Positions 1 to 64,000 of a DNA stretch of 64,000 nt are shown in pieces; positions within the stretch are counted from its first letter, which is position 1, and the number at the start of each line of letters is the position of its first letter. The translations under genes and the position numbers were made by a program. Where the stretch lies: assembly GCA_965202585.1 (NCBI GenBank), contig OZ241832.1, positions 38,316,001-38,380,000 of the forward strand, in the 5' to 3' direction. The stretch comes from Thalia democratica. Its lineage: Eukaryota. The notes beneath the pieces were generated by a model. The model saw only the letters and a program-made list of their open reading frames with translations, was not told the DNA's origin and made no database searches.

Positions 1-123
1 TTCAACTGTTCAGCTGTTGTCAGCCAATCTACAGTGAGGAGAAAAGATCAGAGTTGTTTGAAAGCTTGCCCTCACAAACCGAGCAGACGAACTCAAAGCT
101 TAAGATCGAGCTCGAATGTTCCA
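1..123 (+). CDS. Probable 3' part of a coding exon of a gene starting upstream of the window (product unknown)
   Basis: GC-richer than its flanks. Frame 3 is open (QLFSCCQPIYSEEKRSELFESLPSQTEQTNSKLKIELECS) and ends at CCAA|GTTAGT, a donor form used elsewhere in this window. Frame 1 is also open to 129, so the true frame is uncertain. Confidence 0.35.
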
Positions 124-2188
124 AGTTAGTTTAATTTGTTTAATTGTAACCTAACTGATTTTATAAGTATTATTTATTTTAATTTACCTTAAAATAGCTA
201 AAATAACTTGTTATTAAAAGTATAATGACTTTAATTATAAATAAAAACAAATTATACAGTATTTTATTTTATTTATATTCCAGTGAAGTTACTTTACTAG
301 GATCTTTTATTAGCAAACAATTAAAAATATATTTTGAACAGTGACTTTAATTATATAAATTTAACTTTTATATGAAAATGTATTAGTTAAAATATTTTTA
401 GTTTAAATAATGATAGTTATGTAGGAAAATAAATATTTTTTTTAAGTCATCAAAGTCATTATTTTTTTAAAGTAAATTTAGGTTGAATATTTCTTTTAAA
501 AAAATTGCTTAATGTTTTGTTTTATGGTAAAATATAAAAACCTTATAATTTAAATACTTTTGTACATTAAAGGTAGTATAAACCTAACTATCAACTTAAC
601 TTGCAACTATAATGTGATAGTATGAATTTTTTATACCTTTTAATAATAATTTAAAAAAAAATTCTATTAAGGATAAATGATTTTTACCTATCTTAAGGTC
701 ATTAAATAATATTCTTGAAAAGCTTTTTCTAATATGAAACATGTTTTATTGATTTTACTTTTTCCTTCTACATTTTATTTATACAGGTATAATAGTTTGA
801 AGATACTATTTATTTGAATAAAAACTGCTTTTTAACTAAATCATTTAACTTATAGTTTAACTTATAGTAAGACATACATAAATATTTGTCTCACCCAATT
901 GATTAATCTTAAATTGTAGTAGTTTTTGTATTAATTTTAAATTGATATGAACAAAATAAGCATTATTTAAATAAGAATAGTTAAAAAAAAACTTCTCAAA
1001 ATTTTTTTTTGTCTTTGATTTTCTTGTGGTGTTAGTTTTTTAAGGTATTAGTTTTATTTTTAATAAATTAAGTATTTTTTTTAATTATAAACGATTATTT
1101 ATTGCTTTTATTACTTAAAGTTTAAAATTAATATTAAAAAAGTAAATTTAACCTGAATGCATATTTAAGTAAAATATTAAGTTAAATATTGATAGTTTTT
1201 GTCCAGAAAAAGTTAGTTTTGTTAAATATAAACAATTTGAATTTTTAGACATAATCATTTGTAAACGCAGGTAACTAAGGTTTGAAATAAAATATATTTA
1301 AAAAACCTTAAAAAATTTTTTTTAAAGACTTTTAAAAATCTTAAAGCAATAAATGAATAACTTTTAAGTATTTTGAAGCCATCTAAAAAACATTAAATCA
1401 GCTTTTTTTGATAGTATATACAAAAATTGTTTAGTTGATTACCATTTCTACTTATTTAGATTTTAATGTTTTTTTTTACTAAAATTATTTTAAACTTTGA
1501 AAAAGTTTCAACAGACTGTATACTTAAGCTAATGATTAGTTAAAAATTATTGTTGTTTTATAAAAATAAAACATTATGCTTTTTTTAAAGTTGAAATTTT
1601 ATAAACCTTTTTTTTTTTCTATTATGTTCAAATTAAATAAACTTGATAACAGATTTTGTAAGAATTGAAATTAAATTCAATGAAGTAGTAAATGACAGAA
1701 AAAATAGAAATTCAAGAAACAAATTCTACACCTTGATTGTTTTAATGTTTTTATTAAACTGTAAATTTCCTCCAATAAATTACTCGAATGCTAATGATCT
1801 TGTTTTTGTTTATATTATAAGATTTTTTAATAATTTTTTTTTTTTAACTTTTATAAGAATAGCTAACTACTGCTGTTTTCAACAAAATAATTTTTTTTTT
1901 GGATTTGAATGACTTGTAAAAAAAGCTAATAAATACTAGTAAATAAATGTAAGGTCTATTTGTTTGTTAAATAAACCAATTACACTCAAAACTAAAAACT
2001 AACAACCTCATTTAAAAGAGTTTTTCGTTTTATTTTATATGAACGACTTATAAAATATTACAACTAACCTTTTTGAAAGTTATGATTATTTTGTGTTTAA
2101 GACCAATGAATACAAATTAGTCTTGCTTGTTTAGGTCAAGTTTACTTAAAAAAGAATAATCAAGACTTAAAAACTTATCCTATCACGG

Positions 2189-2280
2189 TTTATTGAACGA
2201 AAAAAAAAGCGCTCAAACATTTGGTCCTAGGATCTGGTGTACGAAAAAACCTGTCGGTTATCGAGTAATACACCAGCATA
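2189..2280 (+). repeat. ~95-bp interspersed repeat family R95, copy 1
   Basis: TTTATTGAACGAAAAAAAAAGCGCTCAAA..TTTGGTCCTAGGATCTGGTGTACGAAAAAACCTGTCGGTTATCGAGTAATACACC; homologous to copies at about 18271, 20738, 46284 and 54293. Confidence 0.85.
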
Positions 2281-2889
2281 CAGTTTAAAGTCATGTTTTA
2301 TTATCAAAAAGAAAATAATTAAATTACTTTAGGATAAAAAATATTGTACATGTTAGCATTCGAGATCTAGAAATAATTTTAATAAGTTAACTCTTCCGCA
2401 CGCATTCATTGTTCTAGTTACTTATTTACCCTTCATAAATATTTAAAACACTTTATTAATCTACGCTGAACTTTAAGGTTTTTAGATCAAATCACGTAAC
2501 TGATAAAATATATAGATGGCTATATTAAACTTTCAAAGTTTAAAGCAACCTAAATAATAAAAATGTTTTATAAAATGTGTTAAAACTAGCCAGAAATGTT
2601 TGAATATGTTTTAGTATGCTGCTAAGGATAACCGGTTGTTTCTGACATGTTATTTTATTAATAGTAAGTTACAATTAAATTATCATTGCTAACACTTTTT
2701 TTCGTGAAATAGAGTAAAGCTATAGTAGGTTCATAACTTAAAATAATTAAAATTAACCTTTAATTAAAAGGCTAAGGGTAAAGAGATGTTAACTTTGTGC
2801 TTTACAAGTTATTTTTATCTTTAAAAAAAATCAAAGTTACTTTTGAGATATAGTCGATCAAAGTTGGTAGTTTAATAGGTTTAATAGCT

Positions 2890-3517
2890 TAGTGTGCCTA
2901 TTTTTATAGCTACTTCTTATTTTCCGGCTGGAAAAGTAATATGTTTCAGAACTATCATAAAAACAACCTGTGCAAAGTTTAAGATGATTTGAAGTAACTT
3001 TCATCTTGGCTTCAATCGATTTTATAAAAACCACCCAAATGGAAAATGTATGGGACCCAAAAATGCGACCTTGGAGTTTTACGCTGAACGTTTTTTTACA
3101 TGTGGTTAATTATCACACAAACACATTGTAAACAATTTAAAACGAAGTTTTATGGTAGCATTTCTTGTTTTTTGAAAAAATACTGGAAATTCAAGAAAAC
3201 TTATAAAAACTATGAAGAATACAAAAAATCAAAAAATCTTAAAATAAACTTTCTTTGAATCGTTTTAAATTGTTCACAATGTGTTTGTAAGGTAATTAGC
3301 CACATGTAAAAAAGTTTTAAACTTAAAACTCCAAGGTCGCATTTTTGGAACCCATACATTTTGCATTGGGGTGGTTTATATAAAGTCGCTTGATGCTAAA
3401 GTGAAAGTTACCTCAAATCATCTAAAATTTTGCGGAAGGTGGATTTAGGTTAGTTCCGAAACATAAAATGTTTTCCAGCCGGAAAATCAAAAGAAGCTAT
3501 AAAAGTAAGCACTCTAT
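2890..3517. mobile_element. Foldback MITE with ~260-bp imperfect terminal inverted repeats
   Basis: 2890-3150 is the degenerate reverse complement of 3260-3517, e.g. TTTTCCGGCTGGAAAA / TTTTCCAGCCGGAAAA and ATGCGACCTTGGAGTTTTA / TAAAACTCCAAGGTCGCAT. No ORF. Confidence 0.8.
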
Positions 3518-3619
3518 AATAGCTACTGTCCCACTTTTTTAAACAATATTACTACTCAACTTGAAACATGAATGAAATATTTATAGAAATTAAAGTTTTT
3601 GTACTTTAGGCTAATTTAA

Positions 3620-3840
3620 AGGTTTGATCATAGTACTTAAATCTTCAACAAAAGGTTTTCGGCTTCGACTGACTGACTGACGAGTTTCAATAAGAACGAA
3701 ACCCGGGTCTCTATCAACCAAAAGCTTGTAGTCAGATGATCGGATTGGTATAATCAAACCTTTCTGTTAACTCGAGCTTGTCTAACAGTATTCGTAAGTC
3801 TAGGCTTTAGCTCTGTTAGACTTTCGCCGATGTTTTCAAT
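3620..3840 (+). mobile_element. Hammerhead-bearing non-coding retroelement (PLE pseudo-LTR or retrozyme-like), family H1 copy 1
   Basis: Contains CTGACGA..GAAA (3677-3701). 3740-3838 is homologous to 27430-27515 and, inverted, to 15530-15610. A short inverted piece lies at its 5' edge (3620-3634). Confidence 0.7.
3671..3715 (+). ncRNA. Minimal type-I hammerhead ribozyme with partly decayed stem I
   Basis: GACTGA-CTGACGA-GTTTCAATAAGAAC-GAAA-CCCGGG-TC-TCTATC: intact core, palindromic stem III (ACCCGGGT), GUC cleavage triplet; stem I pairs at 4 of 6 positions. Confidence 0.7.
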
Positions 3841-4264
3841 AATTTTAAGCTTTAAATAGTGTAAACATTTTTATGATTGTTTGATAAACTAGAGTTAAAA
3901 AGTTAAGTTAAAAAATTAAGCTGGTGGTTAAAAAATATTGTTTATGATAGTCAAAGTAAAAACTTGGCAAAAAAAGTCGACGATTTATTTTGCATAACAA
4001 ATATATACAAGTTAATTGTTAATGTTGCTTGCATCAATATCAAATTATTGAAACTAAGTTCTTGTGTATGTTTCTTTTTTTTTTGTTCGCTTTGACAATA
4101 AATTATTCTTAAATAAAAATGTATTCATTTAATAACACGATAAAAATATTGTTCAAACTTTTTTTTCATAATAAGTAATAGTATAACACGTAATTATTAT
4201 TTATAAACTTAAATTGCATGTACACTACAAGCAGCTTAAATCTTTAGGATTCCAATTATTAAAA

Positions 4265-4400
4265 TATTCGGACTCGGATTCGGCCGCATCCTAGTATGAA
4301 AAGAAAATTTTGATTCGGATCCGGCCAGATCTTAATTTGAATATAAAACTCAGACTCGGATCCGGCCAAATCCAAAGTTTTTGGATTCGGTAGATCACTA
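4265..4400. mobile_element. hAT-type MITE end fragment with GGATTCGG/GGATCCGG subterminal repeats
   Basis: Four spaced GGAT(T/C)CGG units ending in GGATTCGGTAGATCACTA (reverse complement TAGTGATCTACCGAATCC, resembling hAT termini). Confidence 0.55.
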
Positions 4401-5790
4401 CTATGTGTAAATTTTTTTACTTAATTTATATAACAACGAATTATATCTACAAAGTAAAAGAAATGTTTACATTTTTTTTGTTTGGACTGGACAAATTGTT
4501 AGCTCCATCGTTTTTACCAGAAACGTTTTTTAATTTTAAACACGTAAAACATTAATTTGAATTTAAGGCCATAATAATTTTTTTTTTAATCTAAATAAGT
4601 TTGTGATTTCTACAAAGCAAGCGGAATATTTTTTTTAGTTGGATAACAACTGTAAGCGTAACTAACTAAATAAAAACTGAGCAAAAATGTTTAAAATATG
4701 CGAGTATCTTCGTAACTACACCTTCCTTTTTGTAGTTGTGCTTTAAACTTTAGAGAAAATTCAAAACACCTAATAACATAAGATTTTACAAGATTTAAAA
4801 CCTCTGCTAGATTATAAAATAAAGAATATAATTTGTTTATTAGCCTTTTAGAATACTTTTATAAGTTCATTCTCTGTTGAACACTTTTTTAACGTTTTAT
4901 ATACTATAAAAAATTTAAATTATTTTTCAAAACATATTTAAAACAACTAAAGATATAGTGAAGTCTGTTATAAAGCATATACATGACATGCATAATTTAT
5001 AATAATTAGTAACTTAAAACTTGTTACTTATTATTATTAACATGTTTATTAAAAATAACTGTTACTTTGATTTCGTAGAAAAAATTCTAAAATATTTCTT
5101 CACAAATACAAAAGCATAAAATTATTGTCGTTTATTCTTTAATTGTAAAAAAAATATTTTGATCAGAAGTGATCATAAAAACATTTTAAAGTAAAATTTG
5201 TTTTCATAAAATAGTCAATAAGCTATGATGTATCAAAATATGTTTCTATCAAAGAAAAAAACACATCAGAAACAAATGTTGAAAAACAAACTTCTTCACA
5301 CACTATTTATAATACTATTTATATGATAGTTTTGTTTTATAGTATTTCTTATAAAGCTTTATGAAAAAATTATACCTTAATAATTAAAATTAAACTATTA
5401 TTTAGGTTTTTTATTGGTAATAAATGATGAAACTTTTTTTTTTATATGTAATTTTTTTTTATAAAACTAAGTGGAAAAATTGTTTTAAGAGTTTAAATTA
5501 CTACAGTTTAACTATTATGTACTTTGTTATAGATTAACATTTAAGTTTATTTTAATTATAAAGTACCAAAAAAAAGATAAGGTTAACTATGATAAATATA
5601 TTTAGATAAAAAAAAAATCGATTTTTTTTTATGTGTATTTTTAAAGGTTGGAATTTACTTTTTTAATTTATAAAAATTGATTATATATATGAACAAATAA
5701 AAGGTGTTTGTGTTTTCCTGACAATGAAGAAATAAAGATACTGTTAGTTAATTTATAACACACCTTAACTTTTAAGTAAAAGTATACAAA

Positions 5791-6031
5791 TAGATTTATG
5801 CAATTTATATATTTTATTCGCGACCGGTTTCGGTGGCAAAAAATTGCTACCTTTTCAAGCAAAAGTATAATATTAAACTGCATATAACAATGTTAGTTAT
5901 TTATACTTAATAACAGTATAAATAACTAACATTGTTATATGCAGTTTAATATTCTATTTTTGCTTGAAAAATTTGCAAATTTTTGCCACCGAAACCGGTC
6001 GCGAATAAAATGTATATTTTGCCTAAATCTA
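5791..6031. repeat. ~240-bp palindromic hairpin, probably a MITE
   Basis: Arms of about 115 bp (TAGATTTA..TATTCGCGACCGGTTTCGGTGGCAAAAA and its reverse complement) around the loop TAATAAC. Confidence 0.85.
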
Positions 6032-8051
6032 ATTAAATAAGCTCTTTACATCCCAGTAAATTAAGCATTCTTTTTTATTTAAGGCAAATAACTGTATAAG
6101 TAATAGTATAAAATAAAATTCACAATTTTTTTTAACTCACTTTACTTTAAAATTCTAACGTATATTTTGATTTTTTTAACTTAATTTAGCAATATGTACC
6201 AGCTCTATTTTTCTCAAAACTATTTTAATGAGCTTAATTTATTTTTAATAAAATAAATTTTAAGCGTTAATTTCAAACAAAAGGTGTGAAGTATAAATAT
6301 TATCAAATATTGATAAAAAAATTACCTTTATATTTTAAATGATAAAATCTGTTTAATGAGAACATTTTTATATTTAACCTCTTTAATGTTTCAACTAATA
6401 TAGTTTGATGTTCAATTACCATTTAACTAACCAAATTTTGGTTTACAACGCTTGTTTTTAGTTTTAAGTATAGTTCATATCTAAAAGTAGACCCAATGAA
6501 GGAAGTTTAACTTATTGGTATCTGGGAGTTACTTCTAAAACTATAAATGGTAACTTACGTAAGTAGGCTGCCGAGATTTGTCTTAATTACCCGTTAACTA
6601 GTCATAATTTTTAGTAAAAATAACTTTGGTAAGTAGTTTTCTCTTAAATTCAAACTTTGAAGTGCCTAGAATACTTACTCGACAGGATGCTGACTCTTTA
6701 AGATCAATTTCAAATTATTTTTAATATAACCTCATTTGTTATTTAATTTTTTAAATTAAAGTTATCGATCGTGCTTAACGAAGCTACATGCAAAGGTTAC
6801 ACATCGTGTTAAGGTTTCACTTCTATCTAAAGTGACGCTGTGCTTTTCTGACATCTACCAATAAATAAACTGTTGCAAATAAAATGTCCATTTTTGTTAG
6901 GTGGTGGCACATATTCTCACTAAACTAAATAATATAAAATATAGAATAAAAGGGAATAGTAAAACATCAGATTAAATCGCTAGTAAATGCTACGACATTA
7001 ATAAAAAAACTTGTACTGGTTTCAGTAAATAAAATTATTAAAGTAAACTGAAATTGATTTATATAATCAGCACCTAAAATTAAACAGTAAATACGTTCTA
7101 GATCTTTACTACAAACAGTATCATGATCTTCTTTGTAAATTTTTTAATTTTATTTTCCGTAAAAAACACATGAAGTTGATATCAAATGTAAATTTAAAGT
7201 TAATACTTACTGTAAAATTGTCATAAAAGATTATTTATTTTAAAATACTAGTTGTTTTGTTAATATTTTAAAAACTCAGTTCTTTAATTAAAACTAACTG
7301 TAAAAATGTATTTATCTGTTTTCATAAAAGTATTGGTTAGCTTGAACTCTTTAAAAAGTAATTAAGTAAAAATGTTTCTTATTTTAAACAAAAAAACCTA
7401 AACTTTTGTATTTTAAAGCTTCAAAGTTAAATTTATTTTCCTATTAACGAACATTTTTTGATAGATTTTACAAAACAATTTTAAAATTAAAATTTTATGA
7501 GGATTTAAATTTGCTTAAGATACTATGCTAGCTTTCTTAATAATGTAAGTTAGTATTTGAAATTATTGCAGAATCATCTTATATTCCGCTAAAAAATAAT
7601 CAAAAATAAAATCGAAATTCTTGATAACAAAAAACAAAATGATTAAAACATTGAATAACCTAAACTTATTTCGCGTGTCTCAAGTTAACGGTATTTGGAG
7701 TTTTAATTATTTTAGTAAACTTTTTTTACTTTGGAATATTAAAACTGTAAACAGTTTCCCAAATTTTAAATGAGGCCGAAATATTTTAACACGCTGTTTT
7801 TATCATTTTAAAATTGGTGTAATTACAAGTTTAATGGGGCATTAAAATATGTTTATGTAAAATTGAAAGTAATTAATCATTGTGTACTTTTTTACACAAA
7901 AACTAAAAAGAGAATGTACATAAAATATATCAATCTTCTGAAATCATATGATAATTTAAGTCTTCCAAGTAAAACAATACTTTAAAGAAATTTGTTATTA
8001 TCAATAAAATAATTGATGTTCACGAAAATTGAACTATTTTGAAAGACTAAT

Positions 8052-9048
8052 TTACTAAAAATATATAACATAGTGCATTTCATTTTGTTTAAATTTATTT
8101 AAGTACTTTCAAATAGGACTCGTCAGAAATTGTTTCCTACTGGATTGCAATGAATACAAATTGAAATAAAATTATACTGCAGTTTAAAGTTATAAGATAT
8201 AAAATGACGTAATAATCAAAAGTTTAAAATTAAATAAGTTCTAATGCTAAACAAATTTGGTATACTAATAAAACTCGGTAGAATTAAAACAATCTAAATA
8301 AAGAAGCGATAAAAATTTTAAATAAAAACTATGCTTAAAAATAAAGTTTAACAAGAAACTGATTACTTTAAAATTACTAATATAAGGATTTAAAAAGTCT
8401 AGTTTGGTAAACGAACTTTTTCTGCTTACATAAACTGGGCCTTAAAGATTGAATACATAAGGCTTCCAGAATATGCAATTGAAAAGAGTTCTCCGCTCTC
8501 ACTAAGACAGAAAAATTGTCCTTTTTATAATTTTTAACACACTCAGGATTAAAAAATGTGTGTTAAAAATTATAAAAAGGACAATTTTTCTGTCTTAGTG
8601 AGAGCGGAGAACTCTTTTCAATTGCATATTCTGGAAGCCTTATGTATTCAATCTTTAAGGCCCAGTTTATGTAAGCAGAAAAAGTTCGTTTACCAAACTA
8701 GACTTTTTAAATCCTTATATTAGTAATTTTAAAGTAATCAGTTTCTTGTTAAACTTTATTTTTAAGCATAGTTTTTATTTAAAATTTTTATCGCTTCTTT
8801 ATTTAGATTGTTTTAATTCTACCGAGTTTTATTAGTATACCAAATTTGTTTAGCATTAGAACTTATTTAATTTTAAACTTTTGATTATTACGTCATTTTA
8901 TATCTTATAACTTTAAACTGCAGTATAATTTTATTTCAATTTGTATTCATTGCAATCCAGTAGGAAACAATTTCTGACGAGTCCTATTTGAAAGTTCTTA
9001 AATAAATTTAAACAAAATGAAATGCACTATGTTATATATTTTTAGTAA
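8052..9048. mobile_element. 997-bp near-perfect palindrome made of two head-to-head 3' ends of a Penelope-like element
   Basis: Arms 8052-8542 and 8558-9048 (491 bp each) with a 15-nt spacer; I noticed one mismatch (8104/8996). The right arm encodes CVKNYKKDNFSVLVRAENSFQLHILEALCIQSLRPSLCKQKKFVYQTRLFKSLY* (8559-8723), a PLE GIY-YIG C-terminus, followed by a hammerhead-like CTGACGA..GAAA at 8974-8993. Confidence 0.85.
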
Positions 9049-11403
9049 GTTATGCACCGGAAAAAAGCTGTTCAAAGACTAATTTGTAAAACAGATGGAT
9101 TAACATAATATATCTAAAGTGAAAATTAATACTTTGTTTAATAATAATTGAAAAACATCTTAAAAAAAAAACAGCTTTAAGATTTATTTAATTTAACTAA
9201 ATTTACTTTTATAAAAAGTGCATACTATCTAAAATAAAATACTTAAAAATAAAAATTTTGCTAACTTACAGTCATAAACATTGATTTCAAAGCTAGTCAC
9301 GTCATTTTACTACACAATCATTTATTAGTCACTTTAAAAAAATCTACGTAGCTACTATAGGAAGTTTAACAACTTAGTAATAAAAAATTCTAAATACTTG
9401 AATAGAATAAATGATTAAAGATCATAAAAGTTTTATACTCAAATTAAACAAGTTAAATGCATTTATTCGCTTGTTAAAAATTGTTTTTTTTATTTAGAAA
9501 AACATTGTAAATTTTTTCACACTGCAGCAAAACTTATAACGCGCTAAAATAATGTTGAGTAACAAACTTACATATGAGCAGCACAAATGTAATATAAAAC
9601 GAAAAGGCAAGAGGCAAAAATATACAAGTAAGGCATCGAACTGCACAATATTCAAATACATTTACTTGTGGCTGACTGAGTAACATGATTTGTTTAAAAT
9701 TCAAAGTTTGCTATTTCTCTAGAAAACCTCCTTTAAAATCGCAGCTTCAAAACATCGAAACATTGTTTAATGTGAAAAATTTTGCTGTAAAAATAATTCT
9801 GCAAAAGATACGTAAAAAAATGTCAGCAAGTATAATTAATTTTAGTTCAGCTTGATATACAGAAATAATTGCAAGTACACTTCTACCTTTAATTAAAAAG
9901 TACAGTTTTAAGTTTTTTTCTTGCATAAGTTTCACAACAAAAAGTGCATTTAATGTTAGCTTGACAAGTTGTAAACAAAATAAGTCTCATTTTTAAGGCA
10001 ACAATAAAATGACTTGTCTGATACCATAATGTTTTTATTTCTAAAAAAATATTTTTTTGTTACAGCCATATGCAAAACAGTACCAACATTTGATTAAATA
10101 ACTCAAAATATGTAGTTTTTAGCAAAGATATCAAGATATCTGTAATACAAAAGTTTGATACACAGAAGATATTTTATTCTCTAAACGTATTTTAACCAAA
10201 AAACTTTAAAATATTTGTTTTTAATACATATAAGCTTGCTTATAAACAATCTAAAGCTAAAAAGGTAGACCTATATTGGGTAACAGTGATGTTTTTACAG
10301 AATTAATTAAAAGATACATTTAAAAACCTTTTAGTAAACAAGAATGTCTAAAAGAAATAAGAGCAGAACATTAAATATTTCTAAATGGTCATGCGTTTGA
10401 CTTAAACAAAAAATCAAGTTACACAAGTTCGTATAAAAAATTAAATTTCTGTGTGTCACACTCTGGAGTAAAGCAGATTAAAAAAATACACTAAAACTAT
10501 ACTTCACAAGTCATAACCCTAACAAAATAAGTACTGACGTAATAAAAGTGCAATTAGTAGTATAAAACTTAAGCATAAATAAATACTTTAAAAAAAAGTG
10601 TGCTAAAAAGACCCAATGAAACTATTTAATGTCATGAGTACTTATTGTCTTGTGTAAGAACAACATGAATGTAATTGTTAGGCTTAAAATCAGACAAGGT
10701 CGTTTACATTTAATCATGGCTTCTATGTTGTTAAGAGTTAAAAAAGTACACACTTTAGAACATGTATACCGTTTTTATTAAAAAATTAATTTTGAAGTAT
10801 GCGTTTTTAATAAAATGTATATAAAGGTCCATTTATTAATTTGTAAATTTATAAACTAAATACTAAACTTTAAAACCTTCACAAAACAATTACACACGTT
10901 TAAAAATTTGTTTTAACTTATAATAAACAATCTAGTAATTTTATACTAAGCAGCTTTTGAAACTATTTCACTGTAATACAAGAAGTTCCTGTGACACTAA
11001 CTATATAATAAAACAATTTAGCATTAACATGCTAATTTAGTTCTTTAAAACTATTAGTTCTTTTTTACATAAAAAACAATTCCTCCATAAAATTTATAGT
11101 CAAGAGCTAAATAAATATTTTTAATGTCCGAACTGGTTTTTAATTGATGCTAAAAAATATTATTAAAATATTATTATTTTAACTTTACTCACAGTAGATT
11201 AACATTTCAAACTATTGATTTAACATTTTTAAGTAATAAAATTCTTTACATAAAGAATATAATCAGAACAGTTGTGTACAGAATTTAAAGACCTTGTAAA
11301 CACTAAAATTTTGTGTTAAAAATTGCAAAAAAAAAAAAACTTAATATGCTTAAATTAATTTGATTGAATGATTAGTTTAGAATTTAATTTTTGAATATCA
11401 AAA

Positions 11404-13529
11404 CTAGTTAATTTGTAGCTCTCTTAACTTATTGGTTTGTTTAGTTATCCAAGATTTAATATCATCATTTTGCTTGCAATACAAAGGAATTCTGGTAGAA
11501 GGCTTTGGATCAATATCAACAACAGAGATTTGTATGATAAACCACCTATTTTGAAGTGACTTGAGAAGTAACTGCGACTTACAGGACTGGTTGAACTCAC
11601 TAGCTTCAATAACTTCTTTTAATTGCATGTAATTTTCAGTCACGTCTTTCATTGTGACCATAACTGAGCAATCACAAAATGATTTGGAAACTAAAAATTT
11701 TTGCAACATTTCTTTTGAACCACTTTTGTCAGTAGACCTATAAAAAAGTTGAATGTTATAGATTCTTGTTTTGTTAGTTAAATAAATTTAGTACCCACAG
11801 TTATTATAAGAACAATTAAAAAATAATTTATGCTACTAAAAAACTGTCTAAAACAGTAGTTCCCAAAGTATAAAAAACTGTCTAAAACAAGCAATCAGGT
11901 GGCAATATTGCTCCCTTTGAGAACCACTAATATTTATAAGAAATTGGTTATGTATAATTGATTATTAATATAAAAGCGATCACTCCTTATGTCTTTTTGC
12001 AATCAGGATTGGTATCATTGATATTCCAGCAAAACTTGTCAAAATTTAAACCAGCAGTTCCAAAAGCAAGGGTGCAGCTAGGAGGATGACACACACTTTT
12101 TAATCACCACCTTGTTATAAAACTATACTGGTTTAAATATTGTCAACCTTTGCTGGAAAATCATCAATGACACCAATCTTGGTTGCAGGTAATCAAAAGT
12201 AGTAATAACTTTTAGAGCAATATCAATGATGTATGAAATATTTCTCATAAAAAAAAATATTTCCCAACTCATTACTTTGGGAACTATTAGTCTAAAATGT
12301 TAGTTTATTTTAAAATAAGAAACTTACTTGTCCTTGTTAGCTTTTGAGTTTTTAAAACTGTAAAAATTTTGCAAAACATCAATATTTCCAATATTTTCCC
12401 AAGACTTTTCATGAAATGAACCATCTAGTTCTTCAGATACTTTCAAATCTTTATTCTTAATTATTGAACAATAATAACTTCTAAGCAAAGAGTAGCTGAA
12501 ATTACTTATCAACTGGCAGGAAAGCACACGTCCTAGTATGCTTGAAGAGGGTAAGCAAAATTGGCAATTTTTTGGCAACTTTAAACTTTGGTCAACTAGG
12601 CTCAGATCTTTTATGAACAACTTTTTATACTTTTGTCCATGGCATTTATGTTGACTAGCAGTTGAAAGGTTTTTCTGATTTTTGTTATCTAAAGGCTGCA
12701 GTAATGCACTACAAAGTAAATCAAAAAAAGACAACAATGTTTTTGACTTAGCGCTTGTATAATTTGATTTATTAGTGTAAAAAGATTTCAAAACTTCTGT
12801 AAGCAAACCAATTCCAGAATGGAACTTTTCATCTTTTACTTTTTGGTCAAGTATTTCTTGTGAAAAACTTAACCTGCCATTCTTAAATATACGAAATACA
12901 TTTTGTGGACACTCAATTAAAGCTATTAAAGCATTTATCATTGCAGGTTTATTACCTGAAAACAAATCTATAGGACAAAAATTGTTAAGCTTTGTTCCTT
13001 TTCCATCATTAAAAGTTCTAAACAGTTGTTGTGAACAAAATTGACAAAGATTAACATTTGACCCTGGATCACCTTCAGACATAAAACCTTTTTTCAGCTT
13101 AACTTCAACACAAAAAACATCTGATTTGGTACTACTAAGAATTCTTTCTACTTTATTATTTGAATGAATCAGAGTTTTATCTTCCATTAAAATACCGTAT
13201 TTTGACAACAACAATGATTTATGCTTGCGATAAGCTGGTCTGTGTACTTGTACATACTCATTTAGTTTCAAAATGAAGTCTTTAGTTACATCAATTCGAG
13301 ATGGACATTTACAAGACAAGCAATTGCTCATCAATGGCATTACAACATTTCTATGGTAAAGAAGCTCTTGTAGCTCACTGCTTTTTGAACCCTTGCATTT
13401 CTGACAAACAATACCATTACACTCACAAAAAGCATTGAATTTTTTAAGGCGTAAAACTTTTCCTTTGTCATCACAGAAAACAATGTGCTTGTTACCCTCG
13501 GCTTTGTACCTCCAGTCTTGAGGGTTCAT
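11404..13529 (-). CDS. IPPK: Inositol-pentakisphosphate 2-kinase (IPK1 family); 2 coding exons (13529-12328, 11737-11404), 511 aa
   Basis: Motifs WRYKAEGNKHIV, VLRLKK, CVEVKLKKGF, CQFC, FCPIDLFSG, PQNVFRIFKNG in exon 1, and FLVSKSFCDCSVM and VVDIDPKP in exon 2. Phase-2 intron AA|GTAAGT...TTTTATAG|G keeps the frame. Confidence 0.9.
11854..12289. mobile_element. hAT-type MITE filling most of the IPPK intron
   Basis: TIRs CAGTAGTTCCCAAAGTA / TACTTTGGGAACTATTA; 8-bp TSD GTCTAAAA (11846-11853, 12290-12297); internal inverted repeats 11990-12050 / 12125-12190. Confidence 0.75.
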
Positions 13530-14659
13530 CAGCAAATATTTTAACTGTTTTTTAACTATTTGATCAAAGTATTAAACAAGCAATCTGAATTTTATTTTTA
13601 ATTATCACAAACTAAAAAAAGTGATTAAAAAAAAGCACTAGCATAGGGAATAATTACAGTAATAGTAAATTAAAAAGAAAGTTTTAAGACTTTAATCAAA
13701 TAAATCTTTGTTAGTGTTTATATATATGTAGTGTGTAGCGAAATGTTGCAATTATGAATTTCTTATTACAAATCAATATCCTTAAGTTTGACCTAAGACT
13801 TTTCTTTTATGTGTCAAAATAGGATAAACACTCTCCTACACAGAACATACTCATTTTTATGAGTTTTTAGTATGCTGTTGTTACAAGTTTAAACACTATC
13901 AAAATATTTTTCACTTAACTTATTTAATCATTTTTGTATAAAAGCAGGAGCCCTTTGTTAGTCTTTTGTGGGCCACAGTATGTTACATAATATTTCTTTA
14001 GAACTAAAAATATCTTAAAAAGATTGTATTTAAAGACTTTTATTGTAAAAAGCTGTAACTGTTGCTTCTATGCTATAGTTACTTTTTTACTAAAAAGCCC
14101 TCCTTAGCATGAATTTTTTGTGTGGTAGACAAGTTTTCATACCCTCGGTAAAAAGCCTTCTATTTGAACAATTTTTCCTCATAAATTGCTTACAAAAAAA
14201 GAAAGAACTATAACTTTAATGTTAAGTAAATAAGGAAAACAGACTTTTTACAGTTATCACAATAAACTTAATCACCTACTTTTATCTAAAGAGATTATAA
14301 TTTGCACAAAAACTCTTATCAAGAAAGTTGTGATCATACAAGAAACAAATTAAGTTATTTTTTGATCTGAAAAACCTTCTAAACTTATTACACCAACAGA
14401 CATTTTAAATTTCGAGCTTGCAATAAGAGTCAAATTTTCATTATAAATATTTATACTTATTTATGTCAAAAAATACTTAAAATAAACATTTTTTTATTGA
14501 AAAAAATAGTATAATGGACCTATTTTTCTGTTTATTTTTGTATCTGTGTTGATCTCTAGTTATACCACTTTGCAATCAGATCTTAAAAACTATTTATTCA
14601 TTTAACCACACAAAAAAAAAAATATTTTAGTACGCCTTCTGTAATTAAATAAAATCATC

Positions 14660-14830
14660 TGAAAATACTCCTTTTTTATGGTAAAAGCAAAATTAGTCTC
14701 ACACTATAATCTTTTCAACTATAAGTGTTTTCTGGGCAAAAGAAAGTGTGTAACATCGTGTGTAATTTAATCTGCCCCATTAACATTCAACTTATAAGTA
14801 AGCAAAATAAAAATTGCTTTTAAAACAAAA
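14660..14830 (+). repeat. Diverged ~170-bp direct repeat (partner at 15962-16130)
   Basis: Shared blocks TTATGGTAAAA..AGTCTCA(C/A)ACT..TGTTTTCTGGG(C/G)AAA..TGTAATTT..CTG(C/T)CCCA. Confidence 0.65.
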
Positions 14831-15529
14831 AACTCTACCATTTTAGTAGAAATAATTACAGGTGAAGATTACACATTTAAGTACCAGCATTTTGATTACG
14901 AAATTTAGATTAAATTGGGTCAGATTTTTGTTAATATTTAAAAACTTTTTTTACAAAGCTTAAGGTCATAGGAGGGGTCTACCTTGACTTTTACAAATTG
15001 ATCTTATTTTGTAGAGTTTTATATGAGCTATCAACATTTTTAACTGCTTAACATTTTTTAAGTAATTTTTGAGTTATGAGCAATTAAATTCGGTGAACTT
15101 GATAGGTTTCCATTAGAAAGAGCAATTCTTCAAATTTCAACAGTAAGTATATTACTAGTTTATTTTTTTTAATGCAGAAATTTACTTTCAATCTAGAAAA
15201 ATAAAAACCTTATTTAAAAAAACCACCTACTTTTTTTCTTTGTTTTTAATTCTATTTTTTACTATTTATAAAATCCAAGCACTAGAAGTCTTTCAAACTA
15301 TAGAAGGAAATCTTCCTTAAAATTTGAAATCATTAGTTCAAAAAATGAAAGAGAAAATATATTTTAGCTGATTTTAAAAGTTCCAAAAAAATTGAAAAAT
15401 TTGCTGTTTATACCTTTGTATCAGAAACTTTTTACAAAAATTACAATACCTAAAAACTATATAAAACTTTTAAAACATATAAAAAAACTGGCTATACTAT
15501 CAACAAATTAATAGATCAACAAAAACATC

Positions 15530-15870
15530 AGCAAAAGTCTACAGAGCTTTGACTTTTGTATGTGGTGAGACAAGCTCAAGTTAAAAAAAGGTTCGATCAT
15601 AACAATTTATTTGGTAGACTGAGATTGTTTTTTTATACAAGCATACCAGCTGTTTTGCCTAGTGGACAATGTATTAAACGTTGCACAGAAAAATAAATGC
15701 TGACATCAATCAATACCAGCAAAGAGTTACTTCATGTTTTATTGTGATAGACCGTTTGTAGATTGGTGACTGAAGGTTTTTCAGTTTTGGCTGACTGATG
15801 AGTTCTAATAAGAAAAAACTGGTCTCAGTCTACCAAAGGCTTATGGTCTGATGATCAAGTTTGTATGATT
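15530..15870 (+). mobile_element. Family H1 copy 2: inverted 3' fragment (15530-15625) plus forward hammerhead segment (15760-15870)
   Basis: GGCTGA-CTGATGA-GTTCTAATAAGAA-(AAAA)-CTGGTC-TCAGTC: stem I is fully paired but the CGAAA core has decayed. 15610-15625 TTTGGTAGACTGAGA is the reverse complement of 15823-15837. Confidence 0.7.
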
Positions 15871-15961
15871 GAACAATTTGTTAATTTTAAAAAAATTGAT
15901 AAAGAGGTTTCATAAAAGAGCTAATAATAATTTTTGTAAAATAAAATATTGGACTCCCCTA

Positions 15962-16130
15962 TTGTCTTTTTTTGTTATGGTAAAAAAACATCAGTCTCAA
16001 ACTCTACCTCTTGCAACGACTAATGTTTTCTGGGGAAAAGTGAGTGAGTTACATTATATGTAATTTTACCTGTCCCAATAATATCTAACTTAAATTATCC
16101 AAAAATAAAGTAAACAAAAAACTATCTTTT
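15962..16130 (+). repeat. Diverged ~170-bp direct repeat (partner at 14660-14830)
   Basis: See the partner copy. Confidence 0.65.
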
Positions 16131-18270
16131 AAACAAACTAAAAAAAAACCTCAGTGATACACTATTTGGAGAACACTCACGGGGAAAAATTTTAACACTA
16201 AAAACCACAAAGTGTGGGAAAATCATGAAGCTTAAATCCCCAAGTAAGTGTTCACCAGCACTACAGCATGAAAATCAAACCAACAATCCAATCATGTGAT
16301 CACCACCACCATAGTAAACCCACTATCAGTTTTTGAGCAAATGCATTAAACTAGTATTACAATGAATACATAAGCATTAAATAACTATCTTAAAGCTTGA
16401 TAAGCCTTATGTTCAGTTAAGTTTTTTATTTGGTATGTGATGGCCATGGGTTTTAATCTTACAAGAGTCAACTCAGAAGAACCACTAGGTTAACAGGCCA
16501 CAAAAATTGCTTACAAATTTTACTAAAGACAAATACAAGTTAAAATATTATTCCCTACAACTTTGTTAGTGTTAACAGTACAATATTTTTGTAAGGTAGA
16601 AAGTATTAAATATTTTGATATGTTTTAATTTGTAAATAAATTTAGTGCTATTTAATTCAAAAAATACATAACTAGTCATGATATATAAGTTGTAACTTAC
16701 TTTATATATTGCACTAAATGACTACAATATAAAAAGTTAGTAAATTAGTAGTAGTAAAGTACTAACTAACAACTAAATAAAAAAAAGTAAGCTTATAATT
16801 TAATTACCTTATTATTTTATTTAATTCATGCAATTGTTGCATTACAAATGCAGCTATATAATGTAATACCTAGTTTTTTAGAGAATGTAGTTTTGCAGGC
16901 ATTAATTTTTATTACATTACTTCTCAAGCCTTACACCCACTTGCTCTTACTGGGAAATTACCTGCGGCTTTTTGTAACTAAAAAGAATTTAAGTTTTAGA
17001 GAAAATTGAATTCCAAAAAAAAACATTCATACATAAAGTTTGACAATATGAGTAAAAAAATTCCAGTAATTAAAAAGAAATGAAAAAATTCTTGAACATT
17101 CTCTAGGTAAGAGATCGAATTTGAAAACTATAAACTTTTTTTTTTTCTATTTTGCTTAAAAAAGACTAAATAGTAAAAGTTTAATGTTTTGTTAAAATTA
17201 TTCTAATTTTAAAACATAAAACAAAATAAGTTATATTACGACATTTAATTATTTTGGAAATCTTTTCAAATAAAATTATCAAAATTTTAATTTAACAAAC
17301 TAGACTTGCTGCTAAAGTTAATTTTATGAGCCCGACACTGAACTTAGCAGAAAAGAAAGATCTGTAGATTACTTTAAATTATTTTATTTACTTATCTACA
17401 AAAATATTTACAATTTTATTTTTAAAATAAAATTTAGTTGTTTTTCTTTAAAAAAAAAAGAGATATACTTATTTAGTACGGTACAGCAAAAACTTTAGTT
17501 AACAAAAAAAAATAATTTATGCTAAACTTAAACAAACCAGTCATCTAACAACTACTTAACAAAAAAATAAATTTAAATAACTATAAAATACAGAATTTTA
17601 AAATATATAGTTAAATTTTAAATTATGTTACTTGCAGGGTAACCAGAATCGATTTCAATAATAAAAAATGAATTTGGTTAGTAATTTGTGCCAATGTAGT
17701 CTGTACTGTACTGTACACATGAAATTTGTTCCTAGAATATTTTATAATTAAAATAAATCAGGTGAAGTTTTATTTTAGAAATTGTTAACAAAAAGTATTG
17801 ACTGACAAAACATTTTATTTACATTTTTCAAAATTGATAAAATAAAGATATTACGACCTGATAAGTGCGTAGCGACTTTTAAACTCACGTTTATAAATGA
17901 AAAAATTAAAAAAATTGAGAAAAGAATAACACTTGATTAAAACAATTTAAAACGGCAGATCCGAGGATTATTTTTACCTCACAACCACCAATAACACTAA
18001 CTAGTAAAGATCTAGTATCCCACTTCAAAAAAAAGTTGTAAACTAACAATTCAGCTGATTTTCAAAAGCAAGCTATATAGCATTGACAACAAGAAATCTA
18101 AGCAAAAAGATAAAAGAGCATTTTCCAAAGAGCCTAGACCTCGACAAGTTATTAAACTTTCTCCGTAGTGTATGACTATAAAACCTAAATGTTTTTTCGT
18201 GCATCAAGTCCTCAGATCAAACTTTCTGAGTGCCTTTTTTTGTCGTTCAATGAATTAAATTAGAAAATTG

Positions 18271-18352
18271 TTATATAAAAAAAAAATTCTCAAAATATTT
18301 TGTCTAAGGACCTGATGCAAAAAAAAATTTTTGGGTAACGAGTCATACACCA
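18271..18352 (+). repeat. R95 copy 2 (degenerate)
   Basis: TTTTGTCTAAGGACCTGATGCAAAAAAAA..GGTAACGAGTCATACACC. Confidence 0.7.
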
Positions 18353-20737
18353 AAACAGTTTAACGTCATGGCCAGGACTAAGAAGATAAGGATAGTATAC
18401 CAATTAAAATTTCAAACGCTTTAAAATTTTCGTCTATTGCAGAATAGTTAGTAAACAACGTAACGTGTGCAAATGGTTTTAAATTAAAAAGAAAATTTAA
18501 AAATATTAAATATTCTAGTTTAACTTTCATTTTAATAAAACTAAAAGCTGTTTGTATCCGATTAAGGAAACCTGTTTAATGTGAGCAAAAATATTTTGAT
18601 AATACTTTTTCTTTATTTTCGTAATACGTTATATTTTTTAGTCGCCTTATTGTCATTGTATTAATGTCTGTTTTTACTATACGTTCACTATTTGTAAGTA
18701 TATATAATTAGCTTTTACTTTTGCTTTTTTTTGTCTTTTGTTTCTCTTTTGATTACTCTGTTAGTATATAAATCTATAAATATTACCTCATTTTAGTTTT
18801 GTATTCTACTAATAAAAATATTTTACTTGATAATACTTCCAATTTATTAAGTTGTGTGCCTGTTTTCTTAAAATACAATAAAACAGAATTATTAAAAAAT
18901 ATGTACTTTTTATTCTTACTTTATTATAAAAACTTATATACAGTATAAAATGTAAAAAGTATATAGTTTATTGAAGATAAAACGAATAAAAACGACAAAT
19001 TAGCTATAAGTTGCAAAGTTTACAAAAAATAAGAATATGTTCATGTAGCATTTAAAGTTTTAATCTAAACAAACTAATTCAGTGTGCGTTTTATCTCCAA
19101 AATTTTTTTATCATATCAAAAAAATAAACTCTTCTTGTTATAAATTCAAAGCTATAGTCGCAGCACTCTTTTATATAAGATAAATTAAAAAATAAATAAA
19201 TTCAGGACTAGTTTTACTTTTCGTAAAATTAATTAAAAAAGAAACCTTGTTCAACAACGAAGTCAAGTAAAGATATTATTGAACAAGCACTAAATTATCG
19301 CTCATTAAAATTAAAATTAAACAAATTAAAACATGTTCTTATTCATTAATTAAAAGCAATAAAAAATATTTTGTACAGCTATTTTAACTACACGCCAATC
19401 GCGTTATGGGCCGACTCCCGCTGGCGTCCAGCAATTTAACTCACTGCTTCAATTTGTTTTTGAAGGATATTGAGTTTTGTGTCTTAGTTTTACTAAGTAA
19501 ACAAGTTTTTTAATATTGAAAAACTTTATGTTCTAAAATATTTTTCACAACACGCTTAAGACCAAAGAATCATCAAAAATACGATATGCAACTCATAAAT
19601 AATTCTACTGCCGTGCTGTAAATTACTGTAGCATCTGGTTTTAGTTAATTGAGTTTGTTTTAAATTTTTTAACAGTCATAATTTATGTAGTTACTATTAG
19701 CTCTTTTCTTTATTTTAAAATATTAAGCTTAGTCATTCATTAGATATTTCAAAAACTAAATATAACTAAGTTAAATTGTTTTATATATTTATAAATAATA
19801 CATACATTACAAACAATAGAAAATAGCATATTTGTATAAAGTTCATAAAGTAATGTTTTAGTTACGAAAGTACATTACTTTTCAATTAAATAAATTGTAA
19901 AGCTTTATGTTACCTTTAAAGTTTTCTCAGTTTTAACTGTTTTTGAAAGTTAAAAAAAAACTTTAAATGTTTTATAAATGAAGTGTTATTAAAAACTTCA
20001 CATAAGATATTAAAAAACGTTTTGAAAACTAATTTTTATTTTTTATCAATATTGTTTACTGCCTATCAGTATTCTAAACGTAATGTTGTTTTGACAATTT
20101 TTAGCAAAATTTATTGCTATTTAACAACATTTGGATATTAGTGCATTTATTACTATATATTTTTTTGTACTTTGCGCAAATATTTTTGATATAGCCGCAA
20201 TCATTGAGATTCCTAAATACAAACTTTTAGCTACAATATATTTGTATCACATATCGATACTCACAAACCGTTTATATTTGGCTTAAGTTAAATACTATGT
20301 AGATACTTTGATAATAATCATTAATAGTCAACAATAGTAATTGTGATAACGCACTGTCAAAACTTCGGAGTTTTACTTGTTGAATATAGCTTGGTATTAA
20401 AGTCGTTGAAATCAAACATTAAAAAATATGTTAGAAACCAAAAATAAAGATAATCTTTGCTCGTTTACTAAATAATTTTTTTCACTTTGATGTTGAAAAT
20501 TGCTTTTTTAGCTTAAAAGTTCCAATTTTGAATTGAATGGTTCTAACAAGCTATAGTCGTGAAAAAATGTTGGAGCGAAGTTCTTCATACAGCTAAAAGC
20601 CATAAATAATGAAAAAAAAGTTAAAAGTCACTAAACAGTTAAGTGAGATTTTTTTTAAAGTGAATGTTTAAATTATAAAAAATGTATTGCAGTCAAATTT
20701 TAAATTTCATTTACGAGATTAATATTTATATATAGAT

Positions 20738-20827
20738 TATTAAACGAAAAAAAAGCGCTCAAAAGTTTGATCTAAGAACCTAGTGTACGAAAAAACATTT
20801 TAGTTATCGAGTCTTACATCACCATAT
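20738..20827 (+). repeat. R95 copy 3
   Basis: TTATTAAACGAAAAAAAAGCGCTCAAAAGTTTGATCTAAGAACCTAGTGTACGAAAAAAC..GTTATCGAGTCTTACATC. Confidence 0.8.
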
Positions 20828-22491
20828 GATGACTTAAAATAAAATACAGTAAGTTATAAAATAAAGATACTTATCAATATGTTAATTTTATAGTTAGATA
20901 GTTAGAAGAATTTTCAGTTTTTATACTAGATTTATATACTTTTCAAAAAAAAAGAATTTTTGTGTATAATTCAAGAAATCTTTTTTTCATAAAATGGCTA
21001 AAAGTTTTATTTTTTACCTTGACTGGTTTTTCATTTTTTTAAGAATACCAATAAACTTTATAATTATCTAAAAAACTAAAAAAAACATGAATTTTTGTTT
21101 AGATTGCTTTATTTTTTTTATGAGGCATAATTTTTTTGTTTTATTTAAAATAATAGCAAAACCTAAAAATGTAACATATTTGGTAAACATTTTAAATTTT
21201 AGTTATTAACTTTAAAAACTTTTAACTCTTTATTATTATCAAAAATATAGAACTTTATAATAAAATATTTGACATATTTATAGATTGATTAAAAAAGACG
21301 TTTTATGAAATAATGCCATCAAAAGTTCTATACTTAAAAAGATTAGTACAATTATTTTTAAAATAACAAGCAGATTTACACTTTTCATCTTTTGATAGTT
21401 CCAAAATATAAAACAGAAACCTTTCCTTAAACTGATATTTAAAATCATGTAAGATAATGTATACAAAATAATTTATTTGCTTTTAATTTTTTCAATGAAT
21501 GCTGAATTCATAATAGTCATAACATATATTGATTTATAAAAAAATAGCTTTTTGTTTACTTGATAAAATTCTTAACAAACTAAAAAAACAATAACTGAGT
21601 AAAAAATCAAAGAAAAAGTAAGAAATAGAATAAGCAATTTTAGTGAAAGAAACAGCATTGTAGTTTTCGAATTGTTTTAACGATAGTTTTCGTCGTGTAT
21701 TCAAAAAAAAGCTTATAAAAATAAAATGTTTTTGTAAAAAATCTCTTTAATCAAATTATACAACTTTGATAATCTTTTAAAAACCAAATACTCTTATAAA
21801 AGATGTTTTTGAACTTTTGATTTTAACTTCTTGAATTTTTGGTAGATTATTATTATTTTTTAAATAAAGTCTAGAATTTTGTTTTAATTTCATCTTTTAC
21901 TAGAAATCACTTGGTTGTGAACCAACGGTTATTAACTTTTACTTAAATATGGTTAGATATAATATAAAAATATTTTTAACTTACTTTTTTAATTTGTTTT
22001 ATAACTTGCCTGAATAAAATCTTATAAAGAAAAAAAAATCTGTTTTTTTAAGCTCTAAACGATTTTACCAAACAAAAAGTTTTAACTTGTTTTATAGTAA
22101 AATTAAATCAAAACATGTTGAAATCTATAATTTGTATAAAAGTTATTACAAATTTTATCATAATTTGCTTATAAAACAGTATAATTAATTTTATTTTAAC
22201 TTCATTGATTTAGAACAACAAATTATAATCATTAAAAGAAGTAAGTGTAACAAATACAGTTTTAGACTTTATTAAAAATTTCTCGAGATTAATTTAATAA
22301 AAAAAAAATATTAAAACATTTTATTTCCAAAGACAGTTATTTATCAAATGCGCAGAAGAAAGCAAACTTTTTTGTACAATTCTATCGTATCGTTTGCGAA
22401 AAAGACCTTTAATAAGTAAACGCGAGCAATTCAAACGATTTAAAAGCGAGCCAGAGTTAGAGCTCAGAATTTTTCTAGTTCACGTTTAAAA

Positions 22492-25400
22492 ATGTACGGT
22501 GACAGCAATTACAGCTCGTTCTATTTAAACAACTACAGTTACGAAGGTTACGACGATGTTTATGACAATTACGACATCGATTCTAGCAATTACGGTTATT
22601 TCGCGAACGGAAGCGAATCAGGAAACGAATCCTGCATACAGATGCTGGATCTGATATACCAAGAAGACGAGAACTTCAGTCCCACGAAGTTGTTTTCCGG
22701 AGAAATATTTACAGCTTCAATGTTCGTCGTTTTGGCAATGATAGGATTGGTTGGAAATGGGCTTGTAAGTGTTTTTGTTTTAGTTTACACATGTTCAAGT
22801 TGTAGAATAGTTTCATTGAATGTTTAAGCTATTTGTTGTAGCTTTTAAAAAATATACCACAGTTTTTTAACTATTATTTTGATAAATATTGTATTTTTGT
22901 TTTTAGAAATATGTTTTAATTACGTATCTGAAATACAACAAATAGTCTAAACCAAAAAAATCTTTAAAGATACAAATATGAATTAGGTAAAAAATTTTGA
23001 CTAAAGTCTTTTATATTACTGAAATTATAAATGAAACTTTAAATTATTTTAAGAGTTGTTTTGATTATAAAGTTGTTTAGTTTAAAGCACCACGGAAAAT
23101 AAAACTTCATAAATGTTATAAAACTTTTGAAAATCCATTGATACAATTAAAAAACAACTATTCTTTTTTACGCTAATCTAATAATAACTTGATTGCTTAA
23201 AAAAATGTTGTATGATATTGTGAGAAACAAATATTTTATTTAGAATTATCCAACTTACTTCTAATTTTAATTAACACTCAAAACTCACTTTGTTATTTTG
23301 GTAATTTTACCTAAAAAAACATAAACTTTTCTAAAACATTTGGATAGTATAAAAAAGTCCTTTAAGTCTAAAAAAAATATTGTTTTGCTGCTTATTTATA
23401 TATAAATATAGTACTTTTAGTTTTATGGAGCAAAAAAGTTTCAAAAACTCAATGAAAAACTAAAGCAACCGCATAAACATTTTAAATCCGATTTTTTTTT
23501 GTTAAAACATTTTAACTTCAGGTGCTTTTTGTAATCTTTGGGGGCAAGGAGACGACAAAAACTGTTGCAAATATTTACATCTGGAATTTAGCGCTGGCTG
23601 ACCTACTTTTCGTCTTAAGCCTTCCATTCATGGCTGCTCAACGGTTTCTCCTAAGATGGCCTTTTGGTGGCTTTATGTGCAAAGTTAGATAAAAAAAAAT
23701 AAACTTGTTTTATTTTGATTACTTTTCAGTTTGATTTATTTGTCAAACACATAAATACACAACAAAACGGTTACACAAACGAAACAGAAAAATGTGAGAA
23801 ATACTAATACTAATATTAATCCTAATACTAATACTAATATTAATCTTTTAAGATCTACAGTACTTCCGTGTTTTAAATTTATAGTATTTTAATTACAAAT
23901 AATAGTTTATAATTTTAAAATTATTCCATTTTTTTTTCACAATAAGGTAACAAGACATAATTTTCAAAGTTTAAACTAGCAAAGTGATAAAGTATTCAGA
24001 AATTAAAAACTAAACTTGTCTAAACCTTATTAGAGTAATGTTTATATATATATATTAGTATTTATAAGTGATGTTTAATTTACCTCTTAAAGTTTTGTTT
24101 AAACTGAAAACAATGGCTTGTAATTGCGTGATTTTCTGTACTGTCAACGGCTATGTAAATTTTTCTACAATGTTTACTAAAAACTTTTGATTAAGAAAAA
24201 GTTCACAAAAGTAATACTTCATTAATTGTAAAAATTATTAGGCTAGTTTAAAAAAAAAAAATATCATTTTATTTACTATAGTTAATTTTTTAGTTGCTTT
24301 ATTTTACATTTTTAGCATATTAAAAATAAAATAATCATATAAAAATTTTAAACTAAGTTTTAAAACTTTAAATTAAAGTTAAAATACAACTATATTTGCT
24401 CTTAGCAGTTTATTTTATAAAATTATATAAAGTTTGCTTTAAAAAAACTCAAAAGTTTTTCTAATTTGTTTATTTAGGTTTTATAAATTTAACTAAAGGA
24501 AATAAAAGTGAAAAAAAAAACTAAGTTTTATAAAGTTAATATTCATTTCCTTGTTTTGACAAAAAGTTATTTTTTCTCCCTGAGCAATTTTTTATAACTT
24601 CTTAAAAAAATTGAACTTGCATTATTTTCGGGTAAGTAAAGTTTTTAGAGCATACACGAAGCCGTGTGTGTAAATTCAGATAAAGTTTGATCAACTTGTA
24701 AGAGTAGTAAATCGTAACTAAGCACCGGAACCATTAATGACATCATAGTGAAGTGGCATTTAAGTGACCCAAAACACCTGCTGTAGCTACTTTATGCGAA
24801 AACAAGTTTCGAAATAAATCTTTGAATATATCTGTATATTGAAACATTGCTCGCATACGTTTGAATATCTTATCAATATGATACAACAACTTTTCCATAA
24901 AATTTCATTTAAAAGCGTTTGACACTGTGTTTATAAAAAATTTCAAGCTAATAAAAATGACAACAGCTTCAGTGAAATAAAAGTTTAGTTTTAATTTAGT
25001 TTACTGCATTTCAACATGTTTACTTTAATTTAGGTGCGATTCAAACTGACCGTTTAATATCAAATTAATTAATTTTTTAATTAGCGAGTAAATGTACATA
25101 AACGTTGAATGCGCTTTTTATAGTTCTCTAATAAAAATAGTAAGTTTTTATAAATACTTACAACCTATCTGAAAGCTGAAACCCATACCTATTATCTAGA
25201 CAGCCTACCTTTTATTAAATTAACATTCACTTTACAGCTCGTGGCTCAACAAAAGTTTTACGAAACAATTTGTTAAAGTTATAATGTAGCCATGTGTGGC
25301 CGGACAGCACAGTTATTTTCTAATGCCGGAACAAGATTAAATTAGCCAGCTTCCTACAAGTTTATAGGCAGATTAAACAGCAAAAACTGCTCGCCGGGAG

Positions 25401-28400
25401 AAAAGGATGCCGGATGCAAAACAACTGCGTCTGACATAATTTCGAGCTCAGTGCAGCTCGATGGCTGTTTTGCAATTAAAACGGCGCAAAAGTGATAAAT
25501 GTGTTTGCGCTCAGCAGATAAGAGGCAAGGCTCAAGCCAGCCATAACTACAAATTGAATGTTTACTGCTGCAATGTTTATGTATGAGTTTTATCTGTGCA
25601 TCAACAACAACAAATGAGCAAAAGCCCATAAAAGCATAATAAATGTATGATAACAAAAAAACTATGATAAATATATGTTGACATCGTTATAAACTCAATA
25701 AATCATTTGTTTTGCATATGCGGACGTTGAAAACTTACATCATACACTAAAAAAAAAGCTTGATTTAATCGGTTACGCAAGTGTCAGTTCTTCAAATTTC
25801 GCTTCTTAAAACCAATACACTTTTCAATTTTCGTTCAACAGCGCAAATTAAAATCGACTACGACAAACGCACCACAGGAAGCCATCGCTTTCAAATTGCG
25901 AAGCCGCCACTTTGTCACCGCTGCAATGCCTCGAACCACTTTGTTTTTGCATCGCGAACGCACGAAGGGCAATTTGAAGCAATCGATGAGGTATTGGCGG
26001 AAGCTGTCTTTTATATCGCCTGCCTGTTGCTCCTGCAAAGTCGCATAATTGAAAACGCATGAGAAAATTGCTCGTAAACCTTCAATTACGCGCGAGTGCG
26101 AGCGCCCAGTGTGAAATCCGATCACAAAAAAAAAAGCGAAAGAAATCTGGCAATTTAGTTGAAACGCTATATTTTCAGGAGACTTTGCAAAAATTTAAAG
26201 TCTTACGTGCTTGAAAATCACGGTCATTAAGAACTGTCTTGTTTCGAAATGAACACTGAGTTGAAGAATTTTAGCTGGGTTGACCTCGAAAAAGTTTAAA
26301 AGTTTACACCAATGAAAATGATCGATGCATCTGAATACTAAAAATCAGCAGTTATTTTTGTGTAATAAATACAAAAAAGAAGGCACTGGTAATTTCAGTG
26401 TACAAGTGTTTAACTTGAGTCTAATCAAGCTGAAAGCGCTAAGAATTTAATTAAGTAAAAGGGGATTGGTTCGTTGTTTTCCCACAGATTAGCGCCAATA
26501 TACATCTGGATTATTGCTTTTTTTCTTACAAATCTTTCAGAAGTATGTAAATAGCTTAATTAATACTCATTATTCTTAAAAAAAATGTTGACAGCTTTAA
26601 AATTGTTATGTCATATCTTAAAACTATTAAGTAATTTTAAAATACTTTCTAAAGTGAAAACTACTTTAAGACAAAAAAAAATGTTTTCCGTCTTACAAAA
26701 AATCTTCTGTATAACTTTAGTTATCATAATGCCTAAAAACAAAAGGTTTAATTTGCACTCCTTAAGTATAAGTGACTTAAGTAAACTTCAAATTAATTAA
26801 ATTAATTTTACTTTTTCAATTGCATAAATATCTTTTTTCACAACACCAACTTAAATACAAAACCTTTTGAATTTAGAATAACGTTATATAATCACTTACG
26901 TCGAAATATTTTGTACATTTCTATAGTATTATTTAAAATTAAACTGAACAAAGTAAAATTAATCTGATTGAATTGAAGTAAAAAGTAATAATCCGATTTT
27001 TGGAAATAACTTCACTTTTATTAGTATTAAAAACATTTTTTCAATACTTTTTTTTTACAGATTGTGGAGGCAATTAAGTACCACAACTATTATTCAAGTG
27101 TTTGTTTTTTGACAGCCATGTCTATTGATAGATACTTTGCTGTAGTTCATGTAGTTAACTCAGTCAAATATAGAACAGCAAGAATGACTGCTTTTGTAAG
27201 TTAATGTTTATTAAAATATAACTACTTTTTTTGTGATGGTTATACTTTAATAAGTCAAATTTTTTTTAGGTTTGTTCAGCGATTTGGATTTTATCATTTA
27301 GCATGACAATTCCGCTTGTGATGAATATTATATTGGATGAAAGTAAGTATTTATTTTAAAAAATATTACAAAAAATTATATACCACTTTGATCATCAGAC
27401 TGTTATTCATGTTATAATTGTCGGAGTTGTATGATCAAACATTTATAATAACTTGAGCTTGTCTCACAGCATATGTCCAGGCTTTGGATCTGATAGACTA
27501 TCGCCGATGTTTTCTTTGATTAGACAAAACATCAGTATAAATTTGATTACCTACATCAGAAATTTTTTCTAAACGTGAAACATATTTTTAGTGATCTTTC
27601 TGAACGTTTTTTTAGATTGCTTTAGTTTTATAAAAAAAATCTATGAATTGAAAGTTTTATCTGTAAGAAACATCAGAAATTAGATGTTTAAAATATTTTA
27701 TTTAATTCCAATATGTAAATGTAGAGGTAAAGCTATTGAAAACAAAAGCATTTCAGGTTTTATATTAACTTCTTAAAATAAAGTAATAAATATAAAAAAA
27801 ATAAAGATATTATCAAGGTAGTGCTTTAGTTTAAATAAGTAATTCCATTATAATTTTTTAAAAGCTGGAAGATGCTCACTTAATTTCATTCAACCGTCCA
27901 ACTGGGAAAAGATTGATGTAGAAAAGCAAGACACAAGCTCGATATTAAAGCACTACAAAACTGATCCTGACACTTTGTCACCGGAAGACTGCCAAAAACT
28001 ACTTCAAAGTCATTTTGTGTACTATAAAGTCAATGAAACCGAATTCAAAAATGGTACATTTTTATTATATTATGTATTTAAATTGTTTAAGAGTTTAGTA
28101 ATTTCTTTGAAAAACATCAAGTTTTACATTTATATAGAAACTTAACGAAAAAACTAACTTTGGAAACTTTAGAAGTGTAAATGTTGCTTAATGCTTCTAT
28201 AGATAGTTAAGTTTAGCTTTGACTTTATGTAAATTTTAAACAATTAATAAAAAAACTTAAGTTTCATACAAACTCTGATTACAATTAAAGGATTAAAACA
28301 ATTTAAAGTGAATTAAAAACAACTTTTTTTTTTGATTTTTAAAATAAAAAACTGTTTTGGTTTGTTTCTCTTTGAAGGTGAATATTTTTTAACAAAGTTT

Positions 28401-31400
28401 TTAACCTGTAGTTAGTTTTACAATAAGGTACAACTTTTCAAAACACTTATAAGCACAAATAAACTCCTACAAAAAATATTTCAAGCTATTACTGAGAGCT
28501 AAATTAACAAGTGAAGAAAAAAACTTTTCAATCACACAGAAACGGTGCCGGACACCGCAAACAACCCGCTGGACTCATGCACGCAAACTTCCAACGACTT
28601 GTACAGAGCCTACATATGGTTCAGCTTCGCCTGCGGATTTTGCGTTCCGTTCATCGTCATTGTAATTTGCTACACGCTCATAATAATGAAAATTCTCAAG
28701 CCAAGCGAGCTAAAAGTTCGCTCGACACAGGTTAGAAATATTGTTGCTTTGTTTTTTTTTTTGTTTTTTTGTTTTGTATCCAAAACAGTTTTTTAAACAA
28801 GTTGTGCTGGTGTAAAGTAAAAAAAAATTCTAAGTTATAAATTGTTATGTCAAAAAGTTTTAAGTGAAAGAACTTTTTCAATGTAGTTTGTTTTCACTTA
28901 AACTATCAAGTGTAATTCAATGTTTGCTTTAAAATGTTAAGAAAATTTAAAAATATAAAATAAAAATAAACGTATTTCTACATGTATAAAGTCATGAAGT
29001 AAAAGTACATTAAAATGTATAAATATTATTACTTATGAATAACCACGTTAAGTTACTACAGAATTCTAAACTTGCACGTTAAGTTTGACAAATGATACAC
29101 AACAGACCATGTAATTCTTGAAATATATTTTGAATAATTACTTAGACATTAAAAAACTTATGTAACTACGGTTTAAAACTATTTTTGATTATTCAGAAAA
29201 AGATTTGACAGCTTTAATTCTTATCGTAGTACGATTTTATCAAGCGTAGTATTGACAGAGTTGGGAATAATTATAAAAAATGCGGAAAATTTAGTAAACA
29301 TTAAACAAAAGGCCTGCTTTTCTGGTGTTTGGTAGTTTTTTAAAACTTAATAAACAAGAATTTAAATTGAGCTCGTGATAAAAGCATTAGGTTATTTTAT
29401 TGAATCTTCAGGTAATAAACTTCAGCTTTAGTAAACACAATTTAACTTTCTAGGTTCTTTTGTTTTTACAAACTTATTACTCAGTAAAAAAAAAACAGAA
29501 CAGTTTTTGTTCTGAGCAATAATAAATTGCTTTGAAGTTTAAGTGTAAAGCAATTATATAAAATATTTCTGCATGCATTTGTTTTCATGAAACCAAAGCG
29601 ATGTCATAACGTTGCTTTCAAAGCGCAGAGATAGGTCAACCGTAAACAATTGTCAAAAAGTACGCAACAAGTTTTGCTATCCGATTAGAATTTTTATACG
29701 CTCACGCTTAATCGTAGCTTTTTGTATAAAATCTGAACTATAAAATTTCGTGTTTACTTATGTGAGATTACGTTTACTTAATGTTTCTGTGTTTCGTTTA
29801 AAAAACGATGTTATCCTTTGACAAATAGGTTTTTCGACTTTATAAGCTTTTTTTTTACCAACCAATTATGCTGTCAGATAAAACTAATAGATTAAAACAC
29901 TCACCTCTGCTATTAATAGAAACTAACTAACGCCAATCTGAAATAAGCTTTTTGTGACTAACTTTTCTGTCCGAACGTCGCAACAGGTGTGGCGAAAGTT
30001 ACCGGCATTCGAAAGCGAAGGAACAAAAAATCAAAGAAACGACCACCCGATAAAATTCTAACGCGATTATCGTCCTCATCTTTTGATCAAATCCAAAACC
30101 GAGAGCTTTTTCAAAGGCGAACGTGACAAGCTCTTAACAGACGGCCGACTTGACCGAACCATATTTTGTTTATTCACCACGAAACCCCATTAAAGCATGC
30201 TAAACCGATTAAATTTACATTACGGTATTGAGTTCAGTAGATTAACTTCTACAAATAACATTTAGGGTATTACGATAGCGGATCAGAAGTGTATAAACAG
30301 CATAAAATGTTTGTTTATTGAATGAAAGAAATATAAACTTTCATTTTTTTATGGTTCAGAGCTAGTAAAAATTTTAAGTTATATCCAGCCGTTTCTATCA
30401 TTTAAATTCAATTTATTTAATTAAAGCAATACTTTAGTAGTTAAGTAATAGGTTTTAACACTATCTTACTTTAGATGTGGTTTTGTTTACTGAAGTGTAA
30501 AATACTTTTTATATGTAGTTAGTTTTACTGTTTAAATAAATGATTTAACTAGTACCAAATACATTTCAGGAAAAATTATAACGTTTTTTTTTGTACCATC
30601 AAAGCTTAGAGTATAGTTTTTTTAAATGTTACAAACTCATAAAACTTATAGTTTAATTTATATATTTGTAAATAAAAATTGTGAAAATAAGAAAGCAAAA
30701 ATCAATGCACCAGGGTTTTATAACCTCATAAATTTGAACTTATTTGATTATTACCATTACTATGATTGTTTTAATGATTTCCGATTTAGAGAAAAATGAG
30801 CGTTCTAGTTTATAATAATAATAAAAGGCCCGCTACCAGCCGGGATGTAGTTTAGTTAATACAAAAAAAAAACTTTTTAGGCTGAAAGAAAGCGTAGAAA
30901 AGTTACGAGAATGGTAATTGCTATGGTGACGTGTTTTTTTATTTGTTGGTTGCCTTATCATGTTTTCCACCTTTTAAAACTGAGAGGAATCACACTGTAT
31001 GCAAGCTATTGTGAATTGATATCAGATGTAACATACATACTAGCCTTTACTAACAGGTAATAAAAAAGGTTTAAGTAGTAATAACATAAGTAGTAATAAT
31101 ATTTAAGTAGTGTTTGTTAAAAATTTTTTTTTTTTAATTTTTTGTTTTGATGAAAATTCCTTTCGTATTTAGTTTAAAAGTTTAAGTGTAAAGTAGTTTT
31201 TGTTAAAATTTTAAGCGTTTATGGTTTGAAAACTTCTTAACCTGTGTGAGAAACTAAAGCTTACAAAATAAACACGAACGAAAAACGACTATATAGTAAT
31301 TTTTAAAACTAAGTCACAACTATATTTTAACATAAATAAGTCTTTTAATCTTGAATTTGCAACCATGAAGAGCTTTATAAATTTAAATTGATTTTATCAA

Positions 31401-33088
31401 AAACTTTATTTTATACCAAGATAAACAATTATTTTTTTAATTTAATAGTTTCTTTAAGTATATACAAAGTTATATGTTTCAGCTGTATAAACCCTATACT
31501 GTACACTTTTCTTGGGCATAATTTCAAAGACAGACTAAGAAAAAGTATGACAATTACACTAAGAAGCTTATCATTATCTACATTTACTAAATACACATCA
31601 AACAACAACACTACAAGGTGAATAGTTTTATAAACATAGTCTTAAGCTGCAATGTGCAGTCTTCTGATCACTTTAAGTAAAAATTTTTATGAAAAAATTA
31701 TTGAAGTTTATAAAATACTTAAGCTCGAACAAAACTTAAATCATTTATATGTTGTTGATTGTTATACAGAGGCGGAATTTTTTGCACTGTTTTACTTATA
31801 TTTTTAATTTTATTTGATTTTACTTTTTTGTTTGATATCATAAAGAAAAAATAGTATGGAAACTACTAAGTTTCAAAATTATAGTTTTAATTATTTTCAT
31901 TTATTTTTTTTAAATAGTGTTTCACTCAAAAAATGAGACGTTACTTAATAATAAAACTTTTTTTATAAAATAGAATAAATCTTTATCTTTAAAGATAAAA
32001 GCTTTAAAAGTTGAAATATTATTAAAAGCTTATTTTTAAAAACTTTTAATTTTTTTTACAAAGGAAACAGTAAGTATAAATAACTTGTTTGTAAAGTTTT
32101 TTGTCTGCAATTGCATTAAACTCAGTTATTTTTTGCTGTAAGTATTAGCATGTAAACGTTGTGTAACAAATAGTTTTTGGTTTTATTTGGAATGATGCGA
32201 AAATACGCAGTGGGGTATTAATAGATGAAAATTGAATGCTGATAGAATTGAGGGCTTAAATTGAAGTTTTGCGGTAACTTGTAAGGGTATAATTAAATCA
32301 ACGAGTTTGTAATTATCAAACAATCTTAAACAGTCGAGGTGGAGATAGCAATCACCACAGAAACAGAAGATCTGAACAGCTTGACAACAAAAAATCCAGC
32401 AGTAAGGTAAGTTATCGTTGATAATTTGTGAACCAATTAGGTGTGTATAAACTAATTTAATACTATTACGACTTTCATTTAACTTTGAAGCCGGATTTTA
32501 GTTGTTTTGATACCCAGTAGTTTTTATAAAAGCTAAAAAGGTTTCTTAAAAGTTCAAGTTGCATTTTACACAACATATAAACTTAAAAGAAAATGTAAGT
32601 TTGTTATATGTTTTTAACATTGCATATCATTTGAAAATAATATAAGTTTGCTGCAGTCAAAAATATTTTTATTTTCGATCAGTATACCATATTCAACAAA
32701 ACATGAAAAAAAAATCTTCAATGTTTTAACATTTTAGTGTTAAGTCATTTATTAACAAGAAATTTAGTTAACTATCGTAAAACTGTAAAAGCTAAATGAG
32801 TTTAAAAAAATAAATATTTGTTACGTAATTATTTGCAAATTGTATATTTATAGTTTTTTATTCTCATAACATAAAAATTATGAAAATTTATGTTTTCCTC
32901 CCTTTTAATGAGCGTTTATGTAAAAAAAACAAATGTAATTAAAACCAGTTGAAAATTGTACACTTTAAAGTTTAAAGCAAAAACTCTGCTCAAAACTTTA
33001 CTTACTTACTTTTTTAAATTTAAAACAGAAAAGTAATAAAGGCTACGATCAATCAAAAAGATTACTCTCCGCTTCAAGCACAAAATAA
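22492..33088 (+). CDS. Class A (rhodopsin, gamma-group) peptide/chemoattractant-type GPCR, paralogue A; 10 exons, 488 aa
   Basis: Exons 22492-22764, 23522-23683, 27061-27195, 27270-27342, 27865-28053, 28540-28730, 30881-31056, 31483-31617, 32334-32406, 33029-33088 join in frame through GT-AG introns. Motifs [56 protein letters not shown]. Exons 9 and 10 are less certain than exons 1-8. Confidence 0.92.
23808..23846. repeat. (AATACT)n-type microsatellite
   Basis: AATACTAATACTAATATTAATCCTAATACTAATACTAATATTAATC. Confidence 0.8.
27383..27515 (+). mobile_element. Family H1 copy 3 (3' part only, with inverted 5' stub) in GPCR-A intron 4
   Basis: 27430-27515 aligns with 3748-3838 (TGATCAAAC..TTGAGCTTGTCT(C/A)ACAG..AGACT(A/T)TCGCCGATGTTTTC). 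27385-27400 is the reverse complement of GTCTGATGATCAA seen at 15846. Confidence 0.7.
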
Positions 33089-35146
33089 AGTAATGGTTTC
33101 ATAGAATCATCAAAAGACCAATTTTCCTCTGTCAGTTCGACTCATCTCTATGTGACACTTTCAATGTTGCAACCTTTCATGGTGCTAATCGTTTTACTTT
33201 ATATTTGCTGCTAGTTGTGTTATAAAATTCTTCTTGTGTAGTTTTATAAAAAAACATTTTGTAAAAATTTAATTGTGATTCTGTATTGGCTAACTACGCT
33301 CTAATTTTACTGGAAAATAAGAAAAGCATAAGCTATGAAAGATGTTATAAAATCAAAACTAATTGAATACTTTTATACTATAACAAACTGGTTTCTTACC
33401 ACTGTTTTTTGTTTTAAAGAAATTTACAGCCGAATAATTTTAGTTCAAACGTATGTTCAATTAGTGACAAAATTAATTCAACTTCGTTTTTTATTTGAAC
33501 TGCATTGTTTTTAATCGTTGCTAATAAAACCGAACTGTTTTTAGAATTTCACTTTCAGAAGCAAATTTACATAAGGTTGATTTAAAGCTTAGCATAAAAG
33601 ACTCAAGTTTAGAACGTTACAATTTTTATTTGCAAAACTAAATTATGAATTAAGAAACGCGTTAGTAATACGCAATTTTTTTTTTTGGTTCAGGGTCAAC
33701 AATAAAATGTTAGACCTTATATGAAATTTTCACTAGTTCCAACGATATTTTACACTGAAAAAAGACTTATTTAAAATTAAAATTAATTACAACCGAAAAA
33801 TCTTAAACCTTAAGTGGCTTAAGTTTTTATAAGCATTTAAAAAACTTTGAAGAAATTAAACAGGATTTTGTGTTCAACTTTTGTTAATCATTGTAAAAAA
33901 ACATACAGATTAAAAACAAAATTATATATTTTACTAAAAATTGTTCATTACGATAGCATAAGGTAAATTGTACGCTGGCTGGATTTATACTGAATTAGAA
34001 TTTAATTCGTCAGTACAAAAATATCTAAGACCAACACGAACAATTTGTTTTTGCAAATAATTGCTGCTTTACTTGAACTCACGCTATTCCTATAGTGCTA
34101 CATACTTTTATATTTAACGGCAAGACATATTTTTAAACAAGAGTTTAAACTTTTTTTTTTGTAAACAATATTTTGTTTAAAATTTGTCAAGGCTTATATT
34201 CTTACAGTAAAAACAAGTTTTAATAACAACAAACTAAATTAGGATGTTGAAAAAAAATATTTTTTTTTTATAATTTTATAATTTTGATGAAAATTTTAGG
34301 TATAAGGGTTAATTAGAAAACTTCTACTACAAATGCAGTCTAAAGTTTTACTTTGGTAAAAAAAAATAAACTGAGTATTTTTTTTGGTTATGTACAAACT
34401 TAAGTTCATAGTTTTCAACCTAAAGTTGTTTGTTAACATAACTGCCTAAAATATAAAATAACAAAGATTATGGGAAAATCTAAATAAATACTAAAAAAAA
34501 AGTAAACACGTTTGCAGATTTTAAAAACAAAACATACAACGTCAATTTAAATTTAATTTCAAAAACAAGATACCCAATTTAAAAAACAAATACGAGAAAT
34601 TGCATGAATTAAAACCGTTACCACATAAAGTAATGAATATTGTATCTTATTATTTTGTTAGTTGCTTAAACTTACTTATAAAATTTAACTACAATATTTA
34701 CCAAAACAAAATAAATTGATTTCATTTTCATCGTGTTTTACTTTATATTTTTATGTTATTTATAAATCGTCTTATGTGCAGTTTTGTAATAAGCTTTATT
34801 GAAATACCAAAACTTCAAAACATCTGAATAATGATATAATAAGTTAAAATTTAAAACAGCCTTAGTTGAACTTCATAACAAAACAATAAAAAGATTTTTT
34901 TATAAGAAGTTACCTTTGATGTACGAGCAAACATTTTTATCAACAAAAAAAATATTAAAAATGTTTTCTTTTGACTTATGAACTTTACAAAATGTTGTAA
35001 TAATATCTATAATAATACTAACCAACAAAAAAAAGTTAATGGTAGAAACTACAAAGAAATGCTTAAAATCAATTTCATATTTCAATGCCACACGGTATAT
35101 TAAACAGAACAAAAAAAAAACTTTTGGGTTCTTCTGGTGACAATTT

Positions 35147-38100
35147 TTAGACCAATTTCAGCTGGTCACTGTTTTTTATTTTCGTAAATTGATTGTTATG
35201 GTTGCTTTCACGCTCTTTGCTGTTTTTAATAGATTTTAATTGACTTTAATAGTTAGTCTCATAGAATTTTAAACTAAACACTTATATGTTTAAACTTTTT
35301 ATACGTAATAACTAAAAAATAATAGAAAACTTCTTAGACAAATAATAACACTTTTATAATAAATTTATACATTTTCTAGTCAACCTTTTAGGCTTTAAGC
35401 CTTTAAACTACCTTGTTACATTGTTGGTGTTTTTAGAAAACTTGGATATGGTTAAGTTTTTAAACGTTGTTTCCACACTTTTTTTCAAACGACCTTTGAA
35501 GTTTTGACCCATAAATGTGTAAAGTATAGGGTTAAGGCAGCTATAAAATATAATTAGAGGTTAAACATTGAAGTTAGGTATTCTGCTGAAATATTGTTTG
35601 ATTTCAACAGTTGTAACTTAAATTTAAAAATATTATAAACTATATTAGTACGTATTTTTTAAACAAATTTACAAAAAAGTTTGAATAAAAAAATAAAACT
35701 TTATTTTTCAAGATTTGAGGCCTTTATCTTCACTTTTAATATATTATTTGTTGTCTGTTTTTGTTACTGTCGTAATCTAGTTTACTATAAAAATCTCAAT
35801 AATACTAAATAGTATAAAATAAGTGTTTGATAAGTTATTTGGATTACTATTATGTTATTTGTTTTTCGTTTTTTGATTAAACAATAACCTACTATTGAAA
35901 ATGTTTAAACATTTAGTTTACTAAATTTTTTGGTTCTACTAACAAAAACTGTTTATTTGAATTTAATCTAAATAGAATGAATTCATCTTACTTTTTAGCA
36001 CTTATACTTTATGTTATAACTAAAAAATTTAAACATAACTCACTCATTTTCGAAAAAAGTTTGTTAATTAATTTCGTTTAGCTCTTCTTCAGAATAATAT
36101 TGCTAAAAACTATTAATATTATGATTTAAGTAATGTAGTATACATATTTAAATGTCATTGCGGAAATGACTACGTAGGTCAAACATCTCAACGTTTCCAC
36201 GTCAGGCGAGAGCAGCATGACACAAAAAAGCTTAAAAGGTTTATTTTTAATGACGACGTGAATTCAAAGGTGAACAGTCATCTATTCATCAGCACCTCCT
36301 CAACAACCCTGTTTGTGCCGAGAACTACCTGGATAATAGGTTCGAAATTCTATCCCGAGCTAGAAACACCTACGATCTTTCAGTTCTAGAACCTTTGTTT
36401 ATTAGAACTCGCGAGCCAAAAATTTGCAAACAAAGAGGTTTTTACAATTTAAAACTTTATAAATAGCGTATTTAGTAGTATTATTGTTGTTGTTTTTGTC
36501 GTATTTTTTAATGTGCTTTTTATTTTCTTTAGTTTTAGGTAAACATTTCTACTATTTAAAATGATTTTGTTTTAGCAATTTTGTCTTATAAATTACTTCA
36601 AATTAGCTCAGTACAACTCAATTCTATTTTTCAATTTTTTTCTAAACAGACTTTTATACTTCATGACGTAACTATTTTTAGCTAGACTTTTCAAATTCAT
36701 TGTATATAATTAAAATTACTCTATAATATTAATAGTTTTTAGCAATATTGTTCTGAAGAAGAGCTAAACGAAATTAATTAATACAGTAACCTCTCGCATC
36801 TTTACGCACTCGTGACGTTACGCACTCTCATTTAGTTACGCATTTTAGATTTCTAAAAAACTCAAAAAATTAAAGTTATAATTTTTTATAATATTGCGCA
36901 AATTACATTTATTGTATATTTTAATTTAATTTTTTTTTTAAATGCTTACTCACCCTCAATTTCCTTAGACTTTGTTAACTTATGTTCCTTGACTAAAAGA
37001 TAAACATTTAGTTATACCTCAGTATACCAGTAATTTTGTTAACAACAAGAGAATAAATTAAATTTCTAAAATAAATATGAATGTCTTTTATAATGAAATA
37101 ATGAGAAAATAAATCATAAATAAATAATACAGCTCTATTGCCCTATATATGAATAAACACCATTCCTTAATTGTAAACAAATGCCTAGTTTTAAATTGTA
37201 TTTGCTAAGTAGAATAGAATATAAATGTTAAGTATCAAATAAGTGACAAATAAATAACGATAAAGATAAAATCTACTTATTACTAAAGTTAGTAAAATTT
37301 TTCTACTAGTATTATTATTTTAAATAATTTCATGTCCTTCTTTTAATATATGTATAGTTTTATCATTTGTTTTCATATTTAAAAATAAAGTAAACAAGTT
37401 GTTAAAAGTTGAAAAGTCTCCAGTCTGCTTTTAACTAGAAGCAATATCAAAAAACAGCAATTATAGTAAGTATATTTGCTACCTCTCGTATCTTTACGAT
37501 CTCTCGTATCTTTACGCACTTTATCTGTGGACACAATGTGCGTAAATAAGCGAGAGGTTATTGTAAACTTTTTTCGAAAATGAGTGAGTTATGTTTAAAC
37601 TTTTCAGTTAAAACCAGTACCAAAACCAAACTATTCGAAAACTTTATGCTATATTAATAATTAAAAAAAAGAACTATTGTTGTTTAACTTAATGTTGCTT
37701 AACAAGAATTATCTAGATAACTTAAAGAACTATTTTTACTAAAAAGGTTTATCTTATATTTTTGAAATTAGATTTATTACTGAATAAAAAACTTTGATTA
37801 ATGTAAGCAAACAACAAGGTTTTATATAAAAATTTTTTCTTTAACAAACACAATAACACAGCTCGCAAATAATTTTTTTATAGTTTAGTTTTAGCCAGTG
37901 ATAAATGTACGCTGAGTAAAATTTCATATTCAATAATATGTATTATTTTTGAGTTAAATACCAAAATTTAACAAGCAATGCATAGAAAATCAATTATAGC
38001 TACAAATTTATTTATTTATTATTAAGTAACCTGTTAGTGAACGCAAGAATAAACGAAAAATCTTCGATAAACTTGCATAAGTTCAAGGTTATGTTGACGC

Positions 38101-41100
38101 CTTTTAACTTCATCAGATGAAAAGTGTGATAGGGCAACCAACAAATGAAGAAACATGATACCATGTAAATTACCATTCTCGTAACCCGTTTTCTTTTTCT
38201 TTCTGCCTTTATTTAATAATCGAACTTCAGAGTACTGAATTTAATTTTTTAAATTTAAAGACAAATGAAGTAAAACAAAAATTATAAGTGTTTAATACGT
38301 ACAAAACTTGTTTTAGGATAATCGCTGCTAACTTATCCAATTAAAGGTCAAAGTGAATTTAAATTTTTGAACTAAGCTAATAATTTTGCTCAATTAAGCA
38401 TATTAAGCGTTTTGTTCGACTCAAAGATAAAGCTCAAGATCAAAAACTTAAAGTAAGACAAATGTTTTACGAAAAAAAAACCAAAGCAAATCAAAACCTA
38501 TAGAAACAAGAGCGTAAAGTAAAATCTTATTTTTAAAATCATATCCGTGTTTACATAACAGAAGTTGCAGATACTGTTTAAACTTCAGTCGTTTTTGTTT
38601 ATATTTAAGCCTATCTGCTGTGGGAGTGCTAACAGCTTTATAAGTTTTGTGCGACTGACCCATTGTTATAGTAACAGTAACCGCATTATTGCTATTTCAA
38701 AGTCTGCAAGTTGTTTTTATTTTCGCATAGTTTGTGTTGTTGTTTAGACTTAAGTTGCTTGAAGTTGTAAGCTGTTTTGATGCGTTGCGGCTTACTTTGA
38801 TGTGTACAGGAGACAAATTTTAGATTCAAATTTTTTTTTAATAAATAAAACATAAACACTGTTTAGTCAGCTTCACAAAAAAATTGAATTTAAAAATGCG
38901 CGAAAGTTTTCTACTTTTTACTTGTTATGCAAAGTTTTTTTTTATGAAGTTGATTATTACAAAAGTTAAGTAGGTTAAAGGAGCACAAAATGTAACGGTA
39001 GAAGTAGTTTTACTAAAAAAGACATAGTCCTCAAAATTTTTATCTTTATCTTAAAATCCTTTTTAACCAGAAGTTGAGACTTTTGTAAATTATAAAATCT
39101 TATTTTATCAAATTTGTTCAAATATTACATAAAAATGCTAATAATTCTAATTTCATTTAGAGTAAAGCTTTTTTACTTAATAAGTCGATTAACAAAGTAT
39201 GTTTTTAAAACAAAGTAAACATTTCAATAGTTTGATAAGTTATTTACAAAAAATTGCTTACCGAAGCAGACCTGACTTTCATATCACTTGGCTTGAGTAT
39301 TTTTACTATGATGAGCGTATAGCAAACTGTTATAATAAGAAGAGGTATGACGAAACCGCTGAAAAAGAAGAACAGTATAAATCCTCTAAAAGTGCTGTTC
39401 TCTGGATGTGCACAGGTGTTGTTTTGTGAAATTGGATTTATAAGTTCAGAGTATGGAACTTCCGATGCATCTGTGTTTTTTTTAATCAATTTTTTATACA
39501 GATTTCACTATCTATCATCACATAGAACTAAAAAAATAAATTTTTGTTAGCTTCTTTGTAAATTAAGATAAAACTATTTGGTTAAAAAATATGAAAGTTT
39601 AAAAAAAACAGTTTTATTATATTTAACAGTTCAAATATATTATATACGACTATACTAAAATAAGCTTAAATAAACAATTTTTTATGAAAATGTTGTAGAG
39701 GTTGGCAACTATTACAGTCAGCCGGCTAATTTTACTACAAAAAAGTCTTTTGCGGGTCGGACATGTTACGCGGGCCGCGTCATTTGTATATGCATCCTTT
39801 ATTAAAAATTCTTAAAAAAAAATGTTTTTGAAATATTAGTATATTTATTAATGTGTACTAAAAGTCAAGTTGTGAGCATATTTAAAACAATTGTCCTAAA
39901 AAACTAAGTTTTATTTGATTGAACAAGATGCTTTTGAGCCTAGAGGCACGCCACAGGCCGTACGTTATCCACCTCTGAACTTACGTTAACTATATGCATT
40001 TCTTTATAACTTAAATAGGAAACTTAAACGAAAACCAAAAACCTGTATTTCCAACATTGTATTCGTCACCGTAATCACTATAATAGTTAGCGTAAGGTTG
40101 GTTATCAGGTTCAACTTGTCTTTCTATGTGATCAAAAAAGTGTTCTATACAACTTTGATTCTCTTTTTTATCGTAAGAAAACTTTTCTTTTTCATTAAAT
40201 GAGTCGTCATAGTAAGAGTTAGGGCCAAGGTGCTCCCATTTTAACGGCTTTTTGAAGTTGAGAGAGCACATGCCATCTGTCAGATAAACAAATGTAAATA
40301 TTTTTCAAGTACAATATTGATAAAAAATATTTGTTGTACAGTTTATAGGTAAATAACATTAGAAAGTAAAAACAGTTTCAATTAGTAAACAATTCAAAGT
40401 GTATAAGTTTTGACTGAAATGTAAATAATCAACAACTTTGCAAATGAAAAACCAAATGTACCTGAAAAATGTAAAAACTAGGTTTCATATTGAGAACTTT
40501 TTTAAGCTGTTATAAAATTAATGTTCTTAAACTTAGTTTTTTTTTATTGAAGTAATAGTGAAAAAGTAATAGTAAAAATAGTAATAGTTTAAACTTATTT
40601 AGCAATAAAGAAACATTTTTCCAGATTTTTTTAAAACTAAATATGCTTTCATCAGTAAAACAATTTAACAACCTGAGTCAATATAAATGTTCATTAAAAT
40701 AGGAACTGTCATCACCAGAGATATAATCCAAATAGCTGCGCATACCTACAATATAACACCTAGATAAGAATTCAAACTAAAGGTCAAAACTTAAAGTTCT
40801 AAATAATTTATTATTAAAAAAAATAAAAAGGTATATTTACAATAAAAAACTGACTTACAAAAGAAGTTGTTCTTGCAGTTCTGTATTTAACCGAGCTAAC
40901 TACGTGGACGACAGCAAAGTATCTATCAACAGACATGGCTGTCAAAAAACAAACACTCGAATAATAATTGTGGTCTTTCATCGCTTCTACGATCTGTAGG
41001 TTTTTGTAATCATTGAATAAATAAAAAAATGCGATCAATTCATTTAACTACGGTCTAAATTTGTTGAATTTTTGCAAAAATGTCAACTGGGAGGTAAAAT

Positions 41101-44100
41101 TTTATTGAACAAGATTTTAAAAAGTGTTAAAAAAAGCTAAAAGATTTAAACACTTAGTTATAAAATTTAGAATTATATACAACAGCTTGTGTTAAAGATG
41201 TTAGTAAAAATTTTATAAGAGCATTGAATTGCTAATTCTTTGCTAAATTAGTTGTATACTAGCTATAATTATCAAAAATTTAATTTTTTGTTATTGATTA
41301 AAATATAGAATCTAAACATACTCACTTATCATTAACGTTTGTATTTTATCATGAATATAATTAAGGTCTTAGACAAATATTTTCTTATTATGTTTCAAAT
41401 AACTTTAAACTTTGACAGACTAAAGTTTAAATAAAATATTAATGTAAAACATTTTTTTTACTCTACTATATCTTTAACTTTTACCTTATTTGACTGACTT
41501 AGTCAAACACTTTTTAAGATAAAACAATATATTTCTTTTTGTGAGATGGTAAAATATTTAGTGGTGATTTTCTATAGTTACTATTAAGCTTAGATTTCCC
41601 ACGTCAAAAGCAGCTTTAAGAAGAGAAATTCCTAAGTTATAACTTATTACTTCCTTAATAACGAGATTTTATCAGCAGTCATTCAACTCCCTGGATTAGA
41701 ACTACTTTTGGTCAAAATATTGTTGACTACTTTTTACGAATGACTATAAAAACATTCCTTAACATTGATAGGCAGTAAGTTTTTATTGAAAATAGTTACA
41801 AAAACTACATTAAAACTTTAAGGCATATAGAGATGATTGAATTTGGACGTGTTAAATATTTCCATTCAGGTTATCTAGTTGTAAATACTAAAAAGGTTGT
41901 ACAAGTTTTTAAACCTTTTAATTATCTCAAATTTCATTTAAAAGTTATAGTTTTTTGACAACAATATTAAAAATTGTTAAAGTTTCTTGTAAAGACTTAA
42001 TTGTATACAAATTTATACCAGAAAATTAAATAACAATATTAAAAAATTACGGTTAAGCTTTTTTTAGTTGTTGTTTAGTCAACTATAGAATTTATGCTTA
42101 ATGTAATAAAAAGTAGCCAAATGAAATATACCTAATTCAAAACTAACAATCAAATAAACTATGATTAACAAACTTTTTTTTTTCTTATCAGAAAACTTAG
42201 CTAAATCCCTTTCGTAGATCAATCACTTATAAGCATGAGCTGTCACAGATAGATTTTATCAAATAGTAAAAGCTTTATTCGTAAAGCCGTTATTGCAAAA
42301 AGTGAATACACGTGTAATCAAAGATAAGAATAAAACATTTATCGAGAGTTATAAGGATTTTATAATAAATTATAAATTACTTGTAAAAGTAAAACAAATT
42401 TTATAAAAATTTTTAAATGCCGTCTTTAGTTAAACATTCATTGTGACCCTTTCAAAGCATTTTATTGTACTAACTTCTAAATGAATTAATCAAAGCTGTT
42501 TGCATATACATATCTGTCTTATTAATCATAGTGCTATAGCTAAAATAGAAAGGGGTCAAAAGAGATCATTCTTATTTGAAATACATTGAATAAGTAAGTT
42601 TACATCATAGCTTTTAGGCAAAAAGAAAGATTTTAATTCAAGTTAAAAGTGAGATTGTTTTTACTGTTTATATGTGTACTAATTTTGATTTTTGTAACTA
42701 GACAGTTTAAAAGTAAAACTTTCTTTATAAATAAAGAAATATTTTTGTGATATTTTTTTATAATGCATACGAAAACCACAACAATTGAGTTTATAGAAGA
42801 TTGATTAAACAACCATACGTCCTGAAAAATACATAAGTATACTTAAATTTCAATAAAATACACTTTATTTTTTTTAATCTATACAGGCATTTGAAAAAGC
42901 TTGTACTACTTATTTATCGTCTTCAAAAATAAAGTTTTATATTAAAGTTAGGATTTAATAAAATGTTTTCAAAAGTACATTATCACTTAATAAAATACCC
43001 ACTGGATACTTTACTTTACCTTTATCTACGTTTCGTATCTATTGAATAATACGTTTTCATGGTATGTAAGAAATTTTATACTTCTAATTTTAAGTATTGT
43101 AAGAACAACTTGGTACATTTATTGGAAAGATTAAAGTTTTGCTGATTTAATGCATAAGCTAAACAAATATTTTTTTTATAGTTAATGAAAAAAGTTACTT
43201 AATTAGTTTTAAAATTACCTTCATATATTATAGTTGGTAGTAAACTTTAAAACGTGTCAAAAATGACTTTTTAATAACTATAAAACTTATTGTTTATTTA
43301 TTTTCATGTAGTGATAATTACAGCCTAGACATCTTTTCTTATCTGTATTTACCTAATAAATGTCCATATAAGTTCATAACTTGAATTTTTAATAATGTAT
43401 ATATTATGTAGACTTAAAAAAAAGAGTTTGTAGTTTAAAGTCAAACTATTTTTACTGGTTATTTTACATGTTTGTACTAATAAACTCTGAACAGTAACTT
43501 CCTTTACTAATTAAAATGCAGTAAACAAAATTTATATTAAAGTATCATATCAATTTAGGTTGTTTAGATAAGTTTTGTGAACTTGAAAAACTAATTAAAT
43601 CTAAGTTGAAATCGTGGTAGTTTAATACAAAAAAGTTAACTGTGAACTTTTGCTCATTTACTAGTTGAAAATTAATTAAAGACTTACAAGTGAAACTTTA
43701 AATCATAAAGTATATTTGTCGCTATCTTTTTTTAATTTTAATAATTTAAAGATAAGATTTTAACGCTAAAAGTTTTCAGTAGAAACATTTGTTGGTGAAA
43801 ATATTTTAGTATAATACTTGGTACATAGTGTACTATTTTTTAATTTATATAAAAATATAGATATTTTTTTGAACAATATAAAACTTATTAATGGTGTATT
43901 GTTTATTTTCACTTATAATTTATTGTTACTTGAGTACATAAGTTGTTATTATTACCTTTAACTATAAGTTAGTTTGTATGTTACTATATAAATGATATAA
44001 CCAACTATTTTTGTGAAGATAACGAAAAACTTGTTTAGTTTAATCCTTTATATACTTTTAAAAACTAAAAGGACCTTTTGTTGATATAATTAGTATACTA

Positions 44101-45772
44101 ATACTTTATGGGATATTAAAGTAGTACGATAATTTAAAATTACCATTATATTTTTAAGTAAGTATATAATAAAAGCTTTAAAATAGTTTTTTTTATCTAT
44201 TTTATTTAATATTTAGCTCGTTATGGAGTTCTTTTTTATCACTTGCTAAAATTCTTATTTTCAACCTTAATAATACCTTAATCTCAACTTAATTGAGCTT
44301 TATAGTTTCATAAAAGTAATATACATAGTTTTATATTACATTTAACTAATTTAATTAGTTTTAGTAATTTCGTTAAAGATATTTTTTTCTTATTAAGCTC
44401 ATTTTTTTTAGCTCTCCCTATCTTTGGTATAAAAGATAAATGTTTAAAACTTAATACTTTGAATTTAACGCTTCAGCTTTGTTTAAAAATCAATTTCAAG
44501 TATTTAGTAGTACTAGCTATTGTTTTGTATATTTTCTAAATTGCTGTTTATATACTTTTAGCTTTTCACTAACTTTGCACATAGTTAAACCAAACGGCCA
44601 TCTTTTAAGAAATCTTTGAGCTACCATGAAAGGAAGAGTACAAACAAAAAGTAGATCAGCCAGAGCCAAATTCCAGATATAAAAGTTTGCAACAGTTTTT
44701 GTCGTCTCCTTGCCCCCAAATATCACAAAAAGCACCTGAAGTTGAAAAATGGTTTGTTTGTATTTAAAACGACACAAAAATACAAACTTTGGTAAAGAGG
44801 ACGTTGTAAAAACTTGTCAACGAAGTTCAGTTTACTTAAACTTCAAGTATGTTTTGTAATTAAAATTAAGGATTCTGAGCTTTACTATGTATAACTTTTT
44901 TTTCAATAGATCTCTTAACTTCTTAAACATAGACGTTTGAACTATATATTTTGTTTTAAAATCTTACTAATATGTTTAGTGCTTACGTTAATGTAGTAAA
45001 AATTACACACAAGACATATTACAGTAACAACTTTTTAATTTTAAGTCAATGAATACTAAAAGTTTTATTTTTGACAAGACTTGATGCTTTTCTTGTAAGT
45101 TCTGTGTTTTTTAAATATGTACAAAATCATACACTAAATTATTTACGCTATTTTAAGTTATAAATAGCTTTTAATATTTATTTATAGAATAGGTTTATCT
45201 GAAGTATTTGTTATGTAAATGTAATTATATTAATGTAATAAATCTTATATACATGTATATGCAAGTATTTCACACTAAAATAGCTCATAAAGTTAACATA
45301 CTCTTCAAAAACTTTAAAACATAAAAAGAGTTAGTTTTGTTTCAGGAAATAAAATAAAGTTAAATTTTATATTTTGTTCGCAGTAAACTTCAGTTTTAAG
45401 CAACTATGTATATATATATATATCTGTCAAATTGATAGTCTTTTTTTTAAATTTAAATAGATTTTTAATGCAGCACAAAACTAAAGTGAAAAAATACAAT
45501 TTCAAAATTTTACCAACCAGACCATTACAAACTATTCCAACGAGTGCTAATACGACATAGGCGCTTGCTGTAAAAATTTCTTCAGTGTTAAGCTCACTAA
45601 GATCAACTAGATTTTGTTGATGTTCCTTGTAATATTTTTCAAAATGTGTGCAGTTAATATCAAAAGTGAAGTTTTTACCACTACCGTCATCAATATCGTA
45701 ATTTTGGTAGCTGTCGTAATTGTAATATTCCCCGTAATCTTCAAGAGGATTTAAACCAGTTTCAGTATCCAT
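35147..45772 (-). CDS. Class A gamma-group GPCR, paralogue B; 9 exons, 481 aa, convergent with paralogue A
   Basis: Exons 45772-45518, 44735-44574, 40993-40859, 40745-40673, 40276-40043, 39470-39262, 38206-38031, 35540-35412, 35219-35147. Intron phases match paralogue A, and exons 2, 3, 4 and 7 have identical lengths (162, 135, 73, 176). Motifs SVDRY, CWLPYH, NSCLNPILYTFMGQNFK. Confidence 0.92.
36015..37612 (+). mobile_element. 5'-truncated Penelope-like element (GIY-YIG remnant, 3' UTR and hammerhead-like motif) with an inverted 3'-end copy at its 5' side; interrupted by a MITE
   Basis: 36132-36466 translates, with one frameshift near 36268, to NVVYIFKCHCGNDYVGQTSQRFHVRREQH..SSIHQHLLNNPVCAENYLDNRFEILSRARNTYDLSVLEPLFIRTREPKICKQ..LYK*. 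36015-36122 is the reverse complement of 36723-36783 joined to 37566-37612. Confidence 0.85.
36784..37563. mobile_element. 780-bp TA-flanked MITE (Tc1/mariner/pogo-type ends)
   Basis: TA|CAGTAACCTCTCGCATCTTTACGCAC ... GTGCGTAAATAAGCGAGAGGTTATTG|TA; internal repeats of CTCTCGTATCTTTACG. Confidence 0.8.
39695..39790. mobile_element. hAT (Charlie/Tip100-like) MITE fragment
   Basis: AGAGGTTGGCAAC..GCGGGTCGGA..GCGGGCCGCG resembles CAGGGGTCGGCAA..GCGGGCCGC-type hAT ends. Confidence 0.4.
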
Positions 45773-46283
45773 GTTAAAGTTAAAGTGTCTACGTTTAAAA
45801 ATAAAAAATACTAAAAATTTGTATCTCAATAACAGAGAAGTATTGACACGTATAATATACTACACTAAAACCTTTTAGGTTAGATTACTTCTTCAGGTAA
45901 AAACTAGTTTTTTTCTCTCTAGCTACCTACTGTGCACAGTTTTCAGAGAGTTTAAGAACCCTTTTATAATAAAAAGCTGTTTTTTTAAACTATACTTATC
46001 TTAAAAATTTCTTATCTAATAAACATTTCGTTTTGTTTATACGTAAAGTTTTCTTCCATAATATTTTAAGGTGACAAATTTACTACTCATAATGTTATAA
46101 ACGTATTGTTATCTTTTGTCTGATGGTAAAATTTAATAAACATTAAAGTGTTATTTTTCTATAGTTTTTGGTCTATTGAATTTTTAAACTAATATGAAAA
46201 AACGCTTATTTATTTTGATGAGTGACCGACTAAAAGCATCACATATTTAAACTATTTTTTTATATAGTTAGCTAGACCATATT

Positions 46284-46372
46284 ATTTATTGAACGAAAAA
46301 ATAAAAGCGCTTAAATTTGTTTTAGAACACGGTGCACAAAAAAACCTTTCGGTTATAGAGTTGCACACCACT
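46284..46372 (+). repeat. R95 copy 4
   Basis: TTTATTGAACGAAAAAATAAAAGCGCTTAAA..GGTGCACAAAAAAACCTTTCGGTTATAGAGTTGCACACC. Confidence 0.8.
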
Positions 46373-49318
46373 TCGATACCTTTTAACGTCTTGTTTAGGA
46401 TTAGTGTTTGTAAAACTTCGCACGTGTTTATAAATTTTTAATTGACAAAAATAGACAACACACAAATGTTTATAATAAGACATATAATTTACTTTAAGCT
46501 AATGAAACAGTTTTGCTGTTAATTAAGTAACGTATTGAATTTAAAAGAGCAAGTCATATTAAAACTTAAGTAGTATTATGGTCGTGTTTCTAATCTATTA
46601 TGCACTGTCAGTTAAACAAAGGGTTTAGTGTATATAAGTTACAAAAGTTTTAAGGAATATAAGTATAGTTATAGTACTATTAAATGTTTTAATTTTTGAA
46701 TACAATTTATTTTTTGTTATACGTAAAGTTTCAAAAAAAACTGCTGCATTGGATTACTAGAAGCTGTGTAGTTTTTCTATATAAACTATTATGGTCAAAA
46801 AATGTTACACTTAAATACATACTCTACCCAATAGCAATTAAGGTACCATTACTTTGTTGGTTTTATTAAAAACAAATGTAGTTTTAGTATTTTTTAAGCT
46901 TCAAAAAATGTTAATCATTAAAGGCATAATTTTGCCCACTGTAAAAAACTAAATACCAAAGTTGTTTGTAATAATATTTAAAAGTATTAAGTACTCAAAA
47001 ATGCATAACTCAAAAGTGATAAATTTCAAATAAGGAAAAGAAACATTAAACTACTTTTAAATCTTTTACTTATCAAGACTTTAGTACACAGAAAAAAATT
47101 ACTATGACTACAAATGAAGTTTTACTATCGATGTTTTTTTTATACTTAAAAATAATGATATACACAAAACTTTTATTTTGTTGAAGAAACTACTGGAAAT
47201 GGAATTACTATTGTTTTGTTTTTTGAAGTTAGTAGTCAGTAAAAAACAAAAGTATGGTAACATTTGTACCTTTGTTTTATTGAATCTAAGTTAATAATCT
47301 ATTTACTAAAAAACAAATAAACTGACTTTTAAGATAAAAAAATATTATTAAGAACAATATTTTACAGTTTTACCTAACTTGTTAGGAAATAAAAAAGAAA
47401 TTTATGTATTCTAAACTTGCAACAGTTTCATTACTTTCTTAAACTATTGATTTAGTTAAGTTTTTCATTTTTAGTTTGTACAAAACAATGCATAATCTTA
47501 AACCCAACTTTACTGCGAATATTATATAACGAATATAAATGAAACTCCAAAAAACTACAAAGCATAAAATACAAATGTGAGTAATTAACAAAAACAGACA
47601 TAAACTGGAAATAAAATAAATAAATAATTTAGTGAATGTGGAGAATCAAAAACGATGAATTTATCGCACTTCAGGAAGCTATTTACGAATATTGCTCAAA
47701 CACTAGTAAAAAGTTAGTGGTTGATGCATAAGCCTTAGAGAAAAGCTATTTATTTATAGACAATTAATTTCAAATTCTAAGAATGTCAGCAATTAATTTT
47801 TTTTTGGTTAAATATGTTTTTGAACCTTATTTATATTTCCAATAATAAAAATTGTATTATAAACAAGTAAATAAACTATCACTTATGATGTTTCAAATAT
47901 GTTAGAAAGTTGTTCTTAAATTAAAATTAAACTACTTATGATTTTTGTTGCACTACTAGATCTTATAGTTATCTTAAAAAAAATATGTAGTAAAATACAT
48001 TTATAATTTAAATCTCATAAACTTCTAAATAAAGGGAACCAGTTAGTACTATAAATTTGTACGAAAAATTCAAAACATAATAGTAAAAATATTTAAAACT
48101 ATTGCATACCTATTAAGTCAAACAATCAAAGTTTATCAAAAATAAAAATCATGTACAGCTTTTAAAATTATTAAGGTTGTTATTAAATTAATGCTTATGT
48201 ACAGCTTTATTTTTTTTTTACTTGTAGAAGTATTTTTTAATATATTTTTTTAAATACTTTTTTTTCCAAAAGTATAAAAATTAACGTTATAAAATTATAA
48301 GAATTTAGAAAATCATGTTAAGTTTTAAAAACTTCATCTCCAACATTAAAAGAATGTTTTATTGAGTATTATTTTAGATTAAAAATTTTCTTTAAAACTT
48401 ATGTGTTTATACTAGTCTTATTGAAAAGATTTTGAATTTGCATTAACATCGAAAAAACAATAAAATTGTAAAAGGGCTAAACTTATTCATATAAAGACAA
48501 AAAATACTCTATTATTGGGCTATATTTCCTAGTTTAATTTTTTATAAAGCTAGTTTAAAAGAAAAACTGCTTTAAATTAATTTATTACTTATTTAATATT
48601 TCGTTTCTGTGTTTACAATCATAGTTTTATCGAAAAAGTAAAAGTTAATTTTTGAAGTATTTTTCTATCAAAAAGTATGCTTGTAGCCTTTCTTTAACTT
48701 TTTTAATGTTTAAAAAAGAAGCGACACAGATTATCACGTTTTTATAAGTAAGTATTGGCTTATCAGACGGCAAAAATTTATAGAAGAATAATAAATAAGC
48801 GTATAACTAAAAAAAAAAATAATAATTTTGTTTACTGAGGTTAAGCAAATTATTAAAAAATTTAATTAATTCTAGTTAAACGTAATTTTCCACATTAATT
48901 CTATATATTTATCTTTTGTTATCGAGAATACTTAAGCAATTAAAACAAATAAGATCTTGTATTTCTTTTAATTTTATTTCAAGATTGACGCTTAAAAAGA
49001 GGTTTTTATTAAACAGTATTGACTAACATAAAACAAAAACAATTCTTCTAGATAAACTAATAAATCGAACTTATGAAATTCCGTTGCGTATAATAAAAAT
49101 CTAATTACAAAAAGCGTAACGTCATGAAATTAAAAAAGTTAATAATATGTAAAAATAGTTATTCGTATTTTCCTTTGAGTTTGCCTCGTTTTAATCTGTT
49201 GTTACAAAAATTATTCTTATAACTTGTAATTTAAACCTTTGATTATTCATTTAAACTTTAAAAAAATAATAAACAATAAACTTCACCGCACAATCAACAA
49301 CAACAGCATCCGAGACGA

Positions 49319-49361
49319 TCCTACGACCGGTTTCGTTCTAATTAGGACTCATCAGGCAAGA
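49319..49361 (-). ncRNA. Minimal type-I hammerhead ribozyme, apparently near-intact
   Basis: Minus strand TCTTGC-CTGATGA-GTCCTAATTAGAAC-GAAA-CCGG-TC-GTAGGA: 6-bp stem I (two G-U pairs), full core, stem II with one C-A mismatch, palindromic stem III ACCGGT, GUC triplet. Confidence 0.8.
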
Positions 49362-51369
49362 ATAGTCGCGAGAAACCGCTGTTGTGATCTAACCAAGCGG
49401 GCTTAAATACGAAGACTTTAAACAAAGTAACTTTTTCCCATTTGGTCTCGTATGACGTAACTTGAAAAGTTTTAAGCTAATTATTAAATACCAACACTCT
49501 AAATCAGGGGTTAGCGGCCATTAACAGTTGACGGTTCTCTTTAGTTAAGTTTATGGGCCGCAGGAAGTTTTTAAAACTTCAAAAAAGTTTTATAATGCAA
49601 AATTTTAATGAAATATAATAAAACTAGTTAAATTACTTACTGACAATTGATTTAAGAGTGTATTGGTAATTTTCTGTAACAAAAAATTAAATTTTGTTTG
49701 TTTTGCACAAGTTAGTTTACAACTAACAGACAAATCCTAGGCAAGAGATTTTCGCTAGATGGGCCGGATTCTGCCTCTTGCTGGTTAGTAAAAATTAAAA
49801 CATTACAGTCAAAAAATTGTAGAAAAAAAAGCACAAATAATACAAAGCTTTAAAAATATTTAGACAAGTGTTTAGAATTTAATTAAATTTAATAAATTGA
49901 GTAAGGTGAGTTAGGGTTAAGGGTATATATAAAGAGAAACAAATAAAACTGCTGACTCATCAAATATTAGGGAAACACCTTTAATTTAAAATCGGAACCA
50001 TAACTGGTCGCAATGATTAAGTAAAATTCCATAGTAAGATAAATATTAAGATATTCAAATACTATAATTTTCTTGTATATCATTTAAACGAACGTTTTTT
50101 GAAAATTAAAAACAAGCTATTCTTTAATCAGTTTACAAACAAATTAATTAACCTAACTTAGCAAGTTTAAGTAGTTTCGTGATAAAAAAGAACGTCAAAT
50201 ACCTTTATTTAACGGAAAAATCAAAATATAACAGCTTTTAAGTTTTTATTACACGTGCTATAAAAACTTAAAAGTAAACTGTTAAGCATATTCTAAACAA
50301 ATGTTTCTCAAAATATTTAAAAACTCTGCACTGCACAGTAAATAACTGTAGAAAAAATAGTGTGCTCACTAAACTATTTAATTTAGATACTTTTTCTACT
50401 AAAACAAAGCTGTTGAAACCTTGATCTTTTTGTTTGCCGTATAATGCTAAAGCTTAAAAAGTTAAGCTTTTAAAAACAATTAAAGAAAGACTGCATAACT
50501 ACTTGAAAACAATATTACTTTATATTAAAATTTCCAAGTATGGAATAAGTTTTATACACACTATTGTGTACATATTATGATATATACTGTTTTGTACTGT
50601 GCGAATTTTCAAAAACACTTCTTTTATCTTATATACTTATGAGTCTTGAGAATAAAACGATCAGTTTATTCTCCGTAGTACATTAGAAGTTTAAAGGTTA
50701 AGAGTTATTTTTGTTTTACAGTTAAGAATATTGGACAGATGAAAAAAAATTTAGTTTCAAATAAACCACTCATCATCCAGCAAAAAAAAAAAACTAAAGC
50801 CACAAAGGTTTTCAGCCAAATTGAAAACACAATGCAATTTATTTTAAATAAAATAAAATTAACGAGAAAAATAAATACAAAACTAAGTATTATCCTCTAT
50901 CTGATTATTTGGATCCGACCCGAAAAATACAGACCTTCTACTTGCGACTTATTGTTTAGTTAAAACAACTTATAAAAAGTATTTTGTTCTTTTATTATTA
51001 TTAAAAACTTGTAAGTATGCTTCTACTAGTTTAACTATTACTAGAATTTCGTTTGAAAGATTGTTATTTCCTTTTTTTTTAATACATGAACACTACGGCC
51101 CGCTAATCGTTTGTCTATTAAAACTGGCCAATTACTTACAGAAGGCTACCGAAAAAGCGTGTTTACTAAAAAAATTTAAAGTAGAAAATTTAAATTTGTT
51201 TTAAGAAAAATAATTTTGCATCAAAATCGAATGAAAATAAAAAAAGTAGTCAGTGATGTAATAATCACTTTTCAAATCACTAAGGCGCTAATTACCAAGA
51301 GCTTTGCATTTAAACTAAATTTACCAAAATCTACAAATTGCCCAGTCGATTTAAAGTTTTTACCAAAAA

Positions 51370-51903
51370 ATGGTTAGATTTATCAGTTCTCTGCTATTCG
51401 GCTGCTTCAAAAAGCAAAAATCTTCTATTAAACAGCCAGAATATATTACTAAATTGAAGATAAAAGTTGTGCCACTGACATTAACACCAACTAGTACATG
51501 GAAAGATGAAAATCTCAGTGAATTCTTATTGCTTTTGGCTGTCACTGATCAAACCTCAAATCACGAATTGAACGAGGCTTTTTTAGAATCTCTTGAATAT
51601 ACGGAATAAAACTTGGACAAAAGACTTTCAAAAACAATCTATGAAGCTCCAGCGAAGAAAAATGTTTCATTTAATTTAAATGAAAATATAGAGTATGAAG
51701 AAGATACTGAATTGAAGAAGGAGCTAGTAGATTACAGAAAAAGTGTTGGGATGAATTTATATTATTATTTCACAAGAATGGAGAGAGACGAAAGACGTGA
51801 GAGGATAAGAAGACTGAAGAGAGTTCTAACTTATCCATGGATAGCTATGGCGAACGTTTTTAGAGCAAGGAGGCGTAGAACTGTGTTGGAGGATAACATC
51901 TGA
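51370..51903 (+). pseudogene. Intronless 177-codon frame with one in-frame TAA (51607-51609); C-terminal half resembles the PP1c-binding module of PPP1R15/GADD34-like proteins
   Basis: ORFs 51370-51609 and 51613-51903 are in the same frame (GAA TAA AAC TTG). RVxF-type motif KKNVSF is followed by YRKS..MERDERRERIRRLKRVLTYP. The conserved Trp and RF of PPP1R15 are not evident, so the family call is tentative. Confidence 0.5.
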
Positions 51904-53676
51904 AAAGTGATACTTATGTTCAACTTAAAGTTTGTTTGTTTTTATTAAAAATAGTTTTACTTTTCAGTTTTATATCGAAGTAATACTTATTAATTTTTAG
52001 CATACACATATTGAAAACTAAGAACTTTTTTATTCATTTATATTTCTAATAATAAAAGATATAAGTGAATAATTTTAATGCTTCACTTGAAAGTTTTTTA
52101 CGCTTTTTTAGAATATAACTTTAAACAGAAACCTGAAGCTTTTCTTCTATGGTCATTTTTAACAGTGCAGAAGGATATGCCTACGCGGGAAGCGACTGCA
52201 CTTTAAAATTAAATGCTAATGCGCCTTTTTAAGTACCTCTTGGGTGGTGTGGAAAACTTAAAACCTTTCGTATGTTGAAGAACAATTAACAGACTGATTA
52301 GCTTAAATTGATACCTAAATTTTTTTCTTATATTTCAATAAGTATTAATGGATATCTCTCAAACAGCATTAGTATTCCATTTATTAGCTATAAAAACGTT
52401 AAACTTTTTGAACCGTTTTAATAACTTTTTGTAAAGAAATAAAAAGGGGATAAATATTTAATATAAAACGCAAACTCATTATCAACTAGAAATACATAAT
52501 GTTAATTAGTTCTAACTTTGTTAACCAAAGTTTTTGTATACAAAATTATGCATATATTTTCTAAGGTCAATTATCTGTAATTTATAAATATGTATAAAAC
52601 TTTTTTAAATAACATAAACTGTTACGCTACTAAGTTCATCCAAATTTATTCAACCTTAACTAGTTTATAGCAATATGTACTATTTCACAAACAATACTAA
52701 ATATACAGTTTTCGAATAGTAATTAGTATACAAAAGAGGATAGGTAAGTATATTTGGTGACAAATCTTCTTTTCATCAGCTATTTTAAAACATTCATGAA
52801 AATAAGCTCACGGCAAATTTTGTTAATTATGAATTTTATCTTTTTATAAGGCTATTTTTCAAATATTTCAAACAAACATTAAAAATTAGAACAGAATTAC
52901 TTATATATTTTTCAAACTTTATTTAGTTTTTGAGATTTAGCCCTTTTAATTTTTTATAAAAACTTAAATTGTCATGTAACCGAATTTATTAGATGAATAC
53001 GTTTCGGCTTTACATCCGTATTGTCACTTATTCATTTTAAAAAGTTCATAAAAAACTTAATAAGATTTATAACTTTATTTATATCATGAAGTTGATGGAA
53101 AATATATATTATTTTTTTACAAAAATTAAATTGAGAAACCAAATAATTTTTAAGGTTAAGTTAAAAAAAATTAAACTTGAGTAATTTAAAATTTTGGATC
53201 ATTAGCTAAACAAAAAAAGTACTATTGTTTGGGTAATAAAATAGATCAAATATAGTCTCGCCAATTAACATTATTTGTGGACAAAAAACATTAAAAAGAA
53301 ATAGTTACCCATATAAAATCATTGTGATGCGATAAATAGTTTCGCAGAAAAATTTAATTTAAAAAGTGCTAAAAATACCTTATGTTGGAATAGCAAGTAT
53401 AGTTTAAAAATGAAGAAAAAAAAAATCAGAATATGTTGAAGACGTTAAAATTTTGTATATAGCAAAAAAATTAGGTGAAAATATCATCAAAATAGATGTA
53501 AGATCACACGATTTTTAGAAAAAGAAAGATGTTTAGTTTATGCAGTTTATATATTTTGTTGTTTCATAGCCAATTTTCCTTTTTTTTTTTACAAAATTCG
53601 ATTAAAATTATTTAGCCTAGCAGCTAGCTCTTCATTACTTTATTTATTTTTTCAATCTTGAAAAATGATTTATCAT

Positions 53677-53891
53677 CAGCGACGCGCGGTATTTTTATTA
53701 GGGGGTGCAAAAAATTACAAATCTTTAAAAAACCGTATTATTTGATATTTTAAATGTAATTTAGTAAAAAAAAAAAACTACAACTAATCTTTTACATACA
53801 AAAACTTATTAAAAATTTTAAATTTTAACAGTCATATAATAATATAACTTTTTTTTAGGTGGAGCATCTGTACCGATACGCGACGCCTCTG
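53677..53891. mobile_element. 215-bp hAT-type MITE
   Basis: Termini CAGCGACGCGCG / CGCGACGCCTCTG; perfect 8-bp TSD TTTATCAT (53669-53676, 53892-53899). Confidence 0.8.
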
Positions 53892-54292
53892 TTTATCATG
53901 ATTTGAATTTACGTTAAATAAAACAGAGATTTAAACGTTTTATTACATGATTACGTTAATTTATCTTTTTTTAAAAGTCTTTTTGATTTAAACTTTAAAT
54001 GTTAAATTTTTGAAAACAGTATAGTTCATAACTTTATTAGACATTAATTGTAAAAACCATACAAATACAGCTTTCTTTTTATCTAAATAAAAGTTTTATT
54101 TTGTATAATTAGTTAACGCTATAGGCTTACAAACTTTTTTAAAGGTTTTAAAAACTATAGAATGTCTCAGGTTAGTTTAAAGTCACTCAGGATAGTATTT
54201 AGTCATTCAAGATAATTTTTTGACTATGTTTGTTTGTTTGACTTATTAAAAGCTTTATTAAAATAAATGTTATTTTCAAGCATATATATATT

Positions 54293-54388
54293 GTTTATCC
54301 AACGATAAAAAAAGCACTCAAAAAATTTGGTCTAAGGACCTGGTGTACGAAAAAAACCTTTCAGCTATCGAGTCATACACCACGCATA
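54293..54388 (+). repeat. R95 copy 5
   Basis: AACGATAAAAAAAGCACTCAAAAAATTTGGTCTAAGGACCTGGTGTACGAAAAAAACCTTTCAGCTATCGAGTCATACACC. Confidence 0.85.
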
Positions 54389-56111
54389 GTCAAAATAAAT
54401 AAATACACTTTATTATTATTATTTTTATCTACAATGTTATAACTGTAGTGTTTTTAATTTATTTCATGATTAAAGTTGTTCAAATATATTAAAGCTTTAA
54501 ACAAGAGTTTTTCCAACTAAATTTTCATAGTTGCCCCTTTTTTAATGTATAAGAATTTACTTTTTTGCCTCCTTACTAGTTATTTCCTCTTGATAGCCAA
54601 AATTACCCTAAGAGGCAATATAGCATTTCGGGAGGCATTTTGGGAGCCTTTGTTTTAAGTTTTACTTTTTTAATCAAACATAAATCAATTGTTATACTCT
54701 GAATTTTACTCGTGTTAAGAATTGCCCAGTTTGTTTTAGGCAAACAAAAAAAAGATAAAACAAAGAAGTGTAGAAAAGTTAATCATTTACTGTACTAGCT
54801 TGTTTTTAAAGCCATTTTTGTTTAGTTTGCTATCGAATATAGATCAATTTTGAATTTTTTTTAATTAACATTATTTGCATTGATAAAGTTCACAGTTTTA
54901 GAAACAAACTTAGTATAAAATATTTTTGAATTTTAGATTATTGAAATTCATTTTTAATATATTTTATCTTTAAGAATATGACAGCTTCAAATTGTACTGT
55001 AAATATGACGTTTTTATTAAAACATTTATAGTTTAAGTAGTAGAAAACGGTTTATTGCTCTTTGTCCTAATAAAAAAACTAAACAAAAACTTTTTGATAA
55101 GTAAAAAATTAACATTTATCCTTCAGAGAGACTTTGTAGATTTTTTAGATTGTCCGTAAACTTTGATAAAAAAAATATCTTATATGAAAAATAAAGAACT
55201 TGCAAGATAAACTAAAGTTATGAAATAAACTAATAGTAGAAAAAAATAATGTTTGACCTTTATTAATTGTATTTGACCTTGAACTTAAACATAAAAGTTT
55301 TAAGTAAATATTTTTCCTTAAACTGATTTTCTTTATTTAGTTGTACAAACATTGGATAATTGTTTTTTAGTAAAAACTTTGTAAGGACAGTGTAAGAAAA
55401 AGTATAAATGTAAAAACTAATACTTTTGAATAGCTCCTTTTTTTATTTCGTTTCATAAGTTTTCTAATTTATAAAAATTTTTCCACAAAAGGTTAAATTC
55501 GTTTTTAAAGTAGTACCTTAACTTGTCAAATCAACTGATTTATTTATTTTAAAGGTTGTTATAAAAATATTTATTTATTCGTTTTAGAATTATACAAAAT
55601 TTAGCTGTCGTAGTTTATAACTTTACTTACAAAGTAGTCAAATTAAAAAAAAAACTTATTACAAAATTTTAAAGCAAACTGTAAAAACTTTTAACGAACT
55701 TTTAAATTTAGTTAAACACGCAATTAAACACTTTCATTCAAGATTACACATTTAATGATTGTCCTTTGAGAATGATAAGTTGTTATTATTCGATTTATTC
55801 TTTTGATGTTTAAAAACAAGATATCATTTAAGTAACTTATTGGTAAATTTTAGACTCTTGATTTAACCAATATTTGTATAAATCTCCTTAAAGACATTTA
55901 AGTCGAGAACTTTAAATTGTTTGATTTAAAACAAGTTACATTATTATTACTCTTGATTTAAGGTAAGTTTGTTCTAAACTTGAGTACTTTAACTAAATGA
56001 TTCTGAAATTAGTTTAGTTATTACGTTTTAAGCCTATAAAAACATATAATTATATCAAACAAATTTTAAAATATAAAATTTGAAGTTTTAAAACAGATTT
56101 GTTAATCAAAT

Positions 56112-58879
56112 ATGAAAGTACTATATTGGTGTTTTCTTGCAATTATTCTTCTTTTCGGAGAAGGCGTAAAAGGTATGTAACTCTTGCTAAAAATAAAAAC
56201 ACATCTCATTTTTTAGGAAAGTATAAAAGGCGAGCTATGACTTTAAGCAAACAAAATAACTTAACATATATTTACTTTCACTTTTTTAAATTAAAACTAA
56301 TACTTTATAAAGGTCTCGAATGTGGTGATAGAATTAAAGTTTTTGTGAAACTGAGTGACCCTAGTAGAGTAAGTGTGCATTTTAATTATATTTAAACTTT
56401 TATAAAACTCGTTTGTAAAATATGCCAGTTTCTTTTAACAACAAACAATATTCATTATATAAAAATTTAAAACATGTTTTTGTTATATAGAGCATTTTCT
56501 AAATTAATATACAATAATAAACTATTTTCCAAAGTTTAAATATCTTCGGAAAAATAAAAAAGGTTTTGAAAATTTTTTAAATAGTACTAAAATCAAAAGT
56601 TATGTAATCCCAACAACCAATCTTTTTGGAACTAATGAAAAACATAATTTTTTAGTAAAATACAGTTTGAAGTCCTAAATAATTTACATATTATACTAAA
56701 AACTCATTCTAAATAAAAATTGTTATACAAAAGCTTGGTTTGATAATAGCTATAGGATCTAATATACTAAAATAGATTAGGAAAAACGTGATCATAACAC
56801 TTATTCATAAACTTCTCTAAAAGTATTTAAAAATAATATAAAAACTTTACTTATCAATATTTTAAAACAACAATATCAATATTTTAACTTGTTTAAGTTT
56901 ATTTTTATCACCGCTAAAATTAATTTAAACTAGGGGTAATTACGAGCACATTAAAATAAGTATTCATTTTTAAAGTAACTTTTAATTTAAGGTTTTCTAA
57001 AATTGTGAATATCTTGTATGTGATGTCACTTATTCGAAGTTTAAAGTTTTGTATTGATTTATTAGTTTTTTAAAGCATTCTTTCTCAAAGTGTGCACTTA
57101 TGATTCTACATAGTGTACATAGTTTATATTTCACTGTTGAGAAAATTTAAAAGAGTACTAAATATAATATTAAAACAAAATAGTTATATACCATATTTTG
57201 TTTTCGAAAACTGTTAATTAACTTTTATATATATATTGTTTACAATAAAATCAGTTTAAGTAGTAACAAATTAGACAGTAAGTTTTCTTGTCTGTACATA
57301 TACCTTTTTCAAGTAAACCTACTGTGCACAAATTTATAAAAAGCTTCCAGAAGTACTGCTTTATAGTACATGAATTTTTACTTTGTATATTTTGACATCT
57401 TACTTAAATTAAGATAAAAACTTATAAACTTTGTTAACTTTTTTTAAGTTTGATGATAACGAATATTACTTGTTCCAATGTCTGACTTCTTATGCAGTTA
57501 GGGATTACTGTGAATCGATCGGCTGTATATCTTCGTGAGTTTTTTACCTGAATTTTTAAAAGCGTCAAAGCTTATTAAAAGGTTTCTTAAAATAAAAGTA
57601 ACTTTAAGTTTTATTTTACCTATTTAGGTGCTTAAAGTTTTTGGAAAGATTATCTGTATTTAGGTATTTTAACGTATACTATCAACTAAAATATTTAACA
57701 TTAAGAGATGTGACGGCTGATGATGTTGAAATAACTAACAAAACAGAGAGAGTTTCATTCTGCATGAAAGTAGACGGATTTCCTAACGACATTGTTCTCA
57801 CTTCAATCAAGTAAGTTAAACATTTATAAGTTATACATTATTTGGATAAAAACTTATTTTTAGCTTTAAAGTGCATTGTATCATTACAAAACAAAAAATA
57901 TTATTAAGTAAATTTACTTTGTATAACAGTTTTATCTGAAATTTGAAAGTAGCTTAAACTTTTTTTGAATTTAAGAAAATTTAATTTTTACTTTACATTA
58001 AGAGTTTTTACAATCAATAAGTTGATAACAGCATGAAGTTTATTTCTTATTAACTAATCAAAGAATCCAAAGAAAAAACTATCATTACTGTTTTAATATC
58101 TAATCTCTGTTTTTGTTAGCAATACTTTTTAAATATTAAACTAAATGAGTTTAAGAAGTGAATGATGAGAGGCCAATCTTATGATAGTTTTTTGCATACT
58201 TAATCCTCTTGTTTATAACAATAAGTAAGTTTTACTACCAAACAAACCTAAATTTCCTGACCTTTAAGCAGGTAGTTTTACAAATTAAAAACCATTTAGC
58301 TTAGAACTAATCAAACTTTTTGTTAAAAGTGGCTCTTTGGATCGATTTTATGGCGGTTTGAAGCTTGGAATGGATGTTTTTCAAGTTGAAGGAGTTGACC
58401 CGATTTTAGAAGAAGACCCTGAACCTAACTTTCCAACCTGGTTGATACCGTTTATAGTAATTGCGGGTCTTGTAATAATTGCAGCACTGGTCATGGTATA
58501 CTTCAGCGTGAGAAATAAGTTAGTTTTTACGTAGGTAAATATTCTATTTCGAATATTTAATTTATGTTACCATTTCAATTTAAAATATTCAGATTTTAGT
58601 GTCAAGGTAAGTTAAAGATTACTTCTAAGTGAAAATTTTTACTAGCTTTACAGATTTTTTTTAGCTATTATTAATAGTTTTACTTACAAAACAAAAACAA
58701 CGCTGTTATTATTTAGTCAACTATCATATACAATAAGTATAGTTAACAAAAAAAAATACAGTGACAAATCATTAGAAGATGAAAAAGAATCTTTAACAGC
58801 GTCAGATGAAGAGACTGGAATAGGGTATGAGGGACCACAACAAGACATCAAAGACGAAGAACAAAGAACTGTTTTGTAA
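56112..58879 (+). CDS. CLTRN: Stand-alone collectrin (TMEM27)-like type I membrane protein; 6 exons, 204 aa
   Basis: Exons 56112-56172, 56313-56368, 57449-57534, 57706-57810, 58330-58518, 58762-58879 (phases 1,0,2,2,2). Signal peptide MKVLYWCFLAIILLFGEGVKG; RIKVFVKLSD; FDDNEYYLFQCLTSYAVRDY; DVEITNKTERVSFCMKV; GVDPILEEDPEPNFPTWLIPF followed by a TM helix; acidic tail ending EEQRTVL. These blocks match the collectrin domain of CLTRN and ACE2 (IKVRISL, WNDNEMYLF..AYAMR, RISF/RVSF, PT-L..P..P..WLI). Confidence 0.85.
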
Positions 58880-60146
58880 TTAAATACCGTTTTTTTTTTC
58901 TAGTTTTTCTGTACGTAGTTTTTTGAATGATTTTTATTTAGCGCTTTATAATTATTAGATATTTTTCTGCAAACATTAGGAGAAACCGAGTAAAAATCAA
59001 AAAAAACTTGTTAAAAACATCTAAACACCTTTTATATTTTGTTTTCTTATGATTTAAAGTAGTAGATAAGTTAAATGAAAAAAAACTTTTAAATTTTATA
59101 TTTAAATCTAGAGTGTTATAAACATTTTAACTTTAATAAAAATAATTAGAAATATGTAATTTACCTCCTTATAAACTAACAACTGTCTAAATATCCATTC
59201 AATTTTGTTAACAAAATAAAACTAACTTTAGTAAGCTTAAAGCTAAAAAATGTAAACTAAAGTCATCTTGTTTATCTAGTAATATAGTTATAAAAATTCT
59301 TGATTTGTACTCTGAAGCACAGATGTCACTTTAGTATCAACTTTAGGGCCAACATAAGTTTGTTTTTAAAGCAGAGCTATTATAAATAAATCTTTCTTAA
59401 GTCTAGCACTGCTAAATTTTATACAATTTCCACCTAATGTATCAATACTAGAAGCATTATGATTTAAGAATAGGAGAACATGTATACTATAAATTATTTT
59501 TCAAAATGTATATTTACGCGTACTTGATCAAGCAAAAAGTATATAGATAAAAAATGTTAAGATAATAAAACAGAGGACTTAAATTTGACTTGCTAAAAAA
59601 AAACTAGAATATTTTTTTAGTATGACATAGTGTTGTTTTTTGGTTTTTACATTTGTTTTAAATAACAGTGACCCGCAAAGGTTTTTTTTTATACAGTGCG
59701 GCACAATAGCAACTTTTTTAGGTAAACTGCGTAAGTATAATTTGTTATTTTATTAAATAAATTATCATGATTTAAGGTACACCTTTTAAATAGTTTAAAT
59801 TAATGTTTCGGCCTTTTTTTTAATTGCAACACTTAAAGTATCAAAATTTAGTTTTCTAAGTACTCAAAGTAATTTATCAAACAGTTTTTGTTAAGGTTAA
59901 AAACACAATTTTTAAAATTTAAGTATGCAGTTTTTTAAACAGCTAAAAAGTATAACTTATATTTGAAAAAATTGAAATGACGTTATTTTAAATACCTGCG
60001 ATTTCTTACGGTCGTTAAGTATTTATACTTAGTTTTCATACTAAATTAACATCATTGCTGTTTTAACATGGAATTTTGATAACATTTGTTCAATTTTATG
60101 GTTCTTTAAAAATGTTTGAGTGATTTATAAGTAATTATAACTAATA

Positions 60147-61676
60147 CAGTGCTTCCTCAATTATCCGGTCTTCATTTATCAGGCTTCTCGCTTATTCTGC
60201 CGGTTTTGGTCGAGAAGTAGATTAATTTGATTGAGCTGAAATCAATTTTTTTGTGTACTTTTAAGTTTTAAGATTACAATAAAAGTTCGCAACTTATAAG
60301 TAAGAGAATTATATCTCTAACATTATATTCAATAGTTTCTATTTGATAAGACACTATTAACAACTGAATATCTTTCTTAAATTGTTTAAACGAGTGAAAC
60401 ATTGTTTTGATAGTAGAATTATAAAGTTTTAAGTTAAAAACAATGTTTTACTATAAATACGCCATTAATTCAATTTTTATAATTAAGCAAGCACTTTATA
60501 GTTCTGTGTTAGTTCAAAAACAATATCAAACTTAATGTTACAGTTCATATTTTTCGCCCTCAGAAAGTAAAAAAAAACTAAAAAGTTTTTTATTGTTCTT
60601 TTACATGTTTTTCTGACTTTTAAAAATGTGTTACATACTTTTTATTCAGTCAGTATACCTGGTTTTAAAATAGGATAGGACAGCAAAAAAACGAGTTGAA
60701 CTAACAATTGAAAATAAGCTAAAAGCTAGTAAAATTGCTTAAAATATATGGCTAAATCTATTTAAATAAGCCAGTTTAGCTTATGCAAATCGACTATAAA
60801 CGATGTTTGAGAAGCTATGGATAGTTTAAAAAAATTAAGGCCGAAAAAATAGGAGCTGGGACTAGCTGGAGCCGCTAAAACGTCAAAAAAAGTAGTGAGA
60901 GGCTACTTTGACAAGCTAGATAGCGCCCTTTATATTTTGTTTCGTTAGAAACATGAGAAGGGCTGTCCAGTAACTGGTCCAATGCTGTTTGAAAAGGCTT
61001 CTGAGTTCCACCGTCTAATTTACAGTGAAGACTCTAGACCCTTTTCAACAAGTAAGGGGATTCAATGGAGATTTTGTAAAAGGTTTGGCTTGCGGAATCT
61101 CAAAATATGCGATGAGAAAATAAGTTCAGATAGTTCATCTGCTGATCTATTTTTTAATGAATTTTCATAAAACCGAAGTTTGTTCTGAACATTAAACTTT
61201 TTTTTAATTGTGATGAAACCGGATTGTACTTTAGAATGCAGCCTGAATATACTTTAGCATCAGTACACAACTTACTACCGTAGTCAACCAGAAAGTGTGT
61301 CACAACTCATCCGATTTCGTGAATCCTACTACGAAACGAGAAAGCTTTGTCAAACAAACCTCCATTTTTTCTTTTTTAGAAAGAGTTCTTATATTAGTTA
61401 AACTGCTTACAGCGTAATTTTTTTTTATTAAATTAATTTAAGTTTTTTATTAGTATTTTTTCTTTTATTCTTTGTTAGTTTAAATATGTAGTTTTTTTTA
61501 ATAATAATAAAAATAAAGTAAGCTAACTAACAAATTAATGTATGTTTTATTGTATGAGTTGCATAATATAAAAGAGGTAATACATAAAATTTATAAGAAA
61601 AAAAATGTTTGTGGCTACCCGGCAAAAATGACAAAAAAAGCTTGCCCAACATGGTCGGATAAGTGAGGAAGCATTG
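60147..61676 (+). mobile_element. Decayed, internally deleted pogo/Tigger (CENP-B-like) DNA transposon
   Basis: TA|CAGTGCTTCCTCAATTATCCG ... CGGATAAGTGAGGAAGCATTG|TA. Broken transposase 60670-61260: KKRVELTIENKLK (HTH), LDSALY..GCPVTGPMLFEKA..FSTSKG..WRFCKRFGL (CENP-B HTH), FNCDETGLYFR (DDE_1), with stops and frameshifts. Confidence 0.88.
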
Positions 61677-62004
61677 TATCTAGTAAAACTATACATTTTA
61701 GGAAGTTTTCTAAACTTAGATAAAGTATAAACATTAACTTTAAATTATCAAAATTAAAATATTATCATCTAATCTGTTTTTACTTTTTTAACTTTTTTTA
61801 ACTTACACTTATGGAAACATTAAAGAAGTTAATACTCCAATGGTAGCCTTCAAAGTGTAAAACATTCTAAGCTACTATTTGTAAAAACTAGTTGTAGTAA
61901 TTAGCAGCCAACTTTTGTTGATTCACTCTATCTTACTTAAAATAATTTATTTACAAACTGTAATGATAAAAAAAATTACTGTTAAGTGGTACTGGCCTAC
62001 AGAC

Positions 62005-62160
62005 CAGGTGTTGACAAACTGCGGCTTGCAGGCAGCATGCGACCAATTAAGGGTAAAAAAGCGGCCCACTAGCATGTTTTTAAATTAGATGGATTTCAGC
62101 CCATAAAATGTACTACCTGCGGCCAGCCAGCATGTAAATGTGGCCCTGAGTTAAAATTAT
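62005..62160 (+). mobile_element. hAT (Charlie-like) terminal fragment
   Basis: CAGGTGTTGACAAACTGCGGCTTGCAGGC..GCGGCCC repeats resemble CAGGGGTGTCCAAACTGCGGCCCGCGGGCC-type ends. Confidence 0.5.
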
Positions 62161-62419
62161 TAGATATTGTAGTTGGAAGTGACGAGTAAAACAGATATTT
62201 GGTATTATTTACGGGAGATTTGAAACTTACTTTAAACCCGGGTTTCCTAAACATTTTTGCAAATGGCCCCCTATAAATAAATTAAAAAAGCAATGGCCCC
62301 CTTCAACAAGACTACTCAAAAACTACCATAAAAAGCACCTAAAATATTTTTTTTTTGCTCGTCATCTGAAACTCGAAAATATCTAGTGTAAATTCCTAAA
62401 CTACCATTAATAACGGGAA

Positions 62420-62612
62420 CGGGTCTAAATTACACGAAGACAAAAGTGCACGAGGTTACTAAACTGCACGAGGGGACAAAATTGCACGAGAACAAAATTG
62501 CACGAGTGCTCAAAATTGCACGAAGTAAAATTTGCACGAGGGCACAAAATTGCACGAAGGAACAAAATTGCACGAAGACGATCTTGCACCAAGGGTCAAT
62601 TTTGCACGAGAG
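62420..62612. repeat. Minisatellite with ~17-bp unit (AAAATTGCACGAG/A core, about 11 copies), probably a transposon subterminal array
   Basis: Directly visible tandem TTGCACGA units preceded by AACGGGTCT. It accounts for the repetitive ORFs 62446-62655 and 62430-62723. Confidence 0.85.
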
Positions 62613-63168
62613 TAAAAAAATACAGAAACAAAAAAAAATATATATATATATATAAGATGTAACGTTATAAAGCGTTAAATCCTGGAGATCCTGATAAGCT
62701 AAGCTTATCGGAATGTATATCACAGATGTTCTTGTGCTAAAACTTTATTTCAACTAACGGCGTTTCACTGCTCTCAAATAAATTTAAGAACAGATCTACG
62801 GAGTCTATAAAATGTTAACACACATTAGAAAAAAAGCAGAAAAAAGCATGTATAATTATGTATAATATTTATCTAGGTAGTAACTATAAATGGACTTTAT
62901 GGTTTAAAAACAAAGTTTGGGATAAAAGCATAAAATTATAAAATTGTCTACAAAAAAAACAAATTTAATAAAAGTAGGCACTAACCTCGAAAAGCTCTAA
63001 GAATAGGCAAATTTTAAAAATGAAAATTAAATTGAGTTGTGCAGAAATGTTACGTCATAATAATTTTAACAAATTGTTCAATAATTTATACAGCTTAAAA
63101 ACATGAAGTATTAAACTTGCAAGTATATGTGAGTTTTGTGAAATAAATTAGTACATAAATAGACAGAG

Positions 63169-63729
63169 TTATTTAAAGTAGAATCGTCGGTTATGGGGAC
63201 AGATATTCGATAAATCTTGCCGCTTATTCAGAAGTAGGTCTTTATCTTCTGCTGCAATTACTGCTCTTTCTGTATTGCAAGTTGGGCAAATTCTACTTAC
63301 TCCGTTGGATGCATGTTTGATCTTTGAAACGATACTCCACTCCATGTTTGGCCTTTTACCGTACCTGTGAAAAAAGCTCCAGACATAATCCGATAAACGC
63401 GTGCTTTGTTTTTTATTTATATTTTTAAAAGTATGTTTATGATTAGCATATCTATCCTTGAAACTACCTGCTGTACTTCCGATATAAATTTTATCTGGGC
63501 CCTTACTTTCAACTTTAACTTTATAAATTACATTTTTAATTAAACAATTACCTTTTAATGGGCAGTTATCTTTGTTTAGTTTACGGCAATTACATGTTTT
63601 AGGCATACTTAACTTATTACTAATAGGGTTAGTTGGTTTTGAATATTTATTTATAGTTTTATTGTTATGCATTTCACTTATACTTTTAGCGCTATTATCA
63701 CTTACTTGTTCTAAGTTTTCTTTTATCAT
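63169..63729 (-). mobile_element. Intact GIY-YIG endonuclease domain ORF of a Penelope-like retroelement; no RT within the window
   Basis: CNCR..CPLKGNCL..NVIYKVKV..IYIGST..FKDRYANH..STRLSDYVW..EWSI..ICPTC.TE..LLNKRQDL..CPH: the Cys-rich GIY-YIG pattern of PLE C-termini. Confidence 0.85.
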
Positions 63730-64000
63730 TTTAGAAATACTTCTAGTTATACGTTGATTATTATAATCTACACTATTGTTAGTACTATTGATATGGATAT
63801 TTTCATTATCATTAATATTATATCTATATATATCATATAATCTGAATTAATTGATTTAATTAATAAAATTGAACTTAAACCCGGTAAAACTAATAACTTT
63901 CAATATAATTTACGTAACAAGATTAATTCTATAAAAAAGTCTAATAAACTTGTTATTTTTGCAGACAAAACTAATAATTTGTATAAAATCAGTCCAAAAA

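Follow-up and report, generated by a model that had tools for sequence, protein, structure and literature searches.

A convergent pair of tunicate receptor genes in Thalia democratica with somatostatin receptor-like and chemoattractant receptor-like features

The stretch of Thalia democratica DNA analyzed here (the window, 64,000 nucleotides of contig OZ241832.1) contains two G protein-coupled receptor (GPCR) genes in which motifs known from somatostatin receptors (SSTRs) stand beside motifs known from chemoattractant receptors. An initial annotation tentatively placed the two products between the somatostatin/opioid and the chemoattractant/angiotensin branches and proposed a basic protein or peptide as their ligand. 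The locus raises two questions: to which lineage of peptide receptors the pair belongs, and what its acidic, cysteine-rich extracellular surface may do.

Gene pair and transcripts

Both genes encode intact class A (gamma-rhodopsin) GPCRs. As first described, they are paralogues arranged tail to tail, with gene A on the forward strand and gene B on the reverse strand; the predicted proteins, of 488 amino acids from 10 coding exons (A) and 481 from nine (B), are 55.6% identical. Exons 1 to 8 are common to both, including seven intron positions and phases, and all splice junctions are GT-AG. A search of the 802-Mb genome returned A and B as its only close copies. The motifs quoted in the initial annotation are all present, but its gene models were incomplete: plain reading of open reading frames had missed an exon of extracellular loop 2 (ECL2; exon 5 in both genes) as well as C-terminal tail exons, of which A has two and B a single one.

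The transcript of gene A spans 22456-33546 on the forward strand, with a 5' UTR from at least 22456 and a 3' UTR to at least 33546. A cDNA contig from a close relative (L007, JGI metatranscriptome) aligns to it in exactly 10 blocks at 92-98% nucleotide identity, which confirms the 10 exons. Exon 1 (22492-22764), closed by a GT donor, carries the start codon, the Tyr/Asp-rich N-terminus with its cysteine (ESCIQ) and TM1. It is followed by exon 2 (23522-23683; ICL1, TM2 with its S/T-x-P motif, ECL1 with WPFG, and Cys3.25), exon 3 (27061-27195; TM3 with Glu3.29, Lys3.32 and DRYFAVV, then ICL2) and exon 4 (27270-27342; TM4). The newly recognized exon 5 (27865-28053), also seen in L007, encodes the beginning of the long ECL2, where the canonical cysteine (GRCSLNF) and a mid-loop cysteine (EDCQK) are found. 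The end of the loop, including a third cysteine (DSCTQ), lies in exon 6 (28540-28730) together with TM5 and the start of ICL3 (KVRSTQ). Exon 7 (30881-31056) contributes TM6 (CWLP), the ECL3 cysteine (SYCEL) and the start of TM7; exon 8 (31483-31617) contributes NPILY, helix 8 (GHNFKDRL) and a Ser/Thr-rich tail. Two further exons seen in L007 add the C-terminal tail (exon 9, 32334-32406) and the tail end with the stop codon (exon 10, 33029-33088).

Gene B spans 35077-45772 on the reverse strand, with its start codon at 45772 and transcription reaching to 35077 or further. Exon 1 (45518-45772) encodes the Tyr/Asp/Glu-rich N-terminus (EDYGEYYNYDSYQNYDID), its cysteine (INCTH) and TM1, and exons 2 (44574-44735), 3 (40859-40993) and 4 (40673-40745) encode TM2 with ECL1, TM3 with ICL2, and TM4, respectively. 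No RNA support was found for these four exons, since the metatranscriptome contigs reach exons 5 to 9 only; they cover exon 5 and join exons 6-7-8-9. Exon 5 (40276-40043), across which one RNA record (X1 record 6) spans 40048-40279 and runs on, holds the long ECL2 with the canonical cysteine (GMCSLNF), a mid-loop cysteine (QSCIEH) and an acidic tyrosine cluster (YANYYSDYGDEY). A second record (X1 record 2) supports exon 6 (39262-39470; ECL2 end with NTCAH, TM5, ICL3 start) and exon 7 (38031-38206; AERKRKRVTRMV, TM6, the ECL3 cysteine in NLCKF, TM7 start), and a 129-nt unlisted stretch of the same record fits exon 8 (35412-35540; NPILY, helix 8 with FMGQNFKGRL, tail). Exon 9 (35147-35219) completes the protein with 24 residues and the stop codon; from there the transcript goes on to at least 35077. 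The pair has this exon structure, is transcribed and is under purifying selection (dN/dS of 0.225 for gene A against L007).

Phylogenetic position and transmembrane core

Ascidians (Clavelina, Ciona, Styela) and other thaliaceans have orthologues at 42-93% identity, and A and B belong to a tunicate-wide orthogroup, T1, in which they form a clade with the Ciona, Styela and Clavelina sequences (support of 100/98-99 in three maximum likelihood (ML) trees). T1 itself sits in a tunicate-only radiation (T1, T2 and Tx; 100/99). In the same three trees the radiation falls outside the SSTR/allatostatin-C/MCH/NPBW/opioid clade (97-99); it also lies outside RXFP3 plus the chemokine cluster (98/93). When the tree is rooted with NPFF/TRH receptors, it becomes the sister of a relaxin-3/chemokine/angiotensin/anaphylatoxin cluster (96/87). 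The reference set behind these trees was assembled without apelin, C5a or urotensin receptors, without human sequences and with a single bradykinin-like and a single formyl-peptide-like sequence; because the outgroups are distant, long-branch effects may also play a part.

A position between the two branches, as first proposed, is thus what the ML analyses return, with an internode placement nested in neither. AU tests bear this out in part. A clade with vertebrate SSTRs is rejected (p = 4e-6), as is one with the core SSTR/allatostatin-C (AstC)/NPBWR/opioid receptors (p = 0.004), whereas the radiation as sister of the whole SSTR-type clade survives the test (p = 0.167); grouping the radiation with the chemokine cluster minus RXFP3 and the U group gave p = 0.041. 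The likeliest origin of the radiation is a branch point between the SSTR/opioid-type receptors and the relaxin-3/chemokine/angiotensin/anaphylatoxin cluster, with that cluster as its sister group. The initial annotation had called for such a phylogeny and had named, as findings that would speak against its reading, strongly supported nesting inside a known clade with an ordinary small-peptide ligand, and lack of the Cys pair and Tyr clusters in orthologues. Neither was found: no such nesting was obtained, and the orthologues retain both the Cys and the Tyr features.

It may be asked whether T1 instead comprises fast-evolving tunicate orthologues of somatostatin/AstC receptors, displaced by a tree artefact and bound by a somatostatin/AstC-like peptide that is still unrecognized. 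SSTR/opioid receptors come out on top in pairwise sequence, embedding and fold searches alike: SSTR2/3 and then opioid receptors lead the PDB sequence matches, and opioid receptors and SSTRs the fold and embedding matches. NCBI labels the orthologues SSTR2-like, and a genome search found no closer SSTR-like gene in the same genome. The sister position to the whole SSTR-type clade that survives the AU test would also suit this explanation. However, the AU tests reject the closer groupings, and no true SSTR orthologue was found in Ciona (Ocampo Daza et al. 2012, PMC3560075).

The transmembrane core bears on the same point. PF00001 (7tm_1) is recorded on the orthologues, consistent with class A membership; 7-8 of 8 T1 sequences have the microswitches DRY, W6.48, N7.49 and Y7.53, and Cys3.25 and the canonical ECL2 cysteine are near-invariant. 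The AF2 model has seven helices plus helix 8 (core pLDDT 85-95), and the nearest solved folds to its core are the mu/delta-opioid receptors and SSTR2, with TM-scores of 0.88-0.91 by target. In SSTRs and opioid receptors, Asp3.32 is the established counter-charge for the lysine of the ligand. This aspartate is found in 8/8 vertebrate SSTR, 2/2 opioid, 2/2 NPBWR, 2/2 MCHR and 9/13 invertebrate SSTR/AstC sequences, but all eight T1 sequences have lysine instead, which argues that the pocket is not of the somatostatin type. Other residues separate T1 from the chemokine side. T/S2.56 and P2.58 are present in TM2, but position 2.60 is M, S or N, and the tryptophan seen there in 5/5 AGTR, 6/8 chemokine-type and 2/2 RXFP3 sequences is absent; position 7.39 is F or Y, as opposed to E in five of eight chemokine-type sequences. 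Taken singly, the residues at 3.32 and 2.60 agree with the trees. Glu3.29, Lys3.32, Tyr3.36, His6.55 and Asp7.36 are the conserved pocket residues of T1.

The mosaic of SSTR-like and chemoattractant-like motifs reported for the pair is real. The string KVRS..AERKR(R/K)(K/R)VTRMV straddles the exon 6/7 junction in both genes, and the helix 8 sequences GHNFKDRL and MGQNFKGRL are found in exon 8, in an F-L/M-G..F form common to T1 and the chemokine cluster. KVTRMV is indeed shared with SSTRs, as first noted, but it also occurs in the galanin/kisspeptin group and is therefore probably ancestral. The SSTR family signature in TM7 is YANSCANPILY. Clavelina T1 matches it at 10 of 11 positions (YANSCLNPILY) and A and B at 8 of 11 (FTNSC(I/L)NPILY); the signature shares residues with the general NPxxY region. 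The two motifs can be cited for orthology to SSTRs; the probable ancestry of KVTRMV, Lys3.32 and an ECL2 four to five times longer in T1 tell against it, and with the AU results they make such orthology improbable.

Extracellular architecture and candidate ligands

Both N-termini are rich in Tyr, Asp and Glu, as the initial annotation stated, and each has a net charge of -12. In gene A, 11 of the 66 N-terminal residues are tyrosine (17%, vs 4.8% in the remainder of the protein), an enrichment over the protein's own background that holds notwithstanding the AT-rich genome; acidic tyrosine clusters also occur in the ascidian orthologues, whose genomes are less AT-rich. Five N-terminal tyrosines in A and six in B are predicted from their context to be of sulfation type (at least two acidic and at most one basic neighbor within five residues).

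ECL2 is equally distinctive. In A and B it is acidic, 86-107 residues long and carries three cysteines (83-107 residues across T1), vs 13-34 residues in SSTR, opioid, galanin and kisspeptin types, including vertebrate SSTRs with 18-22 residues and one cysteine. The canonical cysteine lies 6-7 residues past TM4 and is followed by an insert of 70-90 residues. Since the missed exon supplies this cysteine and one more, the cysteine of DSCTQ/NTCAH is the third of the loop, at the top of TM5, and not the canonical one. ECL2 of gene B has six sulfation-like tyrosines vs none in gene A, where acidic residues still outnumber basic ones (DE/KR = 16/8). Gene A has lost the acidic tyrosine cluster, which is thus not obligatory in this loop.

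A large insert after the canonical loop cysteine is also a feature of C3aR, and T1 shares its radiation with T2, to which belong proteins of Phallusia and Ciona that carry the automatic name "C3a anaphylatoxin chemotactic receptor-like". Candidate ascidian C3a/C5a receptors expressed in immunocytes have been described, with a large ECL2 rich in Asp and Glu (Peronato et al. 2020, PMC7565592). It could be, then, that T1 and its sister family T2 share a function as receptors of blood cells for a C3a-like anaphylatoxin or another immune chemoattractant. This is distinctly improbable: the C3aR/C5aR/chemerin-receptor clade is vertebrate-only in three trees, with the tunicate radiation outside it, and the pocket residues of T1 and T2 differ.

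The N-terminal and ECL3 cysteines form a second disulfide in the chemokine receptor cluster, and the same bond had been suggested for A and B. Both cysteines are indeed present in 10/10 T1 members, as in 10/10 AGTR/CXCR/CCR sequences, and never together in SSTR-type sequences. The bond itself is doubtful. Across 26 sequences of the tunicate radiation the ECL3 and TM5-top cysteines are invariant and the N-terminal cysteine is missing in many; in T1, the latter co-occurs with the extra mid-ECL2 cysteine. This pattern points to one disulfide between the TM5-top (ECL2) and ECL3 cysteines and another between the N-terminal and mid-ECL2 cysteines.

Considered jointly, these features probably describe inverted duplicate T1 paralogues, members of a radiation between the SSTR/opioid and chemokine-type clusters, that would capture a cationic ligand. 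A local inverted duplication of DNA in the salp lineage would have produced the convergent pair. This ligand, either a peptide or a small protein, may first bind the N-terminus and ECL2, which are acidic and probably sulfated on tyrosine; part of it would then enter the transmembrane pocket lined by Glu3.29, Lys3.32, Tyr3.36, His6.55 and Asp7.36. Signaling would proceed via a heterotrimeric G protein and could be shut off by phosphorylation of the conserved Ser/Thr-rich tail.

Alternatively, the receptors may recognize short tunicate-specific neuropeptides, as do the Ciona Ci-LF, Ci-YFV and Ci-NTLP receptors, the acidic Tyr-rich loops having no special role. The transmembrane core is peptide receptor-like, and nanomolar potency has been shown for Ciona-specific peptides at several lineage-specific Ciona class A GPCRs (Shiraishi et al. 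2019, PMC6475428). Among the markers of the cerebral ganglion and neural gland in Ciona are genes labelled somatostatin receptor or opioid/somatostatin/angiotensin receptor-like, labels that resemble that of T1 (PMC13542503). However, the long ECL2, the cysteine set and the acidic tyrosine clusters have been kept from ascidians to salps, which argues that the loops probably do something, and the neuropeptide explanation is a possible but rather unlikely one. Capture of a cationic ligand by the acidic surface is preferred here.

Comparison with known receptors

The nearest relatives are ascidian proteins named "somatostatin receptor type 2-like" from Ciona intestinalis (P0154), Styela clava (P0155) and Clavelina lepadiformis (P0153), which fall in the same orthogroup at 42-46% identity over the full length. 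They have in common with A and B six extracellular cysteines, an ECL2 of 83-107 residues, Lys3.32 and the tail motif TF(T/S)(K/R)(Y/F)T; the cysteine pattern holds in 10/10 T1 members. Their name was given by similarity, and neither the tree nor Lys3.32 supports it. The searches gave a single copy per ascidian, as opposed to the inverted pair of the salp, in which gene A has lost the acidic tyrosine cluster of ECL2.

Vertebrate SSTR1-5 and opioid receptors provide the highest pairwise matches (186 bits to SSTR2; TM-score as above) and share KVTRMV at the start of TM6, DRY-AVVH and, as a near-match, the TM7 signature; a transmembrane bundle of the peptide type is probably common to them as well. 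T1 differs from them in Lys3.32, in the length of ECL2, in the extra cysteines of the N-terminus, ECL2 and ECL3, in helix 8 (FLG vs FLS/FLD) and in its many-exon genes. With the chemokine/angiotensin/anaphylatoxin cluster (CXCR, CCR, ACKR3, AGTR1/2, CMKLR1, C3aR) and RXFP3, T1 shares the acidic Tyr-rich N-terminus, the N-terminal and ECL3 cysteines, T2.56-x-P2.58 and the helix 8 F-x-G. C3aR matches T1 further in that its canonical cysteine is followed by a large acidic stretch of ECL2; in curlew this loop has 57 residues and five sulfation-like tyrosines. However, T1 lacks Trp2.60, Pro7.36 and Glu7.39, its ICL3/TM6 junction is SSTR-like, and its cysteine pairing may differ.

The family is not new; it is already in databases and in the literature. 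Ciona receptors described as "unclassified chemokine receptor cluster-like" (Kamesh et al. 2008, PMC2396169) and "orphan urochordate sequences" beside the vertebrate chemokine-receptor clade (Aleotti et al. 2024, PMC10792014) resemble T1, by description only, as gamma-group receptors that are chemokine-cluster-like by BLAST and lie outside all vertebrate subfamilies. The ECL2, Cys and Tyr architecture set out here is not described in those papers. Aleotti et al. placed the urochordate orphans inside RXFP3 with weak support, whereas in the present trees the radiation lies outside RXFP3 and the chemokine cluster together.

Gene models and history of the pair

The window, G000:C8:38316001-38380000 of an 802-Mb assembly, has a G+C content of about 25% and no gaps, and contains two convergent multi-exon class-A GPCR genes between 22.4 and 45.8 kb. 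In the final models, gene A (22456-33546, + strand) has 10 coding exons and encodes 488 amino acids, gene B (35077-45772, - strand) has 9 coding exons and encodes 481, and all splice junctions are GT-AG. The tail-to-tail GPCR pair of the initial annotation is confirmed, but with corrected gene models: 7-exon versions of A (382 aa) and B (380 aa) lack the ECL2 and tail exons, and were ruled out by alignment with P0004, a 479-residue protein. P0004 came from a search with HMMER, in which exon 2 was run against 1.8 billion representatives, and is 93% identical across that exon. The alignment shows that it has an additional segment separating TM4 from TM5 as well as an extended tail, and the window encodes both. 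The three best-ranked matches to the exon (P0001-P0003) were rejected as relatives; each has several matched stretches and is a prediction in which tandem chemokine-receptor-like genes have been run together.

Gene A is matched along its length by L007, a 1967-nt JGI metatranscriptome contig that encodes P0151, a thaliacean protein 93% identical to A. This contig aligns to the window from 22456 to 33546 at 92-98% identity in exactly ten blocks, as predicted by the exon model, and extends the transcript to these limits. For gene B, Logan contigs from a marine metatranscriptome run were aligned to window positions 34300-40300. One contig of 591 nt includes exons 6 and 7, followed by 129 nt that fit exon 8 and then by 35219-35077; the acceptor at 35219 yields a 24-residue C-terminal end followed by a stop codon. 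A second contains the ECL2 exon (40048-40279) and continues beyond it, while exons 1-4 of B were modelled from homology alone. Identity between these RNA contigs and the window is about 95%, which points to a close relative or another population as their source. A 392-nt contig from the RNA run also matches 34557-34952, in the approximately 1.5 kb separating the 3' ends of A and B (about 91% identity, 10 gaps), and could represent an extended B 3'UTR or a separate transcript. The intron that separates exon 7 of B from exon 8 contains a very high-copy repeat at 35908-37716, in which summed contig depth rises from about 100-400 to 10^4-10^6 in two genomic runs. The repeat has many internal joints, one of them linking opposite strands (36026/37591), and probably represents a transposable element that is nested or inverted.

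Exons 1-8 of A match exons 1-8 of B, four of these pairs are identical in length (162, 135, 73 and 176 nt), and seven intron positions and phases are common to both genes, so the pair derives from a DNA-level inverted duplication and not from retroposition. A and B are the only close copies in the genome, the next exon 2 matches being 41-42% identical. In an 81-sequence tree (see below), the thaliacean P0152 branches before the A/B split, and both P0004 and P0151 belong to the A type, so the duplication postdates the divergence of P0152 and predates the separation of the A-type species. The B branch is longer than the A branch (0.42 vs 0.07). Comparison of A with L007 gives a dS of 0.137, a dN of 0.031 and a dN/dS of 0.225. 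Among 15 listed differences between the B exons and related transcripts, 7 are synonymous, as are most changes in the TM segments; ECL3 (codons 397-404, window 38031-38085) accounts for 4 of the 8 listed non-synonymous differences, which lie beside a conserved cysteine.

Tunicate relatives and phylogenetic placement

A full-length search with P0004 gathered the tunicate orthogroup to which A and B belong, here called T1. Its other members are the thaliacean transcripts encoding P0151 and P0152, two Logan transcripts, and proteins from Clavelina, Ciona and Styela to which NCBI and UniRef give the name "somatostatin receptor type 2-like"; these relatives share 40-46% identity with A and B. Another tunicate family, T2 (34-39% identical), includes a Styela "SSTR2-like" protein as well as Phallusia and Ciona proteins labelled "C3a anaphylatoxin chemotactic receptor-like". 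A third set, Tx, comprises ascidian proteins labelled variously SSTR2-like, SSTR5-like, CXCR4-like and kappa-opioid-like, a spread of automatic names indicating that similarity searches cannot place these proteins. T2 is greatly expanded in this genome, with at least 21 separate TM6-TM7 exon matches in a tandem array of about 0.5 Mb (G000:C8:36.97-37.48 Mb). This array shares its contig with the A/B pair and precedes the window by 0.84-1.35 Mb. Two sampled array members have T2 transcripts as their best matches, and one further T2 gene is present at G000:C1:50888658-50899373.

Three IQ-TREE analyses of the 7TM core (LG+C20 PMSF) were carried out: one with 81 sequences, one with 92, in which RXFP3, ACKR3, GPR182, LTB4R, an FPR-like receptor, lamprey AGTR1 and Tx were added, and one with 68, with NPFF and TRH receptors as the outgroup. 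All three return the same backbone. T1 is monophyletic in each (branch supports 100/98-99), and T1, T2 and Tx form a tunicate-only clade (100/99), referred to below as the radiation. The SSTR/AstC/MCH/NPBW/opioid clade is monophyletic without the radiation (97-99), as is the group formed by RXFP3, a further tunicate receptor group (U) and the chemokine/angiotensin/chemerin/C3a cluster (98/93 to 99/96). In the rooted order, the galanin/kisspeptin/AstA receptors branch first, followed by the SSTR-type clade, and then the radiation as sister to RXFP3 plus the chemokine cluster (96/87). An early FastTree analysis, superseded by the three maximum-likelihood searches and AU tests, likewise placed the T1 family next to the chemokine cluster.

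In AU tests of constrained clades on the 81-sequence set, grouping of the radiation with vertebrate SSTRs (p-AU 4e-6), with the core SSTR/AstC/NPBWR/opioid receptors (0.004), or with the chemokine cluster without U (0.041) is rejected. A sister relation to the whole SSTR-type clade is not (p-AU 0.167). The initial proposal that these receptors lie between the somatostatin/opioid and chemoattractant/angiotensin branches is largely borne out.

Single characters agree with the tree. Asp3.32 is common to SSTR, opioid, NPBW and MCH receptors and to most invertebrate SSTR/AstC receptors, but all 8 T1 sequences carry Lys at this position. Trp2.60 and Pro7.36 are common to AGTR, chemokine-type, RXFP3 and U receptors; in T1 these positions are Met, Ser or Asn (2.60) and Asp (7.36). 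The SSTR-looking KVTRMV junction is present in both T2 and the galanin/kisspeptin group as well, and the chemokine/FPR-looking helix 8 form (F-L/M-G) is likewise found in that outgroup, so both motifs are best read as retained ancestral states. Such retention explains the mosaic look of the receptor, and why SSTR2/3 and opioid receptors come first in pairwise sequence, fold and embedding searches even though the tree places T1 elsewhere.

A search of the genome with salmon SSTR2 returned no truer SSTR. Its best match, an intronless 349-residue GPCR with 30% identity, was rejected as an SSTR, since it belongs to group U, carries a DRW motif and groups next to RXFP3. Intronless GPCR genes with DRW replacing DRY are located at G000:C6:45795693-45796565, C6:45861241-45861612 and C6:39.52-39.56 Mb (loci L016-L021). 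They group with unnamed ENA proteins (P0255, P0189 and P0208) adjoining the relaxin-3 receptors, and are probably tunicate RXFP3-like receptors.

Extracellular architecture and disulfide pairing

The strings on which the initial annotation was based are all present: the Tyr/Asp-rich N-termini, ESCIQ/INCTH, SYCEL/NLCKF, KVRS..AERKR..VTRMV and GHNFKDRL/MGQNFKGRL. The N-termini of A and B are 64-70 residues long, with a net charge of -12 and 8-11 tyrosines, of which five in A and six in B are in an acidic context. ECL2 is 86 residues long in A and 107 in B (83-107 across T1, 70-85 in T2), compared with 13-34 in 45 sequences of SSTR, opioid, MCH, NPBW, galanin and kisspeptin type. In an AF2 model of P0151 (mean pLDDT 71; core 85-95), the usual ECL2 hairpin with the canonical cysteine immediately follows TM4; the segment from there to TM5 is disordered at either end, with two short helices (238-263, pLDDT about 72-76) in between. 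ECL2 of B and of most orthologues, including those of ascidians, contains an acidic tyrosine cluster with 4-9 sulfation-like tyrosines, whereas this loop lacks any acidic-context tyrosine in A and in its A-type orthologue P0004 (window 27865-28730 in A vs 40276-39262 in B). A and B may have divided or changed their ligand-capture functions, and the retention of the cluster in B and its loss in A make them a natural pair for probing the role of the loop once a ligand is found.

The initial annotation also proposed a chemokine-type disulfide from the N-terminus to ECL3. This link is doubtful, as cysteine co-occurrence across 26 radiation sequences favours other pairs. Four cysteines are invariant or nearly so: Cys3.25, the canonical loop cysteine, one approximately 9 residues before TM5, and the ECL3 cysteine. 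The N-terminal cysteine is absent from at least 10 of the 26, or lies within a hydrophobic leader. In T1 it is usually found as N-C-S/T and always occurs together with a T1-specific mid-ECL2 cysteine (10 of 10, including A and B); neither is consistent in T2. The simplest reading of this pattern would be that the top of TM5 is joined to ECL3 throughout the radiation, and that in T1 the N-terminus is additionally joined to ECL2; an N-terminus-to-ECL3 link appears less likely. Odd cysteine counts in Tx do not fit the pairing from TM5 to ECL3 and from the N-terminus to ECL2 cleanly.

Comparison with known receptor families

The general placement of these receptors has been published, with weak support and without structural detail. 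Kamesh et al. (2008; PMC2396169) described 12 "unclassified chemokine receptor cluster-like" Ciona receptors, cluster-like by BLAST but without phylogenetic support, and Ocampo Daza et al. (2012; PMC3560075) did not find a true SSTR orthologue in Ciona. Aleotti et al. (2024; PMC10792014) identified a few orphan urochordate sequences as the closest outgroup of the vertebrate chemokine-receptor-plus clade, and reported relaxin-type receptors in urochordates; group U, which includes intronless genes in this genome, probably corresponds to the latter. A and B add to a tunicate receptor group that is already known and still orphan, and whose T1 orthologues already sit in public annotation under a misleading name. 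The whole orthogroup fails the phylogenetic and Asp3.32 tests for the somatostatin receptor family, and somatostatin signalling read from such names in tunicate expression data may therefore mislead. Because T1 lies on the branch between two receptor groups and retains ancestral features of both, it is a useful outgroup for reconstructing the origin of chemokine, angiotensin and anaphylatoxin receptors at the base of the vertebrates.

The cationic or basic ligand suggested for A and B is a guess. A broader reading, which we consider improbable, is that the radiation corresponds, in invertebrate chordates, to the entire chemokine/anaphylatoxin/angiotensin cluster of vertebrates, and that T1 would act like chemokine or C3a receptors, capturing a cationic secreted protein, such as a C3a-like fragment or a tunicate TAFA homologue, on sulfated tyrosines of the N-terminus and ECL2. 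If so, two-site signalling of the chemoattractant type would be older than the vertebrates. Among known systems, the ascidian C3a/C5aR candidates of Peronato et al. (2020; PMC7565592) also have a large acidic ECL2, and the loop of curlew C3aR is 57 residues long, compared with 83-107 in T1.

Follow-up and report, generated by a model that had tools for sequence, protein, structure and literature searches.

Vertebrate ACE2 is a fusion of an ACE peptidase domain with a collectrin domain, and the separate vertebrate collectrin (CLTRN/TMEM27) serves as an ancillary subunit of the SLC6 amino-acid transporters B0AT1, B0AT3 and SIT1. To our knowledge, a function of collectrin has been shown in vertebrates only. 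Structures of transporter complexes have located the surfaces involved: the three contacts between ACE2 and SIT1 are made by the collectrin-like domain, the extended linker that precedes the membrane and the transmembrane (TM) helix (PMC11217458), and the same three regions of ACE2 touch the transporter in the ACE2-B0AT1 complex (PMC10491607). The combination of Peptidase_M2 and Collectrin that characterizes ACE2 has been listed as a vertebrate domain-shuffling pair, with both domains present in outgroup animals (PMC11788884, Table 1, VGG01). Among tunicates, free collectrin genes are annotated in three ascidians, namely Ciona intestinalis (H2Y276, H2Y276_CIOIN, LOC100185540, P0102; 'collectrin'), C. 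savignyi (H2Z8K0, P0059) and Clavelina lepadiformis (XP_076809189.1, P0044; 'collectrin-like'). An earlier note on the DNA analyzed here, made from the sequence alone, had implied that a stand-alone collectrin outside vertebrates is a novelty, a claim that does not hold in view of these annotations. Given the sea squirt entries, the locus described below does not alter existing knowledge; a literature search returned no papers studying the tunicate stand-alone collectrin.

The window, which denotes the whole stretch of 64 kb that was analyzed, corresponds to C8:38316001-38380000 of an assembly of 802 Mb. It contains a collectrin gene on the plus strand with a CDS span of 56112-58879 (Table 1). 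Six exons, flanked by GT donors and AG acceptors throughout, are joined into a CDS of 615 nt that encodes 204 amino acids and terminates in RTVL. With a G+C content of 25% the window is very AT-rich, so chance open frames of such kind are not expected. RNA contigs from three marine libraries (metatranscriptome) cover the locus. Exons 1 to 5 (X6 record 18), 3-5 and 5-6 (X5 records 12 and 13) are spliced at the predicted junctions, and a diverged contig (X12 record 2) contains all six exons spliced together at the same sites. A join reported at 56168/56309 is the same as 56172/56313, because AAAG is common to both sides. The 3'UTR is covered by X6 record 19 and X5 record 15, which end at 59154-59159, about 20 nt behind an AATAAA at 59135. 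The locus is also present in marine metagenomes and metatranscriptomes.

Table 1. Features of the collectrin gene and its mRNA, in window coordinates.
Feature	Position	Strand	Content	Basis
AG trans-splice acceptor	56095..56096	+	mature mRNA from 56097	RNA contig X6 record 18
Exon 1	56097..56172	+	15-nt 5'UTR and CDS 56112-56172; signal peptide, aa 1-20; phase 1	reconstruction, RNA contigs
Exon 2	56313..56368	+	aa 21-39; conserved L-E-C, first beta strand	reconstruction, RNA contigs, alignment
Exon 3	57449..57534	+	aa 40-68; long helix, motif DDNEYYLFQ..Y..R.Y	
Exon 4	57706..57810	+	aa 68-103; N79-K-T sequon, RVSFC strand	
Exon 5	58330..58518	+	aa 103-166; neck end, extended linker, TM helix (~58439-58510)	
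Exon 6	58762..59159	+	CDS 58762-58879, acidic cytoplasmic tail; T-V-L 58868-58876; TAA stop 58877-58879; then 3'UTR	

The 5' end of the mRNA is defined by X6 record 18, which carries a loose end, TGGGATTCTATTTGAATA, and matches the genome only from 56095 onward. This end is the 16-nt tunicate spliced leader (SL) ATTCTATTTGAATAAG, known from Ciona (PMC1488885), joined 15 nt upstream of the ATG. The leader is absent from the 64-kb window; genome-wide, the leader followed by GT occurs in 358 copies, compared with 0 for a reversed control. The final two nucleotides of the leader are also those of the AG acceptor in the genome. The 5' end of the collectrin mRNA is accordingly assigned to 56097. The earlier note had rebuilt six in-frame exons, a protein of 204 residues and the RTVL end from the letters alone, and had taken the exon beginning at 56112 as the first coding exon; the former is borne out by RNA contigs spliced at the same junctions, the latter by an RNA 5' end that places the spliced leader just before the start codon. 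The collectrin locus is a real, transcribed gene whose mRNA is SL-trans-spliced. Elsewhere in the genome, on contig C26 (7129-84046), the spliced leader plus GT recurs every ~15,085 nt, which suggests a tandem array of SL RNA genes within a long repeat unit.

Several other features of the window were recorded. Two stretches upstream of the gene, 54290-54360 and 55867-56063, reach depth bins of ~350,000 and ~84,000 in DNA run X3, compared with ~100-500 elsewhere, and loose ends are numerous in them; both probably represent short repeats in high copy number. The second stretch is located 50-250 nt ahead of the trans-splice acceptor. Further upstream and on the opposite strand, exon-like ORFs of a rhodopsin-type GPCR were observed (40011-45829, minus strand; DRYFAV motif at 40814-41038), and a PPP1R15-like ORF pair lies at 51370-51903. 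An ORF for 186 aa on the minus strand (63169-63729) contains Cys-rich motifs and a stretch, KIYIGST...R..NH, resembling a GIY-YIG nuclease, and is possibly part of a mobile element.

The encoded protein has a hydrophobic N-terminus and a single TM helix (~W140-V163), which together give a type I membrane architecture. Six Cys residues are present, at positions 7, 24, 50, 60, 65 and 87, and the juxtamembrane stretch reads RNNDK and is not polybasic. A Pfam scan performed exon by exon, for which the gathering score of Collectrin (PF16959) is 27.1 bits, returned this family as the sole match for exon 3 (16.1 bits, HMM 19-40), exon 4 (12.2 bits, HMM 50-71) and exon 5 (28.4 bits, HMM 100-150), with HMM positions colinear with the gene order. 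The domain content described in the earlier note was thus recovered in full: a collectrin domain, recognized by the family HMM above the gathering score in exon 5 and by colinear, lower-scoring matches in exons 3 and 4, together with a signal peptide, one TM helix and the class-I PDZ-type end. The same applies to its count of five Cys residues after the signal peptide (24, 50, 60, 65 and 87) and to the missing polybasic stretch.

Database searches with individual exons and with the spliced protein lead to the same family. A phmmer search of 1.8 billion proteins with exon 5 retrieved stand-alone proteins of 202-223 aa, all of them Collectrin-positive in Pfam with scores of 54-80 bits. When five database proteins with Pfam Collectrin scores in that range were combined into an HMM, the spliced window protein reached 207 bits. 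The phmmer list was dominated by bacterial sequences, dozens of large proteins that contain many Big_13 Ig-like repeats and in which every repeat is ~35% identical to the region of the pre-membrane strand (residues 5-40 of the exon 5 peptide, 58331-58516); these were rejected as homologues, their scores being sums of weak matches, and the similarity is probably due to chance. A marine metatranscriptome protein, P0107, has the same length of 204 aa, the same start and the same end as the window protein at 91% identity and carries a precomputed PF16959 match, which amounts to an independent confirmation of the gene model.

Searches against the PDB point to ACE2. Exon 3 matched ACE2 in 27 of the 28 matches listed, at residues ~635-656, and for exon 5 the best-matching ACE2 chains gave an ungapped alignment over their residues 707-766. 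With a tunicate-only profile, all 40 matches were ACE2 (best E-value 6.5e-21, over residues 630-779). For a comparison of folds, P0107 was used as a stand-in for the window protein. Its AlphaFold model (mean pLDDT 72.8; blocks of 10 residues over the ectodomain, 21-110, average 80-91) consists of an N-terminal helix, a beta-alpha-beta-beta-alpha-beta ectodomain and a long TM helix at 139-178. In a Foldseek search of the PDB with this model, the top 19 hits were all ACE2, with E-values down to 5e-9 (e.g. 9n7d_A, rmsd 2.2 over 109 columns). The window protein is almost certainly an orthologue of collectrin. A second DNA sample (organism B) differs from the window CDS by four synonymous and two nonsynonymous changes, and among the differences listed for the diverged RNA contig six codons are synonymous and three are not; this mostly synonymous pattern fits purifying selection.

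The nearest named relatives of the window protein are the ascidian collectrins. Together with the Ciona-type spliced leader in its many genomic copies and the presence of the locus in marine samples, this points to a pelagic tunicate as the host. The ascidian collectrins share with the window protein the stand-alone organization, a length of 202-216 aa, the domain architecture and six coding exons, although sequence identity is only 32-37%. When the Clavelina and Ciona proteins were mapped to their loci, the intron phases (1,0,2,2,2) and the exon 5 of 189 nt proved to be those of the window gene. Four conserved ectodomain Cys residues and the T-x-L end are likewise common to ascidians and the window protein. 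In an alignment that includes one vertebrate sequence, Cys 24, 60, 65 and 87 are invariant or nearly so, and Cys50 occurs only in the window protein and its three closest relatives. The T-x-L terminus is found in 13/13 tunicate sequences; among 120 amniote collectrins, 106 have T-[PS]-L. In ascidians the TM helix is followed by a polybasic stretch (e.g. KKQKKK), in contrast to the RNNDK of the pelagic clade. A further ascidian feature is the aldehyde dehydrogenase gene located just upstream of collectrin in Clavelina and Ciona (L044:5780-9214 and L045:1-9244), a conserved ascidian microsynteny; near the window locus, where 13 of 92 candidates were scored, no Aldedh match was seen.

Vertebrate collectrin agrees with the window protein in domain order and length class (~222 aa) and passes PF16959. 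It likewise contains the conserved helix motif (NEEYLF..A..R.Y), the strand N-x-T-x-R-V-S-F, a linker followed by a TM helix, and T-[PS]-L at its end; identity to the window protein is ~24%. It differs in having a polybasic juxtamembrane stretch, which the window protein lacks, and the gecko collectrin, the sole vertebrate sequence in the alignment, is without three of the four Cys residues conserved in tunicates. To judge from these sequences, the polybasic stretch has been lost in the pelagic clade. In a phylogenetic tree of tunicate and vertebrate collectrins, the two groups are separated at 100/100 support, and the window protein falls within the tunicate group, apart from the ascidians, in a clade of seven marine transcript sequences (100/99). 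As tunicate, CLTRN and ACE2-domain clades come without an outgroup, they form an unrootable set that cannot order events. The conservation of intron phases across tunicates, the common T-x-L end and the polybasic loss in the pelagic clade appear to be new, as minor points.

By homology to the vertebrate systems, the window collectrin would be a trafficking and stabilizing ancillary subunit of SLC6 amino-acid transporters. The protein itself is a type I membrane glycoprotein. Its signal peptide is followed by a small 'neck' ectodomain of ferredoxin-like form, then by the extended linker, the TM helix and an acidic tail with T-V-L, of the class-I PDZ type, at its end. Linker and TM helix would bind a transporter of the B0AT1/SIT1 type, as they do in vertebrate collectrin and ACE2. 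Exon 5, the best-conserved exon, encodes two of the three regions that contact the transporter, namely linker and TM helix. On the side of the partner, the genome contains more than 20 SLC6 loci, and SIT1 and B0AT1 are the clear best PDB matches for exons at C6:41.02 Mb (gene C6:41020070-41024972; 81 and 73 bits vs 68 for the next family) and at C5:12.96 Mb (69 and 59 bits vs 50). SIT1/B0AT1-like genes, which the chaperone model necessarily presupposes, are thus available in this genome. Near-identical exons of this SIT1/B0AT-like type occur at C5:12964050-12964292 and on the 64-kb contig C318 (24163-24399), due either to recent duplication or to a haplotype that was not collapsed. A large-exon SLC6 gene at C2:50.92 Mb was also considered as a partner and rejected, as it is GABA-transporter-like.

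An alternative reading accepts the protein as a true collectrin orthologue and assigns it a main role in tunicates other than SLC6 chaperoning, so that the partnership with SLC6 would be a vertebrate acquisition; candidate roles are those of an apical scaffold with PDZ anchoring, of a factor regulating vesicle fusion or exocytosis, or of a homodimeric surface protein. The conserved T-x-L end and the acidic tail point to cytoplasmic partners, and the four ectodomain Cys residues of tunicates, three of them absent from the one aligned vertebrate, as well as the divergent juxtamembrane region, are consistent with a different role. In the same direction, the exon that encodes the extracellular loop after TM7 in the SIT1/B0AT1-like gene on C6 (L046:4446-4589) returned no SIT1 or B0AT1 match from the PDB, so the contact motif on the partner side is unconfirmed, and the searchable literature yielded no evidence of binding or transport for a tunicate collectrin. 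The missing polybasic stretch of the pelagic clade, a feature of ascidian and vertebrate collectrins, also counts against the helper reading. However, the strongest conservation between tunicates and vertebrates is seen precisely in the linker and the TM helix, two of the three contacts in the ACE2-SIT1 complex, and SIT1/B0AT-type genes co-occur in the genome. A principal role outside SLC6 chaperoning is therefore considered unlikely, but still of some weight. The window collectrin most likely acts as a helper subunit of B0AT1/SIT1-type SLC6 transporters; collectrin identity and ancillary-subunit function, taken jointly, are regarded as fairly probable.

The vertebrate ACE2 collectrin-like domain (residues ~615-805) is homologous to the window protein over the neck, the linker, the TM helix and the start of the tail and has the same fold. 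ACE2 differs in its N-terminal M2 peptidase, which the window gene lacks, and in a different PDZ-type C-terminal motif. No Peptidase_M2 exons were detected in the 64-kb window or anywhere on contig C8. The only Peptidase_M2 matches of the genome are located on chromosome-scale contigs, at C7:12.18 Mb and C1:44.43 Mb, and represent two ACE-type genes. In six-frame pieces covering the 10-13 kb that follow each of the two genes downstream, the collectrin HMM scored no higher than 5.8 bits, compared with 26-111 bits for the four larger exons of the collectrin gene, which served as a positive control. Two further Collectrin HMM matches, the only others in the genome (L002 and L003), were set aside as TM-helix artefacts and not paralogues, one being an integrin-alpha-like GFFKR tail and the other a generic TM segment. 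Collectrin is thus encoded once in this genome, by a free gene, and neither of the two ACE genes includes a collectrin domain.

The six exons could in principle be the 3' part of a fusion gene of the ACE2 type with overlooked peptidase exons. No support was found for such a gene, which is conceivable only as a rare isoform that is not trans-spliced. The spliced leader forms the start of the mRNA and is joined only 15 nt ahead of the signal-peptide ATG, which excludes upstream peptidase exons for this transcript, and the ACE2-type architecture, in which an N-terminal Peptidase_M2 and collectrin lie in one transcript, was not found at the window gene. Together with the lack of M2 matches on contig C8 and the orthologues of ~200 aa in seven marine transcript assemblies and three ascidians, this makes the fusion gene extremely improbable. 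The earlier note was accordingly right that no ACE peptidase is attached: contig C8 is free of M2, and the leader is joined 15 nt ahead of the coding sequence of exon 1. It is just as hard to credit that the Pfam match reflects spurious TM-helix similarity in an unrelated single-pass protein, as happened at L002 and L003, since exons 3 and 4 have no TM segment, yet match Collectrin and ACE2 at the right positions, and the profile match to ACE2 and the fold agree.

With the window gene established as a free collectrin, its bearing on the origin of ACE2 can be stated. The locus confirms that collectrin as a free module goes back at least to the ancestor of tunicates and vertebrates. The proposal of the earlier note, that a free collectrin predates vertebrates and could have been the donor of the ACE2 fusion, fits the domain-shuffling analysis and is plausible, although not a new idea. 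ACE2 as a fusion of the vertebrate stem is the published view (PMC11788884, 2024), which the ACE genes without collectrin domain found here support. It is quite possible, and is advanced here tentatively, that the tunicate-vertebrate ancestor already possessed a functioning chaperone pair of collectrin and a B0AT/SIT-type SLC6 transporter, PDZ anchoring through the T-x-L tail included, that ACE2 arose later from a gene copy fused behind an ACE paralogue, and that the loss of the polybasic stretch in pelagic tunicates is a subsequent remodelling of the juxtamembrane signal. The locus provides an RNA-verified collectrin gene model for a pelagic tunicate and makes it possible to ask, in a simple system outside vertebrates, whether the collectrin module served as a transporter chaperone from the outset.
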